Assembly: GCA_903863935.1 (NCBI GenBank)
Contig: CAIPDV010000042.1
Location: 68,869 to 132,868 of the forward strand
Source: an uncultured Bacteroidota bacterium
Lineage (GTDB): Bacteria; Bacteroidota; Bacteroidia; JABEUT01
Direction of reading: 5' to 3'
Length of the DNA stretch: 64,000 nucleotides
Below, piece after piece: positions 1-64,000 of the stretch. Both the position numbers and the translations under genes were made by a program. Numbering within the stretch: the stretch's first letter is position 1; the number at the start of each line of letters is the position of its first letter. The notes beneath the pieces were generated by a model. It saw only the letters and a list, made by a program, of their open reading frames with translations. It had not been told where the DNA came from and searched no databases.

Positions 1-1
1 C

Positions 2-289
2 GACAATTCAAAATCGATACTTTTGGACCCTTCTAATTCATGGGCTTATGTATACAGGGGCTTAATGAAATTAGAATTCCACCATGACTCTATTGGTGCT
101 CTAGAAGACTTTAATATTGCCATTACAAAACCAAATCTATATGAACGCGCATACTTTGAAAAAGGCAGATTGAGCATTTATATGGGACAAAAAGATTTGG
201 GTTGTTCCTACCTTCACAAAGCTAAAGATTTGGGATATACCGAAGCAGATAAAGCAATTCAACAGTACTGTAATCATCAACAGAACTAA
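2..289 (+). CDS. C-terminal fragment of a TPR-repeat protein, 5'-truncated by the window edge
   Basis: The ORF is open from the window edge. TPR-like helical repeat residues are visible (AYFEKGRLSIYMGQKDLGCSYLHKAKDLGY). Confidence 0.45.
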   Translation, partial: DNSKSILLDPSNSWAYVYRGLMKLEFHHDSIGALEDFNIAITKPNLYERAYFEKGRLSIYMGQKDLGCSYLHKAKDLGYTEADKAIQQYCNHQQN

Positions 290-324
290 GACCTCATAGT
301 TGCCTTGTAATAATTTCATTATTC

Positions 325-332
325 TAACTTTG
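325..332 (+). promoter_or_regulatory. Candidate Bacteroidota sigma-A -7 box (TAACTTTG) about 48 nt upstream of the ATG at 381
   Basis: Matches the TAnnTTTG consensus known for Bacteroidetes promoters. A TTG-containing stretch lies about 20 nt upstream. Confidence 0.25.
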
Positions 333-380
333 CACTTGCTTACCTATTAAGCATAACGGAATCTTTTACACAGTATTGAT

Positions 381-1019
381 ATGAGGGCCTATTTCCTTTT
401 ACTTATTTTTTTCTCGGTATTTTTTATTGGCTGCCAATCAAACCCTGGTTCTGTTAAGCAAGCTCTTTCAACCGCTTCACAAGATAAAAACAATACACCT
501 GCCAAACCCTATTCGTACTTAAAACTTCAAACACTTGAAGGAAGAGATACATTGTTGAGTTCACTTATGAGAAACAAAGCATCTGTGTTTATCTTCTTAG
601 CTCCTGATTGTCCGTTATCGCAGAGCTATACGCTTACTTTAAACGAATTAAGTAAAATATATTTAAAGAATAACATTTTATTTTATGGAATCTTTCCCGG
701 AACGATGTATTGCATTGAAAAAATAAAATATTTCCGGCAAAAGTATCTGATTGAATTTCCGATTTTGCTCGACACCAATTATACCCTCACCCATTTATGC
801 AATGCCACCATAACCCCGGAAGCCTTTGTGATTGATAGTACAGGCACTATTCTTTATTCCGGAAGAATAGATAATTGGGCTTACGAAGTCAGTAAAAAAA
901 GAGCACAGATAACCGAACACGATTTACAGGACGCACTTGAAAGTATTGTAAACAACAAACCAATTGCAGTTGCAAAAACCAAAGCTGTTGGCTGTTTTAT
1001 TGAAGTCCCTAAAAAATGA
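381..1019 (+). CDS. Thioredoxin-fold lipoprotein with a CxxS motif (redoxin/SCO-like), function unclear
   Basis: Lipoprotein signal (FFIGCQS). The motif FLAPDCPLSQ is typical of the thioredoxin-like fold. Its stop overlaps the next start (ATGA), which implies translational coupling. Confidence 0.4.
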   Translation: MRAYFLLLIFFSVFFIGCQSNPGSVKQALSTASQDKNNTPAKPYSYLKLQTLEGRDTLLSSLMRNKASVFIFLAPDCPLSQSYTLTLNELSKIYLKNNILFYGIFPGTMYCIEKIKYFRQKYLIEFPILLDTNYTLTHLCNATITPEAFVIDSTGTILYSGRIDNWAYEVSKKRAQITEHDLQDALESIVNNKPIAVAKTKAVGCFIEVPKK

Positions 1020-2398
1020 AAAAGTTTTCTGTTATAATTTTTCTTTTTGCTTCCGTTATTTTAATGGTCTATACTTCCTGTCATCAAAAGAAAAAAGGCC
1101 TGCCGGATAAAATTAAATTCAGCGAGAATATTGCCCCAATTATTTACAAGAACTGCATGCCTTGCCATAGGCCAAATGAGCCGGGACCTTTTCCACTCAT
1201 AACCTATGACGATGTAGCCAAACGGGCAAAGATGATAGCCTATGTTACGGGCAAAAAAATAATGCCCCCATGGCCTGCCGATCCAACCTACAGCCATTTT
1301 GCAGGAGAACGTTATCTTACGGATGATGAGATAACCATGATAAAAATGTGGGCCGACAGCGGAGCACCAATGGGTGACCCGAAACTATTACCTGCACCTC
1401 CAATTTTCCCTTCCAATTCGCAATTTGGCAAACCGGACCTTGTTTTAAAAATGCCATCAGCCTATCACATTAAAGGCGATAACAAAGACCATTTTATTGT
1501 GTTTAAGATTCCATACGAGATGGCGAAGGACACGTTCATACGGTTTATTGAATTTGTACCTGACAACCGGAAATACCTTCACCATATGAATGCTCACCTC
1601 ATACAATATAAACCGGGTGCCAAAAAAGATGTTTTTTCGGATGAGGAATATGTAGACCAGGATGCTTTTGACACGCGCGTTATTCATGAAAAACTTGGTT
1701 TAGCCAATGATGACGGTTCGTATCCTTTGCTCACACCTTCGGTTGCAAATTATTTGCCGGGTGTTACTCCTGCACTTTACCCAGAAGGTATTGGTGGTTA
1801 CCGTATGGCAAAGCAAGGAGTTATATATATAAATAACATGCATTACGGCCCGGCTCCGGTTAATGACAGCGATCGATCTTACTTTAATATTTTCTTTTAC
1901 AACAAGCCACCCGTAAGACCTGTAATGGAGTTCCAAATGGGAACCCTGGGAATTTCTCCTGTTGTTCCTCCCCTATCCGTCCCACCCAACACCATTAAAA
2001 AATTCCACACGGAAGCAAGAATGCCACAGGATATTTCAATACTCACGGTAAATCCGCACATGCATTTACTCGGAAAATCGTTTCTGGCGTATGCCATAAA
2101 ACCGGATGGTGATACGATACACCTGGTACGAATTAATAACTGGGATTTCCGCTGGCAATATTTTTACACATTTAAAACCCCGGTAAAAATTCCGAAGGGA
2201 ACATTAATTTACGCCGAAGGGGTATATGATAATACTACGAATAATCCTAACAATCCTTTCACACCTCCACAAACCGTTGCAGAACGGGAAGGCAGCATGC
2301 GAACTACCGATGAAATGTTCCAGTTGATAGTGACATATATGCCTTATAAGCCCGGAGATGAAAACATCCGGATGGATAGCACATATATCAAAAATTAA
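1016..2398 (+). CDS. Cytochrome c domain fused to a copper type-II ascorbate-dependent monooxygenase-like (PHM/DBH-like) domain
   Basis: N-terminal signal or TM segment. Heme motif CMPCH. An HH...H triad (YLHHMNAH ... NNMHYGP) and an H-x-H ... M triad (NPHMHLLGKS ... DEMF) are spaced like the CuH and CuM sites of peptidylglycine monooxygenase. Confidence 0.5.
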   Translation: MKKFSVIIFLFASVILMVYTSCHQKKKGLPDKIKFSENIAPIIYKNCMPCHRPNEPGPFPLITYDDVAKRAKMIAYVTGKKIMPPWPADPTYSHFAGERYLTDDEITMIKMWADSGAPMGDPKLLPAPPIFPSNSQFGKPDLVLKMPSAYHIKGDNKDHFIVFKIPYEMAKDTFIRFIEFVPDNRKYLHHMNAHLIQYKPGAKKDVFSDEEYVDQDAFDTRVIHEKLGLANDDGSYPLLTPSVANYLPGVTPALYPEGIGGYRMAKQGVIYINNMHYGPAPVNDSDRSYFNIFFYNKPPVRPVMEFQMGTLGISPVVPPLSVPPNTIKKFHTEARMPQDISILTVNPHMHLLGKSFLAYAIKPDGDTIHLVRINNWDFRWQYFYTFKTPVKIPKGTLIYAEGVYDNTTNNPNNPFTPPQTVAEREGSMRTTDEMFQLIVTYMPYKPGDENIRMDSTYIKN

Positions 2399-2479
2399 TT
2401 TTTTATGAGTTAGATAAATCATTATAATGTTTATCTAACATTAATTTATTATTTATAAATAATATTTAATAAAACCTAT

Positions 2480-4249
2480 TTACCTGAACTGGTAATTAAG
2501 GCCTGGTGCGGATTGCGTTAGCAGTGTAGGCAAGGCATCAGTGGCAATTGCTCTTCCTTCAATCTGCGGTGCAACCGGAGAAAAAACGGAAAGGTAATCT
2601 TCAATAACATCGTGTAGCAACACATGCTGTGGTGCAGGATTATGTACATCAGGCATACGGCAAAGTACATTATCGGGGTCACCTTCGCGCTCGCAGGCAA
2701 GCATGGTGTATGTTTTTGCAGGATCAAGTGGTTGATCGTTTACCAGTACTTCATTTACACGGCTACCCATAGTTGCAGCAATTGTAAAGTTTATTTTCAT
2801 TCCTTTAAAACGCACCAACCATCCGCCGAAACGCTTGGTAGCATCCTTAGCAAATACATTTTCAAGTTCGCGCTCCAGCCAGGTTTTAATCTGTGCACCG
2901 GTAACTTCTGCCATCTTCACTTCGGAATCTACCGGAAGCATGCTCCATAAATATTCCTTGGTTATTTCGGCAAACCCATCCTTCCCCGGCACTAGTGGGG
3001 GGCAAAAGCGGAATCCATTAGAAACTACAATATCTGTTTTGAACCTCCACATAAGGGCATCCGTAATCAGGTTGTCCATGGGGGTTTCAATAATATAATA
3101 ACGCACCAGTGGAGTTTTCGATTTCCCAATCACCACATCCAGGGCTTCTTTATATGGCTCACGGGCCATGGCTACCATCGTTTTCAGTTCCCTGTCTTCG
3201 GCATATTTTTCCGGGTCTACATCAAGCAGCGCATAATTTTCTTCTTTCACCTTTCCGTTTTCAAGTACAATATCCAGTTTACCTATAAAGGATGCAAAAG
3301 CCCCCGGTTCTGTTACTTTCGAATATTTCCCTTGCAGTGGTTCTCTTATTCTTTCATGGGTGTCTGCACCTAAAATATAATCTACCCCTAGTGTGGAGGG
3401 CTGGTCGGCCAGATGCAATTGCTGTGCCAAGCCCATATGGGAAATTACAAACACTAAAGCACACTTCTTTTCTTCCCGCAGAATTTTAATATATTTTGCT
3501 ATATTATATTCCGGTTTGGTAAATTGAATTCCCGAGGAATAGGCGGGAGATTGCCTGATTGGAGTTAGCGGGTCATTATAGCCTATAAACCCAATTCTCG
3601 TTCCGCTTACGTTAAATATTTGATAGGGAGGGAAAATAGATTCGTGTTCGGAATTGCTTTTATGAAACATATTGGCACATACCTTGGCTGCAGCGTATGA
3701 ATTCATATCATGTATCATCATCTTTTTCCCATATACCACCTCCCAGTTGCCCGGCAAAACCAGATCATAATTCATTTTATTAACTAACGGAATAATAGCC
3801 TGCCCTTGTGAAAGAGCTGCTACCGCACTGCCCTGGAAACAATCTCCGCCATCTACCACCAAGGTGTTCATGGGGTTTTGATTGCGCAGTTCGTTTATCA
3901 TGGTTCGGAGTGTAGCAAAGCCGCCGCGTTTTTTGTAAACAGCGTGGCCATTTTCCCAAAAAAATTCATCATGAATATCCAACTGTCCGTGTATATCCGA
4001 AGTATGCAGAATGGTTATATGTTGCGCTTTTCCGCTGGCTATAGTTGGGTTTTTTATAATTTCCTGTATGCTCGATTTATCCTGCAACCAGTATGTAATT
4101 GCAGGAGGTAGGGCAAGCCCTATACCCATTAAACCCATTCCTTTCAAAAAATCCCTGCGGTCACTTGTCTGACGGTGCTTGAAATTTTCATCTACATTTT
4201 CAGCAGTCTGGCAAGTACATTTAGGGTTATCGCATTTGTTGGAAGGCAT
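2480..4249 (-). CDS. Tat-exported binuclear metallophosphoesterase of the 5'-nucleotidase/SoxB family (SoxB-like)
   Basis: Twin-arginine signal (SDRRDFLKGMGLMGIGLAL). Calcineurin-like motifs ITILHTSDIHGQ, GGDCFQGS and LPGNWE. The length (589 aa) and the Tat signal fit SoxB thiosulfohydrolase. Sulfur-transporter genes lie downstream in the same operon. Confidence 0.55.
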   Translation of the reverse strand: MPSNKCDNPKCTCQTAENVDENFKHRQTSDRRDFLKGMGLMGIGLALPPAITYWLQDKSSIQEIIKNPTIASGKAQHITILHTSDIHGQLDIHDEFFWENGHAVYKKRGGFATLRTMINELRNQNPMNTLVVDGGDCFQGSAVAALSQGQAIIPLVNKMNYDLVLPGNWEVVYGKKMMIHDMNSYAAAKVCANMFHKSNSEHESIFPPYQIFNVSGTRIGFIGYNDPLTPIRQSPAYSSGIQFTKPEYNIAKYIKILREEKKCALVFVISHMGLAQQLHLADQPSTLGVDYILGADTHERIREPLQGKYSKVTEPGAFASFIGKLDIVLENGKVKEENYALLDVDPEKYAEDRELKTMVAMAREPYKEALDVVIGKSKTPLVRYYIIETPMDNLITDALMWRFKTDIVVSNGFRFCPPLVPGKDGFAEITKEYLWSMLPVDSEVKMAEVTGAQIKTWLERELENVFAKDATKRFGGWLVRFKGMKINFTIAATMGSRVNEVLVNDQPLDPAKTYTMLACEREGDPDNVLCRMPDVHNPAPQHVLLHDVIEDYLSVFSPVAPQIEGRAIATDALPTLLTQSAPGLNYQFR

Positions 4250-4283
4250 ATTTTACCGGTTAGTTAGGTGGTTCAATTTACAA

Positions 4284-4694
4284 TTACTGCGGAAGTTTAT
4301 TACGAATTAAGCCGTAAACAAAAGTCCCTAAAATAGCACTGAGGATGGCAATTACAATAACTGGAACACCACTACCGGCTAAAGCATAAAGAGGGCCCGG
4401 ACAAGCTCCTGTCATAGCCCAGCCAAAGCCGAATATCAATCCTCCAAAAATATTTCCCTTACTGAATTTCTTCGGCTCAATTTTTATTTCTTCCCCATCA
4501 ATGCTCTTTGCTTTGAATTTTTTAATCAGAAAGATGGATGTCATACCCACAGCCATGGCGCTCATCATAACACCATACATGTGGAAGGATTGGAAGTGGA
4601 ACATCTCCTGAATGCGGAACCAGGAAATAACTTCGGCTTTAATTAAAACAAACCCGAAAAATATACCGACCAGTAAGAATCTTAGTAATTTCAT
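4284..4694 (-). CDS. YeeE/YedE family sulfur-compound transporter component (second half)
   Basis: Multi-TM protein with the GxxxGxCPG-like motif (GWAMTGACPGPLYALAGSG) of the YeeE/YedE family. The ORF track extends to 4772 and overlaps the upstream gene. The likely start is the internal ATG (MKLLRF) at 4694. Confidence 0.6.
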   Translation of the reverse strand: MKLLRFLLVGIFFGFVLIKAEVISWFRIQEMFHFQSFHMYGVMMSAMAVGMTSIFLIKKFKAKSIDGEEIKIEPKKFSKGNIFGGLIFGFGWAMTGACPGPLYALAGSGVPVIVIAILSAILGTFVYGLIRNKLPQ

Positions 4695-4705
4695 TTTTGT
4701 TGGGG

Positions 4706-5269
4706 TTATAGGTTCATGATTAATGGAAGAATAAACCACGACATAGCCAATCCACCAATAAAAAAGCAACACGTAGCAATCATGGATGGAACTTGGAGGT
4801 TAGATATCCCCATAATGGAATGGCCCGATGTGCAACCCTCGGCATACCGTGTTCCGAAGCCAACAAAGAAGCCGCCAATCACAATCATTATAAAGCCTTT
4901 TAAAGTAAGGAGCGAATGAAAATTGAATATTTCCATGGGATGAAGGCCTCCATAATTTTTAATTCCTAGAGCATTTAAATCAGCAACCGTACTCGGTGAA
5001 ATCCTCACAGGATTGGGGTTTTTAAATATCACTCCACCAAGGAAACCTCCGCCAATAATGCCGATGGCAATAACAACATTCCAGAATTCTTTTTTCCAGT
5101 CGTATTGGAAATAACTGGCTTTATTCGGGATGCAGGCAGCACAAATATGTTTTAAGGAAGAAGAAATTCCAAAAGGTTTGTTTCCTAAAAATAACAGGAG
5201 TGGAACCATCAAACCTATTGCCGGGCCTGCAATATACCAGGGCCAGGGCTGTGATAGTAATTCTTTCAT
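4706..5269 (-). CDS. YeeE/YedE family sulfur-compound transporter component (first half)
   Basis: Multi-TM protein with conserved Cys motifs ([23 protein letters not shown]) typical of thiosulfate-uptake YeeE/YedE halves. Confidence 0.65.
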
Positions 5270-5293
5270 ATGGCTTTAATTGGGGTTTAAGGT

Positions 5294-6097
5294 TTATGAA
5301 TTGAAACTTTTTTCTGCAATAATATAAATTCCCATCAACAAAACCATCCAACCGAATATGGGTTTAAGTTTTGTACCGGAAATAAATTTGGAAAGCCATG
5401 AACCAACAAATATCCCTGCCAGGGCAAAGGATGAAAAAAGTGCGAGAAAATTCCAGTTAATTTCTACATGTCCGTAAAGATCGCCGGTAAAACCTATTAA
5501 GGAATTTACGGCGATAATAAACAAAGAAGTTCCAATGGCATTTTTCATAGGTTGGCGGGCAATTACCACCAGTACCGGAATAATTAAAAACCCGCCGCCG
5601 GCTCCTACAAACCCGGCAATAATTCCAACAAGCAATCCTTCAAAAGATATAAGCAGGTTACGGCTATTATCCAGCTCGGTAATTGGTTCCTCTGCGTCTT
5701 TGGGTTTTTGAATCATTTTAACAGCTGAAATGATCATGAGGACCGCGAAAAAAATCATGATGCCTATATCCTTAGTGAATACGAAACTTTTTATCGTGAA
5801 GAGTTCTTTTGGAATGGCAGGGAGAATAAATTTACGTGAGACCAATACGCCCACTACGGAAGGGATTCCAAAAATTAGGGCCATCCTGAAATTGAGCAAT
5901 TTCTTTTTCATGTAACTATAGGAGCCAACTAATGCTGAAATGCCAACAATAAATAAGGAATAGGAAGTAGCGAGCACAGGGGAAATACCCATTAGATAAA
6001 CTAAAATGGGTACCGTTAGAATTGAACCTCCGGCACCAATTAAACCAAGTGAAACTCCAATTAAAATAGCCGTAATATACCCCAGGACTATCATCAT
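5294..6097 (-). CDS. TauE/SafE (DUF81) family sulfite/anion exporter
   Basis: Membrane protein of 8-9 TM segments with duplicated G-x-G-G-G loops (GLIGAGGSILTVP and GFVGAGGGFLIIP). Confidence 0.7.
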   Translation of the reverse strand: MMIVLGYITAILIGVSLGLIGAGGSILTVPILVYLMGISPVLATSYSLFIVGISALVGSYSYMKKKLLNFRMALIFGIPSVVGVLVSRKFILPAIPKELFTIKSFVFTKDIGIMIFFAVLMIISAVKMIQKPKDAEEPITELDNSRNLLISFEGLLVGIIAGFVGAGGGFLIIPVLVVIARQPMKNAIGTSLFIIAVNSLIGFTGDLYGHVEINWNFLALFSSFALAGIFVGSWLSKFISGTKLKPIFGWMVLLMGIYIIAEKSFNS

Positions 6098-6121
6098 GTT
6101 TGCAAAAATAACAATTAAAAA

Positions 6122-7144
6122 TTAGGCTTTCTTAAGCCGCTTCTTAGCTTCTGCAATTGGCTTGAAAGGACCATACTTATGTTGTGCCTCGGGAAAGTTA
6201 TCTATAAAAGGACCGAAGGGATGGTCAACCGGTTTTAAGGAAATATCGGGCCAATCGGAGCTTATATCATGCGTCGGCCTTGGCTGCGAATTAATATAGG
6301 ATGCCACATCCCAGGCTTCCTCATCCGTAAGTTGGGAATTAGGGTAATTGGTGCCATAAGGCATATTGAATTTAGCGTATCCTGCAAGCCGCGAAATCCG
6401 CATCATTCCAGCACCTGCAGTGTAACTATGTTCTCCCCAAAGCGGAGGATATAAATAACCAGTTCGGGCAGGATCTTTCATTCCATCGCCGTTTTTTTCA
6501 TGACAAACGAGACATTTCTGCTCATAGACGAATCTTCCCTTTATGGTATCGGCTGCCCTGTCAAGATATGCCAGTTCCTTTATACCGGAGCCATAGGGCA
6601 CTTTCTTTTTAGGTACATCTTTTCCAACCCACTTAATATAGGCAGTTATGGCTTGCATTTCTTTACTGTTGCTATCTATTGCCTTACCATTCAGGCTGCG
6701 CTGAATGCAATCATTTACCCGTTTGTATATACTTTCAATGGAACCGGAGCGTGCTCGGAATTTGGGATACGTAGAAGCAACGGAAGCATAATTATTTCCA
6801 AAGGGCTTAGTCCCTGCCTGCAGGTGGCAATTCTGGCAATTCATGCCATTGGTAATTTGTGCCACAGTACCTTTTGGGCCAAGGTAATAGGAAGTGTTTG
6901 AAATTAGTTTTTGTCCATAGCGGATAAGGGTTGCATCCGGATTGCCGGAAATGGAAGAAGTGTCTGGGGCATGCCAGATTGAATCAACGGCTACAACAGG
7001 CTTGTTGGCAGCACTATTGCTATTTTGATTGCAGGCGGAAATGATAACTGCAATTATACCAACAAGGCTAAAACATGTAAAAATTAATTTTGATTTCATA
7101 GCAGTCCGGGCCAAAATTTTCAATGAAGTTACAAAGCTATTCAT
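6122..7144 (-). CDS. Diheme c-type cytochrome lipoprotein (TsdA/SoxA/CCP-like)
   Basis: Lipoprotein-like N-terminus (IISACNQ). Two CxxCH motifs (CQNCH, CLVCH) about 100 residues apart. It is the first gene of the minus-strand sulfur operon. Confidence 0.6.
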   Translation of the reverse strand: MNSFVTSLKILARTAMKSKLIFTCFSLVGIIAVIISACNQNSNSAANKPVVAVDSIWHAPDTSSISGNPDATLIRYGQKLISNTSYYLGPKGTVAQITNGMNCQNCHLQAGTKPFGNNYASVASTYPKFRARSGSIESIYKRVNDCIQRSLNGKAIDSNSKEMQAITAYIKWVGKDVPKKKVPYGSGIKELAYLDRAADTIKGRFVYEQKCLVCHEKNGDGMKDPARTGYLYPPLWGEHSYTAGAGMMRISRLAGYAKFNMPYGTNYPNSQLTDEEAWDVASYINSQPRPTHDISSDWPDISLKPVDHPFGPFIDNFPEAQHKYGPFKPIAEAKKRLKKA

Positions 7145-7356
7145 GTTCCTTTAATGTGCATTAAAAAAATGCCTCCACATTCATTTTCAACCCTATTACA
7201 AAAGAAATATGTATCTTGCTAAACAATTAGGCAGTTTAATTAATTCTGTGTGAAATGGTTTGTAAAAGTTTTGAACGTACCCAACCTTTGGAAGTAATAT
7301 ATCGTATCAGTTAACGTTAGGTAGAAGTGTCTATAATAAAATGATGAGGAATATAG

Positions 7357-10300
7357 ATGGAAAATAATTATTCAAATTTGAAATACAGAATAAAAAATAG
7401 GAGGTACATTCTCCTGTTATTTGTCTTAATTACTTTCACTTACAGCAAGAATTTATCCGCCCAAAGTTACTGGATGCAAAAAGGCGGTAGCGGCTCAGCC
7501 GACGAGGGTTACAGTATTTCATTAGATGATAGCGCGAACACCTATACAACGGGATATTTTACCGGCACCGCCACCTTCGGATCATTGAACATAACATGTA
7601 CAGGAGTTTCCGATATCTTCCTTGTTAAAACCAACAGCAGCGGAATTTTCAAATGGGCTGTAAAAGCAGGTGATGGCGGTTCGGACAGAGGCCTTGCCGT
7701 AAAGACCGATAAAAACGGGAATAGTTACCTAACAGGCTATTATTATGGTACGGCAACCTTCGGAACACACACCCTTACCAGCACAGGGTTACAAGATGTA
7801 TTTGTTGCGAAATACGATCGCAATGGAAATGTTTTATGGGTAAGCAGTGCAGGCGGCACCCAATCGGATATTGGTAATGCAATTACCATTGACAACAGCG
7901 GAAACGCTATAATAACAGGGCAATTTGCCGGTAAAGCCACTTTTGGTTCTTATACATTAAACAGCACTGCGAATAATATAAATGTCTTTACTGCTAAGTT
8001 GGATGGCGCTACCGGAAATTTTCTGTGGGCTAAAGGCGGAACCGGACCACATACTGACAGAGGCCTTGGTGTAGCCTGTGATCCTTCGGGAAATGTATAT
8101 GTAACAGGAGAATTTACGGACACCATTACATTCGACAACGTGCATAAAAGCCCGATGTATAATGCAATTTTCCTTATCAAATATAGTAATGCAGGAAACG
8201 AACTTTGGTTTACTGAAGCCGGAGGCGGAACCTACAACATAGCTAATGCCATAGCGGTAGATAATAGTTCAAATATTTACCTCACGGGTAATTTTACAGG
8301 AACGATCACCTTTTTTGCGCAAAGCAATTTTACCCTTACTAACCCCTACCCCAACCGGATTTTTGTTGTGAAGTATGACAATGCTGCAAACTTAATTTGG
8401 GATGTTTCCGATGGTTCAAACAACCCGGTAAGCGCGAACAGCATTAGTTTAGATGCCTCAGGTAATGCCTATATACTGGGCAATTTCGATTGTATTTTTA
8501 ACAGCTACGCTGACCAATACGGCCAAGGCACATTTAATTCTGTAGGCTCACTTGACATATTTGCTGCCGAGTATAGTGGGACTTCAGGCAAATGGCAGTG
8601 GAGCCGACAGATAGGCGGACATGGCAACAACTACGGTTATTCACTTGCCGTATCTGCTGCTGCAGATGTTTATACCGCCGGAAGTTTCGACCAGGATATG
8701 ATCATTACATCGGCGCCTGCGCCAAGCTTTATAGGCTATAATGCAGTTGATACAAAGTATTGCAACAGTACCTATTGCTCAGACCCTAATTACGGTCACT
8801 ATGCGGATTTCAGAACCTATGGTAACCTGGATATCGATATAGCAAAGCCATTTAACCTTGGAAGGCAACCCTACGATTTCTACCTGCGAAATGGTGCAGG
8901 TTGTGACAGGCCCCAGGTAAGTGTTTGCATCAGCACAAGCCTTTCAGGAGCCTGCATGGACACCGCTCAGTTTTGCACAAGCGGTGAGTTGTATGCTATA
9001 ACTAATACATGCTCAACTATCGGACCAAACTTCACCTATCTATGGTCGAATGGTTCCAGGTCGGGTGCAACCAGTGTAAATGTTACAGGATATTATTGGG
9101 TTACTCAAACTTCGGCTGATGGTTGCTTTGTAACCAAGGATACTATTTATGTTATTATCCATCCGCCACCACCCGCTCCATGTATTTCCGATAATGTTGT
9201 TATCAATACTAATTCTACCAATCCGCAGCCAATAAGGTTGTGCGACAAATCGGTTAAACTTACCGGGTGCAATTATGGTAAAGATTCCGCTTATTACTGG
9301 ACGACCCCTAAAATGAAACAGATCGATTCGTTAACTATTACTGTCGGACTTCATTCCGATAGTGGTTACTATTGTTTCAACGTAGTTGATTCGTTTGGTT
9401 GCGTAAATAAAACCTGTGTTTGGGTTGCGATAGACAGCAACCTTTCCAAAATTGTTCCAAAACTAAAATGCCTGACCTGCAAAAATGACACGGCATTCAT
9501 TTGCAAGGGAAGCAGCTTTGTCATGTTCCCATACGATTCAATTACCAACCCATTTGGCAATCCTGCATTATGCATTCCACCGCAATTCGGCACTACCAAC
9601 AAATGGCTGGTTACTCCGAATACAATTGCATATGCCCTGTACACTTATTGTCCTCCGCAAAATTATATGACTCCGTCAGACTCGGGCTGGTATCAGATTA
9701 CCGATTCAATACTACGCCATAACATTTGCGGTAATACCAAGCAAGCCGTTCACGATTCCGTTTATGTTAGATTATATCCACTGCCACCACCAATTTCATT
9801 AACCATTAAAGGTAAATCGCAATTGTGCTCGGGCGATTCCGAATGGGTTTCAGTTTCCGGTTTCAGGCCGTTCAAATGGTCGAACGGCAGCACTATGGAT
9901 AGTATTTTTGTAGGATATGGTACATATTCGGTTTCTGCCAGCGATACAAATCAGTATGGATGTACGACTTCCGGCTTCGCATCTATTAGTATTACGAAAG
10001 CAATTATGACTACTCCGTCTATTTCGTTCTTTCCTTCCAACGGTATCATCTGTCCTGGCGATTCCGTTGAAATAATTGCCACCGGAGGACCCTACCAGGA
10101 ATATAGTTGGTATGGACCAAGCGGACCTATTGCAGCTGACACGAACATTATTTGGGTTAAAAGCCCCGGTAGCTATTATCTTTTCGCATCCGATTCAAAC
10201 CCATGCGGGTTATCAGCCCTCTCAAATACGGTACTGATAGAAGCGTATGCAACTCCCTATATTCAAACGCCGAACACAAATATCTGTCCCGGTGATTCCG

Positions 10301-11436
10301 TTTTAATTTCAGTTGTTGCAACCAACGATGCAGTTATTACATGGCTGCCTCCTTTAAGTGGAAACTCAACAACAAAATATATTGATTCGGCTGGTACCTA
10401 TTCCGTAAAAGTTGTTTCGTGCGGAATTACTACTATATGCACTATAACGATAACAATGTCGCATCCATATGCTATCATTGGTTCAAAGCCTCATACACTA
10501 TGCGCTGGAGGTGACTCCCTTACCCTTACAGGTGATACTGGAATGGCTATTTATAAATGGTTGCCCGGTAATATTTATAGTCAATCACTTATAGTAAAAA
10601 AAGCAGGAACTTATACTTTAATAGCCACCGATGCATTTGGTTGCAGTGCCTCATCAACTATAAAAATAACAGCTCCGCTTAAAGGCTCTATTTCATCATT
10701 TTTGAATAAAAATTGTAATGGCGACAGTAATACCGGAACCATTAAAGTAAGCGTTCTGGGAGGAAGCGGACATTATTCATACGCATGGTCGCCCAATGTT
10801 GGCATCGGTCCAACGGAAACAGGATTGAAAGCAGGTTCTTACACTGTTACTATTACCGATACCAATGGATGTACGGTTGTTGAAACAGATTCCATCCCTT
10901 CTTATATTCTGCCGCAGGCTATAGCAGCTTTCACATTTACACCGGATACGGTAAGCCCGGGACAACTCGTCAACTTTATAAATGATAGTAAGGGCGGAAC
11001 CAGTTATTACTGGACGTTTGGCGATGGTCATTCCACTACCGATTCTTTCCCTTCCTATGCTTATGCAGGTGACGGTAGTTATGTGATAATGCTAATTACA
11101 TATAATGCATGGGGTTGCCCGGACACTACTTATGGTACGATATTTGTGACGGACGGAACTAATTTCCCGAATGTATTTACACCAAACGGAGATGGTCAAA
11201 ATGATATTTTCTATTTTGTAATTAAAGGTGCTAAATGTTTACATGCTAACATTTACAACCGTTGGGGCGTGCTTATTTATGAGATCAATAATTTGCAGGA
11301 TGGGTGGCCGGGAACTATAAGACAGACCGGAATGCCAGCCTCTGATGGAGTATATTATTACATCCTCGATTATTGTGATTGGGATTATGTCCATCACAAA
11401 AGAGACGGATTCTTACAATTGATCCGGAATAAATAA
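7357..11436 (+). CDS. Giant secreted T9SS cargo protein with SBBP beta-propeller repeats, Ig-like/PKD domains and a type-B (CHU_C, gliding-motility-associated) C-terminal domain
   Basis: Signal peptide. At least seven SBBP-type repeats (YTTGYFTGTATFGS...DIFLVKTNSSG pattern). Many Cys-containing Ig-like modules, and a PKD-like YYWTFGDGHSTTD. The C-terminus is PNVFTPNGDGQNDIFYFV...NRWGVLIYEI. Confidence 0.7.
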   Translation: MENNYSNLKYRIKNRRYILLLFVLITFTYSKNLSAQSYWMQKGGSGSADEGYSISLDDSANTYTTGYFTGTATFGSLNITCTGVSDIFLVKTNSSGIFKWAVKAGDGGSDRGLAVKTDKNGNSYLTGYYYGTATFGTHTLTSTGLQDVFVAKYDRNGNVLWVSSAGGTQSDIGNAITIDNSGNAIITGQFAGKATFGSYTLNSTANNINVFTAKLDGATGNFLWAKGGTGPHTDRGLGVACDPSGNVYVTGEFTDTITFDNVHKSPMYNAIFLIKYSNAGNELWFTEAGGGTYNIANAIAVDNSSNIYLTGNFTGTITFFAQSNFTLTNPYPNRIFVVKYDNAANLIWDVSDGSNNPVSANSISLDASGNAYILGNFDCIFNSYADQYGQGTFNSVGSLDIFAAEYSGTSGKWQWSRQIGGHGNNYGYSLAVSAAADVYTAGSFDQDMIITSAPAPSFIGYNAVDTKYCNSTYCSDPNYGHYADFRTYGNLDIDIAKPFNLGRQPYDFYLRNGAGCDRPQVSVCISTSLSGACMDTAQFCTSGELYAITNTCSTIGPNFTYLWSNGSRSGATSVNVTGYYWVTQTSADGCFVTKDTIYVIIHPPPPAPCISDNVVINTNSTNPQPIRLCDKSVKLTGCNYGKDSAYYWTTPKMKQIDSLTITVGLHSDSGYYCFNVVDSFGCVNKTCVWVAIDSNLSKIVPKLKCLTCKNDTAFICKGSSFVMFPYDSITNPFGNPALCIPPQFGTTNKWLVTPNTIAYALYTYCPPQNYMTPSDSGWYQITDSILRHNICGNTKQAVHDSVYVRLYPLPPPISLTIKGKSQLCSGDSEWVSVSGFRPFKWSNGSTMDSIFVGYGTYSVSASDTNQYGCTTSGFASISITKAIMTTPSISFFPSNGIICPGDSVEIIATGGPYQEYSWYGPSGPIAADTNIIWVKSPGSYYLFASDSNPCGLSALSNTVLIEAYATPYIQTPNTNICPGDSVLISVVATNDAVITWLPPLSGNSTTKYIDSAGTYSVKVVSCGITTICTITITMSHPYAIIGSKPHTLCAGGDSLTLTGDTGMAIYKWLPGNIYSQSLIVKKAGTYTLIATDAFGCSASSTIKITAPLKGSISSFLNKNCNGDSNTGTIKVSVLGGSGHYSYAWSPNVGIGPTETGLKAGSYTVTITDTNGCTVVETDSIPSYILPQAIAAFTFTPDTVSPGQLVNFINDSKGGTSYYWTFGDGHSTTDSFPSYAYAGDGSYVIMLITYNAWGCPDTTYGTIFVTDGTNFPNVFTPNGDGQNDIFYFVIKGAKCLHANIYNRWGVLIYEINNLQDGWPGTIRQTGMPASDGVYYYILDYCDWDYVHHKRDGFLQLIRNK

Positions 11437-11496
11437 AATTCCCTCTGATTAGCAGCAGTGTAGTTTTTCCTAACAATAAATGGAGTTTATTTTCGT

Positions 11497-14400
11497 TTGA
11501 GAAAAAAACTTTTCATGAAAAAAATTTACACTCCGTTATTTTTTATTTTTTGTATTGGGTTCATATCCCCTACCCTCCATGCTCAAACAGGCACCTGGAC
11601 AAAGATAACTACCAATGCACCTAACTACAATGAAGGTGTCACCCTTTTGATGACCGATGGTTCTGTGATATGTCATAATTCATCGGGCGGAGGATATGGT
11701 ATTGGATGGGACCGTCTCACTCCGAATGCTTCGGGTAGTTATATAAATGGAACCTGGAGTGCGATTGCACCAATGCTTTATGATGGCCTTTACTTTTCAT
11801 CACAGGTTTTACCAGATGGAAGCGTGTATGTTGCCGGTGGAGAATATGGAGCTGGAGCTACGCATGGAGAAGTGTATAGTCCATTTTCCAATACATGGAC
11901 CAAATGCGATTCCATTCCTTTAGGCTGGAATATTTATGATGGTAATTCCGAAATATTATATGATGGAACCGTTCTGGAAGGTCCGCAGATTGCAAGTTAT
12001 GGAGGCACATTGATATATCATCCCACAACCAATAAATATACGATAGGCCCTTCCGCATTATATGGACATGATGAAGCATCCTGGCTTAAGCTGAGGGATA
12101 GCAGTGTTCTTTTTGTAGGTATTGGCAGCACCTCTTCCAATCGTTATATCCCTCAAACCCAAACCTGGGTAAATGACGGAACTGTTCCGGGTAATTTGTA
12201 CGACAGTTATGGTCTTGAATCCGGTCCGGCATTTCTTTTGCCTAACGGAAAAGCCATATTTTTTGGTGCAACAGGATACAATGCCATTTATACTCCGAGC
12301 GGAAATACTGGTCCAGGAACATGGGCCACTGCCGATAGTTTTCCAATTATTAATGGCGCGCGCACAGGAATGCCCGATGCAGCAGCAGCCATGATGGTGA
12401 ACGGGAAAATTCTATGCGGAGTTTCGCCGGTTCCAACTGCAAGTAACAATGTATGGCGTACTCCTGTTTACTTTGTAGAATACGATTACACTACAAATAC
12501 TTTTGCGCAAGTAACAAGTATTTTTCCGGGGCAGGGTTCCGATTCCCTGAAAGGATATACGAGTTACCAGTTGAATATGCTCGACCTGCCAGATGGTAAT
12601 GTGCTTGTTTCTGTTGCGCAATCGGGAATTTCTAATCAATATTTTATTTATACTCCCGGAAGTGCAGCTATTCCGGAGGGAAAACCAACCATAAATAATA
12701 TTTATCAAACCAGTTGTTACAGTTATAATATTACGGGTAAATTATTTAATGGTATTTCAGAAGGTGCAGGATATGGCGACGATTGGCAATGTGAAACCAA
12801 CTACCCGATTGTCAGGCTAACAAACGGAAGTAATGTGTACTATACACAAACAAGCAAATGGAACAGAATAGGCGCTGTGCAAACCGATAGTTTGGAAGAT
12901 ACGGCTCAATTTACACTACCAATTAACCTTCCTATTGGAACATATTCTCTTGTATTAACGGCCAACGGTTTTGCTTCAAATCCTGTAATCTTTACAACAA
13001 CATATACAAAATTGAATGTTATAGCCATACCTGGCAATGAAAGTTGCATTGGCGGAAGTAATGGCAGCATCCAGGCGACTATTAGCGGAGGAGTTTCACC
13101 TTACACATATTCCTGGTCTACAGGTGCAACTACTTCATCTGTCACAGGACTTACAATAGGGAAATATAAAGTTACAGTAACAGATAAAAATGGATGTACT
13201 GCATCGGATTCTACAACAGTGGGACAACCAAATCCACTAACAGCAAGTGCCTCTGAATTAATTTCTGTTTTATGTAATGGAGGCAGCACTGGCAGCGCAT
13301 CCAGTTCTGTAACAGGTGGAACAAAACCCTATACCTACAATTGGTCAAACGCTATGACAGGAGCAGTTGTTAGCGGATTGAGCGCAGGCATATATTCACT
13401 CACAGTTTCCGATTCGTGTGGAAATACAGCGACAGCAACAGTTAGCATTTCTCAACCTCCTGTTGTATCTATTTCAATCACATCACAAATAAATCCACTT
13501 TGTTATGGTGGAACCGGAAGCGCAACTGCTAGTGCTGCAACAGGCGGAACTCCGATGAATATTATAACAACCATTACAGGAAACGGAACCTTCGGACATA
13601 TTGGAGATGGTGGGCTGGCAACAGCTGCCGAGGTGGCAAACCCATCCGGCGTAGCTGTGGACGCAGCAGGCAATATTTTTATAGCCGACCAGTTTAATAA
13701 TGAAATCCGCAGAATAGATTATTCAACCGGTATAATTACAACTGTTGCGGGAAATTTATCTTATGGCTATAATGGTGATGGAATACAAGCTACTGCCGCT
13801 AGCCTAAACTATCCTGCAGCAGTAGCGGTGGATGCTGCAGGCAATATATTTATTGCTGACGATGCCAATAACAGAATCCGGATGGTGGATCATTCAACAG
13901 GACTAATCAGCACAGTAGCCGGAACAGGTACTGCAGGATATAATTCAGACGGGATACAAGCAACCGCTGCTGAATTATACTATCCAATGTCACTTGCTCT
14001 TGATGCATCGGGCAATATATATATAGCAGACAATTACAACAATAGAATAAGGAAAGTTGACCATTCCACAGGATTGATAAGCACCATTGCTGGGGATGGA
14101 ACAGGAGCTTATAACGGAGACGGAATACTTGCCACTGCCGCTCAAGTAAATGCACCGACTGGTGTTGCACTTGACGCTTCTGCCAATATTTTTATTACTG
14201 ATTATAATAATCAAAGAATACGCGAGATAGACCACCTATCCGGAATTATAACCACGGTAGTAGGAAATGGATCGCTAGGATATAACGGTGACGGAATCCC
14301 CGCTACCGCTGCCGAATTGGCGTTTCCGTATAATACTTCAACGGATGGTCAGAACAATATTTTTATTGCCGATTATGATGGTGATGCTATCCGTAAAGTT

Positions 14401-15198
14401 GACTATTCTTCAGGAATAATAAATGCGGTAGCCGGAAACAGAGCGTATGGATACACCGGTGACGGAGGGCCTGCTACCATTGCCGAATTAGGCCAACCAT
14501 CGGATGTAAAAATTACCCCATCAGGTAATATTATTATAGCCGATAATGGAAATAATGCAATACGTGAAGTAACAAACTATACCTATCTGTGGTCGCCAAT
14601 TGGAGGCACAGGCATGGCAGCAACAGGACTAAGCGCAGGCACCTATACCATCACAGCCACCGATGGAAACGGATGTACGGCCACTGCTTCAGTTACTATT
14701 ACCCAGCCTGCTGTAATGACCATATTGCATGATTCAGTAGCCCAAAGCGGGCCATGCAATGGAATGGCCGGAGTAAACGTAAACGGAGGTTCGGCCCCAT
14801 ATACCTATTTGTGGTCGCCCGGAGGACAAACGAATGATACAATACAAAACCAATGTGCCGGAAGTTATTGCTGCGAAATAACTGACAACAATGGTTGCTC
14901 CCAAACCACATGTGTTACTGTTGTTCTTACAACGACTACAGGACCAGGTGCAATTGTAAATACGGTAAATATTTATCCTGAACCGAACAATGGTAAATTC
15001 ATGATCTCTGGCATTATGCAGGGACAGATTATCGATTTGTATGATTGCTTTGGAAGAAAAATAAAACATGCGGTAGTTGACCGAACAGACAATATTCAAA
15101 TGGATATTTCAACCATGGCTAACGGAATTTATTTTATCAGTATAAAAAATAAGGATGGCAGTATTATTACCCAAAAGAAAATTGTGAAAATGGAGTAA
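11497..15198 (+). CDS. Giant secreted T9SS cargo protein with SprB-type repeats, six NHL repeats and a type-A (Por_Secre_tail) C-terminal domain
   Basis: Signal peptide. SprB-like modules (GGVSPYTYSWSTG..., GGTKPYTYNWSN...). Six NHL repeats (GNIFIADxxNNxIRxxD). C-terminal ...IYPEPNNGKFMISG...IYFISIKNKDGSIITQKKIVKME. Confidence 0.7.
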   Translation: MRKKLFMKKIYTPLFFIFCIGFISPTLHAQTGTWTKITTNAPNYNEGVTLLMTDGSVICHNSSGGGYGIGWDRLTPNASGSYINGTWSAIAPMLYDGLYFSSQVLPDGSVYVAGGEYGAGATHGEVYSPFSNTWTKCDSIPLGWNIYDGNSEILYDGTVLEGPQIASYGGTLIYHPTTNKYTIGPSALYGHDEASWLKLRDSSVLFVGIGSTSSNRYIPQTQTWVNDGTVPGNLYDSYGLESGPAFLLPNGKAIFFGATGYNAIYTPSGNTGPGTWATADSFPIINGARTGMPDAAAAMMVNGKILCGVSPVPTASNNVWRTPVYFVEYDYTTNTFAQVTSIFPGQGSDSLKGYTSYQLNMLDLPDGNVLVSVAQSGISNQYFIYTPGSAAIPEGKPTINNIYQTSCYSYNITGKLFNGISEGAGYGDDWQCETNYPIVRLTNGSNVYYTQTSKWNRIGAVQTDSLEDTAQFTLPINLPIGTYSLVLTANGFASNPVIFTTTYTKLNVIAIPGNESCIGGSNGSIQATISGGVSPYTYSWSTGATTSSVTGLTIGKYKVTVTDKNGCTASDSTTVGQPNPLTASASELISVLCNGGSTGSASSSVTGGTKPYTYNWSNAMTGAVVSGLSAGIYSLTVSDSCGNTATATVSISQPPVVSISITSQINPLCYGGTGSATASAATGGTPMNIITTITGNGTFGHIGDGGLATAAEVANPSGVAVDAAGNIFIADQFNNEIRRIDYSTGIITTVAGNLSYGYNGDGIQATAASLNYPAAVAVDAAGNIFIADDANNRIRMVDHSTGLISTVAGTGTAGYNSDGIQATAAELYYPMSLALDASGNIYIADNYNNRIRKVDHSTGLISTIAGDGTGAYNGDGILATAAQVNAPTGVALDASANIFITDYNNQRIREIDHLSGIITTVVGNGSLGYNGDGIPATAAELAFPYNTSTDGQNNIFIADYDGDAIRKVDYSSGIINAVAGNRAYGYTGDGGPATIAELGQPSDVKITPSGNIIIADNGNNAIREVTNYTYLWSPIGGTGMAATGLSAGTYTITATDGNGCTATASVTITQPAVMTILHDSVAQSGPCNGMAGVNVNGGSAPYTYLWSPGGQTNDTIQNQCAGSYCCEITDNNGCSQTTCVTVVLTTTTGPGAIVNTVNIYPEPNNGKFMISGIMQGQIIDLYDCFGRKIKHAVVDRTDNIQMDISTMANGIYFISIKNKDGSIITQKKIVKME

Positions 15199-15305
15199 CG
15201 TATATTCTTACAAACTTACTATGCTAAACTCTAAAAATAAAAATGTGTTTTGATTTTATAGTGTCAGACCAAACCTAAAAAAAGACTATTAAAATTATTC
15301 GGAGC

Positions 15306-15566
15306 TTATTTAGATTCGGCTAATAGCCTTACCCCAGGGTTATTTACCAAATTGACAGAGATAATATCAGCCATGTATTTACCTGCATTTGTCATTTGCT
15401 TATCAATGTCTGTAATATACAGAACGACTATCTTTTTCTTGTTAAGAGTTTGAAGTTTTTGAGAAAGGTCTGCACTTATTGCTGTTAATGCCTTATCAAA
15501 TTCGCTTTGAGAAATACAAGCGAATGACAATGAGAAGAAATAAATTAGAGCAATAATCCTTTTCAT
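15306..15566 (-). CDS. Small secreted protein (86 aa), co-oriented 15 bp downstream of the HEPN-like membrane protein gene
   Basis: N-terminal signal peptide (MKRIIALIYFFSLSFACISQS). No recognisable family. Confidence 0.4.
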   Translation of the reverse strand: MKRIIALIYFFSLSFACISQSEFDKALTAISADLSQKLQTLNKKKIVVLYITDIDKQMTNAGKYMADIISVNLVNNPGVRLLAESK

Positions 15567-15580
15567 AGCTGCAAATTTAA

Positions 15581-16951
15581 TTAAAGAGATGAATGCTGGT
15601 CTCCATATATTATAAGAAGTTTCTGTAAAGCTGTTTCCTTAGCATCTGATTCAGTAACGTCATTTCCGATAGCTGAAATTTCAAAACTTTTAGAAATGGA
15701 TTTAGTAGAGGTTGATATAATGCTCATTGAAAGGGTGGCAGTGCAAATAATAGTACCCGAAGCTAATGTACCAGGGGTATATTTGTATTTGAGTTTTCCT
15801 ACAACCATATTCTTAGTGTAGTCGCTTAACTTTAATTTATCTATGATGTCAGAATTGCCCTCAAACAAGTCCTGAAACCCAGGTTTACTAGCAAAAATAC
15901 TTTTCAGCAACCCAAAGTTTGCATTTTCCCCCGATTTACTGTAAATACCCGCAATAGAGTTTGATAAATTATTCTCGATGCTCCCACCATCCTCAAATAT
16001 CGTTACCGATACATCAACTTTGCCTGAAGAGCTTGTTAAAGAGGAATTTATATAGGAACTATAATCTGTCTGCTCTGCCATTTTACCTGTATTATTCCCT
16101 GATTTAACTGTATTTGTGCCGCCAGAATGGGTCTTGACGGGACCGTGTCCTGGAGGGGGTGGTGGTGGTGGACCTATAATAATTATTTTTGGTGGTAATT
16201 TTGAACTAAACAATTGCTTCCATGGAACAAATTTATAACAAAGCCCAAAAACCAAAAGGGAAATTATAACCCAAAAAATTACTCTTGCTATCTTTGACCC
16301 CAAAAATCCAGATTTAACACTTACAGGTGATTCATTACTATTTTTTTTATTGGAATGATTTGAAAATATTTCTTTTAAAGTTACTCTCTCCTTTATATTA
16401 TTAAGTGAGTTTAGTAATTTAGTATCGTCAATTGCTTTTGCAATGCGACCCATATTATTCCACAATGCGACAATATCCTCTTCCTTCAAATAATCAGAAT
16501 TGAAATGGGCTACAGTATTCCTGACATAGGTAATTTCGCCAAGCCATGCGGGAAGGTTCATAGCTTGTTCATTGAAGTAAGGCCAAAACAGATTTTTATT
16601 GTACTCCGCAAATCCTTCAAAATATTGATAATCCAGAAGATCAGTATGTACTTTATTCGTATGCTTATTTATATCTTTAATCCACTTTTTCTGTAAATAA
16701 TCATTATTTTCATTCTTATCATAAAGAGCTTTCCTGAAATCGGGTTCCCATTTATCTGTATTTTTTGAGTGAAGGAGTTTATCTATAATAAATTCACCAA
16801 AAGATTTACGAAATATCTTCAGCGCACCGTAGACATCCTTTTCAAGGTCGGTCATACCTTCCTCTACAGGCTCATGTTCGTTAATTTCTTCGTCCATTTT
16901 AATATACCTTTTATCAAAGGTAATTTGGTTGGCTACTTGCAAAAATAGCAA
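15581..16951 (-). CDS. Membrane-anchored protein with an N-terminal HEPN-like (RNxxxH) domain, one TM helix, a poly-Pro linker and a C-terminal Ser/Thr-rich domain
   Basis: The motif YVRNTVAHF matches the Rx4-6H (RNxxxH) HEPN RNase signature, in an N-terminal domain of about 200 aa. TM helix VIFWVIISLLVFGLCY. Linker IIIGPPPPPPPGHGP. C-terminal domain of about 230 aa is rich in S/T/G/N. The true start is probably the internal ATG (MDEEINEHE, about 16897), because the ORF-track start sits 19 bp from the divergent gene start. Confidence 0.45.
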   Translation of the reverse strand: MLFLQVANQITFDKRYIKMDEEINEHEPVEEGMTDLEKDVYGALKIFRKSFGEFIIDKLLHSKNTDKWEPDFRKALYDKNENNDYLQKKWIKDINKHTNKVHTDLLDYQYFEGFAEYNKNLFWPYFNEQAMNLPAWLGEITYVRNTVAHFNSDYLKEEDIVALWNNMGRIAKAIDDTKLLNSLNNIKERVTLKEIFSNHSNKKNSNESPVSVKSGFLGSKIARVIFWVIISLLVFGLCYKFVPWKQLFSSKLPPKIIIIGPPPPPPPGHGPVKTHSGGTNTVKSGNNTGKMAEQTDYSSYINSSLTSSSGKVDVSVTIFEDGGSIENNLSNSIAGIYSKSGENANFGLLKSIFASKPGFQDLFEGNSDIIDKLKLSDYTKNMVVGKLKYKYTPGTLASGTIICTATLSMSIISTSTKSISKSFEISAIGNDVTESDAKETALQKLLIIYGDQHSSL

Positions 16952-16970
16952 ATTACATTATGCTTATTAA

Positions 16971-17336
16971 ATGACCATTGAACAAAACCCAAATGTATTT
17001 AATATGGAGGTTTTCAAGAAAGACTTAGAGTTAGGAGTTGAGGAATATGCCAAGTTTACTTCTTCGCGTCGCCGTTCGCATAGTTGGGATGAGAAGCCAA
17101 ATGATGAATCCGAGAATAGAATGGCAACTGAAAATAAAACCAAATTCGAAGAAATATCTAAAATGGTAATCAATGCATTAAAACAGAGTAAAAATAAGGA
17201 AGGCGTGCTTGAAGCGACTCATCTGGCTTTCTATGAAATTAATATGGAATATTACAGATATGGCGATAATCGTCCTATTATTTCACCTGAACAAGAAGCA
17301 ATCTTTTTTAGAGATATTATAGTAAAGTTATTTTAG
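16971..17336 (+). CDS. Hypothetical acidic cytoplasmic protein (121 aa), divergent from the HEPN-like gene
   Basis: ORF followed at +8 nt by a perfect 10-bp-stem hairpin. No recognisable motifs. Confidence 0.35.
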   Translation: MTIEQNPNVFNMEVFKKDLELGVEEYAKFTSSRRRSHSWDEKPNDESENRMATENKTKFEEISKMVINALKQSKNKEGVLEATHLAFYEINMEYYRYGDNRPIISPEQEAIFFRDIIVKLF

Positions 17337-17343
17337 AAAGAAG

Positions 17344-17365
17344 ATACCTATTAAATAATAGGTAT
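17344..17365 (+). terminator. Perfect hairpin ATACCTATTA-aa-TAATAGGTAT immediately after the 16971..17336 ORF stop
   Basis: The 10-bp inverted repeat with a 2-nt spacer is seen directly. The downstream tract is A/T-rich but not a clean U-run. Confidence 0.3.
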
Positions 17366-17826
17366 AGTTATAATATAAGTTGGTACTTATTAAATCCTGT
17401 GAGATATTTATAGAAGTTCCCAGCAGTTTGCACACTTGCTGCTTGCTATTTGGAACATCTACAAAACCTTCAACTATCTGCGTTTCCAATTTCTTTTAAA
17501 TTTAAACCTTGCAGACAAACCGTTTCGTTAAATCTTAATATAAGGAACAAAATAAACCCCTGCAAGCATTAAGCCATGCAGGGGCGTGTGGGGTTGGCTT
17601 CCCTAAAAAAGGAAAATTAACCCCCCGTAAATGCCATCTAAACTCCGAACGGTTTTGGAGTCAATATTAAATCTCGCTTAAAACAACTTGGGGGATTTGT
17701 CAAAAAAGTGCTTTAGTTTTTAAAACCGCACCCCAAAGCGCACCCCGACCGCACTCGACCTTTTTAGGGCTTTCCGCTTAATGAAAAAAGAGCCTAAAAT
17801 CGGCTCATTTTCAAACTCTTATTCAG

Positions 17827-17899
17827 TGATCCCGATGGGGCTCGAACCCATGACCCCAACATTAAAAGTGTTGTGCTCTACCAACTGAGCTACGGAATC
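17827..17899 (-). tRNA. tRNA-Lys (anticodon TTT)
   Basis: The reverse complement reads GATTCCGTAGCTCAGTTGGTAGAGCACAACACTTTTAATGTTGGGGTCATGGGTTCGAGCCCCATCGGGATCA. It has a 7-bp acceptor stem (one G-U pair), the D-loop AGCTCAGTTGGTAGAGC, the anticodon loop CTTTTAA and a GGTTCGAGCCC T-arm. CCA is not encoded. Confidence 0.85.
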
Positions 17900-17925
17900 A
17901 ACAATGTTTTCCTTAAAAAGGTGCG

Positions 17926-17933
17926 CAAAGATA
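17926..17933 (-). promoter_or_regulatory. Candidate -7 box TATCTTTG about 27 nt upstream of the tRNA-Lys 5' end
   Basis: The reverse complement of caaagata matches the Bacteroidota TAnnTTTG consensus. Confidence 0.3.
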
Positions 17934-18169
17934 ATAGAATTTAATATGACAAAACCCTTATGGGGAATATTTAAATCCTTAAACCCTAAATAACTTTATA
18001 ATCAAAAGGATATCAATCCTTTTTAAGTGTGGTTATTGTTGGAGATATTACCGGATTTTCACATTTAGAGCATGCAGCCTTCTCTTTATGGCTAATTGTC
18101 TTATATATTTTCCAACCCGCATATACCAATGCCAAAGCAAAAATAATATATACAAGTATGGTTTGCATC

Positions 18170-19489
18170 TTAGCTTACAGCTTTAACTACACCGAATTTT
18201 TTTTGCAAAGCTTCAGTTGTCATTGAGCCCGGACGTTCAATTGGGAACCCAAGGACCCTATCCCAGATAAGTGAAGCGAGCACTCCAAGAGATCGTGAAA
18301 CACCGAATAAAACAGTATAGAAATCATTTTCAACAATACCAAAATGGGTGAGCAAAACACCAGAATGCGCATCCACATTAGGCCAAGGGTTTTTTATTTT
18401 CCCTGTTGACTGTAATATAGGTGGGGCTACTTCATATATCATCTGTACTATTTCGCAAAGGTCGTCATGCTTGATATATCGCTTGTAAAAATCTTGCTGG
18501 GCAAGAAAACGAGGGTCCGTTTTACGCAATACGGCATGTCCGTATCCAGGAACCACACGGCCTTCCGCCAATGTCTTTTTTATATAATCTGCAATTTGCT
18601 CTTTAGTAGGTAATCCTCCGCCTAATTCACGCTTCAGTTCCATAATCCATGATAGAACTTCCTGATTTGCCAACCCATGTAAAGGACCCGCAAGGCCATT
18701 CATTCCTGCTGCAAAACTAAGATAAGGATCGCTTAAAGCAGAGCCAACAAGGTGGGTTGTATGAGCAGATACGTTTCCTCCTTCATGATCGACATGAATT
18801 GTTAGATATAGTCGCATAAGGCGTTTCACATCAAACAAATCATATCCCATCATGTGGGCCAGGTTTGCTGCCCAGTCCAGTTTTGGGTCTGGTTCAATAT
18901 GTTCGTTATTCTTATATTTTCTGCGGTATATATACGCTGCAAGTCTTGGCAGGCGTGCAATCAGGTTCATAGAATCTTCGTAAACATAATCCCAATAATC
19001 CTTTTTGTTAATCCCTTTTTTGTAGGCGGCAGCAAATAATGATTCTGTTTGCATTGCCATAGCTCCTATGCTGAATTCAGTCATGGGGTGGGTATTGGCA
19101 GGAAGAGAATCTAAGGTATCGAATACATGGCGTGGCACGATGCTTCTGCGTGCCCAATTATTGGTAATATCATCAACATCTTCCTGAGAAGGAAGTTCGC
19201 CCATTAGCATGAGATAGAAAATACCTTCGGGCAAAGGTTCAGTACCATTGGGGGCTTTTGGAAGTTTTTCCCGTAGCTCCGGAATGGTGTATCCACGGAA
19301 GCGTATACCTTCTTCAGGATCGAGTTTAGAAGTTTCAGTTATCAAACCAACCATTCCGCGCATACCCTGGTATACCTGAGCAACATTATACTCCCCCAGT
19401 TTTTGTTCGCCATATTGGGCAATGAACTGTTTTACATTATCTGCTTCAACTGTTGCTTTTTTTAAGAACTTCTCTTTTAGCCTGTCCAT
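18170..19489 (-). CDS. gltA: Citrate synthase
   Basis: 439 aa. Signature HVDHEGGNVSAHT and other conserved citrate synthase segments (GYGHAVLRKTDPR). Confidence 0.9.
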   Translation of the reverse strand: MDRLKEKFLKKATVEADNVKQFIAQYGEQKLGEYNVAQVYQGMRGMVGLITETSKLDPEEGIRFRGYTIPELREKLPKAPNGTEPLPEGIFYLMLMGELPSQEDVDDITNNWARRSIVPRHVFDTLDSLPANTHPMTEFSIGAMAMQTESLFAAAYKKGINKKDYWDYVYEDSMNLIARLPRLAAYIYRRKYKNNEHIEPDPKLDWAANLAHMMGYDLFDVKRLMRLYLTIHVDHEGGNVSAHTTHLVGSALSDPYLSFAAGMNGLAGPLHGLANQEVLSWIMELKRELGGGLPTKEQIADYIKKTLAEGRVVPGYGHAVLRKTDPRFLAQQDFYKRYIKHDDLCEIVQMIYEVAPPILQSTGKIKNPWPNVDAHSGVLLTHFGIVENDFYTVLFGVSRSLGVLASLIWDRVLGFPIERPGSMTTEALQKKFGVVKAVS

Positions 19490-19513
19490 GATAATTTTAG
19501 TGATATATTAATT

Positions 19514-20866
<1,353 letters not shown>

Positions 20867-20902
20867 CTAATAAATATCTCCAAACTACATGACAAAAATC
20901 AG

Positions 20903-21823
20903 CTATGCATTCTCCTTAAGTTGCCTGTCAACAATTGCGAGTCCTTCTACGAATGAATGTGGCTCGTAACCAAGATCCTTACGGGCCTTATCAAGAATAA
21001 ATCCGGTTTTTAAGGGACGTTGAGCGGGTTGACCTAATGTAGCGGTTTTTGAAGGGTGAATTAAGGCTTTATTAAATTTCCAATAGTCAGCCACCACGTT
21101 AACCAATTCAATTATGCTCATAAAATCTTTGCCTGAAATGTGGTATACGCCTGTTGCACCTTTAAATGCGGCCAGAATACAGCCTTCTGCAAGATCTTCG
21201 GCTAATGTAGGCGTGCGGAATTGGTCATCTACCACATTAATATCTTTCCCTTTTGAAAGTGCATCTTTTGCCCATAAAACAATATTGCTACGGCTCATAA
21301 AATCCACCACTCCATAAACAAGAATAGTTCTTATTATAGTCCATTTCAAGCCTGACTTTTCCACTAATTTTTCCGATACATATTTTGATTCGGCATAAAC
21401 TGAGTTGGGCGGATACGGGATATCTGTTTCCCTGTATGGTCCATGGTTTCCGTCGAAAATAAAATCGGTAGAAAGATGTATCAAATGCCCTTGTACCGGA
21501 AGTTCTTTCATAGTATTTATGAGGTATTCCACTGCATCTACATTCAATTTGCGGCATGCTTCTCGCTCCGTTTCGCAGGCATCCACATTGGTCATAGCGG
21601 CTGTATTTATTACCACATCAGGAACATATTTCGACAAAACATCTTTTACAGACTTTTCATCTGTAATATCCATTGGAGCATATTGATAGCCGGCCTGTAC
21701 TTTAAGCCTGTTAGCACCTTTTGAAGTAGCTATCACTTCAACATTTGACTCCTTAATTAGTCTGTAAACAAGCTTTTGACCCAGAAGCCCATTTGAACCT
21801 GTGATTAATATTTTTTTCTTCAT
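20903..21823 (-). CDS. SDR-family NAD(P)-dependent epimerase/reductase (RmlD-like dTDP-4-dehydrorhamnose reductase family)
   Basis: N-terminal Rossmann motif ILITGSNGLLGQKL, a YAESK catalytic motif, 306 aa. Confidence 0.55.
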   Translation of the reverse strand: MKKKILITGSNGLLGQKLVYRLIKESNVEVIATSKGANRLKVQAGYQYAPMDITDEKSVKDVLSKYVPDVVINTAAMTNVDACETEREACRKLNVDAVEYLINTMKELPVQGHLIHLSTDFIFDGNHGPYRETDIPYPPNSVYAESKYVSEKLVEKSGLKWTIIRTILVYGVVDFMSRSNIVLWAKDALSKGKDINVVDDQFRTPTLAEDLAEGCILAAFKGATGVYHISGKDFMSIIELVNVVADYWKFNKALIHPSKTATLGQPAQRPLKTGFILDKARKDLGYEPHSFVEGLAIVDRQLKENA

Positions 21824-22005
21824 GATTTTTTTCTGCCGTCAAAATTAATAAAATGGGGTTACCTGTAATCAATTTTAGTTGTCATTTAATCTACTTAACA
21901 AACAAACAGATTCAAATGAAAAGTAGGTATAAGTAAAATATGTCACAACTTGAAGCAAGCTAAATTGTAACTTGCGCTTATTATTAAATATTAAATTCCC
22001 TTCCC

Positions 22006-22530
22006 ATGAAAAAGATTTTATTTATAGCCGGTGTTGCTGCTATATTATTATTTACCGGATTTAAATTCGATGAGTGGTATAAGTTCACTTCTTCAACAGG
22101 CCATTTTTCCATAAGTTTCCCATCAAAACCTGAAGAATCAACAGAAAAGCAAAAGACAACCGACGGGACTCCTTTTGACGTGAATTATGTATCGTATGCA
22201 CCAAGTGATAGCGAGGTTTACATGGTAGGCTATATTGATATGAAAGACTTTTATCCGGCTGATAAAACCATGAAAGAAATACTTGAAAATAGCCGTGATG
22301 GTGCCACTTCTTCCTTAGAGGCAACCAGCGTTAATACTATAACTACGAACCTTGAAGGTGATGCCTACATAGAGTTTACTTTTACTGCTCCAAAAATAAC
22401 CGGGAAAGACAGGATTTATGTAATAAATAAATTTCAGTATTCTGTTATAACCATATTCTCCTCAAGTACAGGAATAGGTACAAACGCTGATAAATTCATC
22501 AGATCCTTCAAGCATCAAGGTGAGTATTAA
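22006..22530 (+). CDS. Hypothetical secreted protein (174 aa)
   Basis: Signal peptide or N-terminal anchor (MKKILFIAGVAAILLF). No family recognised. Confidence 0.4.
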   Translation: MKKILFIAGVAAILLFTGFKFDEWYKFTSSTGHFSISFPSKPEESTEKQKTTDGTPFDVNYVSYAPSDSEVYMVGYIDMKDFYPADKTMKEILENSRDGATSSLEATSVNTITTNLEGDAYIEFTFTAPKITGKDRIYVINKFQYSVITIFSSSTGIGTNADKFIRSFKHQGEY

Positions 22531-22608
22531 AAGACTTCTTTACTATAAATTTAATAAAACGGGGTCCTGATTATTTTGGGTTAATCCATACTGTACTTTA
22601 TTGTACTT

Positions 22609-23841
22609 TTGGGAAACCAGACACAACCAACCATGCCCCTTGAAAAGACAATTCCGTTCAAGTTTATAATCTTTATTGTAGTTTTTCTACTTCTTGACTT
22701 TGTTATTGAAAACGTAAACCATAAATTTCAATTAAATGATTTCAAAGTATACTACGGGGCAGCCCAGGCCTTGACTAGTGGTAAACAAGTATATGGAACA
22801 TTATTTGCACTTGGTTCTGGTTATTATAAATATTCTCCTTTCACGTCCCTTCTATTTTACCCGTTAACCGTACTCCCCTATTATGTAGCATGCATTATTG
22901 ACTTCCTCCTGATTTCAATTGCTGTTGTATTTACCTCAGTTATTCTTCTACAGGTTGTAAATGCTTATGTTTTCAGGAAGCAATCCAACAACTCCAGCTT
23001 AATTTTAACATTGGGAATTATTTGCATTTCTACCCATCTGGTTCGGGAATTGGAACTCGGTAACGTAAATGTTTTACTGCTTTTCCTGCTTTCCTTTTGT
23101 CTGTTTTATATACTCCAAAATAAAATGATTATTGCAGGGATATTGCTTGCATTGGTAATTATTACCAAACCATTTTTTATTCTTTTATTTATTCCTTTAC
23201 TAATGCACAGGTATTACAAAGCTTTATTTATTACTTCTGCCAGTTTGCTATTGTTTCTTATTTTACCCGCAGCCTTTTTCGGCTTCGTAAAAAACCTGGA
23301 TCTTCACCACCAATGGCTGAATACCATGCTTACACATGCCGAGGCGTTCCCTAGCCCAAATACGCTAGATGCCATGATACGCAATCACGTTAGCTCATCA
23401 CTTTCCTCGAATTTTCAATATATCGCATTGCTAATTCTGTTGATTCCTTACATTTTATTTATTTTCAGAAATACTCAAAATTCAAAAAACAATAAGATTC
23501 AGAAATCCTCGGATTTATATATCGAGTGGTTCACACTTATTGCTTTTATGCCTTCCATTTTTAAAACAGATACGGAACATTTTTTAATGACCTTGCCCAT
23601 CCTTATTTTTATCCTTGTTTATTTATTCCATACCAAAAATATTTTGCTGAGTGTTCTATTTGGGTTGCTTATCATTTTATATGCCGGCAATTCGTCCGAC
23701 ATTTTAGGGAAAAGCTTGTCAGTTAAGGTTTATGATATGGGTATACTTGGCATTAGTAACATACTCATTGTTGCCATGGGACTAACTCTCTACTATACTC
23801 ATTCTCGGAAATTAATTACAGTTCAGTCGCAACTAAACTGA
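22609..23841 (+). CDS. Polytopic membrane protein, GT-C-type glycosyltransferase-like (DUF2029/GT87-like)
   Basis: About 11 predicted TM helices. A conserved acidic N-terminal loop (DFKVYYGAAQAL) resembles polyprenol-P-sugar-dependent mannosyltransferase-like proteins. Confidence 0.4.
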   Translation: MGNQTQPTMPLEKTIPFKFIIFIVVFLLLDFVIENVNHKFQLNDFKVYYGAAQALTSGKQVYGTLFALGSGYYKYSPFTSLLFYPLTVLPYYVACIIDFLLISIAVVFTSVILLQVVNAYVFRKQSNNSSLILTLGIICISTHLVRELELGNVNVLLLFLLSFCLFYILQNKMIIAGILLALVIITKPFFILLFIPLLMHRYYKALFITSASLLLFLILPAAFFGFVKNLDLHHQWLNTMLTHAEAFPSPNTLDAMIRNHVSSSLSSNFQYIALLILLIPYILFIFRNTQNSKNNKIQKSSDLYIEWFTLIAFMPSIFKTDTEHFLMTLPILIFILVYLFHTKNILLSVLFGLLIILYAGNSSDILGKSLSVKVYDMGILGISNILIVAMGLTLYYTHSRKLITVQSQLN

Positions 23842-23995
23842 GTTATTTTCCAAGGCAAAATTTCTTACCCCCTGACAATAGAGGGTTATAGGGATTTGAG
23901 GCACAAATAGGGTACACACTACGACGAACGCAATAGTAAACCAAGCATTGTTTGCTGTGAATGATTGTTGAGGAATTGTTTGTCCGTGAAAAAAA

Positions 23996-25057
23996 TTAAT
24001 GCAGAGAACTTAAAGGACATTTCCAAATCTGTCCTACGATATTATAATGGTCGGGATCAGGATCAATTACATTGCCACCGCCACAATACAGAATGCCGTC
24101 CTTTATTAAGACGGAGGATTGTGTGGCATTAGTTGTCGGGAATCCTCCAAGGAGTGTCCAACTGGTTCCATTGTCTGTAGAAAGATAAATGCGTCCTGGT
24201 GTACTAGCAAATATATAATTGCCAAAAATTCTGATTGAGTTTATTTCAGGATATCCTGGATTATACTGGGGCATCTGGGGCAGTCCATTATTTATTGCTG
24301 TCCAGTTTGCACCATTGTCATTTGAGAGATATATTCCATGGTTATAAGTGCCTGCAAAAATATTGTTTCCTTGAACTGCTAAAGCGTATACGGTTTCACC
24401 TGAAGGTAAACCATTACTAACAGATGACCAACTTGAATTTTGTTGATTAAAAAGATACACTCCTATTGTTCCGGCCAAAAGATTAGTGTCTTTTAATGCC
24501 AAAGTAAAAGCTGGCAGATAAGGATAAGATGAAGTAGAAACAGGAAATCCTGAATAAAGATTTGTCCAAATGCTTCCATTATTTGAGTGGACTGCACATT
24601 CTGTACCTGCATAAATATTATTACCACTTGCGGCAAGTGCATTCACGTTATCTCCTATATTAGAACCTATTTCTGTCCAATTATTTCCGTTGTCGTTTGA
24701 CATAAATATCATATCAACGAACCCTAAAAAAATATCATTGCCATTCACACAGAAGCATTGTCCGTTCATAGAATTATGAGGATTATGTAGTATTGTCCAA
24801 TTACTGCCATTGTCAGATGTTCTGTAAAGTAAATCAGAACTCACGAAAATAAAACTGTCTTTTATTCCCAAAAGGTAAGCTCCTGCGTTAGCAGAAAATC
24901 CAGTGGCTGTCCAGCTACCAGTAATTGTCGGGACAGGTGTGGGTATGGGTGTACTGTTATTTTGTTGAATAGCACTGTCCTTTTTTCAAGAGGCAAAAGA
25001 GAGGACAACAATCAAAAAATAAACTATGTGAAAATATTTTTTCCCGTCTTGAAACAT
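23996..25057 (-). pseudogene. BNR/Asp-box repeat (sialidase/sortilin-like beta-propeller) protein gene interrupted by an in-frame TGA (24986..24988) right after the signal peptide
   Basis: ATG at 25057 encodes the signal peptide MFQDGKKYFHIVYFLIVVLSFAS. An in-frame TGA follows. The same frame then continues KKDSAIQQNNSTPIPTPVPT... into the ORF-track ORF 23996..24871, which has only a TTG start. Asp-box repeats are present (SxDxGxxW: SNDNGNNWT, STDNGTSWT, SNDNGANWT). Confidence 0.5.
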
Positions 25058-25205
25058 TTGAATTAGCTTTCTGCTACATTGGTGGTTTCTAGTTATACTT
25101 TCAAAAGTAAACAAAAATAATGAAATTAAAGCAAAACAACCTCAATATCTTTGATTTGAAATTTAATAAGAGCTCTAATGTAAATTCTTTGGCTGCTTAA
25201 GGTTC

Positions 25206-26585
25206 TTATTTTCCGATGCAAAACTTGCCGAAAATATTTCCAAGCAAATCGTCGGTTGTAACTTCTCCAGTTATCTCACCCAAGTGGTTCAGTGCTGAAC
25301 GAATATCGGAAGCAACCAGTTCACCTGACAATTTATTTTCAATGCCATTATGAGCATTGATCAGATTTTGCAATGTCGCCTCTAATGCTTCATAGTGCCG
25401 GGCATTACTGAGTATTACGCCTTCATGAATATTGGCCCCTTTCACAGCAGCCTCATATAGTTGCGTTTTTAACGTCTCTACCCCTACCCCACTTTTAGCT
25501 GATAGGAAAATAATTCCTTCTATATTTTTAAATTTTTTCTGACATGCTTTTTCTTCGGCTAGATCAACCTTATTCGCCAATGGAAGAACAGGAGTATTGC
25601 TATCTTTCCTTAGCTTTATTAAATCTTCACCAACTTCGGCAGAGGTCATTTCATTTGCATCAAAAAGATACATTACTATAGAAGCCTGTTCAATTTTTTG
25701 CATGGTTCGCTCGACTCCTTTCTTCTCAATTATATCGGCGGCTTCACGAATTCCGGCGGTATCGGTGAGCCTGAAAGCGATTCCATTTATAATTAATGTT
25801 TCCTCAATTGTATCGCGTGTTGTTCCGGGAATATCGCTAACAATGGCTCGTTCTTCATTCAATAATTTATTGAGCAATGTTGATTTGCCCGCATTTGGCC
25901 TTCCTGCAATAACCGCAGAAACTCCATTCTTTATTACGTTTCCTAATTTAAATGATTCGCACAATGCTTTTATTTTTCCTTGCATTTTTTCAAGAAGATT
26001 CAACAATTGACCACGGTTTGCAAATTCCACATCCTCTTCACTAAAATCAAGCTCTAATTCCAGTAATGAGGCAAAGTGCATTAACTCTTCCCGCAAGGCT
26101 TTAAGTTCCCCGGAAAAGCCTCCCCTCATCTGGTTGATGGCTAAATCATGGGCAGCTTGAGTTTCCGAAGCAATTAAATCACTTACGGCTTCAGCTTGCG
26201 ACAGGTCGAAACGCCCATTAATAAAAGCACGCATGGTAAACTCTCCCGGCTTTGCCGGACGAGCCCCTTTACTGATAAGTAACTGAAGAACCTTCTGCAA
26301 AATATACGGTGAACCGTGACAAGATATCTCCACCACATCTTCGCAAGTAAAAGAATGCGGTGCCCTGAAAATACCTGCAACAACTTCATCCAAAACATTA
26401 TCGTCATCACGTATAATTCCGAAATGCATGGTATGGCTTTCAGCAGCCGACAGTTTTAGACCCGGCAATACTTTCTCGCTTATATAAATGGCTTTCGGAC
26501 CCGAAAGCCTGATAACACCTATAGCTCCAACCCCGGGTGGAGTGGAAAGAGCAACTATTGTATCATCTGTAATTGGGTTCTTCAT
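25206..26585 (-). CDS. mnmE: tRNA modification GTPase MnmE (TrmE)
   Basis: 459 aa. N-terminal DTIVALSTPPGVGAIGVIRLSG, the G-domain GRPNAGKSTLLN, and the C-terminal CIGK tetrapeptide. Confidence 0.9.
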   Translation of the reverse strand: MKNPITDDTIVALSTPPGVGAIGVIRLSGPKAIYISEKVLPGLKLSAAESHTMHFGIIRDDDNVLDEVVAGIFRAPHSFTCEDVVEISCHGSPYILQKVLQLLISKGARPAKPGEFTMRAFINGRFDLSQAEAVSDLIASETQAAHDLAINQMRGGFSGELKALREELMHFASLLELELDFSEEDVEFANRGQLLNLLEKMQGKIKALCESFKLGNVIKNGVSAVIAGRPNAGKSTLLNKLLNEERAIVSDIPGTTRDTIEETLIINGIAFRLTDTAGIREAADIIEKKGVERTMQKIEQASIVMYLFDANEMTSAEVGEDLIKLRKDSNTPVLPLANKVDLAEEKACQKKFKNIEGIIFLSAKSGVGVETLKTQLYEAAVKGANIHEGVILSNARHYEALEATLQNLINAHNGIENKLSGELVASDIRSALNHLGEITGEVTTDDLLGNIFGKFCIGK

Positions 26586-26640
26586 GTTTGCAAGGGTAAA
26601 AATAGATAAACAAAAGCAATGGCATATAAACTGAGGGTTA

Positions 26641-26885
26641 TGTTTTACACTGACCCCTTAATTCAAAAATTCCATCCCTTCATTTTCACATTAATAACCA
26701 GCAGATTCTGACTTTTGTTTTACACTTTTATACAGTTTTAAGGGGTATCAAAGATGCGTAAAACAAATACACTAAATACTGACAACCAATTCGATATGAT
26801 TATTCATGTTTTACACACAGTTAGGCAAGGTGTAAAACAAAACTCACATGCAATTGATTATCTGCCTCATATTGCCGTTTTACAC
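26641..26885. repeat. Array of six copies of the decamer TGTTTTACAC (one variant TGTTTTACGC, one CGTTTTACAC) in both orientations within about 245 bp of intergenic DNA
   Basis: Direct reading gives copies at 26641-26650 (+), 26716-26725 (+), 26756-26765 (-), 26807-26816 (+), 26830-26839 (-) and 26876-26885 (+). Confidence 0.6.
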
Positions 26886-26907
26886 TATTTCTATGATGAT
26901 TGTGGGA

Positions 26908-27630
26908 TTAATGCACTACCCCATGCATATAAACCATATTCAGTTTTTCCCACATACCAATTTCGTAATGCCGTATTACAACCATAAAAATAAGAACTAC
27001 AATTGGGATGGTAATATTATCAAGTCCTTTGATGGTAAAAGATTCGGCAAGGGTTGATATAAATGCAATGGCAATTGGAATCCAAATGATTTTTTCCAAT
27101 GTATAAATACGATGGAAATAAATGCATCCGGCAGCTACTAGTATTGCCATCACAAAAAACATAATGGACCCACTCAGTGTTTTTGTCTCCTTAAAGACTT
27201 TGAACTTCCCATATTGAAATTTCTGTCCGACCAAAGCTGCTAAAGGGTCAGCAATAGCGAGTATAAGCATGGGTAAATAGAAAAATATTCTGTCCTTTTG
27301 CCACCAGTAAGCATCAAAACAAACATATACTGCAACTGCATACGACACACTTCCAAACGATTCGCGGCCTATATCGTTAATCGATTTTAAAAAGCCTAGT
27401 TTTATACTGGTCAGGAGGAGCAAAGCAAACGAAGCACACAATGCTAATACATACCAATGATTTGTGATCAACAATGGGCAAAGCAGCGTAATGCCGCCTG
27501 TTCCGGCATGAATTAGCTTGCGTGTATATTCAGCTTTAACTTTTGCATAAATATGGAGCATTTCTCCAACTGCAAACAATAAAAGTACCATTACAGCGAG
27601 CAAAATGGTGTATAACAGATTATCAGCCAT
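26908..27630 (-). CDS. Polytopic membrane protein of the CTP-dependent polyprenol/dolichol/phytol kinase-CDS superfamily
   Basis: Six to seven TM helices. The motif RKLIHAGTGG resembles the R-K-x-x-H motif of dolichol/phytol kinases. Confidence 0.35.
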   Translation of the reverse strand: MADNLLYTILLAVMVLLLFAVGEMLHIYAKVKAEYTRKLIHAGTGGITLLCPLLITNHWYVLALCASFALLLLTSIKLGFLKSINDIGRESFGSVSYAVAVYVCFDAYWWQKDRIFFYLPMLILAIADPLAALVGQKFQYGKFKVFKETKTLSGSIMFFVMAILVAAGCIYFHRIYTLEKIIWIPIAIAFISTLAESFTIKGLDNITIPIVVLIFMVVIRHYEIGMWEKLNMVYMHGVVH

Positions 27631-27735
27631 AGCCGGATAAAGATAAGATTATTGATTAAATGAATATGAACAATATCTTGGCTTTACCTATATTGGCAAT
27701 TAATACGGCTGCAAATAATCAGGATAGCTTCGATT

Positions 27736-28308
27736 ATGGAAGAAAAATTCAGGTGGACTATTCCAAATATATTGTCTGTTTACAGGCTATGTGTTTCACC
27801 TGTTATACTTGTTACTTTAATCCTGAAGAATGAATCGGTATTTACAGTACTATTATTGGTTAGCCTTATAACCGACATATTAGACGGATTTATTGCACGA
27901 CAATTTAATTTGAAGACAAAAATGGGTGCAAAGCTTGATTCTATTGCCGATGCCGTTACAGTTGTTTTAGCTATTGTCGGAATGTTCAGGTTTAAACAAC
28001 TGGATATCTTTCCATTTTTAACTCCATTTTATATATTGATCGGTTTCTATTTCCTAGTGTATATTATATCTGCCCTAAAGTTTAAAAAATTCAGCAGCAT
28101 GCATTTATATTCGGCTAAAATTACGGGCTACGCCCAGGGAATTTTCTTCTTTGTGCTTTTCTGTTTTCAATTTTACAATTGGCTTTTCTGGGTTATGTTT
28201 ACCATTTCAATTCTTACATACATCGAGGAAATTATTGCCATACTACTATTGAAAGATATGATATCGGATGCTAAAGGGATTTACTGGATAATTAAAAAGA
28301 AGGTTTAA
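27736..28308 (+). CDS. CDP-alcohol phosphatidyltransferase family protein (PgsA/PIP-synthase-like)
   Basis: The motif DILDGFIARQFNLKTKMGAKLDSIADAV matches D-G-x2-A-R-x8-G-x3-D-x3-D. Confidence 0.75.
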   Translation: MEEKFRWTIPNILSVYRLCVSPVILVTLILKNESVFTVLLLVSLITDILDGFIARQFNLKTKMGAKLDSIADAVTVVLAIVGMFRFKQLDIFPFLTPFYILIGFYFLVYIISALKFKKFSSMHLYSAKITGYAQGIFFFVLFCFQFYNWLFWVMFTISILTYIEEIIAILLLKDMISDAKGIYWIIKKKV

Positions 28309-29048
28309 TGGAATATGTCCTTTTCATAACATTGGGGTATTTTATCCTTGGCGCAATAGGAACGTTACTGGCCAACCGGGGCAAGGAAAAAGAACTGAAA
28401 AAAGAACGCTGGATAAAAATCCTGTCTTATTTTATTATCGTTCATTTCATAATTCTTTTACTTCTGATTGTTCCTGAAGCATTTATTTACCTGGCTTCCT
28501 TAATTGTGTTAATAGGAATTTACGAAATAGTTAAAGTAAGTCAGCATAAGGGCCACACACCGGCACTCATAACCGGCCTTATCATTTACATATTAGTTTC
28601 AGCAGGGTTTCTATTAACATGCATGATTGTTCAGGCGTATGGATTGATAGAATTATTTGTCCTTGTTTTCGTATTTGACGGGTTCAGCCAGATAACTGGC
28701 CAGCTTTTCGGCAAACATAAATTACTTCCGAAAGTAAGCCCCGGAAAAACAATTGAAGGGCTATTCGGTGGACTTGTTTTTGCTATTGCCACGGCTTATT
28801 TGCTTTTAAATGGCGAAGCACCTACGGGACAAATTATTTTTGTTGCCGCTATACTTTGCCTGTCAGCTTTGGGTGGTGACCTATTGGCATCTTACTACAA
28901 ACGAATTATGGGAATTAAAGATTTCAGCAGACTTATTCCCGGGCATGGAGGTGTGCTCGACAGATTCGACAGCCTTATTACCGCTGGCTTTGCGGCCGCT
29001 ATTCTGATATACGCATACTTTTTCTTTGGTCCTCAGGTAAGGATTTAG
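28308..29048 (+). CDS. cdsA: Phosphatidate cytidylyltransferase (CDP-diglyceride synthase)
   Basis: CdsA signature region SPGKTIEGLFGG...GGDLLASYYKR...PGHGGVLDRFDS. Confidence 0.8.
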   Translation: MEYVLFITLGYFILGAIGTLLANRGKEKELKKERWIKILSYFIIVHFIILLLLIVPEAFIYLASLIVLIGIYEIVKVSQHKGHTPALITGLIIYILVSAGFLLTCMIVQAYGLIELFVLVFVFDGFSQITGQLFGKHKLLPKVSPGKTIEGLFGGLVFAIATAYLLLNGEAPTGQIIFVAAILCLSALGGDLLASYYKRIMGIKDFSRLIPGHGGVLDRFDSLITAGFAAAILIYAYFFFGPQVRI

Positions 29049-30085
29049 GCTTTCTTAGAAAACTCTAATCTTGCTTTAGGCACAAGATCTATATCTGCAA
29101 ATTCTTTCTTCAGGAATTTGTAATATCCAACTATTCCAATCATAGCTGCATTATCGGTACAATACTGCATTTTTGGTATGTATACTTTCCAGCTATATTT
29201 ATCAGCAGCCTCAGCTACTGCTTTACGTAATCCTGAATTAGCAGCTACTCCTCCTGCTATAGCTATTTCTTTCACACCAGTTTGCTGTGCTGCTTTGGTA
29301 ATTTTATCTATTAGGATCGAAACCACACGATATTGAAAAGATGCACAGAGGTCGTTTTTATGTTCTTCCGCAAAATTGGGGTTTGCCAATTTTCCATCCC
29401 TTACCAGATAAAGGAATGAGGTCTTCAAACCACTAAAGCTAAAATTAAGTTCAGGAATATGAGGCGTTGGAAAATTGAAAGCCTTAGGATTTCCAAGTGC
29501 AGCAAACTTATCTACTAAAGGTCCGCCGGGATAAGGCAGTGTCATTATCTTTGCCGCTTTATCGAACGCCTCTCCGGCTGCATCATCAAGGGTTTGACCT
29601 AATATTTCCATATCGAAATAATCTCTAACCAAAACAATTTGGGTATGTCCACCCGAAACTGTCAAACATAAAAAGGGAAAGGATGGTGGATTAAATTCCT
29701 CACCCGGTGTTCGTATAAAATGTGAAAGGATATGCGCCTGCATGTGGTTCACCTCAATAAGCGGCTTATTCAACCCTATACTTAATGCCTTCGCAAATGA
29801 AACACCTACCAACAAAGAACCCATCAAACCAGGGCCTCTTGTAAGCGCGATTGCATCAATTTCTTCCTTTTTTATACCGGCTTTTTTTAAAGCTATATCA
29901 ACAACAGGTACAATATTCTGCTGGTGGGCTCGTGAGGCCAATTCCGGTACCACCCCTCCGAAATCGTGGTGCACCTGCTGACCTGCCACCACATTGGAAA
30001 GAAGCAGGTTTCCGGAGAGAACAGCAGCACAAGTGTCATCGCAGGAAGATTCAATGGCTAAAATCTTCACATTCCGCTCATCCAT
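29045..30085 (-). CDS. tsaD: tRNA N6-adenosine threonylcarbamoyltransferase
   Basis: 346 aa. N-terminal ILAIESSCDDTCAAV, plus HMQAHI and the C-terminal CTDNAAMIG. Confidence 0.9.
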   Translation of the reverse strand: MDERNVKILAIESSCDDTCAAVLSGNLLLSNVVAGQQVHHDFGGVVPELASRAHQQNIVPVVDIALKKAGIKKEEIDAIALTRGPGLMGSLLVGVSFAKALSIGLNKPLIEVNHMQAHILSHFIRTPGEEFNPPSFPFLCLTVSGGHTQIVLVRDYFDMEILGQTLDDAAGEAFDKAAKIMTLPYPGGPLVDKFAALGNPKAFNFPTPHIPELNFSFSGLKTSFLYLVRDGKLANPNFAEEHKNDLCASFQYRVVSILIDKITKAAQQTGVKEIAIAGGVAANSGLRKAVAEAADKYSWKVYIPKMQYCTDNAAMIGIVGYYKFLKKEFADIDLVPKARLEFSKKA

Positions 30086-30096
30086 TATTTCTAACT

Positions 30097-33000
30097 TTGT
30101 TAATTAATTCAATCACCAAAGGTATTAAAAAGCTAAGGAAAATACTGTCCGTTATTCTTACCTTCATAGCGGTAGTGTTACTTTTTTTGAACCTGCTCAT
30201 CAATTTTCCTGCTGTTCAAACGGCTCTCACCCACTCTCTTGCCGATTATTATTCGAAAAAATTGCATGTTAAAATCCGTATCGGCAAAGTTGAATTTGAA
30301 TTCCTGAAAAAGCTGGTTTTAAAAGATGTTTATATAGAAGACCAGCATGCCGATACTTTGCTTTGCGCCAGCACTATAAAATTGGATATCGGGCAACTTA
30401 GCTTTAAGAATCATCAGCTTTTTTTAAGTAACGTAATTTTAGATAAAGCTACCATTCACCTTACCACTTACAAGAAAGATTCTGCTTTAAACTTCCAATT
30501 CCTCATTGATGCCTTTGCATCAAAAGATACCACAAAAAATGTTGCTCCCGGATGGAAAATAGCATTGGGTAAAATCACATTGAACAACATTGATTTCCGT
30601 TTATTAAATCAACACGACACTACGCCCGATACATATGGTGTGATATTTTCCAATCTTCGGGTACATGATTTGAATGCGCGGATAAATACCATTAAATTTT
30701 TAGGCGATACAATACGCGCCACCATTGAAAATCTTTCCGCTAAAGAGCAAAGTGGATTTAATCTGCAACGTTTTTCATGCTTTGTAAACCTGTCGCCAAG
30801 GCGTATGGAACTTGATGAACTCAAAATCATCACTCCCAATACTGAAATTTCCACTGATCTGGTTTTCAGATATAACAAATTCTCCGATTTTGATGACTTT
30901 ATAAACAAGGTTGACATGAAAGCTGATTTCCATAAAAGCAAAGTATGCTTTCAGGATATAGGGTATTTTGCTCATTCGCTTAAAGCAGTGCATAACTGCC
31001 TTACCATATCAGGCGAATACAGGGGAACGGTTAATCACCTTAGCGCGCATAAAATGAATATTGGCTGGGGCAAATACTCAATGCTGGAGGGAGAGGCAGT
31101 TCTCAACAATATTACAGAAATAGATTCCGCCATTATCAAAGTAAATATTACCAATATGGTTACTTCCAAAACAGAAATAGAAGATTTGCCTATTCCACCG
31201 TTTGATCAGGAAAATCATATAGATCTACCGGAGAATATCAGCAAACTTAAAACGATACATTTCACCGGTTTCTTTGATGGAACAATAAAAACTTTCAAGG
31301 CTTCCGGGGCAATAGAAACAGAAATCGGTAATGTTTCGGCTAATTTACACATGTGGGAAAAACGGGGAAGTAAAGAACCTGAATACAGTGGAAAAATTGA
31401 AACCAAAGATTTTGACCTGGGTGCATTCTGGCAAATTCCACAAATTGGTGCGGTTACTACATCCGTTACTATTAATGGAACAGGTTTGAAAAAGGAAAAT
31501 GCAGATGCAAGCCTTTCAGGAGTGATTGAAAGTATAACCGTCTTGAAATACAAATATCAAAATTCAGCAGTAACAGGCGAATTAAAGAAAGGATACTTTT
31601 CCGGTTTGGTGAAAATTATCGATCCGCATTTGCTTATGGATTTTAACGGGAAAATAAACCTGGAGTCTAAAAACAGTGTATTCCAGTTTGAAACCCATAT
31701 TGACAAAGCAAACCTCACAGCCCTTCACTTTATTAAAGATACGAATACAGTTGCTTTTTTATCGAGCCATATTAAAGTGAATGCAACAGGAAACTCGCTG
31801 GATAATCTGGAAGGCTCCGTTTATATTGACAGCACAATGTATGCCATTCATACAAGTGTTTACCATCTTAAAACACTATCCCTTACTTCAGCGGTAAAAG
31901 GAGATTATCATGATATAAATCTGAAATCTGATTATGCTGATGGTGAACTATCGGGCCATTTTCACCTTGCCAACACAATAGAATGTTTGCAAAATCTATT
32001 ATCGAATTATATTCCAAACGTTTTCCCGAAAGAAAAAAATGCGAAAGGAGTAAAAGAGGATGCCCACGATTATGCACTAACGTTGCGCTTTAACGAGGAT
32101 ACAGGGCTTACAAATCTATTTGTTCCCGGATTAAGAATTGCCCAGGGCACTCTTATTAAAGGTCGTTATAATGAAGCCTCCAACAATTTTAATTTAAGCG
32201 GTTCTTCGGAAGAAATAGATATCTCGGCAAAGAAACTTAAGAATTGGAATATTTCTGCCTCAGGTGATCAATCCTCCATGGTTTTTAATTCCGGCTGCGA
32301 TACCTTGTTTTTAAGTGATAGTTTATATGCGGCTAGTTTTGCACTTAATGGCAACATACGAAAAGACACTATTCACTACACAATTGCCTGGAATAATGAT
32401 TCAGGAAATTTTGCAAATATCCCCGGGTTTGTAGGCTTCCCTTCCAAATCAAAAATTGCATTCCGCTTTTTACACCCCGTTATAAGCATGGTAGATTCTG
32501 TCTGGAAAATAAACGATGAAAACCTTATTGTGTACGATTCTTCCCGATGGTCTATCCTTTCATTTATTATTTCTCATAACCGGCAATCTTCTATTTCTCT
32601 CAAAGGTGTTGTTTCAAACTACCACGATGATAAACTTGGCATAGAATTACATAATTTGAATTTAGCGAGTTTCAAACTTGGCAGTACTCCTTTAGCAGGG
32701 GAGTTGAATGGAACCGCATCCATTTCCGATTTATTTGATCATCCTTATTTCATAAGTGCCATCAATTTTACCGGCCTTACATTCAATAAGGAATATATAG
32801 GCGATGGCAATGTGAATTGCAGTTGGGATACTTCATCTCAAGCTATAGTTGTTGATGCTCACGTAACGCACCATGGCACGCCGGTACTTACAGCCACCGG
32901 AAAGTATACCCCCGGCAATAATACCAATAGTTTAAGTATTGATGCAGGTCTTACAGCTTTTCCAACAAAACTGTTTCAGCCTTATTTAAAAGTTGTAAGT

Positions 33001-34551
33001 TCTGTGTTGGATGGTTCGGTAACAGGCCAGGCGCATATTTCGGGAGAGCCGTCCAAACCAATAATTACCGGAAATGTGAATGTCGTTTTAAAACAAATGA
33101 AGTTCGATTACTTGAATACATCCTATCACTCGCCAAGTATAAATGTGGATATTGTACCAGATACATTTAAAATCAATTCTTCGCAACTAATAGATGAAAA
33201 GGGAAATTCTGCCACATTGAGCGGAACATTTACACACACTAATTTTAAAGACCTACAGATGGATCTGAATATAGATGCCACAAACTTTTTATGCCTGAAT
33301 ACAGGAGAAGGGAATAATAGCGCGTACTTCGGAACTGCCTACGCAACGGGTAATTTAGAAGTATACGGACCTCTGGATGCACTCACTGTGTATGCCAATG
33401 TTACAACCGAGAAAAACACCACATTCAATATTTCATTGGATAACTCATCCGATGTTGATCAGGGAAATTATATTCAGTTTAAGAACAAAGGAAAAAATAA
33501 AAATAAATCCTCTGCTTACAAAGTGACACTTGGTGGAATACAAATGGATTTTACGATTCATGTTACTCCTGATGCCAAAGCGAGAATTCTTTTTTCATCC
33601 AAGGGTGAGGTATTGGAAAGTCAGGGTTATGGAACGATTAAATTCGGCATGGATAATATTGGGGTAATTAATATGCGTGGTACCTATACCGTTGAAAGTG
33701 GATATTACAACTTTGTTCTTCAGAACATCATCAATAAAAAATTCCTGTTGCAATCCGGCGGAAACATAACATGGAATGGGGATCCTTACAATGCTGATAT
33801 TAATTTAACCACTGTTTATGCAACATCAGCATCTCTTGAACCTTTTTATCCATCGGATATTTCAGGCATATACAACAAGAGGGTTCAGGTAAATTGCAAC
33901 CTTGATCTGTCAGGTAAATTAGCTTCTCCGTTAATTAAATTTGGTATTGATCTGCCTACCGTAGACAATGACACCAAGAGCTATGTTGAAAGCACATTAA
34001 GTAACCAGGATGAATTAACAACCCAGGTGTTCGGGTTACTACTTATCAATAGCTTTATGCCTGTTGGCAGCGGTATTGGAAGCACAATAGGAAACAACGT
34101 TGCCGGGGCAAGTTCAGCACAAATTTTATCGAACCAGCTTACCAACATGTTTAATAATATAAATAAAAATTTTAATATTGCTTTAGATTATCAACCGGGC
34201 ACTGCCCTTAATCCTACCGAAGTAAAATTGGCATTTTCAAAGCAATTCTTTAACAATAAAGTAGAGGTAAAAACTGATGTTGGTGCTATAAGTTCCACAA
34301 ACCAAACAAACCCAGGAAGTAATGTTGTTGGTGAAGTGACGGTTGAATATAAGATAACAAAAAATGGGAAATTAAGGGCTAAAGCATTCAATAAAGCCAA
34401 TGATAACACCGCTTTATATACCAACTCCCCCTACACGCAAGGTGCGGGTTTCTCCTACAAAGAGGGATTCAACGTTTGGAGAGAACTCTGGCATAAAATG
34501 TTTGGCAAAAAAACACCAGATGCCAAAGCACCTATCGGTACAAATAAATAA
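30097..34551 (+). CDS. TamB/AsmA-like translocation-and-assembly-module protein (about 1480 aa)
   Basis: An in-frame TTG at 30097 gives an N-terminal TM anchor (KKLRKILSVILTFIAVVLLFLNLL). The protein is long, beta-rich and low-complexity, with a C-terminal segment (EVKTDVGAIS...GEVTVEYKITKNGKLRAKAFNKAND) typical of the TamB C-terminal domain. The ORF-track start at 29851 would overlap tsaD on the opposite strand and is rejected. Confidence 0.55.
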   Translation: MLINSITKGIKKLRKILSVILTFIAVVLLFLNLLINFPAVQTALTHSLADYYSKKLHVKIRIGKVEFEFLKKLVLKDVYIEDQHADTLLCASTIKLDIGQLSFKNHQLFLSNVILDKATIHLTTYKKDSALNFQFLIDAFASKDTTKNVAPGWKIALGKITLNNIDFRLLNQHDTTPDTYGVIFSNLRVHDLNARINTIKFLGDTIRATIENLSAKEQSGFNLQRFSCFVNLSPRRMELDELKIITPNTEISTDLVFRYNKFSDFDDFINKVDMKADFHKSKVCFQDIGYFAHSLKAVHNCLTISGEYRGTVNHLSAHKMNIGWGKYSMLEGEAVLNNITEIDSAIIKVNITNMVTSKTEIEDLPIPPFDQENHIDLPENISKLKTIHFTGFFDGTIKTFKASGAIETEIGNVSANLHMWEKRGSKEPEYSGKIETKDFDLGAFWQIPQIGAVTTSVTINGTGLKKENADASLSGVIESITVLKYKYQNSAVTGELKKGYFSGLVKIIDPHLLMDFNGKINLESKNSVFQFETHIDKANLTALHFIKDTNTVAFLSSHIKVNATGNSLDNLEGSVYIDSTMYAIHTSVYHLKTLSLTSAVKGDYHDINLKSDYADGELSGHFHLANTIECLQNLLSNYIPNVFPKEKNAKGVKEDAHDYALTLRFNEDTGLTNLFVPGLRIAQGTLIKGRYNEASNNFNLSGSSEEIDISAKKLKNWNISASGDQSSMVFNSGCDTLFLSDSLYAASFALNGNIRKDTIHYTIAWNNDSGNFANIPGFVGFPSKSKIAFRFLHPVISMVDSVWKINDENLIVYDSSRWSILSFIISHNRQSSISLKGVVSNYHDDKLGIELHNLNLASFKLGSTPLAGELNGTASISDLFDHPYFISAINFTGLTFNKEYIGDGNVNCSWDTSSQAIVVDAHVTHHGTPVLTATGKYTPGNNTNSLSIDAGLTAFPTKLFQPYLKVVSSVLDGSVTGQAHISGEPSKPIITGNVNVVLKQMKFDYLNTSYHSPSINVDIVPDTFKINSSQLIDEKGNSATLSGTFTHTNFKDLQMDLNIDATNFLCLNTGEGNNSAYFGTAYATGNLEVYGPLDALTVYANVTTEKNTTFNISLDNSSDVDQGNYIQFKNKGKNKNKSSAYKVTLGGIQMDFTIHVTPDAKARILFSSKGEVLESQGYGTIKFGMDNIGVINMRGTYTVESGYYNFVLQNIINKKFLLQSGGNITWNGDPYNADINLTTVYATSASLEPFYPSDISGIYNKRVQVNCNLDLSGKLASPLIKFGIDLPTVDNDTKSYVESTLSNQDELTTQVFGLLLINSFMPVGSGIGSTIGNNVAGASSAQILSNQLTNMFNNINKNFNIALDYQPGTALNPTEVKLAFSKQFFNNKVEVKTDVGAISSTNQTNPGSNVVGEVTVEYKITKNGKLRAKAFNKANDNTALYTNSPYTQGAGFSYKEGFNVWRELWHKMFGKKTPDAKAPIGTNK

Positions 34552-34555
34552 AGAG

Positions 34556-37180
34556 CTATAAATTCTCCAATTGCTTTTCCAATGCCTGAATTTTTGATTC
34601 GGCATCGGCCTTTTTATTCTTTTCGTTTTGAATTACCTCAGGCTTGGCATTGCTGACAAATTTCTGATTGCTCAACTTTGCCTCAACAGACCGCAGGAAT
34701 CCTTTGTTGTAATCAAGTTCTTTCAGTAGCTTTTCTTTCTCCTGGCTTTTATCCAATACAACACCTTCGGGCAAAGTGAATATAAATTCGTGGTCTTTCA
34801 ACACAAAACTTAACTTATCCTTTCCTTCATCCGTCAATGTATTGGAAGATTGATAAACGGAACCGGATAACTCCATATCTGATGGAAGAATACCAATACT
34901 TGCAGGATCCGGAGACACTAAAATTAATCGCTGTTTTAACGGAAGATTTATTTGCTGATGCAAGTTGCGTCCGTTTCTCACAAATGATTTACGGATTTCC
35001 TCAAAATGAGAAACCATTGCATTGTCAAATTTCCCGCTTGCCGGAAAATCACTTACTATAATTCTGTCTTTGCCTTCTCTTTGCCTTATATTATCCCAGA
35101 TTTCCTCTGTAATAAAAGGCATGAACGGATGAACAAGTTTCAACAAAACTTCAAGGTAATTTATAGTGTCGTCATAAATTTTTTGCGGAAAACCATTCCT
35201 GCAGGAAATCTTTATTCGCTCAAGGTATTCTGAACAATAGTCATCCCAAACAAGCTTGTAAATAGCCATCAAAGCCTCAGAAATACGGTATGAACTGAAA
35301 TGCAGCTCAATGATCGCAATTTGTTCTTCTAACTTATTTTTAAACCAAAGTGAATTTTTCAAAGCATCTTCACTCGGTTCCGTATTTTCCGGTTTCCAGG
35401 TGGAGATAAGCCGGAATGAATTCCATAGTTTATTTGAAAAATTACGCCCCTGTTCGCAAAGTGATTCATCAAACGGAAGGTCGTTACCGGCCGGTGAACA
35501 CAAAAGAATTCCAACTCTTACTCCATCGGCACCGAATTGAGCAATCAGGTCGAGCGGGTCAGGTGAATTGCCCAACGATTTACTCATTTTACGCCCCTGT
35601 TTATCGCGAACAATTCCGGTGAGATAAACATTTTTAAATGGTTCTTTTCCCAAATATTCATATCCTGCTATAATCATACGTGCCACCCAGAAGAAAAGAA
35701 TTTCAGGTGCTGTTACAAGGTCATTGGTTGGGTAGTAATAGTTAATGTCTTTGTTTCCGGGAGATTTAAAACCATCGAAAACACTGATCGGCCAAAGCCA
35801 AGAAGAGAACCAGGTATCCAAGACATCTTCATCCTGACGAATATTTGCAGAGCCGCAATGAGGGCATTTCTCAGGGTTTGTTTCTGAAACAATTGCCTCT
35901 CTGCACGCAGGCATAGGAGCATCAATGCAATAATAAGCCGGAATACGCTGCCCCCACCAAAGCTGGCGTGAAATGCACCAATCGTGCACATTTTCCATCC
36001 AGTGGCGATAGGTATTAATGTATTTTTCCGGAATTAATTTTATAGTTCCGTTCAGAACATTTTCCAGTGCCGGCTTTGAAATTTGATCCATCTTTAAAAA
36101 CCATTGCATGGAAAGTTTCGGCTCTATAACCGCATTGGTACGCTCGGAGTAGCCTACCTTGTTTCGGATATTATCAACTTTTACAATGTGTCCAAGCTCG
36201 TCAAGGTCTTTCACTATTTTCTCGCGGACAACAAATCTATCTTCCCCAATATAAAATCCTGCTTCCTTACTCATCGTACCATCCGGATTAATGGTATCAA
36301 TGATTGGCAGATTATGTTTTACGCCAAGATTATAGTCATTAATATCATGTGCAGGGGTCACCTTTAATGCACCTGTACCAAATTCCATTAAAATATAATC
36401 GTCCGCAATAATAGGCACAGAGCGGTTTACCATAGGTATAATAGCCCTCTTGCCAACCAATTTTTTATAGCGTTCATCATTCGGATGCACACATACTGCC
36501 GTATCACCCAGAATTGTTTCAGGCCGTGTAGTGGCAATAGTTATCCATTCATCGGCCGTGTTTTCAATTTTATATTTTACATAATAAAGTTTTGAGTCGA
36601 CTTCTTTATGAATCACCTCTTCATCCGACACAGCTGTTAATCCTTTTGGGTCCCAGTTTATCATGCGGACTCCACGGTAAATATTTCCTTTTTTATAAAG
36701 ATCGACAAACACTTGCAGAACTGCATCGCTCATGTCCTTATCCATGGTAAAACGCAACCTATCCCAATCGCATGAACAGCCGAGTTTTTTAATTTGCTCG
36801 ATTATAATTCCACCGTATTTCTCTTTCCATTCCCAGGCATATTTCAAAAACTCATTTCTTGTCAGATCATTTTTTGAAATACCCTTTTCTTTCAACATAG
36901 CCACAACTTTTGCCTCCGTTGCAATGGAAGCATGATCAGTCCCCGGCACCCAGCAGGCATTTTTACCTTTCATGCGGGCATGGCGAACCAGCACGTCCTG
37001 AATGGTGTTATTGAGAACATGGCCCATGTGCAATACTCCCGTAACGTTTGGTGGAGGAATAACAATAGTGTAAGGTTCACGCCCATCCGGTTCCGAATGA
37101 AAAAATCCATTCTCCATCCAGTAGCTATACCACTTTTCTTCGCTTTTTTTCGGGTCGTATATTTTAGAAATCTCTTCCAT
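34556..37180 (-). CDS. valS: Valine--tRNA ligase
   Basis: 874 aa. HIGH-type motif PPPNVTGVLHMGH, a KMSKS motif, and a C-terminal coiled coil. Confidence 0.95.
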   Translation of the reverse strand: MEEISKIYDPKKSEEKWYSYWMENGFFHSEPDGREPYTIVIPPPNVTGVLHMGHVLNNTIQDVLVRHARMKGKNACWVPGTDHASIATEAKVVAMLKEKGISKNDLTRNEFLKYAWEWKEKYGGIIIEQIKKLGCSCDWDRLRFTMDKDMSDAVLQVFVDLYKKGNIYRGVRMINWDPKGLTAVSDEEVIHKEVDSKLYYVKYKIENTADEWITIATTRPETILGDTAVCVHPNDERYKKLVGKRAIIPMVNRSVPIIADDYILMEFGTGALKVTPAHDINDYNLGVKHNLPIIDTINPDGTMSKEAGFYIGEDRFVVREKIVKDLDELGHIVKVDNIRNKVGYSERTNAVIEPKLSMQWFLKMDQISKPALENVLNGTIKLIPEKYINTYRHWMENVHDWCISRQLWWGQRIPAYYCIDAPMPACREAIVSETNPEKCPHCGSANIRQDEDVLDTWFSSWLWPISVFDGFKSPGNKDINYYYPTNDLVTAPEILFFWVARMIIAGYEYLGKEPFKNVYLTGIVRDKQGRKMSKSLGNSPDPLDLIAQFGADGVRVGILLCSPAGNDLPFDESLCEQGRNFSNKLWNSFRLISTWKPENTEPSEDALKNSLWFKNKLEEQIAIIELHFSSYRISEALMAIYKLVWDDYCSEYLERIKISCRNGFPQKIYDDTINYLEVLLKLVHPFMPFITEEIWDNIRQREGKDRIIVSDFPASGKFDNAMVSHFEEIRKSFVRNGRNLHQQINLPLKQRLILVSPDPASIGILPSDMELSGSVYQSSNTLTDEGKDKLSFVLKDHEFIFTLPEGVVLDKSQEKEKLLKELDYNKGFLRSVEAKLSNQKFVSNAKPEVIQNEKNKKADAESKIQALEKQLENL

Positions 37181-37189
37181 CGTTCTATC

Positions 37190-38326
37190 TCAGAATGTTT
37201 TTCGGAATGTTATAAATTTTTTATAGGGTACTACTTGCAAAAGGGCAACCAGTAAGTGAATCATCTTCTCATTAAAGTCGCCTATCCAGCTTATTAAAAT
37301 TTTGTCGTAGGTTTTCTTGGGCTGTATTATTTTTCCAAGCTCTGTAAATATTCCTGCTTCCAATCCTTTTCCCTGGTATTCCGGAATAATTCCGAATACA
37401 ATTCCCATAGTTGCACGCGGTGGTTTGGTTTTCATGTAATAATAGGTTTTGAGTTTTCCAAGCCAGTTAAGGTCGCCATGAACATATTTAAATACTTCAT
37501 TCAATTCAGGAATGGAAACATAAACCCCGACCGGAATATCATTGTGGTATACATACCAGCAGGTATCTTCATCAATTATAGGTTTCATTTTATTCATGAT
37601 CTCCAATGCCCTTTTGCTGGTCATTTCTTCATGGTCGCTCCGTTCTGCAATCCATGCTTTATTATAGATAATCCTGAAATCTTCCGCAAACTTTTCTGCC
37701 TGATCCTTTTTTATACGCTCGAATCTGTATTCCTTATTTCGGGTTACTCTTTCCGCAACGGCATTAAGCCGCGGGTGTGGTGGGTCGGCTGCACTCCTGT
37801 AATAGACAATTTGCTCATAATACTTTGTAAAACCATAGGCTTCAAAAAAACTCCGATAGTAATCCGGGTTATGGTTCATAGTGTAAATAGAAGGCTTATC
37901 TCCACCCTCCGATAACAAGCCCCAATAGCGGTCCTTTTCACCAAAGTTTATAGGTCCATCCATGGCTTTCATTTCCCTTTCTACCAACCAATCCTTGCAT
38001 TTATCAAAAAGCATAAATGCAGCATCTTTATCATTGATGCATTCAAAAAAACCCATCCCTCCGGTAGGTTGCTCGAAAGTAAAAGCAGTTTTTTTATTTA
38101 TGAATGCGGCAACTCGCCCAACAGGTTCATTTTTTTCATTGTACAAAACCCACCTGGTAGAATCCCCATGAGAAAAATAGGGGTTCTTGGTTCGATCAAA
38201 AACAGTTTCAACCTCTTGCTTAATGTGTGGAACCCAATTGGGGTCTCCCGCATAAATTTTAAAAGGCAGTTTATGAAAATCCTGAATACTTTTCTTATCC
38301 TTTACCTCTATTAAAGTATAAGTCAT
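37190..38326 (-). CDS. Hypothetical protein, possibly a double acyl-CoA N-acyltransferase (GNAT/Fem-like) fold
   Basis: 378 aa with two internally similar halves of about 170 aa. No catalytic motif identified with confidence. Confidence 0.3.
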   Translation of the reverse strand: MTYTLIEVKDKKSIQDFHKLPFKIYAGDPNWVPHIKQEVETVFDRTKNPYFSHGDSTRWVLYNEKNEPVGRVAAFINKKTAFTFEQPTGGMGFFECINDKDAAFMLFDKCKDWLVEREMKAMDGPINFGEKDRYWGLLSEGGDKPSIYTMNHNPDYYRSFFEAYGFTKYYEQIVYYRSAADPPHPRLNAVAERVTRNKEYRFERIKKDQAEKFAEDFRIIYNKAWIAERSDHEEMTSKRALEIMNKMKPIIDEDTCWYVYHNDIPVGVYVSIPELNEVFKYVHGDLNWLGKLKTYYYMKTKPPRATMGIVFGIIPEYQGKGLEAGIFTELGKIIQPKKTYDKILISWIGDFNEKMIHLLVALLQVVPYKKFITFRKTF

Positions 38327-38329
38327 ATT

Positions 38330-38833
38330 TTAATCTTTAAGAATTACCGATTCTTTTCCCTTAGTTTTTAAGTTAACCTTAATATGTTCCTGTAAAGTAG
38401 TTGAAATTGATAGCCCGGTATAGTCCGATTTTATTGGAAATATGGTATGATTCCGGTCTACAAGTACTGCAATGCGCAGCGACTTAACAGGGAATTGCAA
38501 AATAGTCTTCATACAATACGACAACATTTGCCCGGTATTCAGCACATCATCTACAAGTATAACCGTTTTCCCGGAAAGGTTTATTTTCTTATCTAATTTC
38601 ACCCCACCTTCTTTGGCAAGCGATTTCTTATCTACATCAACCTTTGTGAGAATGATTTTAAGCGGCGAGATCTTTTTTAGTATCTGTTCAAGCTTTTGGG
38701 CAAGTTCAAATCCCCCCGGATAAGTACCAGCCAGCACCACTTCCTTTTCAGTTGAATTATCTTCATATATCTCATATGCAATACGAGTTATCTTCTTTTC
38801 AATCTGGTCGGTATTTAAAATTGAAGTCTCCAT
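38330..38833 (-). CDS. Phosphoribosyltransferase-family protein, PyrR-like (pyr operon regulator/uracil PRTase)
   Basis: 167 aa. PRPP-binding motif VILVDDVLNTGQM. Confidence 0.55.
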   Translation of the reverse strand: METSILNTDQIEKKITRIAYEIYEDNSTEKEVVLAGTYPGGFELAQKLEQILKKISPLKIILTKVDVDKKSLAKEGGVKLDKKINLSGKTVILVDDVLNTGQMLSYCMKTILQFPVKSLRIAVLVDRNHTIFPIKSDYTGLSISTTLQEHIKVNLKTKGKESVILKD

Positions 38834-38978
38834 TTCACCTAATTTTCGTCAAAGGTAAAAAACAAGAGGGAAATAGTGTAATGGATTCTGTGTTTGTTTA
38901 TGAGCAATCATTAACAAACACAGAGATTGAATATAAAACCTTGTGATTAAAGCCTATAAAATCAAATGAAAAAGCCCT

Positions 38979-40418
38979 TTATTGCCTGACAAACTTACCC
39001 TGTGCTAGTTGCCTGCCATCCTTAGATACTATCATATATAGGTACATGCCTTTCGGTTGATTTGAAAGGTCAATTTGTGTGTTGTTCTTAAATTCTCCGT
39101 TATAGATCCTTTCTCCTGTCATGTTATACACTCGTACTTGATTTATAGCTTCAAAATTCTCGCCCGAAATTGTAATAATACCACTGATGGATGGGTTAGG
39201 AGCAACTCTGGCCGTAGGTAAATTTATAGAAAATGAACAATGATTTTCAACCACTATCAGGTCGGCTGTAGGATAAGCACCATCAACACCACTAAAATCA
39301 TAAAGCTTCACAAAATTTCCGGTATGAATATCATATGAAATCAATGTACCCAGGCCATTTGCTCCGCCTGAATCAATAGGAGATATTAAAATTCCTGAAC
39401 GCGGTATTTGTACATAACCTGTTGCATAAGGATTCTCCCCAAACGGAACTCCCGGAGAACTAAAATCAATTAAAATACTGTCCTTGCCCGTATTTAAATT
39501 ATAGCTGTATAAAAGTCCGTTATTGTTCGTTCCACCCATTTGGGCAATACCATATATAAGGCCATTAGTAGCTTGAAGAAGCGCGCTTGCGTCAGAACTT
39601 GGATACATCCCATTTTTCCCTGAAAAACTAAATACCACACTATACGTTCTGCTTACAAGATCATAGGAATATAGAGCACCCCAATTACTGTCGCCACCCA
39701 AATATGTTGTACCGTAAATCAATCCGTTATTAGCCTGCATTAACCCACGTGGTTGCTTACCTGCTGCTCCATTAAAATTGACTAATACGCTATCCTTCCC
39801 GGTATTGATATTGTAATAAAAAATAGTTCCATTTCCATAGGTTCCACCTAAGGCTGTATGCCCCACTAACAACCCATTTGTGGCTTCAATAAAGTGACCG
39901 GTTGGCTTTGCTCCGTTCGAATCATTAAAGCTGAATAATATGGTTTGAGTTTTGGTTGAAAGATCATAACTATAACATATTCCCTTTCCCGCCGATCCGC
40001 CTGCAGAGGTTAATCCATAAATAAGCCCGTTACTTGCCTGAAATACCCCACCCAGCGGGGTTGCACCATTGGGTCCGCCAAAGTTGATCAATACTGTATC
40101 CTTATTTGTTTTTGGGTTCAGGCAGAACAGTACTCCTAAATTATAGGTTCCACCCAACGAAGTCTGGCTATACAAATTCCCATCGTTAGCCAATATCATA
40201 TATCCACGCGGGGTAGATCCATTAGTATCATTAAAATTGAGCATGACGGATTGCCCTCCTGACGGGTATGAATATTTGTACACACATCCTTTATTGTAAG
40301 CTCCTCCAAATTCGGTTACTCCATAAAGAGTAAAAGATTGCGCCCTGCCTGAATGGTTCAGAAATAATGCAAGAAACAATGCAGCAAGGGATGGCTTAAA
40401 TTTGGATTTAATTTTCAT
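38979..40418 (-). CDS. Secreted repeat protein ('choice-of-anchor'/GloVer-type tandem repeats) with a T9SS type-A C-terminal sorting domain
   Basis: Signal peptide. About seven tandem repeats of around 45 aa (xNGxxPxGxLxQAxNGLIYGxTxxGGxxxxGxxxxYxL). C-terminal VRVYNMTGERIYNGEF...GMYLYMIVSKDGRQLAQGKFV. Confidence 0.6.
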   Translation of the reverse strand: MKIKSKFKPSLAALFLALFLNHSGRAQSFTLYGVTEFGGAYNKGCVYKYSYPSGGQSVMLNFNDTNGSTPRGYMILANDGNLYSQTSLGGTYNLGVLFCLNPKTNKDTVLINFGGPNGATPLGGVFQASNGLIYGLTSAGGSAGKGICYSYDLSTKTQTILFSFNDSNGAKPTGHFIEATNGLLVGHTALGGTYGNGTIFYYNINTGKDSVLVNFNGAAGKQPRGLMQANNGLIYGTTYLGGDSNWGALYSYDLVSRTYSVVFSFSGKNGMYPSSDASALLQATNGLIYGIAQMGGTNNNGLLYSYNLNTGKDSILIDFSSPGVPFGENPYATGYVQIPRSGILISPIDSGGANGLGTLISYDIHTGNFVKLYDFSGVDGAYPTADLIVVENHCSFSINLPTARVAPNPSISGIITISGENFEAINQVRVYNMTGERIYNGEFKNNTQIDLSNQPKGMYLYMIVSKDGRQLAQGKFVRQ

Positions 40419-40601
40419 AAAATTATGCGTTTATTTTTCTAAATACAGACTATTCAATATCAAATATAATAACATTTTTAATATGGAAATACAAAAATAT
40501 AAATATTTAACATTTAAACAATCAATAGCTTATCCGTTATTTTAATAACCATTAAGAAAAGACAAATAGAAAGGTTGGGGAAGAAGAAATTATTTATGAA
40601 A

Positions 40602-41738
40602 TCAGACTTTTGTTTTTACGACTTCAAACCTGTCCTTCATTCTCAGGAATGGTTTTTCAAAGAATTCGTAGGAAAGAATTGATATAATAATTGTAAACAT
40701 CAGGGTGGATAAGTAGAAAACCAAATTCATTTGCCATCCACCTAAGCCACGCCCAAATAATCTTTCTGTAAATGCAAGGCAAAATATCCGCAGGATAGCA
40801 CTGTACAAATACAATCCATAGGATATCTTACCGAGGTAATTGGTCCATTTAAAATCAAGTTTTATAACTGAATTGGGATTTGCCGCAAGGTTTATAATGA
40901 TGAAACAAAAAAATAGTGAATAGAATTCAAAATAAATAAATGGCACCCGGATATTAAAAACTAGCAAGAGTAAAGTAACTATATAGACACCCCATTGCAA
41001 ATCCTTTCGAAAAAGGGTCTTTAAAATCTTATCCTTTTCTGCAACCACTAAATAAGCACCTATTCCACCAATGGCCATACAACTCAGACGATAAAATGAA
41101 ATGATCTTTTGAAAATGCCTCAACCAGGGTGACAGATGCAAGACACGACAAAAAAATCCATACCCGTTACGAATCAGCAACACGGAAATTATAACTAATA
41201 CAAAAACCTGAACATATTTTTTGGTTCTTCTTAAAAGAAAAGGTTCCATAAAATAAAACACCTCCTCTACCCTTACAGACCATGTTGCGCCAATAGCCCT
41301 TAATGTTATTCCGATGGGAGGAATAAATAAAAGGCAGAGGAAAAAGTCAATATTTTTATACGGAGAATCAACTCCCAAATCATCAATATTCATTTTTTCA
41401 CCCAGGTAAGGAAGTATGAAAAAACCGATTATGATCACTAAGTAATAGAGCGGCCAAATCCTTAATGCTCTTCGCATCAAATACTTTTTAATGTTGATGT
41501 CCCCAGTATCCATTTTCTCTTTCAATAATAAATAGCCAATGAGAAAACCACTTAAAACAAAAAACAGGGATACATCCAAACCACCAATTGGTAAATAGGA
41601 TTTTACCCATAAATGCGGCTCCTTTCCATGAAGCACTTTCAGCTCTTCGTTATGCAGAATAATAAGAATTAATGAACCAACCAAACGGAGTCCGTCGAGA
41701 TTTGGGAAGTGTACTTTATCCTTTACAACTCCATCCAT
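40602..41738 (-). CDS. Acyltransferase family 3 (OatA/OafA-like) membrane O-acyltransferase, copy a
   Basis: N-terminal FPNLDGLRLVGSLILIILH motif and about 10 TM helices. It is a paralog of 51723..52910. Confidence 0.75.
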   Translation of the reverse strand: MDGVVKDKVHFPNLDGLRLVGSLILIILHNEELKVLHGKEPHLWVKSYLPIGGLDVSLFFVLSGFLIGYLLLKEKMDTGDINIKKYLMRRALRIWPLYYLVIIIGFFILPYLGEKMNIDDLGVDSPYKNIDFFLCLLFIPPIGITLRAIGATWSVRVEEVFYFMEPFLLRRTKKYVQVFVLVIISVLLIRNGYGFFCRVLHLSPWLRHFQKIISFYRLSCMAIGGIGAYLVVAEKDKILKTLFRKDLQWGVYIVTLLLLVFNIRVPFIYFEFYSLFFCFIIINLAANPNSVIKLDFKWTNYLGKISYGLYLYSAILRIFCLAFTERLFGRGLGGWQMNLVFYLSTLMFTIIISILSYEFFEKPFLRMKDRFEVVKTKV

Positions 41739-41739
41739 C

Positions 41740-42495
41740 TTAACCCTTGAAAAGATTATAAATTGGCTTGCCTATAATAACAATCATCATAACAAAGCCA
41801 AAAAGAAGGGTTTTCATAAAAACAGGCATCTTGTTAATTATAGTGGTCTTATTATAGATGTAGGAAACGTGTCGGGCAAGTATGGATGCACAAATCAAAG
41901 TCTTTTTATTCATAAATTCCGGCCGGATAACATCCATAATAATTATAATACGTCTTTTGTCTGTATTGTTCCATGCTGAATGCTTGTAGGCATCGTTAAA
42001 TATCAGACATTTCCCATTTTCCCAACTTTGTGATTCGCCATTTACCTTAAATCCGCATTCTGGTAAAACCCCTGGAATTTCAATACCGATATGGCAACGC
42101 ATAATTCCATTTGTATCACCTTCGTGCTCTCCTATTTTTGAATTTGCACTTAGCCTGCTTATAGTTACCGAGACAAGCCCCGGAATTTGTTTTAGTAGCT
42201 TATCCATTTTGGGACATTTCTTATCAAACTCATTTGAAATTTTAAGTCCCCAGAAAAGTGATGTAATCGCACTCCAGCTTTTTGCCGTATCTAATCCGCC
42301 GTAAAAAGTTGCAGTTGAAACAAATTTATCGTCTTTTTCTTTAATAAAGTTGCTGATCTCCTCCTGCCAGGCAGGCCAGTTGTCTTCCAAAGCCATAGCC
42401 CACGGGAAATCCTTCACCTTAAAATACCAGGGCTCATTTCCCGGGTAAGGTCGCCTGCTTGAACCATACCACAATTGTTTCTTTCCGACTTCCAT
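41740..42495 (-). CDS. Aspartyl/asparaginyl beta-hydroxylase-family (LpxO/OlsC-like) Fe(II)/2OG dioxygenase with a C-terminal TM anchor
   Basis: Similar to PF05118-type sequences (WYFKVKDFPWAMALEDNWP...HEGDTNGIMRCHIGIEIPG). Hydrophobic C-terminus. Confidence 0.6.
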   Translation of the reverse strand: MEVGKKQLWYGSSRRPYPGNEPWYFKVKDFPWAMALEDNWPAWQEEISNFIKEKDDKFVSTATFYGGLDTAKSWSAITSLFWGLKISNEFDKKCPKMDKLLKQIPGLVSVTISRLSANSKIGEHEGDTNGIMRCHIGIEIPGVLPECGFKVNGESQSWENGKCLIFNDAYKHSAWNNTDKRRIIIIMDVIRPEFMNKKTLICASILARHVSYIYNKTTIINKMPVFMKTLLFGFVMMIVIIGKPIYNLFKG

Positions 42496-42594
42496 TACTT
42501 GACCTATTATTGCACAAATATAGAGTAATATGGTGCTCTTTAACCGGGCATTACTCCTTAATTGAATTTATATGCTTTAGTATCTTTGTGACGG

Positions 42595-43638
42595 ATGAAT
42601 GCACAAGTTTCATTATATACAACGGAAGAAATTGAAAGGATAAAAAACACGCCGATGTTTTTTGTTTTGGGTAAAGAACGTTCCGGGACAACATTATTGC
42701 AACTGATGCTTAATGCTCATGCAAACATTATTGCTCCGCCTGAATCAAGGTTTATTATTCTTCTCTATTTCAGATATGGAAAAACAAAAAAATGGACGGA
42801 ACAAATAATTTCTTCCCTGTGCGATAATCTTTTTGAAGAGGGCCTATTTCGTGATTTTTGGGGCATTGATAAACAGCAATTGAAAAATCAATTAATTACT
42901 GCAAAGGATATGCTTACCTTCTCTTTACTTTGCAAAATAATTTTCCGGATTTCAGCCCCCGGCAAAAATGAAGTACGGATATTTTTCGATAAAAATCCTT
43001 TATACTATTACTTCCTGCCGGAACTAAATAAAATTTTTCCGGAAGCGAAATATCTCCACTTGGTTCGCGATTATAGGGCAAATTTGGTAAGCCACCGCAA
43101 AGTATTTACTGTAAAAAAAGGTACGGATATTGCATTCCGCTGGATGAAAGTAAATATGCTGGTGGAAGAGGCAAAGAAAATGGCTCCACAAAATTATTTT
43201 ACGCTCACCTATGAGTCGCTTGTGGGTAGTCCTGTCGATACTCTAAGTAAAGTCTGCCTGTTTCTGAATCTACCCTTTGATGAAAACATGGTTCAGAACC
43301 ATCAGTCAGGCATGTATTCAAAATTCAACAGCAATAAAAAAGAAGGATTCTTAAAAGTTCATCAAAATGTATTTAATCCAATAAATCCGTCTCTCATAAG
43401 CGAATGGAAAGAAAAAATTCCAAAAGAGGAATTAATGAACGTGGAAGCAGCAGTTGGTAACTTTGCAAAGTCGATGTATGGTTATGAATTAATATTTCCT
43501 GAAAAATCAGGGAATAATCCTAACGGCTTTTTTATGATGAACCTAAAATATAAAGCCATTAAATCCCTTTATCGGAAAGCATTAGCCAACTTATGGCTTT
43601 ATCGTAATATCAAGAAATATGTATGGGGAGGTTTTTAA
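42595..43638 (+). CDS. PAPS-dependent sulfotransferase (Sulfotransfer_3-like), ST1
   Basis: 5'-PSB motif GKERSGTTLL and 3'-PB motif VRDYRANL. Confidence 0.8.
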   Translation: MNAQVSLYTTEEIERIKNTPMFFVLGKERSGTTLLQLMLNAHANIIAPPESRFIILLYFRYGKTKKWTEQIISSLCDNLFEEGLFRDFWGIDKQQLKNQLITAKDMLTFSLLCKIIFRISAPGKNEVRIFFDKNPLYYYFLPELNKIFPEAKYLHLVRDYRANLVSHRKVFTVKKGTDIAFRWMKVNMLVEEAKKMAPQNYFTLTYESLVGSPVDTLSKVCLFLNLPFDENMVQNHQSGMYSKFNSNKKEGFLKVHQNVFNPINPSLISEWKEKIPKEELMNVEAAVGNFAKSMYGYELIFPEKSGNNPNGFFMMNLKYKAIKSLYRKALANLWLYRNIKKYVWGGF

Positions 43639-43648
43639 TCTCTTTCAA

Positions 43649-44701
43649 TTAATATGCTTCACCAATCCTTCCTTTTTTAAATTTTTTGGAGTACCAAAGG
43701 TTAAAGCTAAGGTTAGAAAATCTAAATCGGGTGAATCCAATCCACAAATTAAATACTATCATTTTCCATATTATTAATATGACTGGAATTCCAGTACTTC
43801 TTTTTGAAACATTCGTATTATAACCATACTTGGTATTTGCAAACTCTCCTGTGATATATTCAACAATTATTTTCTCTTCTGCCTTCAACTCACCTTCCCA
43901 TTTATTTATACTTTCAATATTTACAGGTTTCGTAAGACTTTTATGGATTTTTTCCAGGTATTTTTTCTCGAATTTCCGGTTATGAGACATGTCAGGAATT
44001 TTATGGGTCAGCATCTCCTCATTGAATGGCAGATTTAAAAAACCGCATAAATCTTTCAAAGTACCTTCGGTATCTTCCACCAATTTCTCATACTTAATTG
44101 TAAAATATTTTGATGGATTATTTTTTTTATCACTCTCTATAATTGAATTCTGAATAACCCATCCATTAGCATTAAAAATATAATTTTTCATACTAAAGGT
44201 CTTCATTGTACTATTTATAACGGCTCTGGGATCACGAACTATATGAATAAATTTCCCATTGGGATAAAGCACCCTAAGCTTATCAATAAATAAAATATAA
44301 AGCGGGTTTTTATCTGAAATAAGCTTCACATCTCCTTTATCTCGTTTCATTTGGTAATAGACCATCTTACATATCAATGAAAAGTCCGCAACTTCCCGGG
44401 CCGCCATCAGGTTTTTCAAAAGCAGGTCCCAATTTATATTCCAGTATTCAACAAACTGCGGATCCATTTTTAAGGAGTCGACAAAATCAATAATATCACT
44501 TTCCGTCCATTTTTTAATGGATGAAAATCGTGGATAAAGAATTGCAATAAATTTTGTTTCGGGTGGTGCAACAATATTGGGATGCGCATCAAGGAGTGAT
44601 TGTAATAGGGTTGTTCCTGAGCGACCTGTGCCTAACACAAATACAACTGGAATTTCCTTCAATTTATCTATTTCATCCGCTTTAATTACTTTCTCCATCA
44701 T
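43649..44701 (-). CDS. PAPS-dependent sulfotransferase, ST2
   Basis: GTGRSGTTLL and VRDPRAVI. Confidence 0.8.
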   Translation of the reverse strand: MMEKVIKADEIDKLKEIPVVFVLGTGRSGTTLLQSLLDAHPNIVAPPETKFIAILYPRFSSIKKWTESDIIDFVDSLKMDPQFVEYWNINWDLLLKNLMAAREVADFSLICKMVYYQMKRDKGDVKLISDKNPLYILFIDKLRVLYPNGKFIHIVRDPRAVINSTMKTFSMKNYIFNANGWVIQNSIIESDKKNNPSKYFTIKYEKLVEDTEGTLKDLCGFLNLPFNEEMLTHKIPDMSHNRKFEKKYLEKIHKSLTKPVNIESINKWEGELKAEEKIIVEYITGEFANTKYGYNTNVSKRSTGIPVILIIWKMIVFNLWIGFTRFRFSNLSFNLWYSKKFKKGRIGEAY

Positions 44702-44744
44702 AACAAAGCTAAGCTTTTCCTGACTTTATGAATTCCAAATGAGC

Positions 44745-45782
44745 TCAAAGGCCATAACCTTTCAAATAATTTTTCCGGTAATACGAATTGAACTTATACC
44801 AATTATACCTTGCTTTTGTAAATCCCTCCCAAAGAGCGTAAACAACTTTCGTTTTAAATAATCTATATGCAGAAATATGCTTATTGGGTTTTGATTCACC
44901 CAGTAAATAGCCATATTTTTCTTTGGCATATTTGCCTGTAATATTTTCAGTAACTGCCAAATCATATTCATCAAGTTCAGTCTTCCATTTGCCAATATTA
45001 GAGGCATTAATTGGCTTTAAAAGGCTCTCATGAATTTCTTTATATCGTTCAAATATTGCCTCTTCCTTCAAATTTTCAACATTTTCTGCGAACTTATTTT
45101 TCATTATTGAATTATCATATGGCACATTCAGAAATTCGCATAATAATTTAAAAGTATCGTTAGGATTGGTCACCATCTTCTCGTAAATAACCGTAATAAA
45201 TTGTTGCGGAAATTGCTCTTTCACCTTTTCAATTGCTTGATTCAGACCAACCCACTGCCGGGAAATAAAAAACGTATTTTTCTTTTTCAATCTTTTAATA
45301 TGTCCGTTTATAACATCCCTGGGATCCCTAATTATATGTATGAATCTGGCTTCAGGAAATATCCCGAGAAGCTTATTTGCAAAATAAGAATTCCGAGGAT
45401 CTTTATCCGAGATAAGCAATATGTTTTCTTTATTATTTTTCTTTTGAAGGAAAACAATTTTGCAAGCAAGTTGATAATTTAAACCTTCCCTTAATCTTAT
45501 TAGCTCTTCAAAGAGATTTGCTTTATTCAAAAGCCAGATTTTTGATATTCGCGGAAGACTGAAAAGATCTTCAACAAAATCGTGAACAGTTTTTTCAGTC
45601 CACCTTTTTATCCCTCCAAACTTCGGATACAAAAACAGAATAAAATCGCTTTCCGGCGGGCCCACAATCTGCGGATGTGAATCAAGCATTTCCTGCATTA
45701 AGGTAGTACCGGAACGGCTGCTTCCCAAAATAAAAAGCATTGGTAACTTTTCAATTTCACTGCTCGTAATCCCTTCATTCAT
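44745..45782 (-). CDS. PAPS-dependent sulfotransferase, ST3
   Basis: GSSRSGTTLM and IRDPRDVI. A 4-bp overlap with the upstream GT2 gene implies translational coupling. Confidence 0.8.
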   Translation of the reverse strand: MNEGITSSEIEKLPMLFILGSSRSGTTLMQEMLDSHPQIVGPPESDFILFLYPKFGGIKRWTEKTVHDFVEDLFSLPRISKIWLLNKANLFEELIRLREGLNYQLACKIVFLQKKNNKENILLISDKDPRNSYFANKLLGIFPEARFIHIIRDPRDVINGHIKRLKKKNTFFISRQWVGLNQAIEKVKEQFPQQFITVIYEKMVTNPNDTFKLLCEFLNVPYDNSIMKNKFAENVENLKEEAIFERYKEIHESLLKPINASNIGKWKTELDEYDLAVTENITGKYAKEKYGYLLGESKPNKHISAYRLFKTKVVYALWEGFTKARYNWYKFNSYYRKNYLKGYGL

Positions 45783-46894
45783 CGTGATAAATATTTAATT
45801 AAAAAATAAACCCCGATTGAAATAAATAGATAGGCAAAGAATTTTATAGCTGCCCAAAATCGTTGATAGTTAATATTTTTTCCATTGCAAAAGAAATCAA
45901 ATCGCTTACTAATCCCTTGAAAAATCGTAAATTTTTGGAATTGCATTTTTAATCTTCCATAATCTATTGCTGCTCTTACCCATATAACCTCATGCGTGAA
46001 TTTGCTTTTGCCTAACCCTCCACTCTTCTGCAACCTCATAAACTCCACAATAAATTCTCCTGCAAGCACTCCGATAGAAACACAAAGAATTGGAAGGAAT
46101 GAGTGGATGCAAAAACATACAATTAAGGTAAGTGGGAGGCCAACAAGGAAACACTCCACCATATTGGGAAATGTATAAAACGAATATTGAGGAAATTTTT
46201 GCATTAAAATTGCTGCACCTCCGTTAACCCTTATAAACCTTGAATAATCTCTCTTCCCTTTATTCCACCAATCGTGATAAACAGGAGTATTGGTAAGGCA
46301 TTGCAATTCCTGCTTCGTATTATTATAAATCCGGAGAAAAAAATCAGCTTCCTCACAGGCTCCCCGTTTATCGTATATTTCCAGAAAACGGACATCGCCT
46401 ATTGCGGAGCGCTTTACAACCACATTAGCTGTAGCAGCACATTTTGAATGCTCACGCAAACGGGCCACAGAAAATCCTGCCAGAATACTACCGGCACGCA
46501 AACCTGCGGTGAAACTATTTATGGATTCGGGAAATATAACTTCTCCTAAAAACCCAACCTCTCCTGGCCTTTCAATGATGGCCTTTAAATAGTTTATCAG
46601 TAAATCTTTAGGTGGCTTTACATCATCATCCAAAAACAAAATCCAATCGGCCGTTGATTTATCAATACCGATATTCCTTGTTTTGCTTACTCCATAATTA
46701 GCTTCATTCGCAATTAGGATAACTTTATCATTGTCGACCTGTGTTGCAAAATCTGCCGGTATTTTGCCCTGCGGGTTATCAGAAATTATCAGAAACCTGA
46801 CTTTCGCTTCACTGGGAATATCCATGCTTACTATGGCAGTGAGATATTCACTTTGCAAACGGAAAGAAGGAACTATAACATCCAATGAAACCAT
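45779..46894 (-). CDS. Glycosyltransferase family 2 with a C-terminal membrane region, GT2-a
   Basis: N-terminal VSLDVIVPSFR and the DxD-type motif ILFLDDDV. Two to three C-terminal TM helices. Confidence 0.7.
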   Translation of the reverse strand: MVSLDVIVPSFRLQSEYLTAIVSMDIPSEAKVRFLIISDNPQGKIPADFATQVDNDKVILIANEANYGVSKTRNIGIDKSTADWILFLDDDVKPPKDLLINYLKAIIERPGEVGFLGEVIFPESINSFTAGLRAGSILAGFSVARLREHSKCAATANVVVKRSAIGDVRFLEIYDKRGACEEADFFLRIYNNTKQELQCLTNTPVYHDWWNKGKRDYSRFIRVNGGAAILMQKFPQYSFYTFPNMVECFLVGLPLTLIVCFCIHSFLPILCVSIGVLAGEFIVEFMRLQKSGGLGKSKFTHEVIWVRAAIDYGRLKMQFQKFTIFQGISKRFDFFCNGKNINYQRFWAAIKFFAYLFISIGVYFLIKYLSR

Positions 46895-46964
46895 ACTTAA
46901 CTATTCCCCAAAAGTAAATAAAATTAAGGAATAAATCTATTTGTGAAACCCACCTGAACTCCCG

Positions 46965-47900
46965 CTATTTAAGTAGGGGCGAATTGTAATTTTTCAAGAT
47001 CTCATCATTCAGTATTTTACTGAATTTGATCGCGCCATCCTTATTAAGATGTGTTACTTCCCTGAAGTCTTCGTCTGTAAATCTTGAATCGGTATGGTAA
47101 TCATACTTCCTGCAACTATAAATTGAACACAACCCATTTATTGCACTATCAATGGTTTTCATCCTGTTCTTATCTAAATATTTATTATAAAAATGGTTGT
47201 AAGGCGCAATAAAAAACACCGGTTCAATATTGCGTTTCTTCAATTCCCCGATAAATATTTTCAGATCGCTAATGTTATCTGCAAAATTTTCCTGCTTCAT
47301 TTCCTTTTCATGAGCTTTGGCAAGATTATACCCGGCCGAATCATTCAAGGGGCCTTTCTTTCCGCCAATAGCCCAACCGTTTTCCTGATAGCCTCTTTCA
47401 AGATCAGTACTAAATCCACTTAGGGCAAAATTCCAGGCTTTTTCATTTCCATACGCCAATATTTTACTGTATAAATGGATATCATACCACTTGATTGAAG
47501 GATACCGAATACCCCATTCCCTGGCATAAAAATAATCGCGAAATGGTTCATCGCATGTATGTACCTGGAACCAAAAACTTGGGTAAGAAATATCGATGAG
47601 TACCACTTTTAGCGAGGTCATTTTATCCAGATACTTCAAGGTTATTCTGGTATCATAATAAATTGACTGCTGAATATTTGCAACGTTATATCCCTTCATT
47701 GAAAAACAATCAGGGTCAACCCCTCTTAGCGAGTGGGAAGGGCCAAGCACAAGCACTTCTATCTTTGGAGCCAATGACTCAAGATGTTCCCTTTTCATTG
47801 AATAACTATCGGGCATGCGACTCAATCCATACTCCCATGCAGCAATAAATCCACTGATGGGGATGAGAAAAATAAATAATCGAATTACAAATTTTTTCAT
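46965..47900 (-). CDS. MBOAT-partner protein (DltD/AlgX/AlgJ-like SGNH-type, DUF1574-like)
   Basis: N-terminal anchor, 311 aa. Immediately downstream of the MBOAT gene and abutting it (47900/47901). Candidate catalytic residues VLVLGPSHS ... D..H (TDEDFREVTHLN). Confidence 0.45.
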   Translation of the reverse strand: MKKFVIRLFIFLIPISGFIAAWEYGLSRMPDSYSMKREHLESLAPKIEVLVLGPSHSLRGVDPDCFSMKGYNVANIQQSIYYDTRITLKYLDKMTSLKVVLIDISYPSFWFQVHTCDEPFRDYFYAREWGIRYPSIKWYDIHLYSKILAYGNEKAWNFALSGFSTDLERGYQENGWAIGGKKGPLNDSAGYNLAKAHEKEMKQENFADNISDLKIFIGELKKRNIEPVFFIAPYNHFYNKYLDKNRMKTIDSAINGLCSIYSCRKYDYHTDSRFTDEDFREVTHLNKDGAIKFSKILNDEILKNYNSPLLK

Positions 47901-49340
47901 CTAAAACTGGAAATAAATAAATTGCCTGTGCTCAAAAATTCCATATACCCCTATTACAAATATGGCTGCATAATAAACTGCCCACCTGATATATACCGGT
48001 TGCTTAAGAAACCTGTTTAACAACGAGTGATTTCTATAGAAATATTGTAATAACTCAAGAACAATTATTAAACCGAATGAAAGAACCAAATAGGAGTTTT
48101 TAACTCCCATAAACTGCAAGTGATGAAAATGCAACAGGTCGTTAAAACTAGTAAACATGTGCCCTGCAATGTAAAACGCATTTGAAATATTATTGGAAGC
48201 GAAAAATATGGTGGCAAAACCAACCAGTGTAAACGTACCAACAATAGAAAATATGCTATATTTCCGGATGCCTATGGCCGTTCGAAATGCCTTCCATGGT
48301 TTACGTGCCAGGGTACCTATCATTAAATAAACGCCGTTTATCACTCCCCACATAATGAAATTCCAACTGGCACCGTGCCAAAGCCCGACAAGAAAAAATA
48401 TTACAAACACATTAAAAAGGTGGCCGGGCACGCCTCTGTACTTTCTGCTCATTGGCATGAACAGGTAATCCCTGAACCAGGTGGATAATGATATATGCCA
48501 TCGTGTCCAAAATTCCGCGATTGTTTTTGACATGAATGGGTAGTTGAAATTCTGCATAAGTTTAATACCCATTACTCTTGCAGCCCCCCGGGCAATATCA
48601 GTATATCCGGAAAAATCGCAATAAATTTTATAGTTGCAAAATAAGGTAGCAATAACCAGGCTTATTCCATTAAAGTGATGAGGATCAGTATAAACATTAT
48701 CTATTAATATAGCCAACCGGTCAGCAATAACAACCTTTTTAAAGAGCCCCCAAGCCATCAAGCGCAACCCACTTGCAACATTCGCATAATCGAATTCGTG
48801 GTTCTGTTTTAATTGCGGAAGCAAATTCTGAGGTCTTTCAATTGGCCCGGCAACTAATTGCGGATAGAACATTACATACAGTGAGTATATCCCGAAGTGT
48901 CGCTCCGCCTTTTGGTTGCCACGATAAACCTCGATGGTATAACTCATGGCCTGAAACGTGTGGAATGAAAGCCCTATTGGAAGCAATATAGCCAGACCGG
49001 GGATTGGGTTAGCGACGTGAAAATTACCCAGAAGAAAAGTAAGGTTATCGTTCAAAAAATTATAATACTTGAAAACCGCCAGCACGCCTATGTTTGCAAC
49101 AAGGCTACAAGTCAAATAGAGTTTTCTTCGTTTGCCCTGGGCACCTTCAATAAAAATCCCGGCGAAATAATCAATAACAATGGTAAAGCCCAGTATCAGT
49201 ATATATATTGGCACAAAGGCCATATAGAAATAACAACTGGCCGCAAGCAGAAGCACCCATCTCCATTGGTGTGTTAAACTAAAATAGAGCACCGTTACAA
49301 TTACAAAAAAATAGAGAAACTGCAGGGAGTTAAAGAGCAT
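47901..49340 (-). CDS. MBOAT-family membrane O-acyltransferase (AlgI/DltB-like)
   Basis: Signature WTRWHISLSTWFRDYLF and the conserved His in GLWHGASWNF. 479 aa, polytopic. Confidence 0.8.
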   Translation of the reverse strand: MLFNSLQFLYFFVIVTVLYFSLTHQWRWVLLLAASCYFYMAFVPIYILILGFTIVIDYFAGIFIEGAQGKRRKLYLTCSLVANIGVLAVFKYYNFLNDNLTFLLGNFHVANPIPGLAILLPIGLSFHTFQAMSYTIEVYRGNQKAERHFGIYSLYVMFYPQLVAGPIERPQNLLPQLKQNHEFDYANVASGLRLMAWGLFKKVVIADRLAILIDNVYTDPHHFNGISLVIATLFCNYKIYCDFSGYTDIARGAARVMGIKLMQNFNYPFMSKTIAEFWTRWHISLSTWFRDYLFMPMSRKYRGVPGHLFNVFVIFFLVGLWHGASWNFIMWGVINGVYLMIGTLARKPWKAFRTAIGIRKYSIFSIVGTFTLVGFATIFFASNNISNAFYIAGHMFTSFNDLLHFHHLQFMGVKNSYLVLSFGLIIVLELLQYFYRNHSLLNRFLKQPVYIRWAVYYAAIFVIGVYGIFEHRQFIYFQF

Positions 49341-49550
49341 ACGTAATTATCGTTGCAATTGGGATTGATGCAAAATTATATTTTTATCTTTGCGCAATGC
49401 AGATTTGGATTGAAAAAGAAAATCGGCCTGCTTTTCGGGTTATTTAACAATCCTTTCTATTAAAACTGCTGAATGGCTTATTGCTACAAAATGCTTATAG
49501 AGTTGTCCAAGCAAAAAACAGTTATAAAGATTAATACTTTTCAAAAATAA

Positions 49551-50624
49551 GTGAGCTCCGACCACCCGATAAACGCCAAGGAAATTAATAATATCCCAAT
49601 GTTATTTATTTTAGGCAATGCGCGCTCTGGCACTACACTTCTACAGGTATTGCTTGATGCACATCCGGAAATAGTCGGAAGCCCTGAATCGAAATTTGCA
49701 GTCTTATTTTACCCAAGATATAAGCATATAAAAAAGTGGAAAGAATCTGATATCATTGATTTTGTAGAGCATTTATATAAGGAACCATTGTTTGTTCAGT
49801 TATGGCATTTGGATAAGGAAAAACTAAAAAAAGAGTTATTGAAAGTGAAGGAAAATGCCACCTATTCTTTGCTTTGCAAAATGGTGTACTATCAAATGCG
49901 AAATGGGAAAAATAATCCGTTGTATCTTTCTGATAAGAACCCTGAATACACTCTTTATATTGATACAATTTTAAAAATGTTTCCGGAGGCAAAGTTTATA
50001 CATATCATTCGGGAACCGAGGGATACGATTTACAGCCAGATGATTTCCTTCAAAGAAAAGAATTCCAAATTCAAAGCCTTTAAATGGTTAGCATTTAATA
50101 CAATTGTAGAGGGAAAAAAGAAAAAAGATCCGGAGCGATATTTTACACTGCTTTATGAAAACCTGGTGAATGATACGGAAGCAACCATGAAAGATTTATC
50201 ATCCTTTTTAAACATTCCATTTTCAGCCTCAATGGCTCAAAACAAAAGCCCTGAGTGGTTAAATGCTCATCTGGAAAAAAATGTGCTCACCGAAAATGCA
50301 AAACCATTTTATGCAAATCTTCTGAAACCAATTAACCCTTCTAAAATCGGGAATTGGAAAAACCACATGGATGTTTATGATCAGACATTAGCGGAGATAA
50401 TTACCGGAGATTTTGCTCACAAAATGTATGGGTATGAAATTGACAGCAACCATAAAAACAAACCGGTAAAAATTTCTGCATACTCGCTGTTTAAAGGCAA
50501 TTGCCTTTACTTTTTCTGGCAAATGTTTAAGCAGGTAAAGGTCAAATCTACCCGCCTGAATTTGTTATATGCCAGGTTCCGAATCATGCTCAATCCGAAT
50601 GTTCGAATTTCGAAGTTTTTCTGA
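49551..50624 (+). CDS. PAPS-dependent sulfotransferase, ST4
   Basis: GNARSGTTLL and IREPRDTI. Confidence 0.8.
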   Translation: MSSDHPINAKEINNIPMLFILGNARSGTTLLQVLLDAHPEIVGSPESKFAVLFYPRYKHIKKWKESDIIDFVEHLYKEPLFVQLWHLDKEKLKKELLKVKENATYSLLCKMVYYQMRNGKNNPLYLSDKNPEYTLYIDTILKMFPEAKFIHIIREPRDTIYSQMISFKEKNSKFKAFKWLAFNTIVEGKKKKDPERYFTLLYENLVNDTEATMKDLSSFLNIPFSASMAQNKSPEWLNAHLEKNVLTENAKPFYANLLKPINPSKIGNWKNHMDVYDQTLAEIITGDFAHKMYGYEIDSNHKNKPVKISAYSLFKGNCLYFFWQMFKQVKVKSTRLNLLYARFRIMLNPNVRISKFF

Positions 50625-50664
50625 TAAAGTTCCTTCCGATATCGAATAATAAGTTCTGAATTAT

Positions 50665-51726
50665 ATGAATAATCCCGGGTTAAGAGAAATAGAAGAGATA
50701 AGGAAGATACCCATGCTTCTAATATTCGGGAAAGGTCGTTCTGGTACTACATTATTACAATCTGTGCTTAATGCTCATCCGAGCGTTGTAGCTCCACCCG
50801 AATCTAAATTTATGATGGTGCTTTATCCCAAGTTCAGAAGCATAAAAAAATGGAGCGAAAAGGATGCATTAAGTTTTGTTGAAGAAGTATTCAATTTTCC
50901 GACTTTCAACAACCGCTGGCACATGGATAAAGAAGTTGTAACTTCCTATATTATGGCTGCAAGGGAACAACTTGATTATGCACTGGCCTGCAAAATTATC
51001 TATTATATATGGGGAGAAAAAAGAACCGTACTTTATTTATCAGATAAAAATCCGGATTATTATCTATTCACTAAAAAACTATTCAAACTTTATCCCGAAG
51101 TAAAATTCATACATCTGGTTAGAGAACCAAGAGATAATGCGCTGAGTACATTTAAGGCATTCGAGAGCAAAAGCCCATTCTACGCAGCATTTAAATGGGT
51201 TGCAGTAAATTCCATTATGGATAAGCTGGTAAAGAAAATGCCCGGGAAAGGAATTACAGTTTTTTATGAAAACATGGTGGAGAATCCCGAGGCCTTTTTT
51301 AAAAATATCTGTGGCTTTCTGGATATACCTTATGTGCCTGAAATGCTAAACCGCGATATGCCTGAAAAGTTCTACAAAGACAAAACGGTAATGGAAGCAA
51401 TTTTAAAAAAGCAGAATAAACTTTTCACCCCTATCACTCCATCTTCAGTTGGGAAATGGAAAACCGATTTAAAGCCATTCGCCATTGCAGTTACTGAGAA
51501 AATTACGGGGAAATATGCATTAGAAAACTATAAATACACAGTAGGTTCTGAAGAAGGAAAAAATGTTTCAGTAAGCTATTTTAAGATTCTAAAGGGAAGC
51601 TGTATTTATTACGGATGGCAAGCATTTACTCGCTTCCGCTATACATCCTTCAGATTAAATAAAACATATTCATGGTTGAGGCGAAAACTAAGCGGGGGCA
51701 AGCTATTGCCCTGGCAATATTACTAA
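50665..51726 (+). CDS. PAPS-dependent sulfotransferase, ST5
   Basis: GKGRSGTTLL and VREPRDNAL. Confidence 0.8.
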   Translation: MNNPGLREIEEIRKIPMLLIFGKGRSGTTLLQSVLNAHPSVVAPPESKFMMVLYPKFRSIKKWSEKDALSFVEEVFNFPTFNNRWHMDKEVVTSYIMAAREQLDYALACKIIYYIWGEKRTVLYLSDKNPDYYLFTKKLFKLYPEVKFIHLVREPRDNALSTFKAFESKSPFYAAFKWVAVNSIMDKLVKKMPGKGITVFYENMVENPEAFFKNICGFLDIPYVPEMLNRDMPEKFYKDKTVMEAILKKQNKLFTPITPSSVGKWKTDLKPFAIAVTEKITGKYALENYKYTVGSEEGKNVSVSYFKILKGSCIYYGWQAFTRFRYTSFRLNKTYSWLRRKLSGGKLLPWQYY

Positions 51727-52910
51727 GCAGTTTTTGCAACTCTGAATCGCTTGCCGAAAGAAAGAAGCCTTTTCTCGAATAATTGATAAGATACTGCCGC
51801 TATGCCAATTGTTGAGAGTATTGTAGTCAAATAGTAAATCAAATTCATTTGCCACCCGGCTATTTGCCTGCCAGCTATTTTTTCAATTAATTCCATAGCC
51901 AAAATCCTCATGATTGGGCTATACATATAGAGCCCATACGATATTTTCCCCAGATAATTCATCCATGGGAAATCAAGTTTAATAATGGATTTAGGATTAG
52001 CAGCAAGGTTAACAATAATGCACATAAAGAGAACAGAATACCATTCGTAATTCATACTGGGAAAGCTTTCCCGGCCAATGGCTCGTAACCCAATTCTTGA
52101 AAACAACAGACCAAGAGTTAAAAGGTATATCCCAAACTGTACATCTCTCCTGAATAAAAAAGAAAGCACTTTTTTATTTTCCGTAATTACCAAATACGCG
52201 CCTATTCCTCCAATAGCCATGCTGCTTATGCGGTATTGCACAGACATGCTTCGCAAGAACTTGAAAATATTTTCACTGGCCAACGAACCATTAAATAATG
52301 GCTCACATAGGAGCACTGCATTGCGGAGCAATATAATTCCCGCAATAATCAGTATGAACAATTTTAAATAATTCTTTGCCCTTTTTAAAAATAAAGGCCA
52401 GCACAAATAAAATACTTCTTCTACCCCGATTGACCATATAGGGCCAATCGTTTGCGGAAGTCCGGTAGCAGTCCTCACGATTGGGCTTAAGAACAAAATA
52501 CAACCGATAAAATACAGCCAAAAATGTTTATAAATATGAAATGAATACGCGGTACTGAAATAGGCATCTAAATGTGGCAACACAAAAAAACCTAAAATGA
52601 CAATTAAAAAGTAAAGGGGCCAAATACGTAATGTTCTGCGTAAATAAAATGCCTTAAGGTCAATAGTATTTGTTTTCTTCTTTTCCTGAAGCAACAGGAA
52701 TGTTATCAGAAAACCACTGAGCACAAAGAATAATGTCACGTCCATTTCTCCCGTAGGATGGAAATAGCGGATCCATGGAATCACCTCCCGGCCATGCTTG
52801 AATTTAATGTCCTCAATATGAAGAATGATAATAATGAGCGAGCCTACGAACCTCAATCCGTCCAGATTTGGGAAGTATTTCCGTTGATTTGGACTGAGAT
52901 CTTTTTCCAC
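51723..52910 (-). CDS. Acyltransferase family 3 membrane O-acyltransferase, copy b
   Basis: YFPNLDGLRFVGSLIIIILH. Paralog of 40602..41738. Confidence 0.75.
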   Translation of the reverse strand: MEKDLSPNQRKYFPNLDGLRFVGSLIIIILHIEDIKFKHGREVIPWIRYFHPTGEMDVTLFFVLSGFLITFLLLQEKKKTNTIDLKAFYLRRTLRIWPLYFLIVILGFFVLPHLDAYFSTAYSFHIYKHFWLYFIGCILFLSPIVRTATGLPQTIGPIWSIGVEEVFYLCWPLFLKRAKNYLKLFILIIAGIILLRNAVLLCEPLFNGSLASENIFKFLRSMSVQYRISSMAIGGIGAYLVITENKKVLSFLFRRDVQFGIYLLTLGLLFSRIGLRAIGRESFPSMNYEWYSVLFMCIIVNLAANPKSIIKLDFPWMNYLGKISYGLYMYSPIMRILAMELIEKIAGRQIAGWQMNLIYYLTTILSTIGIAAVSYQLFEKRLLSFGKRFRVAKTA

Positions 52911-52922
52911 TAAAATTAAGTC

Positions 52923-54014
52923 TTAAGCCGCGTTTGTTTTCAGGTTTTTTAACCTTTCTTTTTCTGCTTTCTCTTTCAGATAATCGTCTAGCTTTCCTGA
53001 TTCCGCAAGGTGTACAAGATTATTGTCCTTCTTAACCAATTTGTAGCTTTTCCAGATGGGAGGATGGAGGGCAAATAAATCTAAAAAGGTATATAACGGA
53101 GATATTTTGAAAGAGTAGAACGGTGCTACCCAACGGTACCCAACACCAATGGAGTCGGAACCATTTTTTACGGTATGCCAGTAAAATGGAGGGTTCCAGA
53201 ACACATCTCCCGGTTTAAGGCTAACGGATATCCCGTCAATATATTTATATAACTCATTCGGGGGACTGAAATCAGTATTGAAAGGATCGAAGGGCATATT
53301 ATTTTTGGCCCTGAAAGGCGCATTACGATAAATATTTCGTACCGGATCCGGGTCAATTATCGGAGTGTAATAATGGGAATATAAAACCCAGTTCTTTTCT
53401 CCGTAGGTCTGCACAAATAAATTTGGCGCATTAGCATTATGCAGATAAGAAACTGTTCCCTTCCCACCAATAAAAAGCTGAAAAGAATCAAAAAAAGTAA
53501 ACCCCTTTCTCCTCTCAAGAAGCCAGCTATAATCAAAGTCTTTAATGTGTTCCGGATGATGATCGAGCAATGGATAAAAACGATAGTACTTGCCACCTCC
53601 GCTCCGAATGTTATCAAGCACTTCGCCAAGGGTGGTGGTTTCGTAATTCTTCATATCCGATTGGTCAGTCACCATCATAATTTCATCTGAACCATGCAAC
53701 TCTTTAAAATAGTCGAGAGACCATTTCTTTACGCAATCCCATTCTTTTGCAGCACCCTCCATAACAACAGGAATGCCCTTCTTCACGTAGTGATTAAAAA
53801 ATTCTTCCTTACTTAGATTAGTTCTTCTATCAATTGGAAATATCTTCCCTTCCCCACTCTTTTTGAGGGTTTCAAGCAGATTACGGTAGAATTTTTTACG
53901 GCGTTTCCCAAGAAGTTTAAATACCCTTGCCCTACCAACAAATTGATCAAGGATTTGATATATCCCATATTCAATTCGTTGACCTGCTTTTATATTTCTT
54001 CTGAAATCGCCCAT
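52923..54014 (-). CDS. Cupin-like/JmjC-domain protein (putative Fe/2OG hydroxylase), copy a
   Basis: 363 aa. Cupin_8/JmjC-like architecture (…VVMEGAAKEWDCVKKW… FYWHTVKN…). It is a tandem paralog of 54054..55127, with about 65-70% identity by eye. Confidence 0.5.
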   Translation of the reverse strand: MGDFRRNIKAGQRIEYGIYQILDQFVGRARVFKLLGKRRKKFYRNLLETLKKSGEGKIFPIDRRTNLSKEEFFNHYVKKGIPVVMEGAAKEWDCVKKWSLDYFKELHGSDEIMMVTDQSDMKNYETTTLGEVLDNIRSGGGKYYRFYPLLDHHPEHIKDFDYSWLLERRKGFTFFDSFQLFIGGKGTVSYLHNANAPNLFVQTYGEKNWVLYSHYYTPIIDPDPVRNIYRNAPFRAKNNMPFDPFNTDFSPPNELYKYIDGISVSLKPGDVFWNPPFYWHTVKNGSDSIGVGYRWVAPFYSFKISPLYTFLDLFALHPPIWKSYKLVKKDNNLVHLAESGKLDDYLKEKAEKERLKNLKTNAA

Positions 54015-54053
54015 TAATACCTAATTAATACTGACAAATATAAAATAATTCCA

Positions 54054-55127
54054 TTAAGATTTTTGTGCGGCTTCTTGCTCAGCTTTATCTTTCAAATATT
54101 TGTCCAAATTACCATATTCCGCTAAATGTACAAGGTTTATATCCTTTTTATACAGTGAATATGACTTCCAAAATGGAGGATTGGTGGCCAGCATATCCAG
54201 GAACATATATAGCGGAGCTATTTTGAATGAATATAATGGCGGCAGCCAGCGATAACCGACCCCAATTGAGTCAGTATTGTTCCTGACACAATGCCAATAA
54301 AATGGAGGATTCCAAAGAACATCACCGGGATGAAGATGTACAGAAAGCCCATCAATATATTTATAAAGAGAGTAAGGTTTTTCATAGTCCGGATTAAATG
54401 GGTCGAATTGCCCTATATCATTTCTCTTAGGCCCATTACGGTAAACATTGCGAACTGGATCGGGGTCAATTATCATCGTATGATATTGCGAGTATAAAAT
54501 CCATTCCTTTTCTCCATAGACCTGAACAAAGAGATTGCATTGGTTCGCGTTATGCAAATCGGTTACAGAGCCTTTCCCCCCAATAAATACCTGGAATGCT
54601 TCAAACCATGTCCTTGGGTTTCTGCGTTCGCGCAACCATTTATAATCGAAATCTTTTAAATGCTCCGGATGCCTGTCCAGCAATGGATAGAAACGATAGT
54701 ATTTGCTGCCACCCGAACGGATATTATCGATAACATTTCCCAATGTTGTCTCTTCGTAAGGATAGCCCGGTTTATCTACTTCAACCCTAACAATCTTATC
54801 ATCTCCATGAAGGTCTTTAAAGTATTCTAGCGACCATTTTTTAACACAATCCCAATCTTTTGCTGCACCTTCCAAAACTACGGGAATACCTTTTTTAACG
54901 TATTCGTTGATAAACTCCTCTTTGCTTAAATTGGCTCTCCTCTGAATAGGTATTATTTTCCCTTCTCCACTCTTTTTAAGTGTTTCCGTAAGGTTTTTGT
55001 AAAATTTCTTCCTTCGCTTCCCAAGGAGTTTAAATACCCTTTTCCTTCCAATAAATTGGTCTAATATCTGATAAAACCCATACTCAATACGCTGACTTGT
55101 TTTAATATTTCTCCTGAAATCCCCCAT
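54054..55127 (-). CDS. Cupin-like/JmjC-domain protein (putative Fe/2OG hydroxylase), copy b
   Basis: 357 aa. Begins MGDFRRNIKTSQRIEYG..., nearly identical to the N-terminus of copy a. Confidence 0.5.
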   Translation of the reverse strand: MGDFRRNIKTSQRIEYGFYQILDQFIGRKRVFKLLGKRRKKFYKNLTETLKKSGEGKIIPIQRRANLSKEEFINEYVKKGIPVVLEGAAKDWDCVKKWSLEYFKDLHGDDKIVRVEVDKPGYPYEETTLGNVIDNIRSGGSKYYRFYPLLDRHPEHLKDFDYKWLRERRNPRTWFEAFQVFIGGKGSVTDLHNANQCNLFVQVYGEKEWILYSQYHTMIIDPDPVRNVYRNGPKRNDIGQFDPFNPDYEKPYSLYKYIDGLSVHLHPGDVLWNPPFYWHCVRNNTDSIGVGYRWLPPLYSFKIAPLYMFLDMLATNPPFWKSYSLYKKDINLVHLAEYGNLDKYLKDKAEQEAAQKS

Positions 55128-55248
55128 TTGAACAGCATTTATAAATACAAATGTAAAATAAAAACATAATTTATCACGTTAGTAGCCAAAAGCCTACCTT
55201 TTAAGCTGTGTATGGAAAATATTAACTTTGTGAAAATTACGTAAACAA

Positions 55249-56250
55249 TTGGGCGCTTATATTAAAGCTGTGAGTTATTATATGCCTGAAAAGGTTCTTA
55301 CCAATGAGGAATTATCGGTCATATTTCCTGAATTCAGTACCGATGAAATATTCAGAAGATCGGGAGTAAGAACACGTCATATTTCTGCTGAACATGAACT
55401 TGCTTCAGATATGGCTGTTGTTGCAGCGGAAAAATTGTTTTCGGAAAGTAGCATTCAAAAAAACGAGATAGGCTTTACTCTTTTTTGTGCTGAAATTTTA
55501 GATAGAACCGCACCTGCAACAGCTTGTATTTTGCAAAACAGAATCGGGCTTCCTAAACAATCTGGTGCAATGGACATCCCCATGGGATGTTCAGGCTTTA
55601 TGTATGGGTTATTATTAGCAAAATCTTTGGTTTGCAGCAATGCAGTCGACAACGTTCTTTTACTCACCGGGGAATGTGAAACCAAAACAATACACCCGGC
55701 TGACCATGAACTGCGTATGATTTTCGGAGATGGCATGGCAGCAACCATTATTAGCCGTAATGAAGATAATTCGATTGGTGATTTTGTAATTGGAACAGAT
55801 GGTAGTGGTTGGGAAAATTTAGCAGTAAGAGGCTGCAATGCCAGAGAATTAGCTAGCGTAGAGTGGCTAAAAGAAAATGAGAGTGCAGGTGGTATGCCTT
55901 ATGGAAGGCTTACTATGAATGGAACAGAAATACTTAATTTCACCCTGAAAAACGTGCCAAAAATGGTGAACGAAGTATTGGAAAAAGAGAAACTGACAAT
56001 GGACAATATCGACCTGGTTATTTTTCACCAGGCAAGTGGGTTTATGTTGGAAGTATTGAGAAGAAAAATGAAAATACCTAAAGAAAAATTCTTTACCAAT
56101 ATTGCAGAAAAAGCGAATACCGTTTCAGCAACTATACCCATCGCATTGCGCGATGCAATGGATGCAGGCCTTGTTAAAAAAGGGAATAAAGTTTTGCTCG
56201 CAGGCTTCGGTATTGGTTATTCATGGGGTGCTACAGTTATTACAATTTAA
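55249..56250 (+). CDS. 3-oxoacyl-ACP synthase III family (FabH-like KAS III), copy a
   Basis: Active-site Cys in MGCSGFMYGL. His and Asn regions are present (IFHQASGFM; N-T-x-S-A-T). Confidence 0.8.
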   Translation: MGAYIKAVSYYMPEKVLTNEELSVIFPEFSTDEIFRRSGVRTRHISAEHELASDMAVVAAEKLFSESSIQKNEIGFTLFCAEILDRTAPATACILQNRIGLPKQSGAMDIPMGCSGFMYGLLLAKSLVCSNAVDNVLLLTGECETKTIHPADHELRMIFGDGMAATIISRNEDNSIGDFVIGTDGSGWENLAVRGCNARELASVEWLKENESAGGMPYGRLTMNGTEILNFTLKNVPKMVNEVLEKEKLTMDNIDLVIFHQASGFMLEVLRRKMKIPKEKFFTNIAEKANTVSATIPIALRDAMDAGLVKKGNKVLLAGFGIGYSWGATVITI

Positions 56251-56261
56251 TAAGAAGATAT

Positions 56262-56504
56262 ATGGGGATAGAAGATCTACTAAAACAATTACAAGCAGAA
56301 TTTGAAGATATTCCTGCAGGAACTTTAAAACCCGAAACTAAAATTTCTGATATTGAAGGCTGGGGTTCCATGCACGCATTGATAGTTATTGCGCTTGCCG
56401 ATACCGAATATGGCGTTACGATAAAAGGTGATGAACTCCGCAAAGTACAATCGGTTCAGGAATTATATGATTTGATAATTGAAAAACAAAAAAATCCGGA
56501 GTAA
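56262..56504 (+). CDS. Acyl carrier protein (about 80 aa)
   Basis: A helical protein of about 80 aa with a putative phosphopantetheine Ser in DIEGWGSMHAL. The ATG at 56262 avoids overlapping the FabH gene. The ORF-track start at 56223 is rejected. Confidence 0.6.
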   Translation: MGIEDLLKQLQAEFEDIPAGTLKPETKISDIEGWGSMHALIVIALADTEYGVTIKGDELRKVQSVQELYDLIIEKQKNPE

Positions 56505-56510
56505 GTAAGT

Positions 56511-57566
56511 ATGGCATTTTTCTCGGTTGAAAATATTCGCATTAAAGGTATTGGCGCAGCCGTTCCTAAGAAAGAAATTTCTAATTGGGATTATACCTAC
56601 ATTTCAGAGTCGGACAGAAAGCTACTAATAAAAACAACAGGTGTTGAGAAGCGCAGATCTATTGGTGATAGCGGAGTAACTGAAACCGACCTTGCCAAAG
56701 CGGCTGCCGAAAAATTACTTATTGAAACCGACACACTTAAAGACGAAATTGAAATTTTAGTTTTTGTTTCTCAAACTCCCGATTACTTTTTACCTGCCAG
56801 TAGTATATTGTTGCAAAACCGATTGGGGCTAAAAAAGAGCTGCATGGCTTTTGATATTAACCTTGGGTGCTCCGGATATGTATACGGACTCTCTGCTATC
56901 AGTTCAATAATGAGCAGTGGCAAGTTCAAAAAAGGTCTTTTATTAGCAGGCGACACGTCTACCATTGGAACACCCTGGGAAGATAAAAGTGTTTATCCTT
57001 TGTTTGGAGATTCAGGCACTGCTACTTTGCTTGAATATGATGAAACAGCCGGAAAAACTACCTTCAGCCTGAATTCGGATGGTTCCGGATATGAGGCTAT
57101 TATTGTGCGAGACGGGGGGACAAGAAGCCCCTATACCAAGGAATCGTTTGAAATAAAAGAAAGAAATCAGGGAGTACTTCGTGCTGACCGCAACCTGGAA
57201 CTAAACGGGATGGAAGTGTTCAATTTTTCAGTAACTGTGGTACCAAAACACCTTGATGAATTTTTACAGAAGACTATTACAACTCCTGATTCATACGATT
57301 TTTTTGTAATGCACCAGGCCAATTTGCTTATGAATGAAACCATCCGGAAAAAATTAAAATTTCCTCCCGAGAAAGTCCCTTATTCCATACAAAAATTTGG
57401 TAATACAAGTTCGGGGTCCATTCCTCTAACCATAGTTTCTGAATTGAAAGATAAGGTTGCAGGTGAAAAAAATTTCCTGATGTCAGGCTTTGGAGTTGGC
57501 TTGTCATGGGCCACTGTTTCTCTGAAAACTAATAACTTAATTTGCACCGATATTGTTGAAATATAA
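56511..57566 (+). CDS. 3-oxoacyl-ACP synthase III family (FabH-like), copy b
   Basis: NLGCSGYVYGL active-site Cys, FVMHQANL His region, NTSSGS Asn region. Confidence 0.75.
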   Translation: MAFFSVENIRIKGIGAAVPKKEISNWDYTYISESDRKLLIKTTGVEKRRSIGDSGVTETDLAKAAAEKLLIETDTLKDEIEILVFVSQTPDYFLPASSILLQNRLGLKKSCMAFDINLGCSGYVYGLSAISSIMSSGKFKKGLLLAGDTSTIGTPWEDKSVYPLFGDSGTATLLEYDETAGKTTFSLNSDGSGYEAIIVRDGGTRSPYTKESFEIKERNQGVLRADRNLELNGMEVFNFSVTVVPKHLDEFLQKTITTPDSYDFFVMHQANLLMNETIRKKLKFPPEKVPYSIQKFGNTSSGSIPLTIVSELKDKVAGEKNFLMSGFGVGLSWATVSLKTNNLICTDIVEI

Positions 57567-57568
57567 GA

Positions 57569-58318
57569 ATGACTACGCCGTTTCATCTAACCAATAAAAC
57601 TATATTTATTACCGGTGCATCATCCGGCATTGGCAGGCAGATTGCCATTTCCTGTAGTGCAATGGGGGCAAAAGTTATTATCAGCGGGCGAGATGAAGAA
57701 AGGTTGAATGAAACCCTTGCATTACTTCAGGGAGAAGGGCATTCACAGTTTACTTCAGACTTGACAGATGAAAAACAACGCAATGATTTAATTGACCTGA
57801 TACCAGGTATTGATGGCTTTGTTCACTCTGCAGGAATAGTTCTTCCTGTTCCTGTTAAATTCATTGCAGAAAAACATTTGAGAAGCGTGATGGGAATTAA
57901 TTTTGAGTCTGCAGTGCTTACAGTAGCAAGGCTTCTCAAAAATAAAAAGCTGAATGAAAAAGCTTCGTTGGTTTTCTTTTCTTCTGTTTCGGTAAATCAT
58001 CCGTATAGTGGAGGTTCATTGTATACCGCATCCAAAGGGGCCATTGAAGCATACAGTAAAAACCTAGCACTTGAGATCTATCAAAAGAAAATGCGTTCGA
58101 ATGTAATTGTCCCTGCAATGGTAAGAACCCCCTTATATGAGGAAACCATTAACCAGGGCATGTACAGAAATGTTGAAGAATATGAAAGCAAATATCCCCT
58201 TGGAATAGGAAGACCCGAAGATGTTGCAAATGCGGCGGTGTACCTGCTTTCAGATGCATCGTGCTGGGTGACCGGAACAAATTTATTACTGGATGGTGGA
58301 TTTACAATTGGCAAATAA
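57569..58318 (+). CDS. SDR-family oxidoreductase (FabG-like 3-oxoacyl reductase)
   Basis: TGASSGIGRQIA Rossmann motif, YTASKGA catalytic YxxxK. 249 aa. Confidence 0.8.
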   Translation: MTTPFHLTNKTIFITGASSGIGRQIAISCSAMGAKVIISGRDEERLNETLALLQGEGHSQFTSDLTDEKQRNDLIDLIPGIDGFVHSAGIVLPVPVKFIAEKHLRSVMGINFESAVLTVARLLKNKKLNEKASLVFFSSVSVNHPYSGGSLYTASKGAIEAYSKNLALEIYQKKMRSNVIVPAMVRTPLYEETINQGMYRNVEEYESKYPLGIGRPEDVANAAVYLLSDASCWVTGTNLLLDGGFTIGK

Positions 58319-58329
58319 AAACTGTTGAA

Positions 58330-59259
58330 ATGGCTGAACAACCAAAAAAAATATCGATTGTAATTCCGGTTTATAATGCTTCTACAGTTTTGATAGAACT
58401 GCAAAAAAGGATTGACGGCGTTTTTAAAGAAATTAATATTCCTTACCAACTTGTTTTGGTAGATGATTGTTCCAGAGATGACAGTTGGAGCGTAATTAAG
58501 GAAATAAAAAGCCAATTTCCTGAAAACATTACCGCAATAAGGCTTGCCAAAAATTTCGGCCAGCATAATGCTATTGCATGCGGCTTTCATTATTGCTCCG
58601 GTGATTATATAATTACAATGGATGACGACCTTCAGCATCCGCCGGAAGAAATACCAAAGCTCATAAAAAAAGCTACTGAAAATGGTGCTGATGTAGTATA
58701 TGGTATATCAGATAAATACAAAAGGTCTTTGCTTAGAAATACAACAAGCATAGTATTTAAAGTTACCACGAAATATACTTCTGCCAGCACAGGTAATGGC
58801 TCTCCATTCAGGATAATCAAGAAAAGTATTGTAAAAAAAATCATCACGCACAATCAGCAATTTGTTTTTATTGATGAACTTATTTCATGGTACACCAAAA
58901 ATATTGAATTTGTGGTGGTAGACCATAAAGCCTCCGGTCTTAAAGCCTCACGTTACTCTGGTTATAAATTGATGAACCTTTACTTTAATTTGGTGTTCGG
59001 GTACAATGCCCTGCCATTGCGATTAATAACTTATCTGGGTCTTATTGCATCCTTCATTTCATTTTTAGTAGGGCTTTTCTTTTTTATCAAAAAGATGTTT
59101 TTCAATGTCAGGGTAGGATTTACCGGTATAGTTGTGAGTATAACTTTTACAGCTGGTATAATTCTCCTTAGCATTGGCGTTATTGGCGAATACATGCGCA
59201 GAATGTATAACATTCTTAATGCTCAGCCGCAACATTCAATCGGCGAAATTTTAGAATAA
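58330..59259 (+). CDS. GT2 glycosyltransferase of the polyprenyl-phosphate sugar synthase type (ArnC/GtrB/DPM1-like) with two C-terminal TM helices, GT2-b
   Basis: ISIVIPVYNAS, VLVDDCSRDDS and ITMDDDLQHPP motifs, plus two C-terminal TM helices. ATG at 58330 (MAEQPKK) is chosen over the ORF-track start at 58261. Confidence 0.75.
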   Translation: MAEQPKKISIVIPVYNASTVLIELQKRIDGVFKEINIPYQLVLVDDCSRDDSWSVIKEIKSQFPENITAIRLAKNFGQHNAIACGFHYCSGDYIITMDDDLQHPPEEIPKLIKKATENGADVVYGISDKYKRSLLRNTTSIVFKVTTKYTSASTGNGSPFRIIKKSIVKKIITHNQQFVFIDELISWYTKNIEFVVVDHKASGLKASRYSGYKLMNLYFNLVFGYNALPLRLITYLGLIASFISFLVGLFFFIKKMFFNVRVGFTGIVVSITFTAGIILLSIGVIGEYMRRMYNILNAQPQHSIGEILE

Positions 59260-59260
59260 C

Positions 59261-59938
59261 ATGCTTATCCGCAAGTACGGAATCACCCTTAAAAGACTCA
59301 AGGAAGAGGATATTGAACTTGTGCGTGAAATGCGTAATTCTACTGTTATTTCAAGAACCATGGCTTATCGGGAACACATTACTCCTGAAATGCAGAAAAA
59401 GTGGTTTGAATCCATCAATAATAAATACAACGGATACTTTATAATTGTTTATGAGGGGAAAAAAATAGGCCTGATAAACGGCAAAAATATTGACTTTGAA
59501 AAAAGATGCTGTGAAGGCGGGATTTTTATCTGGGATGAACATTATAAAAACACAATTGTTCCCGGGCTGGCTTCCATAATCATGAACGATTGGACCTTCC
59601 TCATCATTAATTTTAATGTCATTTATGCGAAGGTTCTTCAAGAAAATGGCAATGCACTCACATATGACAAACTGATGGGATACGAGCCATGCCAGCCTCT
59701 GACAGATGAAAAAGGGGTGCAATGGCTAAAACTTACAAAGGAAAATTATTTACGAAAAGTGAAATTACTGCGAAAAAGTTTCCTGCAAAACTTTGGTGGG
59801 GTTGAACCATTGACACCCCTCGATGTTGATGCATCAGATGATTTGGGTAAAGAAATTAACCTCTTCTATACAGGACTCCCAACCGATATTCAGGAAAAAG
59901 CAGATGAGTTGCTGGAAAGAGCAAGAAGTAAGTCATAA
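59261..59938 (+). CDS. GNAT-family (RimL-like) N-acyltransferase
   Basis: N-terminal ITLKRLKEEDIELV is typical of RimJ/RimL-type GNATs. 225 aa. Confidence 0.4.
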   Translation: MLIRKYGITLKRLKEEDIELVREMRNSTVISRTMAYREHITPEMQKKWFESINNKYNGYFIIVYEGKKIGLINGKNIDFEKRCCEGGIFIWDEHYKNTIVPGLASIIMNDWTFLIINFNVIYAKVLQENGNALTYDKLMGYEPCQPLTDEKGVQWLKLTKENYLRKVKLLRKSFLQNFGGVEPLTPLDVDASDDLGKEINLFYTGLPTDIQEKADELLERARSKS

Positions 59939-60021
59939 TTCCTAAATATTCTTAATTCTTCCCTTCTACTTCTTAATTTTTGTGTCTTATTACTACATTT
60001 GCAGTTTAACCACAAGCGGAT

Positions 60022-62118
60022 ATGCCCCAGACCATGACAGCTAAAAGTGAATCGGTTGGTTCTGTACCTGTAAATTCTGTAATCAGAGCATTTGAACTCA
60101 TGTGCACGGCCAAGGCTATGACTGAGATATTTGAAAAGAATGCTGCTGTTACAAGTAAATATGTTCATGCCACTTCCCGCGGACATGAAGCCATACAAAT
60201 TGCATTGGGCTTGCAACTGAAGCCACAGGATTACCTAAGTGCTTATTATCGCGATGACAGTATTCTTCTTTCAATTGGAATGACACCATATGAGCTTATG
60301 CTTCAATTAATGGCAAAAGCTGATGACCCATTCTCCGGTGGAAGAACCTACTATTGCCACCCAAGTTTGCGAAGGGATAATATGCCTAAAATTCCGCACC
60401 AGTCCTCGGCGACAGGAATGCAGGCCATACCCACAACAGGTATAGCCATGGGAATTCAATACCAGGAAAAAAGAGGACTGCTTCCTTCCTATGAAGATGG
60501 AAAACCAATCGTAGTTTGTTCGTTGGGAGACGGCTCTGTTACCGAAGGTGAAGTAGCAGAAGCTTTTCAGATGGCGGTTTTGAAAAAACTGCCGATATTA
60601 TATTTAGTGCAGGATAACGATTGGGATATTTCAGCAACCGGCAAAGAAACCCGTGCCATGGATGCAGTGGAGTATGCAAAAGGGTTCAAAGGGCTGGAAA
60701 CACGCAGCATAGATGGCACCGACTTTATGCGCAGCTATCAAACCTTGCGCGAGGTTATCCATACCATTCGTGAAGAACGCAGACCGTTTTTAGTTCATGC
60801 AAAAGTGCCATTGCTTAACCACCACACCTCAGGTGTACGTAAAGAATGGTACCGGGCAGATCTGGAAGAAGCAGCAAAACGCGATCCATATCCGCGACTA
60901 AGAAGCCAGCTTTTAATTGCAGGCTTCACACAGGATAAGATAAAACAAATTGAAGCAAAAGAAACCGCCGCAGTTGCAGAAGCTTACGAAATGGCCCTTA
61001 AAGCTGCCGATCCAAAACCGGAAGATCTGTTCAAACATGACTTTGCACCAACCCCAGTTACAGAAGAAAAAGGAGTACGTGAACCTGAAGGCGGAGAAAA
61101 AAAGGTAATGGTTGATTGTGCTCTTTTTGCTATAAGGGAATTGATGGAAAAACATCCGGAGTGCTTATTTTATGGCCAGGATGTTGGAGGACGCCTTGGT
61201 GGCGTATTCCGCGAGGCAGCTACCTTGGCCCAGCAATTTGGTGACGACAGGGTATTTAATACGCCTATACAGGAAGCATTTATTGTCGGTAGTACAGTAG
61301 GTATGTCGGCTACTGGCTGCAAACCCATTGTGGAAATTCAATTTGCCGATTATATATGGCCCGGACTTAACCAGTTATTTACAGAAGTAAGCCGCTCCTG
61401 TTATCTGACAAACGGAAAATGGCCCGTGAGTTGTATTATCCGTGTACCCATTGGTGCGTACGGCAGCGGCGGACCATATCACTCTTCAAGTGTAGAGTCT
61501 GTATTAACCAATATCCGGGGAATTAAAATTGCTTATCCTTCAACGGGAGCTGACTTAAAAGGCTTGCTGAAATCCGCCTACTATGACCCGAATCCGGTAG
61601 TGATGCTGGAACACAAAGGTCTTTATTGGTCGAAGATAAAGGGAACTGAAGATGCAAAAACGGTAGAACCGGATGCCGATTATATTATTCCATTTGGGAA
61701 AGGCCGAATCGTTCAAAGTGCTGAGGCGTCACAAACCCTTAAAGGGGCTTCCACTGTAACTGTAATCACCTATGGTATGGGAGTTTATTGGGCACAAAAT
61801 GCTGCTAAAAACTTCCCGGATAAAGTAGAGATCATTGATCTGCGAACACTATATCCATTGGATGAAGAACTGATTTTTTCTTCTGTAAAAAAACACAGCC
61901 GTTGCATCGTACTTACGGAAGAACCTGTTAACAATGGCTTTGCACAATCCATTGCTTCACGCATACAGCAAAATTGTTTTGAATATTTGGATGCTCCGGT
62001 TACCGTAATTGGTTCTGAAAATATGCCGGCAGTTCCACTTAATACAATTTTAGAACAAACCATGTTACCTAATGCCGGCAAGGTTTCTGTAGCCATTGAA
62101 AAAATTTTAGCCTACTAA
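60022..62118 (+). CDS. 2-oxoacid (branched-chain alpha-keto acid) dehydrogenase E1 component, fused alpha/beta subunits
   Basis: 698 aa. ThDP-binding GDGSVTEGE...NDWDIS in the N-terminal half and a transketolase-like beta domain in the C-terminal half. Confidence 0.8.
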   Translation: MPQTMTAKSESVGSVPVNSVIRAFELMCTAKAMTEIFEKNAAVTSKYVHATSRGHEAIQIALGLQLKPQDYLSAYYRDDSILLSIGMTPYELMLQLMAKADDPFSGGRTYYCHPSLRRDNMPKIPHQSSATGMQAIPTTGIAMGIQYQEKRGLLPSYEDGKPIVVCSLGDGSVTEGEVAEAFQMAVLKKLPILYLVQDNDWDISATGKETRAMDAVEYAKGFKGLETRSIDGTDFMRSYQTLREVIHTIREERRPFLVHAKVPLLNHHTSGVRKEWYRADLEEAAKRDPYPRLRSQLLIAGFTQDKIKQIEAKETAAVAEAYEMALKAADPKPEDLFKHDFAPTPVTEEKGVREPEGGEKKVMVDCALFAIRELMEKHPECLFYGQDVGGRLGGVFREAATLAQQFGDDRVFNTPIQEAFIVGSTVGMSATGCKPIVEIQFADYIWPGLNQLFTEVSRSCYLTNGKWPVSCIIRVPIGAYGSGGPYHSSSVESVLTNIRGIKIAYPSTGADLKGLLKSAYYDPNPVVMLEHKGLYWSKIKGTEDAKTVEPDADYIIPFGKGRIVQSAEASQTLKGASTVTVITYGMGVYWAQNAAKNFPDKVEIIDLRTLYPLDEELIFSSVKKHSRCIVLTEEPVNNGFAQSIASRIQQNCFEYLDAPVTVIGSENMPAVPLNTILEQTMLPNAGKVSVAIEKILAY

Positions 62119-62130
62119 ATAAACCGACCT

Positions 62131-62694
62131 ATGAAATACGCTTCTTTATCGTTATTCCTGCTTTCATTATTTGTAATGCTGCAAAGCACATCCTGCAAGT
62201 TTGGAAATAAATTCCCGAAAGAAACAAGGACACTTGATAGCTTGCAAATACTAGTTATTAAAGCTGACTCAGCAGTTAAATTAATTGATTCGGCTAAAAT
62301 CACCGGGTATGCAACTATTGTAATGAACGACAACCAATTGATTCAAATGGCGCATTTGGACAGTATGAGCCCTTCATCAGCAGATATTTTCAGACAATTT
62401 AACAAGGTTCGGTGGGACTTATTGACTGTTGCAGGCAAAAGAGGCCCACTGCTAATCGAACTCAGAAAATCGCAAAAACAATTAGACCACCTTAGCCATG
62501 ATATAACCAATAACCTTGTGGCAAAAGATAGTGTGCCTATATATGTTGGATTTGAAAGCAAAAAAGCTTCGGAACTGGTGCAGGTTTCAAATATCTCAGT
62601 TGCAGAGGTAAATCAGGAAATTCCTAAATTTACAATGCTTGCCCCGAAAGCCGATTCGCTTATGACCCTTATTAAGGAGCATAAAAAGATTTAA
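62131..62694 (+). CDS. Hypothetical lipoprotein (187 aa)
   Basis: Lipobox-like LQSTSC after a hydrophobic N-terminus. Confidence 0.4.
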   Translation: MKYASLSLFLLSLFVMLQSTSCKFGNKFPKETRTLDSLQILVIKADSAVKLIDSAKITGYATIVMNDNQLIQMAHLDSMSPSSADIFRQFNKVRWDLLTVAGKRGPLLIELRKSQKQLDHLSHDITNNLVAKDSVPIYVGFESKKASELVQVSNISVAEVNQEIPKFTMLAPKADSLMTLIKEHKKI

Positions 62695-62706
62695 TCTTTT
62701 CCGCAA

Positions 62707-64000
62707 TATGAAGAAGCTCATTTTATTTTTTTGCCTGATTTGCTTCTTCGGGCAGGGTTATTCGCAAAACACCGATGACCAGCTTGCCTTTCAGTTCTTC
62801 CAAAACAAGGAATACGATAAGGCACTTTCTTTTTACGAAAGGATATACAACCGTAATCCAACCTACGAGAATTTTAATTTCTACTTGGTGTGCATGGTGC
62901 AAACCAAAGATTATAAAGATGCCGAAAAACTTATTAAGAAGGAAATAAAACATGAACCGGGTAACAGCATATTATATGTTGATCTCGGAAGCCTATATAA
63001 ACTTGAAGGTGATGAAAAACAAAGCAAGGATAACTATAATAAAGCCATAAAGAAGTTAACTGCTGACCGGGATAAGATTCTCGACCTTGGCAAAGCTTTT
63101 ATGGATCTGAAGGAATATGATAATGCCCTTGAAGTGTATAAGCAGGGTAAAAATATGTTGGGTGACGGATATCCATTCGTCGCTGAAATAGGTGCGGTTT
63201 ATAAGGCACAAGGAAATACCGTTGCCATGATAGACTCCTACTTCGAAACGCTTGCTATTTCGCCTTCCTACGTGCAATTTGTTCAGGATGCGCTGCAGTT
63301 GAGTGTGGGGGCTTATGCCGATGATGCCCAAAACACATTAGTGAAAAATGAATTACTAAAATACATTCAGCGTTACCCGGAAAAGCAGGTCTTCGCCGAA
63401 TTATTAACATGGATGCTTATACAGTTAAAGGATTATCAAAATGCTTTAGTGCAAGTTAAGGCATTAGACAGAAGAAAAAATGAAGGCGGATGGAGGCTCA
63501 TGAGTTTTGCCACAACCTGCGTTAATGCCGGTGCTTACGATCCCGCTATACAAGCTTACCAATATATAATTGACCGTGGCCCTAAAGGTGATAACTACAC
63601 TGAAGCAAAAATGAAACAATTAACTGTGATGTATCAGAAATTGGTTGGTGGCGGGGCCTGCACACAAACAGAACTGACCAACCTTGAAGACAAATACAAA
63701 CAAACTTTAAATGAATTAAACAAGACGGCTGGAAGTATTTCCATCATGCAGCAACTTGCCCATTTGCAGGGGTTCTATCTGCATCATGATTCGGCTGCCA
63801 TGGCATTGATGCAGGAAGCGGTTGCACTTCCGGGCGTTACACCTATGGCTCAGGCGCGTTGCCAAATGGAACTTGCCGATCTCATGCTCGCTTCCGGATT
63901 AACCTGGGATGCATCGCTGTTATATAGTAAGGTAGAACAGGATTTCAAAGAAGAACCTATTGGTGATGAAGCCAAATTCAGGAATGCGAAGATCTATTAT
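62707..64000 (+). CDS. TPR-repeat protein, 3'-truncated by the window edge
   Basis: An ATG at 62707 opens a frame that stays uninterrupted to the window end. Signal peptide MKKLILFFCLICFFGQGYSQ followed by TPR-like repeats. It is absent from the ORF track because it has no stop within the window. Confidence 0.55.

Follow-up and report, generated by a model that had tools for sequence, protein, structure and literature searches.

What does the small, low-GC cassette beside tRNA-Lys encode, and is it still a complete unit? In the stretch of 64,000 nucleotides that was analysed (the window), the first-pass annotation had described three open reading frames at this site, set between a T9SS gene and tRNA-Lys. 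The positions that it gave were correct, the three frames are real, and the setting was confirmed, with the T9SS cargo gene (SprB/Por_Secre_tail) ending at 15198 and the tRNA lying at 17826-17899 on the reverse strand. The main elements of the site are as follows.

15306-15566 (-): first frame, called as an 86-aa product
15581-16951 (-): second frame, called as a 456-aa product
16971-17336 (+): third frame, a 121-aa product
15199-15329 (no strand): junction between the truncated partner gene and the end of the T9SS cargo gene, with no homology to the partner gene
17826-17899 (-): tRNA-Lys(UUU), at whose 3' end synteny with the closest relative stops

When relatives were searched for a variable region beside tRNA-Lys, homology between the window and the closest relative (L020) was found to end exactly at the 3' end of this tRNA, where a large serine recombinase gene is present in L020 in place of the cassette. 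The GC content of the cassette is 0.32-0.35, compared with 0.40-0.45 in the flanks. Two marks of a tRNA-linked island, variable content at the same tRNA (from the L020 comparison) and deviant composition (from the GC content), were observed, and on the sequence comparison the cassette occupies a variable site on the 3' side of tRNA-Lys. The tRNA was the sole match in an Rfam scan. No integrase was detected between 15199 and 17825, and a search around the cassette for an att-like direct repeat of the tRNA 3' end found none.

The second frame codes for the central protein of the cassette. Public gene callers place its start at the TTG at 16951, resulting in 456 aa, and the first-pass annotation had adopted this product. 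The frame itself held up and its start did not: the homologues all align from Met19 of the 456-aa call, so the protein likely starts at the ATG at 16897 and has 438 aa. A Bacteroidota -7-type box, TATTTTTG, is located 42 nt upstream of this ATG, within the TTG extension. Both annotated products, of 456 and 86 aa, are mis-called. The predicted parts of the 438-aa protein are listed below.

15581-16897 (-): inner-membrane protein gene, 438 aa, with a HEPN-like N-domain, one TM helix, a disordered linker and a CsgG/PelC-fold C-domain (AF2 model)
16337-16897 (-): cytoplasmic, all-helical N-domain, residues 1-187 (HEPN_Swt1 match, AF2 model)
16505-16522 (-): RNTVAH, a HEPN catalytic-type Rx4H motif, residues 126-131, conserved as R-[N/H]-x3-H in 7/7 homologues of the HEPN type
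16232-16300 (-): single TM helix, residues ~200-222 in 438-aa numbering (AF2 helix 200-222)
16070-16231 (-): disordered linker rich in Pro, Gly, Ser, Thr and Asn, with PPPPPPPGHGP, residues 223-276 (pLDDT <50)
15584-16069 (-): periplasmic alpha/beta C-domain of the CsgG/PelC/LptE/HpaA fold, residues 277-438 (pLDDT ~90, Foldseek)

The single TM helix followed by the PPPPPPPGHGP linker, noticed at the outset, was also seen in the AF2 model, and a hydropathy scan gave one TM helix per protein in every HEPN and TIR form of the family. The K/R bias of the residues flanking the helix supports a predicted N-in/C-out topology, with the N-domain in the cytoplasm and the C-domain outside it, as originally proposed. 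Proline, glycine, serine, threonine and asparagine make up 54% of linker residues 223-276, and the length of the linker across the family has a median of 60 aa (IQR 50-73).

The identity of the N-domain had been suggested from its RNxxxH motif. Such a motif alone is at chance level, with one observed in the long ORFs of the window against 0.75 expected. The motif in the 438-aa protein is nevertheless meaningful because its Arg and His are invariant in seven divergent HEPN-type homologues (20-53% identity), giving the Rx4-6H signature, typically R-[N/H/D]-x3-H, of the HEPN superfamily, and because HEPN profiles match the same domain. In HEPN RNases these two residues are the ones on which a metal-independent activity depends. 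Pfam HEPN_Swt1 covers it over profile positions 2-115 of 115 with an E-value of 1.1e-5 and 26.1 bits, just under the cut-off of 27.5. In all seven HEPN-type members the top Pfam match is a HEPN family, each time below threshold; it is HEPN_Swt1 in six (27.3, 26.2, 26.1, 23.9, 23.4, and 15.4 bits) and HEPN_Apea in P0003. The same stretch has weak matches to Abi_2, AbiD, Cas13a, and PDC-M34B. On the other side, although the AF2 model is all-helical, it was built on a 3-sequence alignment and was confident in 1/5 models, and Foldseek with this model did not recover a HEPN fold, whose core is a four-helix up-and-down bundle. Sequence and profile searches of the PDB returned noise such as RRP6 and RGS2. 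Taken together, the N-domain is most probably a HEPN domain of the Abi2/Swt1 clade, as predicted from the profiles and the invariant residues.

The C-terminal part, previously described as a low-complexity, Ser/Thr-rich outer domain, turned out to be a folded CsgG/PelC-like domain modelled with a pLDDT of ~90, low complexity being limited to residues ~223-276. It has 19 invariant columns across 13 homologues. Foldseek against the PDB matched it to HpaA, CsgG, Cj1090c, CT253, LptE, GNA1162, FlgT, and PelC with E-values from 1.6e-4 to 1e-2 and probability 1.0, and TM-scores to the targets reached 0.58, so the structural similarity to solved CsgG/PelC/LptE-like members is evident. Pfam and NCBIfam gave no match to the C-domain, which therefore does not belong to CsgG proper (PF03783) by sequence. 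It also has no N-terminal lipoprotein anchor of the CsgG type, being held by the internal TM helix and the linker.

An exhaustive profile search placed the C-domain in a family of 483 clusters at 50% identity. Among the best 157 of these clusters, the heads were TIR in 13, HEPN in 7, Trypsin_2 in 2, DUF4062 in 1, and multi-TM in 15, while about 100 clusters (~two thirds) were short and had no enzymatic head. The family is rare and patchy, with 8 loci among 185,579 species-representative genomes, and no copies were detected in the plasmids, phages, and IMG/VR contigs searched. So far it has been found only in bacteria of the FCB group, which here comprises Bacteroidota and relatives such as Ignavibacteriota and Chlorobi-type lineages.

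The 86-aa "small secreted partner" of the first-pass annotation is in fact the remnant of a longer gene.

15306-15566 (-): 5' stump of a secreted CsgG/FlgO-like partner gene, in which codons 1-79 (15330-15566) are homologous and the last 7 codons before the stop are unrelated

Over its first 79 codons the stump shares 78-80% amino acid and ~82% nucleotide identity with L002:3374-4282, and the similarity breaks sharply at ~15330. The full-length partner has 302 aa in the L002 comparison (~300 aa generally), and the 86-aa frame covers positions 1-79 of 304 in the partner HMM, far from a full-length domain; the remaining ~220 codons were found nowhere in the window. A partner gene lies beside the C-domain gene in 20/20 loci and directly downstream of it in 19 of these. 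The full-length partners match Pfam CsgG at 37.2 bits, above the cut-off of 20.8, and also match FlgO and, weakly, NCBIfam LpoB. They carry a signal peptide in which no lipobox Cys is conserved, and have an extra Cys-rich C-terminal domain. No sequence relationship between the C-domain and the partner family was detected by hhalign (probability 0.1%). Because its partner is a truncated remnant, the cassette in the present genome is probably incomplete.

The third frame lies divergently upstream of the 438-aa protein gene, as had been described, and the "acidic" nature ascribed to its product is only mild (pI 5.3).

16971-17336 (+): 121-aa cytoplasmic protein specific to the HEPN variant, with same-position homologues; candidate inhibitor, antitoxin or regulator
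16898-16970 (no strand): putative 73-bp divergent promoter region, with TTTTTGCAAGTA in common with L002 and Bacteroidota -7-like TAnnTTTG boxes

Homologues of 115-125 aa occupy the same position in 5/5 HEPN-type loci with available DNA. In the TIR-type loci an unrelated gene family is found at the divergent upstream position, so the family switches with the type of head. Searches of Pfam, NCBIfam, and PADLOC with the 121-aa protein gave no match. The known Bacteroidota consensus suggests that 16898-16970 acts as a promoter; a sigma-70 promoter and terminator scan gave background level, an outcome to be anticipated in Bacteroidota.

The genomic neighbourhoods of the homologous loci are mixed. 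Pycsar cyclases with PycTM and Mrr are found within a few kb in L005 and L006, TIR_2, DUF2971, and an MmeI-type RM system in L007, and SLFN/AlbA_2 in L010. The defence-island setting suggested for the cassette is thus seen at several homologous loci, but it is not obvious at L002, L003 or the window itself, and the neighbours of some loci are T9SS cargo, glycosyltransferase or two-component genes. PADLOC-DB v2 gave only weak matches to the heads (PDC-M34B, 0.0027; AbiD, 0.0023; PDC-S66 and ThsB for the TIR head of P0004) and has no model matching the C-domain, the partner or the small protein, so the components match no anti-phage system catalogued there. In the literature searched on CsgG or FlgO with TIR, HEPN or defence, and on PDC-M34, the module was not described and the family was not linked to phage defence.

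Our preferred reading, held with a little better than even confidence, is that the cassette derives by decay from an envelope-spanning sensor-effector module with three parts, as yet unnamed, that belongs to FCB-group bacteria and works in an abortive-infection-like manner. Its first component would be the inner-membrane protein, in which one TM helix and a flexible linker of ~60 aa tie a swappable cytoplasmic head (a HEPN RNase here; TIR, trypsin-like protease or multi-TM elsewhere) to the periplasmic CsgG/PelC-fold domain. The second would be one to three secreted CsgG/FlgO/LpoB-like partners encoded directly downstream, and the third a divergent cytoplasmic protein specific to the head type. 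The periplasmic domain and the partner might oligomerise, or enter an existing oligomer, beneath the outer membrane in the way that the CsgG and PelC rings do, as their fold neighbours suggest. Envelope damage or phage entry might change this assembly and with it the way in which the TM-tethered heads cluster. Because HEPN and TIR domains are active only as dimers or larger assemblies, clustering would switch on the heads, leading to RNA cleavage (or NAD+ breakdown) and a stop of growth. The small upstream protein may keep the HEPN head in check. The swapping of TIR and trypsin-like heads on the same periplasmic module is a pattern expected of an effector and supports this reading. In the window the genes for the HEPN protein and the small protein are both intact, but the module here is probably non-functional or orphaned because the partner gene is deleted after codon 79. 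If the partner acted as an inhibitor, its loss should be toxic in this genome, which points to a module that is dead or that follows a different logic.

An enzymatic head is missing from roughly two thirds of the family, so its ancestral role may be structural, and this speaks against the sensor-effector reading. The sub-threshold HEPN scores, the Foldseek result for the N-domain, the loci outside obvious defence islands, the lack of copies in the plasmids, phages, and IMG/VR contigs searched, and the negative PADLOC and literature searches count against it as well. A rival explanation is a housekeeping or structural envelope complex: the C-domain and the secreted partners would build a periplasmic tether or a secretion accessory comparable to PelC, CsgG, FlgT/FlgO, LptE or LpoB, and the heads would be regulatory add-ons rather than suicide effectors. 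Every structural neighbour of the C-domain is a lipoprotein of envelope assembly or secretion, about 100 of the best 157 clusters are without an enzymatic head, and some loci adjoin T9SS cargo, glycosyltransferase or two-component genes and not defence genes. However, a single scaffold that exchanges TIR, HEPN, and trypsin-like heads, together with head-specific cognate genes, is typical of conflict systems, and neither the rarity of the family (8 loci in 185,579 species-representative genomes) nor the low GC content and variable site of the cassette fits a housekeeping role; Pycsar, RM, and TIR genes also adjoin several loci. We consider this explanation rather unlikely.

A membrane-localised toxin-antitoxin or addiction pair is, in our estimation, distinctly unlikely. 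The HEPN protein would be the toxin and the divergent 121-aa protein its antitoxin, without periplasmic sensing, and the C-domain and partner would serve only localisation or stability. This would account for the strict association of the small protein with the HEPN head and of a different protein with the TIR head, as well as for the intact state of both genes here despite the truncated partner, and HEPN toxins with cognate antitoxins are well known (PMC3710099). Yet no signature of MNT or another antitoxin was seen in the small protein, the two genes are divergent rather than co-transcribed, and the heads are far less conserved and constant than the periplasmic module and its partner, which is hard to explain if the latter are incidental. 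The first-pass annotation had also offered an RsgI/anti-sigma-like signalling protein controlling a sigma factor, an idea encouraged by the single-pass, N-in topology with an extracytoplasmic domain and by a sigma54-dependent activator adjoining two HEPN-type loci. It appears highly improbable: no ECF or other sigma gene is present near any locus with a gene table, Pfam detects no anti-sigma domain, none of the TIR, HEPN, and protease heads is a domain that binds sigma factors, and the window, L003, and L101 all lack the sigma54 activator. Two further candidates were rejected outright, a polymorphic secreted toxin, whose variable domain would not be N-terminal, cytoplasmic, and free of a secretion signal as it is here, and a HEPN-MNT toxin-antitoxin pair, since no nucleotidyltransferase is present.

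Extending the sensor-effector reading to the whole C-domain family is more tentative, and we give it somewhat less than an even chance. The family might then be an unrecognised class of envelope-spanning immune receptor, in which a periplasmic module (the TM-tethered domain and the secreted partners) would monitor the outer envelope and, through induced oligomerisation, activate interchangeable death effectors (TIR NADase, HEPN RNase, protease or membrane domain), each with a cognate inhibitor. Among characterised defence systems, the majority detect phage components inside the cytoplasm and few detect what happens at the envelope, Zorya being the main known case. If true, the family would provide compact outside-in immune signalling in which a periplasmic domain related to ring-forming secretion lipoproteins is connected by one TM helix to TIR or HEPN heads. 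It would also contain natural head-swap variants and head-specific cognate proteins useful for direct testing, and would explain what an unannotated domain family does, along with many Bacteroidota genes annotated only as CsgG-like.

Some features of the module have counterparts in known systems. Surface-stimulus-dependent RNA degradation has been proposed for bacterial membrane-associated HEPN proteins (Anantharaman, Makarova, Burroughs, Koonin & Aravind 2013, PMC3710099), which comprise three groups: a WP-signature TM with DUF4145, an alpha-domain-TM-HEPN form, and a HEPN-2TM-Zn-ribbon form. The cassette resembles them in having a predicted cytoplasmic Abi2/Swt1-type HEPN domain that is fixed to the inner membrane and joined to a putative sensing part outside, whereas the HEPN-TM-linker-CsgG/PelC-fold order, the obligate secreted CsgG-like partner, and the interchange with TIR and protease heads are missing from all three groups. 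With HEPN-MNT and AbiD/AbiF (Abi_2) systems it shares RNxxxH and weak profile similarity to Abi_2, AbiD, and HEPN_Swt1, but it has no MNT partner and differs by its membrane anchor, its periplasmic domain, and a small cognate protein of an unannotated family. Zorya (ZorAB with ZorC/D) is likewise anchored in the envelope, and its periplasmic domain has been proposed to detect invading phage and relay the signal to a nuclease in the cytoplasm (PMC11946911). The likeness is a functional analogy only, as no component here is homologous to Zorya, which has a 5:2 ion-driven motor, a peptidoglycan-binding domain, and separate soluble effectors, whereas here the effector is fused to the sensor. The fold of the C-domain model is that of the CsgG/PelC/LptE/HpaA/GNA1162/FlgT-FlgO/LpoB lipoproteins, several of which form rings of 9 to 12 subunits according to PDB titles (CsgG 9-mer, PelC 12-mer). 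The C-domain has no sequence match to these families and, unlike the lipoproteins, is anchored not by a lipid but by an N-terminal TM helix and a long linker.

The three ORFs of the cassette and the neighbouring tRNA-Lys gene lie where the first-pass annotation had placed them. An ENA metagenome scaffold (L001), on which genes of 456, 86 and 121 aa were called, matches positions 5581-21814 of the window at 100% identity. The 456-aa call, also the length first proposed, starts at a TTG. All homologues align from the Met encoded at 16897, and the supposed N-terminal extension contains, 42 nt before the ATG at 16897, a Bacteroidota -7-type box (TATTTTTG). The protein is therefore taken to be 438 aa long. 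The GC content of the cassette is 0.32-0.35, compared with 0.40-0.45 on either side. The features of the region are as follows.

7357-15198: two giant T9SS cargo genes adjoining the cassette at its end distal to the tRNA, one of 1359 aa (SprB, PKD, CHU_C) and one of 1233 aa that ends at 15198 (SprB, NHL, Por_Secre_tail)
within 15306-17336, minus strand: 86-aa ORF
15581-16897, minus strand: gene for the 438-aa protein
within 15306-17336, plus strand: divergent gene of 121 aa
17337-17825: 490-bp non-coding spacer from the 121-aa gene to tRNA-Lys
about 17557-17584, minus strand: hairpin in the spacer; its G+C-rich stem is 8 bp long, CCCCTGCA...TGCAGGGG, with TTTATTTTG after it

The spacer matched nothing in Rfam and was not homologous to L020, the closest relative found. 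Its hairpin is terminator-like, and the 12-nt loop places it outside the detection of the terminator scan.

An AF2 model of the 438-aa protein, built from a 13-sequence alignment, contained a TM helix at residues 200-222 and a disordered linker at residues 223-276 that includes the poly-Pro run (54% P, G, S, T and N). Residues 277-438 had been read as a low-complexity domain, but they form a compact alpha/beta domain (pLDDT ~90), and no other part of the protein is as conserved (19 invariant columns in 13 homologues). This C-domain had no match in Pfam and NCBIfam. Foldseek searches against the PDB returned HpaA, CsgG, Cj1090c, CT253, LptE, GNA1162, FlgT and PelC (E 1.6e-4 to 1e-2, probability 1.0). 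The HpaA/CsgG/LptE/PelC-type fold is that of periplasmic lipoproteins under or in the outer membrane, several of which form rings. Among the HEPN forms, 6 of 7 had K/R counts flanking the TM helix that supported an inside N-terminus and an outside C-terminus, as did 11 of 13 TIR forms; no member of either group favoured the opposite orientation. The chain crosses the membrane once and joins a probable cytoplasmic HEPN head to an extracytoplasmic domain of the CsgG/PelC fold.

The N-terminal domain matched Pfam HEPN_Swt1 over the whole profile (E 1.1e-5; 26.1 bits, 1.4 bits under the gathering score), with weaker matches of Abi_2, PADLOC PDC-M34B and Cas13a on the same stretch. Six more proteins with this domain were obtained by exhaustive profile search, and HEPN was the top Pfam family in all seven (HEPN_Swt1 in six, HEPN_Apea in one). 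Judged from sequence counts, the RNxxxH motif by itself is unremarkable (1 observed in the long ORFs of the window against 0.75 expected), and its weight comes from conservation. Arg and His are conserved: R126 and H131 are invariant in the seven-protein alignment (20-53% identity), and R-[N/H]-x3-H is kept in 7/7. The domain is probably a HEPN head inside the cell.

A word-indexed search found 13 relatives of the protein, and an exhaustive HMM search with their alignment expanded the C-domain family to 483 clusters at 50% identity (E <= 1e-3; 205 at E <= 1e-10). Heads were assigned in the best 157 of these 483 clusters by clustering of N-terminal regions and Pfam scans. About 100 were short forms, consisting of a signal-anchor-like TM, linker and C-domain, and 52 were long, with multi-TM (15 clusters), TIR (13), HEPN (7), Trypsin_2 (2) and DUF4062 (1) heads and several unassigned types in the rest. 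TIR, HEPN and protease heads interchange on one scaffold. The linker from TM to C-domain has a median of 60 aa family-wide (IQR 50-73). A scan of one genome per species yielded only 8 loci, every one of them in a MAG of the FCB group (Bacteroidia, Saprospiraceae, Lentimicrobiaceae, Ignavibacteriota or Chloroherpeton), and no relatives turned up on plasmids, phages or IMG/VR contigs.

Twenty loci were scanned with HMMs of the C-domain and the downstream gene. A partner of ~300 aa adjoined the C-domain gene in 20/20, directly downstream and co-directional in 19 and convergent in one, with two or three tandem copies at some loci. It comprises a signal peptide, an N-terminal CsgG/FlgO/LpoB-like domain (Pfam CsgG, 37.2 bits; cut-off 20.8) and a Cys-rich C-terminal part. 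This secreted CsgG-like protein is obligate to the module. The 86-aa ORF, first taken for a small secreted partner, is the first 79 codons of such a gene, with ~80% protein and ~82% DNA identity to the partner copy of locus L002. Homology ends abruptly at ~15330 (the second T9SS cargo gene has its stop codon 131 bp away) and is followed by seven unrelated codons and a stop; partner residues 80-302 are absent everywhere in the 64-kb window. Thus, the module in this genome is probably inactive or orphaned.

The divergent gene has homologues of 115-125 aa at the same position in 5/5 HEPN-type loci with DNA. At the two TIR-type loci examined, this position is occupied by another conserved protein, of 223 aa (L009:568-1239) and 169 aa (L102:1845-2354); these are 39% identical to each other (E 7e-39), without Pfam match and unrelated to the HEPN-linked family. 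A change of head therefore brings a change of upstream gene, the periplasmic domain and partner staying constant; the cognate cytoplasmic protein is head-specific. In addition, one HEPN-linked small protein (L100:1991-2365) weakly matched DUF5677 (E 0.0022), and the gene next past the partner gene at a multi-TM-type locus (L007:10446-11921) encodes a 491-aa protein with a DUF5677 match (E 1.7e-16), which could reflect distant kinship between cognate proteins.

Sigma54-dependent AAA+ activators of 471-478 aa, mutually 45% identical, adjoin the small divergent gene in 2/5 HEPN-type loci (L002:133-1569; L100:567-1982) and are absent from the window. Their N-terminal ~170 aa are not a receiver domain; that of L100 weakly matched the CARF-like RtcR N-domain (PF06956, E 0.0058). 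RNA damage is the signal to which RtcR responds, and cleavage by HEPN RNases yields 2',3'-cyclic phosphate ends, which makes a functional link between activator and HEPN module conceivable.

A variable region beside tRNA-Lys, as had been anticipated, was found in L020 (citrate synthase 91% identical). L020 keeps enolase, citrate synthase, the FeoB-associated gene and tRNA-Lys, and homology ends exactly at the tRNA-Lys 3' end. At the position equivalent to the cassette (L020:11591-13718), the genes after tRNA-Lys are a tRNA-Ser and one for a large serine recombinase of 570 aa (Resolvase, Recombinase, Zn_ribbon_recom), and the cassette is not present within 10 kb. This marks the site as variable and as one that mobile DNA uses, although neither an integrase nor an att-like repeat accompanies the cassette in the window. 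Defence genes lie within a few kb of several homologous loci, namely Pycsar cyclases, PycTM and Mrr_cat (L005, L006), TIR_2, DUF2971, DUF5677 and an MmeI-type restriction-modification gene (L007), and SLFN/AlbA_2 (L010), and none at other loci, including L002, L003 and the window.

Taken together, several traits form the pattern of conflict or immunity systems: heads are swapped on a constant scaffold, cognate genes are specific to the head, the distribution is sporadic, GC is low, and some of the loci lie in defence islands. The periplasmic domain and partner may build an oligomeric assembly. Envelope damage or phage entry would disturb it and alter the clustering of the tethered heads, which could activate enzymes needing dimerisation (HEPN) or higher-order assembly (TIR), and the small divergent protein may restrain the HEPN head. 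The initial idea of a sensor joined through a TM helix to a HEPN effector is partly supported; the C-terminal half of the protein and the small partner had been described wrongly. The module might otherwise be an envelope complex for structure or secretion whose heads are regulatory, or a toxin-antitoxin pair located at the membrane. Signal transduction of the anti-sigma type is effectively excluded, since no sigma factor genes occur at any examined homologous locus.

Regarding the immunity reading, surface-stimulus-dependent RNA degradation was proposed for other membrane-associated HEPN architectures (Anantharaman et al., 2013; PMC3710099), which are a precedent and not homologous to the module. 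Similarly, Zorya (PMC11946911) is a functional analogue in envelope sensing, not a homologue. Membrane-tethered HEPN proteins and envelope-sensing defence are already known as concepts; searches of Pfam, NCBIfam, PADLOC v2 and the searchable literature returned no description of the module. Its importance stems from the family, less from the decayed copy in this genome.

Several variants were observed within the family. In two Saprospiraceae loci (UBA2365/UBA9002; L018:2317-4982, L019:1795-9251), the CsgG-like partner is a tandem triplicate, and several upstream paralogues share the N-terminal module of the P0013-type C-domain protein ('MQDKSNY..ALQNYINA..KKKWLxKYSEAEG') with different C-termini. 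The partner of the C-domain protein P0008 in an NCBI MAG (L004:8895-9695) starts 169 bp past the C-domain gene and begins only at profile position 49, and JGI contigs with an identical P0008 (L005:924-1847) have a full-length partner 11 bp downstream, reflecting either a second partner decay or an assembly error. Ahead of the short-form gene there is often an SPFH/Band_7 membrane-protein gene, which abuts it or overlaps it by 4 bp (L004:7029-7997; L010:7104-7997; L012:2900-3793; L016:5099-5995). The product of this gene, of ~300 aa with two TM, may serve as effector or scaffold in the headless variants.

Follow-up and report, generated by a model that had tools for sequence, protein, structure and literature searches.

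The 20-gene span at positions 40602-62118 of the 64,000-nucleotide stretch analyzed here (the window) can be read, with confidence about evenly balanced, as a hypervariable surface-glycoconjugate modification island built round a conserved Arn-like polyprenyl-phosphate-linked N-acyl-aminosugar pathway whose product is oxidized and sulfated. The gene content most likely specifies a short hydroxylated, sulfated acyl decoration of a cell-surface sugar, made via a lipid carrier, rather than a new fatty-lipid pathway. The original prediction had left the choice between a sulfated lipid or glycolipid and a surface-glycan modification system; the latter fits best, and a new lipid pathway is less likely.

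Architecture of the island and its chromosomal site

The ORF listing revealed 20 back-to-back ORFs, and Pfam and NCBIfam profile searches, with NCBIfam matches judged against curated or equivalog cut-offs, bore out both this count and all of the predicted family assignments. As predicted, genes for NRPS, PKS, Wzx, Wzy and Wza are missing from 40602-62118, but close relatives carry a Wzx-like flippase inside the same island. The GC content of the island is 0.37, compared with 0.40-0.44 in its flanks. The genes had been taken as one unit; instead, the span consists of a conserved core, lineage-specific accessories and an unrelated flank, represented by one gene:

60022-62118: fused E1 alpha/beta dehydrogenase

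The fused E1 shares 92-94% identity with its counterparts in relatives, compared with 43-79% for their island genes. Its GC content is 0.44 compared with 0.37 for the island, and it adjoins in only 2 of the 27 loci that possess the FabH operon. These features mark it as a conserved flank gene unrelated to the island, so its proposed role as a BCKDH-type source of branched acyl-CoA primers for a FabH-type enzyme has no support from synteny. A PRTase gene and E1 bracket the island in three relatives (L012, L013 and L072), and the genes between them differ. A fixed site, variable content and low GC are typical of surface-polysaccharide loci.

The lineage-specific accessories are as follows:

40602..41738, minus strand: AT3a, integral-membrane acyltransferase-3 of the OafA/Oac type (PF01757, E 6.8e-24)
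51723..52910, minus strand: AT3b, integral-membrane acyltransferase-3 (PF01757, E 7.6e-25)
45779..46894, minus strand: GT2a, family-2 glycosyltransferase with C-terminal TM helices (PF00535, E 1.9e-10)
46965..47900, minus strand: DltD-like exported MBOAT partner with an N-terminal signal anchor (PF04914, E 8e-07)
47901..49340, minus strand: MBOAT membrane O-acyltransferase of the DltB/AlgI type (PF03062, E 2.8e-23)

AT3a, with about six or more hydrophobic segments, forms the left end of the island; in L012 and L072 its orthologs (67-79% identity) lie at the same end, beside the PRTase gene. AT3b is 47% identical to AT3a; its orthologs (54-59% identity) directly follow the Cupin_8 pair in L012, L013, L015 and L016. 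GT2a (TM segments at residues 242-288 and 346-370) is missing from all 75 Cupin_8-anchored loci, and a 46% identical homolog occurs in L087 within a similar island of ST, Cupin_8, AspH, AT3 and Wzx-like genes. The MBOAT matched TIGR04091 DltB at 7e-43 (147 bits against a cut-off of 375) and is present in only 1 of the 75 loci. Its DltD-like neighbor, with a hydrophobic segment at residues 1-26, has no ortholog among the related loci and matched PF04914 weakly, over its C-terminal part only (TIGR04092 DltD, 9.7e-05).

The putative acyl-sugar core and its conservation across related loci

The core contains an operon of six genes:

55249..56250, plus strand: FabH1, KAS III, first gene of the operon (PF08541/PF08545)
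56262..56504 (likely; ORF listed from 56223), plus strand: dedicated ACP of 80 aa (weak PF00550)
56511..57566, plus strand: FabH2, second KAS III, 351 aa (PF08541/PF08545)
57569..58318, plus strand: FabG-like classical SDR, ketoreductase (KR), 249 aa (PF13561, E 4.7e-44)
58330..59259 (likely), plus strand: GT2b, ArnC/DPM1-type polyprenyl-phosphate glycosyltransferase (PF00535, E 2.3e-32)
59261..59938, plus strand: PseH-like GNAT N-acyltransferase (PF13302/PF13420)

FabH1 (333 aa; NF006829, 3.6e-77) keeps its C114/H260/N290 triad across 30 orthologs, as does the ACP, called as an 80 aa gene on identical contigs, the Ser of its W-x-S-M motif. The triads of FabH2 (C120/H268/N298; 34% identity to FabH1) and the SDR (S139/Y152/K156) are also conserved. 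The GT2b ORF is listed from 58261, and the ATG at 58330 gives a protein of 309 aa, as in orthologs. It has a conserved DDD121-123 and a C-terminal TM region at residues 250-312, and matched NF007986 ArnC at 1.6e-55 (under the cut-off) and PgfS at 2.2e-39. The GNAT matched TIGR03585 PseH at 1.6e-16, under the cut-off, and adjoins GT2b in 27/27 core loci.

The comparison set comprised 80 or more related loci, with 75 distinct loci anchored on Cupin_8. FabH2, GT2b and GNAT occur together in 27 of these 75, accompanied by sulfotransferases in 21, an AspH-like gene in 21 and a TPR membrane protein in 19. The 27 loci span Vicingaceae, Parvicellaceae, Crocinitomicaceae, Flavobacteriaceae (Mesonia, Haloflavibacter, Aureitalea), Acidiluteibacter, Saprospiraceae and Chitinophagales. 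The clustering is not due to chance: among 75 independent loci, the same families are found together in 21 to 27. Gene-neighborhood comparison across Bacteroidota, a check suggested with the prediction, showed a conserved functional neighborhood in which dedicated ACP-based acyl synthesis is combined with sulfation, O-acylation, Fe/2OG oxidation and glycosyl transfer. The core common to Bacteroidota families is FabH-ACP-FabH-ketoreductase-ArnC-like GT2-GNAT together with Cupin_8, AspH-like and sulfotransferase paralogs.

Elsewhere the core is usually accompanied by a TMTC/PMT-like GT-C glycosyltransferase, and sometimes a DegT sugar aminotransferase or flippase lies with it. In the TPR protein, the polytopic domain at the N-terminus matched TMTC_DUF1736 in 11/19 cases (best 3e-06) and PMT_2 in 3/19 (best 1e-06); these matches and an invariant DD after TM1 identify the protein as a GT-C enzyme, the kind that naturally pairs with an ArnC/DPM1-type GT2. 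DegT/DnrJ/EryC1 aminotransferases lie in the clusters of L069, L074, L078, Aequorivita sp. H23M31 and a gammaproteobacterial MAG, and Wzx-like or ABC flippases in L012-L014, L060, L087, L034, L064 and L085. A Pfam search of all large ORFs found no TMTC-like GT-C, DegT aminotransferase or flippase in the window, the nearest GT-C being a GT87 gene 17 kb away; the window also holds no initiating phosphoglycosyltransferase or PAPS-synthesis genes.

A minimal module of ST, FabH-ACP-FabH-KR-GT2-GNAT, GT-C and DegT is found in Aequorivita (L085) and Gammaproteobacteria (L084). Both retain the sulfotransferase without Cupin_8 or AspH, which ties sulfation to the acyl-sugar module. Outside Bacteroidota, the minimal version was seen in one gammaproteobacterial MAG.

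Sulfotransferases and Fe/2OG enzymes

42595..43638, plus strand: ST1, PAPS-type sulfotransferase (PF13469, E 3.5e-28)
43649..44701, minus strand: ST2, PAPS-type sulfotransferase whose C-terminal tail is hydrophobic (PF13469, E 9.5e-34)
44745..45782, minus strand: ST3, PAPS-type sulfotransferase (PF13469, E 6.6e-32)
49551..50624, plus strand: ST4, PAPS-type sulfotransferase (PF13469, E 3.7e-36)
50665..51726, plus strand: ST5, PAPS-type sulfotransferase (PF13469, E 9.4e-29)
52923..54014, minus strand: Cupin8a, JmjC-fold Fe/2OG enzyme (PF13621, E 9.4e-22)
54054..55127, minus strand: Cupin8b, JmjC-fold Fe/2OG enzyme (PF13621, E 8.7e-28)
41740..42495, minus strand: Fe/2OG oxygenase of the AspH/LpxO/OlsC family, membrane-anchored at its C-terminus (PF05118, E 6.9e-36)

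All five sulfotransferases belong to PF13469/PF00685 (E about 1e-28 to 4e-36). Lack of a conserved PAPS-binding Lys/Ser had been named as a finding that would refute the prediction; alignment revealed that 5/5 have intact PAPS-binding and catalytic residues, retaining the 5'-PSB loop RSGTTL, the 3'-PB Arg and a Glu aligned with the catalytic-base region of CurM-ST. In ST1, which has a 64% identical ortholog in L012, the RSGTTL loop, E50 and R158 are invariant in the alignment; the hydrophobic segment of ST2 covers residues 302-325. The nearest solved relatives of ST4 are CurM-ST (1.1e-13), TPST1 and the olefin-synthase ST. CurM-ST, the closest solved relative of the sulfotransferases, belongs to the curacin pathway, in which it sulfates a beta-hydroxyacyl-ACP.

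The three predicted hydroxylases do belong to Fe/2OG-type families, but that name is unsafe for Cupin8a and Cupin8b, a tandem duplicate with 73% identity, because their non-canonical H-x-A...H metal site lacks a carboxylate iron ligand. In Cupin8b the motif is H192-x-A194...H279, with A194 at the position of the JMJD5 ligand Asp323 in the HMMER alignment. N198 and K207 are invariant and align to an Asn and a Lys, both conserved in JMJD5, which we take to bind 2OG in FIH/JMJD5. The AlphaFold model of Cupin8b (pLDDT 90) gave JMJD5, FIH, JMJD7 and TYW5 as best Foldseek matches. H-x-A...H is the signature of Fe/2OG halogenases, and 2-His hydroxylases exist too; judged by its motif, the pair may represent a novel type of halogenase. 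The AspH-like enzyme (TM segment at residues 222-249) keeps the family-typical H124-x-G126...H172 in 36 homologs and matched OlsC at 1.1e-32 and LpxO at 9.3e-23, both far under equivalog cut-offs.

Several observations, along with the genes missing from the window, count against the aminosugar reading. The tailoring load of five sulfotransferases, three O-acyltransferase systems and three oxygenases plausibly exceeds what one N-acyl monosaccharide would need, and oxygenase and sulfotransferase gene counts do not rise and fall together from locus to locus. Some Cupin_8 orthologs are solitary, or adjoin only a membrane protein of about 540 aa, so these orthologs may act on a molecule common to the envelope and not on an ACP-bound acyl group. 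The characterized relatives nearest to the Cupin_8, AspH and sulfotransferase proteins also include protein-modifying enzymes.

Proposed pathway and comparison with known systems

Beyond the observed family assignments, intact catalytic motifs, conserved co-localization and variable-island architecture, we infer a step order, chain length, sulfation site and acceptor. FabH1 and FabH2, working with the dedicated ACP and ketoreductase, would make a short 3-hydroxy or 3,5-dihydroxy acyl-ACP, its hydroxyls retained because a dehydratase and enoyl reductase are missing. The Cupin_8 (2-His JmjC-type) and AspH/LpxO-like enzymes would hydroxylate, or possibly halogenate, further C-H positions, and the cytoplasmic, membrane-leaning PAPS sulfotransferases would sulfate hydroxyls on the acyl chain and/or the sugar. 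The PseH-like GNAT would use the acyl group to acylate the amine on a nucleotide aminosugar, and the ArnC-like GT2b would pass the N-acyl-aminosugar to undecaprenyl phosphate. After flipping, a GT-C transferase, which in most other genomes would be the TMTC/PMT-like enzyme with TPR repeats missing from the window, would pass the sugar to an acceptor in the periplasm or on the outer surface, which would be either protein or LPS/glycan. In this lineage, AT3a, AT3b and the MBOAT/DltD-like pair would add outer-face O-acyl groups, and GT2a one more sugar.

No description of this gene system was found in the searchable literature, in agreement with the prediction that it matches no named pathway. 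A precedent is Flavobacterium psychrophilum, in which wfpC encodes a KAS III of 333 aa, wfpD an ACP of 76 aa, wfpE a KAS III of 350 aa (33% identity to WfpC), wfpF a KR and wfpG an acyltransferase (PMC6519341). The wfpC-G genes are proposed to make a 3,5-dihydroxyhexanoyl group and place it on UDP-Qui2NAc4NH2, giving the N-acyl group of an O-antigen aminosugar (PMC6519341). FabH-ACP-FabH-KR has the same order as wfpCDEF, with matching sizes (333/80/351/249 aa); the putative orthology is read from gene order, sizes and domains. Because the block lacks a dehydratase, an enoyl reductase and a KAS I/II and mirrors wfpC-F, the dedicated fatty-acyl synthesis for a lipid that had been predicted is less likely, and a short polyol-acyl group on an aminosugar is the likelier product.

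Gene content and architecture of the island

Analysis of the interval 40602-62118 recovered 20 contiguous ORFs, as the original prediction had described, and every family that it had assigned was reproduced with Pfam and NCBIfam.

Gene content of the island according to Pfam and NCBIfam
40602-62118: island of 20 contiguous ORFs, comprising the genes below
Two acyltransferase-3 genes (AT3a and AT3b)
One AspH/LpxO/OlsC-like oxygenase gene (PF05118)
Five sulfotransferase genes (PF13469; ST1 to ST5)
45779-46894: GT2a, a GT2 gene with C-terminal TM helices
An MBOAT gene with a weakly DltD-like exported partner
52923-54014 and 54054-55127: Cupin8a and Cupin8b, tandem Cupin_8/JmjC genes
55249-59938: FabH operon, FabH1-ACP-FabH2-SDR-GT2b-GNAT
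60022-62118: E1, a fused E1 alpha/beta dehydrogenase gene

The island proteins were present, identical, on 10-12 metagenomic contigs, and the nearest genomes were uncultured Bacteroidia MAGs (locus L012 from Umea_bin-09912, and loci L013 and L014). No description of this cluster, or of sulfated N-acyl sugars of such a type, was found in open-access papers and bioRxiv. An alignment of the Cupin_8 proteins was scanned over one genome per species, and the 75 distinct loci obtained were mapped with the window proteins. FabH2, GT2b and GNAT genes lay no more than 10 kb from a Cupin_8 gene in 27 of the 75, with the full order FabH1-ACP-FabH2-SDR-GT2b-GNAT in nearly all of these; sulfotransferase and AspH-like genes were each found in 21 of the 27, and a protein of 630-690 aa whose C-terminal part carries TPR repeats in 19. 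The hosts were Vicingaceae, Parvicellaceae, Crocinitomicaceae, Flavobacteriaceae (Mesonia aquimarina, Haloflavibacter putidus, Aureitalea), Acidiluteibacter ferrifornacis, Saprospiraceae and Chitinophagales. Copy numbers ranged from 1 to 5 per locus for Cupin_8 and for the sulfotransferases and from 1 to 3 for AspH. GT2a and the DltD-like gene were found in none of the 75 loci, MBOAT in one and AT3 in seven.

Three related islands (L012, L013 and L072) occupy the same chromosomal site as that of the window, with valS, a hypothetical gene and a PRTase gene on one side and E1, orf187 and a secreted TPR protein on the other. The ends of the island are conserved, AT3a at one and Cupin8b-Cupin8a-AT3b plus the FabH operon at the other, and the interior differs: the place that AspH, ST2, ST3, GT2a, the DltD-like gene and MBOAT have in the window is taken in L012 by genes for a GT4, a Wzx-like flippase and a PF00685 sulfotransferase. 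Identity to relatives was 92-94% for E1, 75-96% for FabH2 and 43-64% for the sulfotransferases (43-79% for island genes overall), and GC content was 0.369 in the island, 0.402 in valS and 0.44 in E1. In another relative (L087), five sulfotransferase domains are accompanied by Cupin_8 (three copies), AspH (two copies), single AT3 and Wzx-like genes and a homolog of GT2a. Variable loci for surface polysaccharides or serotype show this pattern, and such varying content at a fixed site makes the island a candidate serotype-like determinant.

The same comparison shows E1 to belong to the flank and not to the cargo. It had been proposed to supply branched acyl-CoA primers to FabH as a BCKDH E1; synteny gave this no support, since E1 adjoins the FabH operon in only 2 of 27 loci, both close relatives. 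Its NCBIfam matches were to PDH E1 models, below cut-off, and no E2 or E3 dehydrogenase gene was found in the window. That the island is merely a chance adjacency of scattered, unrelated operons is highly improbable. Its strands do alternate over at least six transcription units, and the E1 at its right end is truly unrelated, but the same families co-occur in 21-27 independent loci from several Bacteroidota families and, in part, from a gammaproteobacterium, with the order of six genes kept. A promoter and terminator scan of 40000-59999 gave counts equal to those of shuffled sequence, its consensus being that of sigma-70, which is not applicable to Bacteroidota. Rfam and repeat scans returned only a tRNA-Lys and the Cupin_8 tandem duplication, and no IS elements or bounding repeats were found in the repeat scan.

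Several further observations concern the surroundings of the island and the rest of the window. In comparison with L012 and L072, the window has an insertion between the PRTase gene and AT3a (38979-40418) that encodes a T9SS cargo protein; it bears a Por_Secre_tail and six GloVer 'choice-of-anchor' repeats. L004, L005 and L087 likewise have T9SS cargo genes next to the cluster, perhaps for no other reason than that such genes are abundant. A 54% GT2a homolog (P0402; L086 10001-11119) was found alone in a conjugative/integrative element with TraG/TrwB-like, ArdC and resolvase genes, on 36 contigs, which suggests that GT2 genes of this type are also mobile; as a functional clue it was discarded, since a conjugative-element setting with no other gene of the system is uninformative. 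At 4284-7144 we identified a sulfur-handling cluster with YeeE/Sulf_transp, a TauE/SafE exporter and a SoxA/TsdA-type dihaem cytochrome c, in which YeeE/Sulf_transp is split over overlapping ORFs (4284-4772 and 4706-5269), a possible frameshift. Two T9SS-secreted proteins of 1359 and 1233 aa (7357-11436 and 11497-15198), with SprB repeats, PKD, NHL/teneurin and beta-propeller domains, resemble gliding adhesins. A HEPN_Swt1-like protein (15581-16951; weak, 1.2e-05) lies near the only tRNA gene of the window, tRNA-Lys UUU (17826-17899), where local GC is 0.35.

A candidate acyl-aminosugar pathway

The operon order KAS III-ACP-KAS III-KR (the ketoreductase, KR, being the SDR) is present in the window with intact catalytic residues, and these were kept in about 30 orthologs: Cys-His-Asn in both KAS III enzymes, the ACP Ser and the SDR Ser-Tyr-Lys. 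No dehydratase, enoyl reductase or KAS I/II gene (FabZ, FabI, FabF) was found in any locus. A precedent exists in F. psychrophilum, in which wfpC (KAS III, 333 aa), wfpD (ACP, 76 aa), wfpE (KAS III, 350 aa; 33% identical to WfpC), wfpF (ketoreductase, 242 aa) and the acyltransferase gene wfpG have been proposed, as a prediction, to make a 3,5-dihydroxyhexanoyl group and put it on UDP-Qui2NAc4NH2 of the O-antigen (PMC6519341). Both systems have the identical order of KAS III, ACP, KAS III, ketoreductase and then an N-acyltransferase, and their KAS III pairs match in divergence (33% there versus 34% in the window); the likeness, which makes the window genes putative counterparts of wfpC-F, is one of gene order, domains and protein size (333/76/350/242 aa versus 333/80/351/249 aa). 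They differ in that WfpG is a PglD-like acyltransferase with a left-handed beta-helix, whereas the window encodes a GNAT, and in that the wfp genes belong to an O-antigen cluster of the Wzx/Wzy kind, whose initiating transferase is PglC-type, whereas the window module is joined to an ArnC-type GT2; the wfp cluster also has neither sulfotransferases nor oxygenases. Given the wfp match and the lack of dehydratase, enoyl reductase and KAS I/II in all loci, a short hydroxyl-retaining acyl chain is a likelier product than a fatty acid.

In NCBIfam, GT2b scored 1.6e-55 with ArnC (188 bits, where the cut-off is 529) and 2.2e-39 with PgfS, in both cases under the equivalog cut-off. It combines a PF00535 domain (2.3e-32) and conserved DDD121-123 with a TM region at 250-312; it is predicted to be an enzyme of the ArnC/DPM1 type and not an ArnC ortholog. 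The GNAT resembles the sugar N-acetyltransferase PseH (1.6e-16, below the equivalog cut-off) rather than OlsB. The TPR partner protein of the related loci spans the membrane 7-11 times in its N-terminal part, and an invariant DD directly follows TM1. Its N-terminal domains matched TMTC_DUF1736 in 11 of 19 proteins (best 3e-06) and PMT_2 in 3 of 19 (best 1e-06), weak matches that mostly fall below Pfam thresholds, and a profile of its membrane domain found no match among PDB sequences even at E 10. On the two Pfam matches, this protein is predicted to be a GT-C glycosyltransferase of the PMT/TMTC clan; as a GT-C it would use polyprenyl-phosphate sugars, the product type of ArnC/DPM1-type GT2s. 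A DegT/DnrJ/EryC1 sugar aminotransferase was identified within the cluster in L069, L074, L078, Aequorivita sp. H23M31 and a gammaproteobacterial MAG. Wzx-like MOP genes (PF01943) lie in the same island in L012-L014, L060 and L087, and the clusters of these loci and of L034, L064 and L085 contain either such genes or ABC exporters.

The 64-kb window itself contains no TMTC-type GT-C, DegT or flippase (tblastn; Pfam of large ORFs), and tblastn searches of the window with the TPR GT-C, memA/memB, PIG-L and unk510 of related loci returned nothing. The predicted absence of Wzx and Wzy was borne out by Pfam searches of the window ORFs, which also detected no chain-length regulator or initiating phosphoglycosyltransferase, and neither Wzy nor an initiating transferase was seen in the related loci. 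The sole GT-C gene in the window belongs to the GT87 family (22609-23841; PF09594, 4.8e-18) and lies 17 kb from the island, near an RmlD-like reductase gene (20903-21823).

Three arrangements around the related modules were also recorded. In a marine Flavobacteriales MAG (L005 12891-15344), there is no FabH operon, but a Cupin_8 pair has a GNAT, a TMTC-like GT-C and an 817 aa de-N-acetylase of the PIG-L family in its vicinity, which hints at a deacetylate-then-reacylate route to the aminosugar. A lipoprotein of 103-122 aa with an S/T-rich linker and the conserved motif EIPADFPKY...W.K.N occurs near the TMTC-like GT-C in seven loci (L062 14471-14788, L061 15259-15576, L053 11762-12073, L054, L019, L068 and L004 19998-20351), directly upstream in several, and could be an acceptor or partner. 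An SRPBCC/polyketide-cyclase-like protein of 175-181 aa (PF10604, weak), absent from the window, is encoded between GNAT and a Cupin_8 gene in L061 (9364-9900), L019, L053, L054, L056, L059 and L062.

Taken together, these data are best accommodated by an Arn-like pathway to a polyprenyl-phosphate-linked N-(hydroxyacyl) aminosugar, the product being oxidised and sulfated and the whole encoded in a hypervariable island, a model to which we give about an even chance. The aminosugar product would be oxidised, possibly halogenated, and sulfated in the cytoplasm, with O-acylation following outside it. Counting against the model, the number of tailoring enzymes exceeds the need of one acyl-monosaccharide.

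The observation behind the original prediction of a new sulfated lipid or glycolipid, or a surface-glycan modification system, was sound, and its interpretation is supported in part; its main reading, a free sulfated (glyco)lipid or aminolipid, is unlikely beside the surface-sugar model. Such a lipid would arise if the FabH enzymes extended a long or branched acyl-CoA primer to a 3-hydroxyacyl-ACP and the GNAT N-acylated an amino acid or amino alcohol (compare OlsB and N-acyl amino acid synthases), after which the OlsC/LpxO-like and Cupin_8 enzymes would hydroxylate the chains, AT3 and MBOAT add piggy-back acyls, a GT2 add a sugar, and the sulfotransferases turn the whole into a membrane lipid bearing several sulfates. 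The AspH-like protein, a PF05118 member with a membrane anchor, fits this scheme in that its best NCBIfam match was OlsC (1.1e-32, 113 bits against a cut-off of 450), followed by LpxO (81 bits against 500), both of which act on lipid acyl chains; yet these scores are far under the equivalog cut-offs, and the protein is predicted not to be an ortholog of either. Several window sulfotransferases have hydrophobic or amphipathic C-terminal tails, AT3 and MBOAT enzymes are able to acylate lipids, and some KAS III enzymes take long-chain primers. Set against this, the GNAT is PseH-like rather than OlsB-like, FabZ, FabI and FabF are missing throughout, E1 is not syntenic with the FabH operon, and the conserved partners (ArnC-type GT2, TMTC/PMT-like GT-C, DegT, Wzx/ABC flippases) follow glycan logic.

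Two minimal versions of the acyl-aminosugar module were informative. That of Aequorivita (L085) consists of a TMTC-like GT-C, FabH-ACP-FabH-KR-GT2-GNAT, two sulfotransferases, DegT and an ABC exporter, and that of a gammaproteobacterium (L084) of the six-gene operon together with DegT, one sulfotransferase, a dioxygenase with a canonical H-x-D motif and a polytopic protein of 598 aa. Cupin_8 and AspH are absent from both. Since sulfotransferases are kept in these loci without Cupin_8 or AspH, sulfation goes with the acyl-sugar module, the oxygenases being add-ons; across loci, oxygenase and sulfotransferase counts were uncorrelated. In L084, a 371 aa protein with no Pfam match on record and a canonical H-S-D...H motif (7623-8738) occupies the slot held by Cupin_8/AspH genes in Bacteroidota.

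The minimal modules also bear on a rather unlikely alternative, that two separate functions are co-located. The FabH operon would then place an ordinary N-(hydroxyacyl) aminosugar on undecaprenyl phosphate, and the tailoring set (sulfotransferases, Fe/2OG enzymes, GT2a and O-acyltransferases) would act on sugars of a larger lipid-linked glycan, whether O-antigen, capsule or protein O-glycan. This would explain why tailoring enzymes are too many for a C6 acyl chain (up to five Cupin_8 in L013 and up to five sulfotransferase domains in the window and L087), why a Wzx-like flippase and GT4/GT2 genes are interleaved with sulfotransferases in relatives, and why the island interior varies while the FabH operon is conserved; the sulfotransferase N-terminal part moreover matches the carbohydrate sulfotransferase NoeE (NCBIfam). 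However, both minimal modules tie sulfotransferases to the acyl-sugar operon with no other glycan genes, no Wzy, Wzz or initiating transferase was found, and the nearest solved sulfotransferase, CurM-ST of the curacin pathway, acts on a hydroxyacyl-ACP and not on a sugar.

Sulfotransferases and Fe(II)/2OG oxygenases

ST2 to ST5 are just 35-37% identical to ST1. Alignment of the five window sulfotransferases with three from L004 revealed an invariant 5'-phosphosulfate-binding loop (R29-S30-G31-T32-T33-L34), which aligned with PRSGSTLL of CurM-ST, together with invariant E50 of the PPE motif, which aligned with the PPE Glu of CurM-ST, and invariant R158 of the 3'-phosphate-binding VRDxR motif. 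A loss of PAPS-binding residues, which would have argued against the original assignment, was thus seen in none of the five. We take E50 to be the catalytic base, as in the CurM-ST and TPST structures. The nearest solved structures were CurM-ST (1.1e-13 for ST4) and then tyrosylprotein sulfotransferases. No PAPS-synthesis genes (cysDN, cysC) were found anywhere in the window, and no signal peptide was found in any oxygenase or sulfotransferase of the island. We also compared the hydroxyls expected per locus (two from KR, plus AspH and Cupin_8 copies) with sulfotransferase copies. The window (5/5) and Aequorivita (2/2) fitted; most loci did not (for example, 6 versus 3 in L004 and 7 versus 2 in L063), and the stoichiometric argument for hydroxylation followed by sulfation of the acyl chain was dropped for this reason.

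The nearest characterised relatives of these enzymes modify proteins (JMJD5, FIH, JMJD7, tyrosylprotein sulfotransferases, AspH), and hydroxylase-plus-sulfotransferase operons have been predicted before (PMC2938197). A peptide or protein target, as in a RiPP-lipopeptide or in protein hydroxylation and sulfation, would have the JMJD5/FIH-like and AspH-like enzymes hydroxylate, the TPST-like enzymes add sulfate to Tyr or to hydroxylated residues, the GNAT lipidate from ACP and the TPR protein bind the substrate; the small S/T-rich lipoprotein beside the TPR GT-C in seven loci would suit it. We consider this very unlikely. The island holds no precursor-sized ORF, its largest gap being 210 bp (about 260 bp if ST4 starts at a later ATG) and its gaps containing only random-looking ORFs of 24-41 aa without a conserved counterpart; clustering of unassigned ORFs of at least 70 aa from 28 loci gave no conserved small ORF in the core. 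There is also no protease, cyclase, RiPP recognition element or peptide exporter, the TPR protein is a predicted GT-C glycosyltransferase, and the oxygenases and sulfotransferases are without signal peptides, whereas plausible protein targets are exported.

The Cupin_8 proteins have an altered metal site. HMMER alignment of Cupin8b to JMJD5 placed H192-N-A194 on H321-Q-D323 and H279 on H400, and both window proteins have H192-N-A194...H279, with Ala at the position of JMJD5 Asp323 in place of the 2-His-1-carboxylate triad H-x-D/E...H. N198 and K207 of Cupin8b, which aligned with conserved Asn and Lys of JMJD5, are presumably the 2OG-binding residues (compare FIH N205/K214). The two His, the Asn and the Lys were invariant across 138 Cupin_8 homologs from related loci, in which the carboxylate position was A in 115, S in 13, E in 6, G in 2 and N in 2. 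An exhaustive search of 1.84 billion representatives yielded 143 clusters (50% identity) at E<=1e-30; in 127 full-length representatives this position was A in 80, G in 17, E in 15, D in 8 and S, N, V or T in the other 7, such that H-x-A/G...H was found in 97 of 127, about three quarters at this clustering level. Paralogs with H-x-E lie beside H-x-A paralogs in the same clusters (L013 16314-18502, L014 10733-12899 and L060 2903-5082; the window pair spans 52923-55127), which shows that an acid residue, where there is one, takes the canonical carboxylate position. An AlphaFold model of Cupin8b (pLDDT 90.1, pTM 0.90) matched JMJD5 in a Foldseek search of the PDB (E 9e-19, TM(target) 0.80-0.86), followed by FIH, JMJD7 and TYW5, and the modelled fold is the double-stranded beta-helix of the JMJD5/FIH clade.

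H-x-A/G...H is the signature of Fe(II)/2OG halogenases of the SyrB2, CurA-Hal, WelO5 and BesD type, and no JmjC-fold or Cupin_8 halogenase was found in open-access literature and bioRxiv. A solved FIH D201G variant (3d8c) was among the structural matches, and this variant reportedly keeps hydroxylase activity. The AspH family is likewise described as naturally 2-His and yet hydroxylating (PMC10947486). For these two reasons, a halogenase function of the Cupin_8 proteins is kept as a tentative, rather doubtful reading. A small chance likewise attaches to its fullest form, in which they would be the first JmjC-fold Fe(II)/2OG halogenases, chlorinating or brominating an ACP- or sugar-bound polyol-acyl chain that is then sulfated by the paralogous sulfotransferases. 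If true, Bacteroidota would display a halogenated, polysulfated acyl-aminosugar at their surface by way of undecaprenyl phosphate and a TMTC-like transferase, a chlorosulfolipid-like chemistry on a glycoconjugate. As candidate C-H halogenases or atypical 2-His hydroxylases, the H-x-A/G JmjC subfamily is a large pool of interest for biocatalysis.

Some Cupin_8 orthologs stand alone, and in 23 of the 75 loci one is paired only with a directly adjacent polytopic protein of about 540 aa; from these occurrences, a common envelope molecule may be the substrate of at least one family member. The polytopic protein (for example, L004 8385-9986 and 6412-8037; L038/L082 8298-9962) belongs to no Pfam or NCBIfam family, has no homolog in the window and often has no cluster genes nearby.

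Comparison with known systems

The island system is a novel version of known types of system and may hold a new class of enzymes. If the acyl-aminosugar model is right, many uncultured and some cultured Bacteroidota would carry a strongly anionic sulfated acyl-aminosugar (Aequorivita, Mesonia, Haloflavibacter, Acidiluteibacter; Vicingaceae and Saprospiraceae MAGs), made by a route whose logic resembles that of fatty-acid synthase, Arn and O-mannosylation combined. Bacterial surface structures that carry sulfate are rare; they matter for recognition by phages and predators, for metal binding and for contacts with algae and animals. The existence of cultured carriers and small soluble enzymes makes the model directly testable. 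Among these carriers are Aequorivita sp. H23M31 (CP034951, at about 2.40-2.42 Mb), Mesonia aquimarina MCCC 1A11700, Haloflavibacter putidus PLHSN227 and Acidiluteibacter ferrifornacis S-15.

A parallel in overall logic is the Arn (Pmr) pathway of ArnB, ArnA, ArnC and ArnT for lipid A aminoarabinose, in which a DegT aminotransferase yields a UDP-aminosugar that is N-acylated, moved to undecaprenyl phosphate by an ArnC-type GT2 and transferred in the periplasm by a GT-C; the DegT and GT-C counterparts were found in related loci, the window itself having neither. The acyl group of Arn comes from formyl-THF through ArnA, whereas here a dedicated hydroxyacyl-ACP would be used by the GNAT. The island system has no ArnA or ArnD, its GT-C is TMTC/PMT-like with TPR rather than ArnT, and the added sulfotransferases and Fe/2OG enzymes would make its product anionic where that of Arn is cationic. 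Protein O-mannosylation (DPM1/Ppm1 with PMT/TMTC) likewise combines a GT2 polyprenyl-phosphate sugar synthase with a GT-C, and TMTCs carry C-terminal TPR; the present system would be bacterial and periplasmic, with a sugar that is probably an N-acyl aminosugar rather than mannose, and the window has no TMTC-like gene.

For the tailoring enzymes, the curacin A pathway offers a parallel in that two of its enzymes, the CurA halogenase and the CurM sulfotransferase, work on hydroxyacyl intermediates tethered to an ACP, and CurA is an Fe/2OG enzyme without a carboxylate ligand, as are the window Cupin_8 proteins by their H-x-A...H motif. The CurA halogenase has a SyrB2/PhyH-type fold, unlike the JmjC fold of Cupin_8, and in CurM-ST, a PKS domain, the sulfate is added as a leaving group, whereas the island has five free-standing sulfotransferases and no PKS. 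The MBOAT and adjoining exported DltD-like partner recall the AlgI/AlgJ-AlgX, PatA/PatB and DltB/DltD pairs; the island contains no DltA/DltC, AlgF or AlgX, the scores are below equivalog cut-offs, and the pair is confined to this lineage (0-1 of 75 related loci). The bacterial operons predicted by Iyer, Aravind et al. in 2010, with co-encoded proteins as targets, share the hydroxylate-then-sulfate logic and the combination of beta-hydroxylase-family 2OG enzymes, sulfotransferases and acetyltransferases (PMC2938197). Unlike the island, they have collagen-like or tail-collar proteins as substrates, encoded alongside PhyH-methyltransferase fusions and PAPS synthetases, and they are without the FabH/ACP operon, ArnC-like GT2, GT-C and H-x-A Cupin_8 paralogs that characterise the system described here.

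Follow-up and report, generated by a model that had tools for sequence, protein, structure and literature searches.

The closest solved relatives of the sulfotransferases (STs) described here are the tyrosine-sulfating enzymes TPST1 and TPST2, whose catalytic base is a glutamate, and the sulfotransferase domains of CurM (CurM-ST) and of olefin synthase (OLS-ST), whose substrate is a 3-hydroxyacyl-ACP. For part of their gene neighbourhood there is a described counterpart in Flavobacterium psychrophilum, where an N-3,5-dihydroxyhexanoyl group has been chemically established in the O-polysaccharide, and where wfpC (KAS), wfpD (ACP), wfpE (KAS) and wfpF (KR), together with an acyltransferase, are the predicted makers of this group on UDP-Qui2NAc4N (PMC6519341). 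In the 64-kb stretch of DNA from an uncultured bacterium analysed here (the window), a locus of ~19.3 kb (40602-59938) carries five ST genes and an acyl module that shares the layout of wfpC-F, the likeness being one of gene arrangement.

The five paralogous PAPS-type sulfotransferases of 345-357 aa that had been predicted are all intact ORFs: ST1 (42595..43638, plus strand, 347 aa), ST2 (43649..44701, minus strand, 350 aa), ST3 (44745..45782, minus strand, 345 aa), ST4 (49551..50624, plus strand, 357 aa from a GTG start) and ST5 (50665..51726, plus strand, 353 aa). Their order, ST1 / ST2 ST3 GT2a DltD-like MBOAT / ST4 ST5, bears out the proposed 1+2 and 2 arrangement and spreads the five genes over three transcription units. 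Each protein covers the full Pfam Sulfotransfer_3 profile (PF13469) with scores far beyond chance (E = 3.5e-28, 9.5e-34, 6.6e-32, 3.7e-36 and 9.4e-29 for ST1 to ST5), and all five also match Sulfotransfer_1 above its cut-off. Both the 5'-PSB motif G-x-x-RSGTT-L-[LM] (GKERSGTTLL in ST1) and the 3'-PB motif [VI]R[DE][PY]R (VRDYR in ST1; VRDPR, IRDPR, IREPR and VREPR among the others) were found in the five sequences, and pairwise BLASTP identities of 36-43% fall inside the 30-45% estimated by eye. For ST4, the gene caller had picked a later ATG that gives 341 aa (P0001); the GTG at 49551 lies immediately after a stop codon, and the longer form is more likely because the residues it adds align with the invariant paralog positions E12/I13/P20. 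The most hydrophobic C-terminal tail among the five is that of ST2 (maximum Kyte-Doolittle hydropathy 2.07); for the enzymes in general, tail composition would fit a membrane anchor, the hydrophobic moment is unremarkable, and such a role is at most weakly suggested.

The "cytosolic-type" label given to these enzymes did not hold, as they are unlike cytosolic SULTs and share a branch with TPST and the CurM sulfotransferase domain (Pfam Sulfotransfer_3). When the PDB was searched with a profile, the matches included TPST1/2 (E = 6e-27), CurM-ST (2e-25) and OLS-ST (4e-21), and the AF2 model of ST4 (pLDDT 91.8) gave TPST1/2, OLS-ST and CurM-ST as top Foldseek matches. A 51-sequence family alignment shows no variation at the G, R, S and G of the 5'-PSB, at the Glu matching TPST1 E100, at the Lys matching TPST K159 or at the 3'-PB Arg. 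Judged from this alignment, the predicted catalytic base of the STs is the invariant Glu, as in TPST, rather than a His; the original prediction had named absence of a catalytic Lys/His as its refutation, a test that was mis-specified, with Glu at the base position and the Lys present.

The STs are old paralogs and not recent duplicates, as their divergence had suggested: a second genome, L085, contains a 1:1 ortholog of every one (ST1 77%, ST2 67%, ST3 65%, ST4 68% and ST5 73% identity), a retention that fits non-redundant roles. ST1 has a further ortholog in L003 (64%), and ST4 has others in L007, L010 and L004. With identities of 64-77% vs 81-92% for KAS3b, SDR, GT2b and Cup8a, the STs evolve faster than the core of the locus. 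Clusters of five are rare, as had been claimed: counted within 10 kb on each side, 44 of 81 related loci have one copy, 30 have two, 6 have three and a single one has five, so that five STs are the extreme of the distribution and other loci have three at most. L087 and L094, and also L085, likewise combine five ST domains with a GT2a ortholog, and fusions of two and four ST domains exist in the family (L087; P0290, P0291). The poly-sulfated product foreseen from the cluster is graded a reasonable prediction, in the sense of a multiply sulfated one. ST number and hydroxylase number do not vary together from locus to locus, which counts against our best model.

Between the two groups of STs lie, all on the minus strand, GT2a (45779..46894), a family-2 glycosyltransferase embedded in the membrane, in which a GT-A domain precedes C-terminal interface helices and transmembrane helices, a DltD-like protein (46965..47900; Pfam DltD E = 8e-7, C-terminal part only), and an MBOAT-family membrane O-acyltransferase of DltB/AlgI-like type (47901..49340; Pfam MBOAT E = 2.8e-23; 147 bits against NCBIfam DltB, cut-off 375). 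The DltD-like gene was found only in the window and in L085, and its product is the probable extracytoplasmic partner of the MBOAT. GT2a contains D, DxD, GED and RxxRW motifs, a set common to processive synthases and lipid glycosyltransferases such as glucosylceramide synthase. Its fold is closest to processive synthases and not to simple transferases, which fits less well with the addition of one sugar, and its more distant homologs are found in LPS-core or glycan contexts. These genes had been regarded as a "GT2/MBOAT core", but GT2a, the DltD-like gene and the MBOAT occur in none of 80 representative-genome loci, a set gathered by ST similarity with neighbours labelled by BLAST to the window proteins. 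The 4-bp overlap of ST3 with GT2a is real (minus strand ...CGATGAATG...), the GT2a stop TGA at 45781-45779 overlapping the ST3 ATG at 45782-45780 as ATGA. A link of the STs with GT2a is backed by the five ST domains in each locus that has a close GT2a ortholog and enough flank (the window, L085, L087 and L094, with L098 as the exception) against at most 3 STs in loci without GT2a. The overlap itself is kept only in L085, and L087 and L094 have the two genes in divergent orientation.

The usual partner of the ST family is, instead of GT2/MBOAT, a KASIII-ACP-KASIII-ketoreductase set with an ArnC-like Und-P glycosyltransferase and a PseH-like N-acyltransferase. In the window this module (55249-59938, plus strand) lies just outside 42595-51726, and KASIII plus GT2b occur within 10 kb of STs in 37/80 loci. 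It opens with KAS3a (55249..56250), a FabH-type ketoacyl-ACP synthase III with the Pfam ACP_syn_III and C-terminal domains, 259.5 bits against NCBIfam PRK09352 (cut-off 249) and readable Cys, His and Asn motifs. A small carrier protein, probably an ACP (56262..56504), sits between the KASIII genes, its Pfam PP-binding match spanning the full profile at 17.6 bits (E = 0.0047), below the gathering score; L083 and L085 have an unannotated gene of 78-80 aa at the same position. KAS3b (56511..57566; Pfam ACP_syn_III) is a second, distinct synthase, 34% identical to KAS3a and highly conserved (57-95% identity among the at least 120 homologs listed, including Aequorivita and Mesonia). It is followed by SDR, a FabG-like ketoreductase (57569..58318; Pfam adh_short_C2 E = 4.7e-44; NCBIfam FabG-type ~110-114 bits), and by GT2b, an ArnC/GtrB-type polyprenyl-phosphate glycosyltransferase (58330..59259; Pfam Glycos_transf_2 E = 2.3e-32), for which the ATG at 58330 is a likelier start than the ORF-opening GTG at 58261. 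GT2b aligns end to end with NCBIfam ArnC (3-307 vs 3-311 of 316; 188.7 bits, below the 529 equivalog cut-off) and scores 136 bits against PgfS. The GNAT N-acyltransferase (59261..59938; Pfam Acetyltransf_3/4; NCBIfam PseH 60.8 bits, cut-off 93) adjoins GT2b in ~36 related loci and forms the right edge of the conserved locus.

The remaining genes of the locus, all on the minus strand, encode predicted acyltransferases and hydroxylases. AT3a (40602..41738; Pfam Acyl_transf_3 E = 6.8e-24), at the left edge, is an integral-membrane acyltransferase-3 and predicted O-acyltransferase, 47% identical to AT3b (51723..52910; E = 7.6e-25), and its orthologs flank ST1 orthologs in L003-L005; the 3' ends of AT3b and of the convergent ST5 share 4 bp. 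T9SS cargo genes lie beside the locus at 38979-40418, and likewise in ~10 related loci. An OlsC/LpxO-like Fe/2-oxoglutarate hydroxylase of the Asp/Asn beta-hydroxylase family (41740..42495; Pfam Asp_Arg_Hydrox E = 6.9e-36) scores 113 bits against NCBIfam OlsC and 81 against LpxO, each below cut-off. Cup8a (52923..54014; Pfam Cupin_8 E = 9.4e-22), a JmjC/Cupin_8-type dioxygenase and predicted hydroxylase, shares 92% identity with its L003 and L085 orthologs, and Cup8b (54054..55127; E = 8.7e-28) is its tandem paralog (73% identity). Hydroxylases of the Asp_Arg_Hydrox or Cupin_8 family occur in 19/80 related loci. Because GT2b, GNAT, MBOAT and the hydroxylase fall below curated equivalog cut-offs, the substrates assigned to them are guesses. 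In a strain-variant contig the left flank is replaced by dTDP-sugar genes, which fits a glycan locus.

Of the 80 loci, 36 have a Wzx-like flippase gene within 10 kb, often as an immediate or overlapping neighbour (e.g. L057), 22 have a multi-pass membrane protein that bears TPRs and weakly resembles TMTC/PMT, 11 have a DegT aminotransferase and ~5 an APS kinase; at least one of KASIII+GT2b, the flippase or the TPR protein is present in 61, and many ST family members have a Wzx-like gene only and no acyl module within 10 kb. These counts are descriptive and carry no statistical test, given how the loci were gathered and labelled. Genes for a Wzx-like flippase, a TPR membrane protein, a DegT aminotransferase and PAPS synthesis are all missing from the window itself, so that for export and for the sulfate donor our model depends on relatives or on genome regions beyond the sequence analysed.

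We put at about an even chance the joint model in which ST1-ST5 are active PAPS-dependent O-sulfotransferases of the TPST/CurM-ST branch that tailor an envelope glycoconjugate. Its observed basis is family membership, intact catalytic motifs, paralogy, orthology and gene neighbourhoods; every substrate and product of the locus we infer. Rather unlikely, by comparison, is a free sulfated membrane glycolipid, an analog of sulfatide or SL-1, in which GT2a and/or GT2b would glycosylate a membrane lipid and the STs would sulfate its head group and hydroxylated acyl chains, with no transfer from the membrane or outer membrane. The membrane-embedded GT2a with its motif set, the fatty-acid-type module with two AT3 genes and an MBOAT, a hydroxylase most similar to OlsC and LpxO, whose targets are lipid acyl chains, and the lack of an adjoining flippase or GT-C gene in the window or L085 would suit such a lipid. 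However, the flippases and TPR proteins beside STs in relatives imply that a lipid-linked sugar is exported and handed on, GT2b aligns throughout with ArnC, a carrier-lipid loader, no OlsB/GlsB-type lipid N-acyltransferase is present, and the contexts of distant GT2a homologs are LPS-core or glycan ones. The STs might also be alternative or redundant enzymes that make surface-antigen variants with one or two sulfates per molecule, not five, which we regard as improbable: their faster evolution, typical of surface-antigen loci, their three transcription units, a left flank that differs between strains and a truncated ST1 in one variant contig speak for it, whereas the 1:1 retention in L085, the recurrence of five domains in L087 and L094 and the absence of invertible-promoter-like repeats speak against it, and the two- and four-domain fusions argue for joint action.

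We give little credence to sulfation of tyrosines in a secreted protein or peptide, as by TPST and RaxST, with the neighbouring JmjC-type and Asp/Asn-hydroxylase-type dioxygenases hydroxylating the same polypeptide. TPSTs are the nearest solved structures, many homologs are labelled "protein-tyrosine sulfotransferase" by JGI, JmjC/Cupin_8 and AspH-type enzymes classically modify proteins, and T9SS cargo genes adjoin the locus. Protein hydroxylation followed by sulfation has also been proposed for bacterial operons (PMC2938197). Against this, a precursor peptide, an NRPS and a dedicated peptide exporter are all lacking, and glycan-carrier enzymes and flippases are the neighbours with the strongest conservation. 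The closest relatives, L003-L005, do not keep the T9SS gene at this position, and CurM-ST and OLS-ST, which act on hydroxyacyl groups, are equally close. Their closeness, with the KASIII/ACP/KR module 3.5 kb away as the expected source of 3-hydroxyacyl-ACP, points in turn to a CurM-like use of sulfate as a transient activating group, in which at least one ST would sulfate the beta-hydroxyl of a hydroxyacyl-carrier and the sulfate would later leave by elimination, decarboxylation or cyclisation, the final product being unsulfated there; yet the locus has no thioesterase or hydrolase partner, five paralogs far exceed the need of one activation step, and many family members have a Wzx-like gene only and lack an acyl module within 10 kb, leaving this the least probable of the readings.

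In the envelope-glycoconjugate model, KAS3a, the carrier protein, KAS3b and the ketoreductase would build a short 3,5-dihydroxyacyl-type chain on the carrier, by analogy with F. psychrophilum wfpC-F, which the PseH-like GNAT may transfer to the amino group of a nucleotide-activated amino sugar. The ArnC-like GT2b, judging by its family, would charge undecaprenyl phosphate with this amino sugar on the cytoplasmic side, the OlsC/LpxO-like enzyme and the two Cupin_8 dioxygenases would add further hydroxyl groups, and in this lineage the membrane-embedded GT2a would add a second sugar. Each of the five STs would act on its own hydroxyl of the sugars or acyl chain and sulfate it before the substrate leaves the cytoplasm, since that is where PAPS is, and AT3a, AT3b and the MBOAT/DltD-like pair would add O-acyl groups. 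A flippase and a GT-C enzyme, encoded beside STs in relatives and not in this window, would export the unit and pass it to an envelope acceptor. We found no literature report of a heavily sulfated, acylated envelope sugar unit for this phylum; to build such a unit for the cell envelope is most likely what the locus does in this Bacteroidia bacterium.

The locus under study carries five intact open reading frames for PAPS-type sulfotransferases (ST1 to ST5, 345-357 aa, within 42595-51726), and the original observation of five paralogs at these coordinates was confirmed in every detail. The 5'-PSB motif G-x-x-RSGTT-L-[LM] and the 3'-PB-like motif [VI]R[DE][PY]R that had been attributed to all of them can be read in 5/5 of the aligned sequences, and their pairwise identity of 36-43% bears out the divergence estimated by eye. 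ST4 most likely starts at the GTG codon at 49551, since this codon lies immediately after a stop codon and the residues that it adds match positions invariant in the other four paralogs. Pfam Sulfotransfer_3 (PF13469) matches all five proteins with E-values of 3.5e-28 to 3.7e-36 and scores of 100-126 bits (cut-off 27) over profile positions 1-216; Sulfotransfer_1 (PF00685) also exceeds its cut-off in 5/5, with 36-56 bits, well under the PF13469 scores. The NCBIfam model for NoeE gives 32-55 bits against a cut-off of 500, mostly in the P-loop region. At E <= 1e-30, the sulfotransferase family comprises 4,235 clusters at 50% identity.

The label of cytosolic-type sulfotransferases given in the original prediction had to be replaced. 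When a profile of the five proteins was compared with the PDB, the best matches were human and tick TPST1/2 (E about 6e-27), followed by the sulfotransferase domains of CurM (2e-25) and of an olefin synthase (4e-21), while cytosolic SULTs appeared far lower in the same search, with E-values of 4e-5 or worse. The AF2 model of ST4 (pLDDT 91.8, pTM 0.91) produced the same ranking in Foldseek, where all 50 matches listed are sulfotransferases or close fold relatives such as retinol dehydratase. In an alignment of 51 family sequences, the G, R, S and G of the 5'-PSB are invariant, as is the first Arg of the 3'-PB motif, which aligns to VRDGRASVHS of TPST1; the Ser downstream of this Arg is kept in 4/5 paralogs and replaced by Gly in ST3. 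In the HMMER alignment with TPST, the Glu of PPE[ST] coincides with the second Glu in the TPST1 GEET motif, the general base E100, and the Lys of DKNP with that of TPST NKDP, the catalytic K159 of TPST1; both residues are likewise invariant across the 51 sequences. By these comparisons ST1-ST5 belong to the TPST/CurM branch and, given the invariance of their catalytic and PAPS-binding residues, are very probably active. Because this branch uses a Glu base, the catalytic His that had been named as a mark of genuine PAPS sulfotransferases is not applicable to it.

With TPST1/2 (PDB 5wri, 3ap1) the five proteins have the Sulfotransfer_3 domain and the fold in common, as well as the 5'-PSB, the base Glu, the catalytic Lys and the Arg of the 3'-PB motif, but identity is only about 16-22%, and TPST Ser285/286 has no evident equivalent in the alignment. 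TPSTs sit in the Golgi as type-II membrane proteins and modify protein Tyr, whereas the window enzymes lack an N-terminal anchor, adjoin glycan and acyl enzymes and have about 50 extra residues as a C-terminal tail. This tail, present in all five, is aromatic and basic and forms a helical hairpin in the AF2 model. Its helical hydrophobic moment (0.25-0.41) is not above the values found within the catalytic domain, so membrane association through it is weakly suggested at most.

Between 40602 and 59938, the genes of the locus fall into four compact transcription units. The first, on the minus strand and divergent from ST1, contains the acyltransferase-3 gene AT3a and an OlsC/LpxO-like hydroxylase gene; the second, also on the minus strand, comprises an MBOAT gene, a DltD-like gene, the family-2 glycosyltransferase GT2a (45779-46894), ST3 and ST2. 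As originally noted, GT2a and ST3 overlap by 4 bp, minus-strand positions 45782-45779 reading ATGA and holding both the GT2a stop and the ST3 start. The third unit, ST4 and ST5 on the plus strand, converges with AT3b and the Cupin_8 dioxygenase genes Cup8a and Cup8b on the minus strand, and the fourth, on the plus strand, contains the KASIII gene KAS3a, a small carrier protein, KAS3b, an SDR ketoreductase, the ArnC-like GT2b and a PseH-like GNAT. The majority of these neighbour assignments score under curated equivalog thresholds, and the carrier protein scores under the Pfam gathering score. For GT2b the likelier start is ATG 58330 (MAEQPKK...); an ORF opening at GTG 58261 would run 58 nt into the SDR gene. 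Cup8a and Cup8b (52923-55127) are tandem paralogs with 73% identity, and the orthologs of Cup8a in two related loci, L003 and L085, share 92% identity with it, against 64-77% for the sulfotransferases there, an unusually strong conservation for a tailoring enzyme.

To the left, the locus is flanked by housekeeping genes (ValRS, phosphoribosyltransferase) and a T9SS cargo gene. This T9SS protein (38979-40418), which has a GG-rich propeller repeat, and an E1 dehydrogenase fusion on the right flank (60022-62118) were left out of the locus because neither adjacency is conserved in relatives. Phase variation was also considered and rejected: promoter-like and terminator-like sites are no commoner than in shuffled sequence, and a search for inverted repeats near the three divergent promoters brought up only paralogy of coding sequences, such as 45 nt shared by ST3 and ST5 at 82% identity. 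The source population, an uncultured member of the Bacteroidia, is present in several assemblies. On a variant contig, Tb08BAJY (ENA ERZ1426822), ST3 is identical, ST1 is shortened to 327 aa, and genes for an NTP_transferase, a sugar epimerase/dehydratase, a sugar C-methyltransferase and a dTDP-sugar isomerase replace the hydroxylase and AT3a.

Elsewhere in the window, PAPS-synthesis genes were not found. A sulfur-handling run on the minus strand (4284-7144), which does not consist of PAPS-synthesis genes, includes a pair of YeeE/YedE-like Sulf_transp ORFs that adjoin or overlap each other and may be a single split gene, together with genes for a TauE/SafE sulfite exporter and a TsdA/SoxA-like dihaem cytochrome c. 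Two further, very large T9SS cargo proteins of 1359 and 1233 aa (7357-11436 and 11497-15198, plus strand) combine SprB repeats, NHL/teneurin-like propellers and CHU_C or Por_Secre_tail sorting domains. A 456-aa protein (15581-16951, minus strand) with a weak Swt1-like HEPN match, just under the Pfam cut-off (E 1.2e-5), lies in a region of locally low GC (0.35 at 16-18 kb) and may belong to a defence or mobile insertion. An RmlD-like reductase (20903-21823, minus strand) and a GT87-family GT-C protein (22609-23841, plus strand), the latter the only GT-C candidate in the window, are encoded some 17 kb upstream of the locus. Near the left end, a 460-aa protein (1016-2398, plus strand) with a copper type II ascorbate-dependent monooxygenase C-terminal domain (PHM/DBH-like) adjoins an AhpC/TSA-like redoxin.

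A scan of one genome per species yielded 80 loci with relatives of these sulfotransferases, nearly all from Bacteroidota; the ORFs of each locus were called and labelled according to BLAST matches with the window proteins, and the rest were clustered. The resulting co-occurrence counts are descriptive, since the loci were ascertained through the sulfotransferase and the flanks extended 10 kb. KASIII and GT2b lie within this distance in 37/80 loci, usually as the whole KAS-ACP-KAS-SDR-GT2b-GNAT block, a Wzx-like flippase (Pfam Polysacc_synt/_3) in 36/80, and a multi-pass membrane protein that weakly matches TMTC/PMT and bears TPRs at its C-terminus in 22/80, at least one of these three being found in 61/80. 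Less frequent are a hydroxylase of AspH or Cupin_8 type (19/80), a DegT aminotransferase (11/80) and an APS kinase (about 5/80); in one Bacteroidales group, a Wzx-like gene and the sulfotransferase gene overlap as a two-gene unit amid housekeeping genes. The GT2/MBOAT pair that had been proposed as the core of the locus is not conserved, with GT2a, the DltD-like gene or MBOAT found within 10 kb in 0/80 loci. These neighbour counts indicate that the conserved partner of the family is a carrier-lipid sugar pathway with a flippase. A tblastn search of the window returned no APS kinase, Wzx-like flippase, TPR membrane protein, DegT or B12-radical-SAM gene, and its GT87 protein is an unrelated GT-C. 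Cultured carriers of the family include Aequorivita sp. H23M31 and Aequorivita viscosa CGMCC 1.11023; in the latter (L032) the genes run DegT, two sulfotransferases, GNAT, GT2b, SDR, two KAS and the TPR protein.

Two other arrangements were seen among the related loci. In five loci from Bacteroidales MAGs (L044, L045, L037, L051 and L059), B12-binding radical-SAM enzymes (HpnJ/HpnR-like) and GNATs recur in pairs among the sulfotransferase, Wzx-like, GT2b, SDR and KAS genes, a layout that looks like a far more elaborate tailoring variant of the same system. In a Bacteroidetes MAG, a SET-domain gene lies immediately upstream of the first sulfotransferase gene (L083 9531-9947, L084 1991-2407).

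The number of sulfotransferase copies varies among the 81 related loci counted, being one in 44, two in 30, three in 6 and five in 1. The sole five-copy locus in that count, L085, is a relative of the window with one ortholog for each window sulfotransferase (65-77% identity), in which the position of ST4 has moved. A neighbour-joining tree, built without support values, unites the five window proteins in one clade with the sulfotransferases of the nearest relatives, L003-L011, L071 and L085; orthologs of ST1 and ST4 occur in several of these genomes and orthologs of ST2, ST3 and ST5 only in L085. From this distribution of orthologs, the expansion is lineage-specific but old. A search with GT2a revealed additional cases, as its orthologs of at least 46% identity on sufficiently long contigs lead to clusters with five sulfotransferase domains, with the exception of L098, where GT2a occurs without sulfotransferases. 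One of these clusters, L087, combines three sulfotransferase genes and a fusion of two sulfotransferase domains with Wzx-like, Cupin_8, AspH-type and AT3 genes, and another, L094, has five sulfotransferases and the KAS module, with a 451-aa ORF where L087 has its Wzx-like gene. A Wzx-like gene lies amid the sulfotransferase genes in L087 and probably in L094; the window and L085 have none and carry MBOAT and the DltD-like gene. GT2a homologs under about 41% identity are found in LPS-core or other glycan contexts without sulfotransferases. The coincidence of close GT2a orthologs with five sulfotransferase domains supports the earlier idea, drawn from the ST3-GT2a overlap, that extra sulfotransferases are tied to the GT2a product. 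The five-copy clusters of the window, L085, L087 and L094 would be the natural place for the most highly sulfated product.

The GT2a model is confident (pLDDT 95.4) and most similar to membrane-embedded synthases, with paired similarity values of 20.9 and 295 for Chlorella virus hyaluronan synthase, 19.7 and 288 for Xenopus HAS1 and 19.0 and 278 for BcsA, followed by DPMS (14.6 and 222), ArnC (14.4 and 221) and GtrB (13.7 and 210). Processive membrane synthases of family 2 (HAS, BcsA, chitin synthase) were defined by a GT-A domain with interface helices and a transmembrane channel and by the motifs D, DxD, (G/T)ED and QxxRW; the consensus of the GT2a family reads DDD, GGGED and RFxRW. With just about three C-terminal membrane helices, a full channel is unlikely in GT2a, and from the model we read it as a membrane-bound transferase that would add one or several sugars to a membrane-anchored acceptor. 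A GT2a homolog of 54% identity, P0136 (L086 10001-11119), is indexed in 36 assembly-collection blocks; the genes around it belong to conjugation and mobile elements and include TraG/TrwB-type coupling proteins, a serine recombinase and ArdC, with no sulfotransferases nearby.

The order of the genes in 55249-59938, with a KAS, an ACP, a second KAS, a ketoreductase and then an amino-sugar N-acyltransferase, is that of wfpC-wfpG of F. psychrophilum, a member of the same phylum, in which these genes have been assigned to making and transferring an N-3,5-dihydroxyhexanoyl group, one that is chemically established in its O-polysaccharide, on Qui2NAc4N (PMC6519341). The likeness is one of architecture. 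F. psychrophilum is absent among the 120 KAS3b homologs listed, all of them from closer relatives, the Wfp acyltransferase is PglD-like and that of the window PseH-like, and the Wfp module sits in a Wzy-type O-antigen cluster with neither sulfotransferases nor hydroxylases. GT2b (58330-59259) aligns end to end with ArnC at 188.7 bits, against an equivalog cut-off of 529, and an ArnC/GtrB-type polyprenyl-phosphate glycosyltransferase is a plausible assignment. The related loci add a flippase and a GT-C-like membrane protein, as in the Arn (ArnC/ArnE-F/ArnT) and Gtr (GtrB/GtrA/GtrC) systems, and in Arn, too, N-acylation precedes carrier loading. The differences are that the flippase of the relatives is Wzx-like rather than ArnE/F or GtrA, that their candidate GT-C has TPR repeats and only a weak, TMTC/PMT-like match, that the window encodes neither protein as far as tblastn detects, and that Arn and Gtr offer no counterpart for sulfation or hydroxylation.

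The Wfp-like layout, the ArnC-like GT2b, the PseH-like GNAT and the DegT, flippase and candidate GT-C of the relatives together suggest a pathway to an envelope glycoconjugate. A short hydroxyacyl chain would N-acylate an amino sugar, which would be loaded on undecaprenyl phosphate; the dioxygenases would supply extra hydroxyls; in this lineage GT2a would add a sugar; and the five sulfotransferases would sulfate different hydroxyls on the cytoplasmic side, before the AT3 and MBOAT enzymes O-acylate the unit and it is flipped and passed to an envelope acceptor. We regard this model, for which we infer every substrate, as having an even chance of being correct as a whole. Its boldest form is a persulfated glycoconjugate made by hydroxylation followed by sulfation, an order proposed earlier for other bacterial operons (PMC2938197). 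Here TPST/CurM-type enzymes would place four to five sulfate esters, before export, on an N-(polyhydroxyacyl) amino sugar, with a second sugar in this lineage, on undecaprenyl phosphate; we propose this form tentatively and consider it rather doubtful.

Other end products have to be weighed against such an envelope glycoconjugate. A free sulfated glycolipid would agree with the lipid-type hydroxylase, with the motif set of GT2a and with the absence of a flippase at the window locus; the partners conserved across the family are those of a carrier-lipid pathway, and we judge the glycolipid unlikely. The TPSTs invite the thought of tyrosine sulfation of a secreted protein, from which the gene neighbourhood points away, if indirectly, and this seems very improbable. 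Transient activation as in CurM has even slimmer prospects. The CurM (4gbm) and olefin synthase (4gox) domains are as close to the window enzymes as TPST (TM-score about 0.65, target-normalised), and the group that they sulfate is a hydroxyl of a short acyl chain built by a ketosynthase and a ketoreductase; these are, however, domains of PKS megasynthases that are followed by a sulfate-expelling thioesterase, while the window enzymes are free-standing and five in number, and no thioesterase or hydrolase domain was found among the genes of 40602-62694.

A separate question is whether the paralogs act on one molecule or are alternatives that generate variants of it without joint polysulfation. 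Sulfotransferase domains are fused in a 631-aa protein with two of them inside the five-domain cluster of L087 (8012-9907), in the homolog P0290 (698 aa, two tandem domains) and in P0291 (1298 aa, four RSGTT-containing domains). These fusions argue that several sulfotransferases work jointly, and the variant-generating reading appears quite improbable.

The PAPS-dependent sulfation of glycans and glycolipids by sulfotransferases encoded in the biosynthetic cluster is familiar from rhizobial NodH, NoeE and LpsS, mycobacterial Stf0 (SL-1) and the cyanobacterial synechan xss genes. The presence of such genes in bacterial glycan clusters is already known, for Nod factors, rhizobial LPS, SL-1, synechan and Vibrio CPS. 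These clusters have one to three sulfotransferases each, against five in the window, and we know of none in which an ArnC-like enzyme, dioxygenases and an acyl module accompany the sulfotransferases. In the CPS/O-antigen cluster of Vibrio sp. KMM 8419, the sulfotransferase lies beside a Wzx flippase (PMC11641403). In Halobacterium salinarum, Agl30 and Agl31, one of them membrane-associated, sulfate different sugars of an N-linked tetrasaccharide and thus offer a precedent for one sulfotransferase per position on the glycan of one pathway (PMC11980604), a likeness of function, although the host is archaeal, the carrier is dolichol and there are two enzymes where the window has five.

The novelty lies in joining TPST/CurM-branch sulfotransferases, up to five of them, to an ArnC-like carrier pathway, dioxygenases and an acyl module of the Wfp kind. 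Our literature searches, which were limited and may have missed earlier publications, returned no account of this family or its conserved cluster, nor of any envelope glycan or lipid of Bacteroidota sulfated by a sulfotransferase, and sulfate is not among the known modifications in a 2025 review of Bacteroidota protein O-glycans. The analysis thus ties a large sulfotransferase family, unstudied as far as these searches go, to a conserved gene set of Bacteroidota.

Sulfated glycans are central in animals and algae, bacteria are known mostly as their degraders, and the few bacterial glycan sulfotransferases have been little characterised. If the persulfated reading is correct, this would be the first sulfated glycoconjugate pathway of Bacteroidota and the first case of TPST/CurM-branch enzymes acting on carrier-lipid-bound substrates, and it would give the envelope of these bacteria a heparin-like charge density. 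Regiospecific sulfotransferases with simple lipid-linked or N-acyl sugar acceptors would, if the model is true, also lend themselves to the enzymatic synthesis of sulfated sugars. For the organisms themselves, the model would mean a new route to strongly anionic surface structures, which bear on resistance to phages and predators, metal binding, biofilm matrices and host mimicry.
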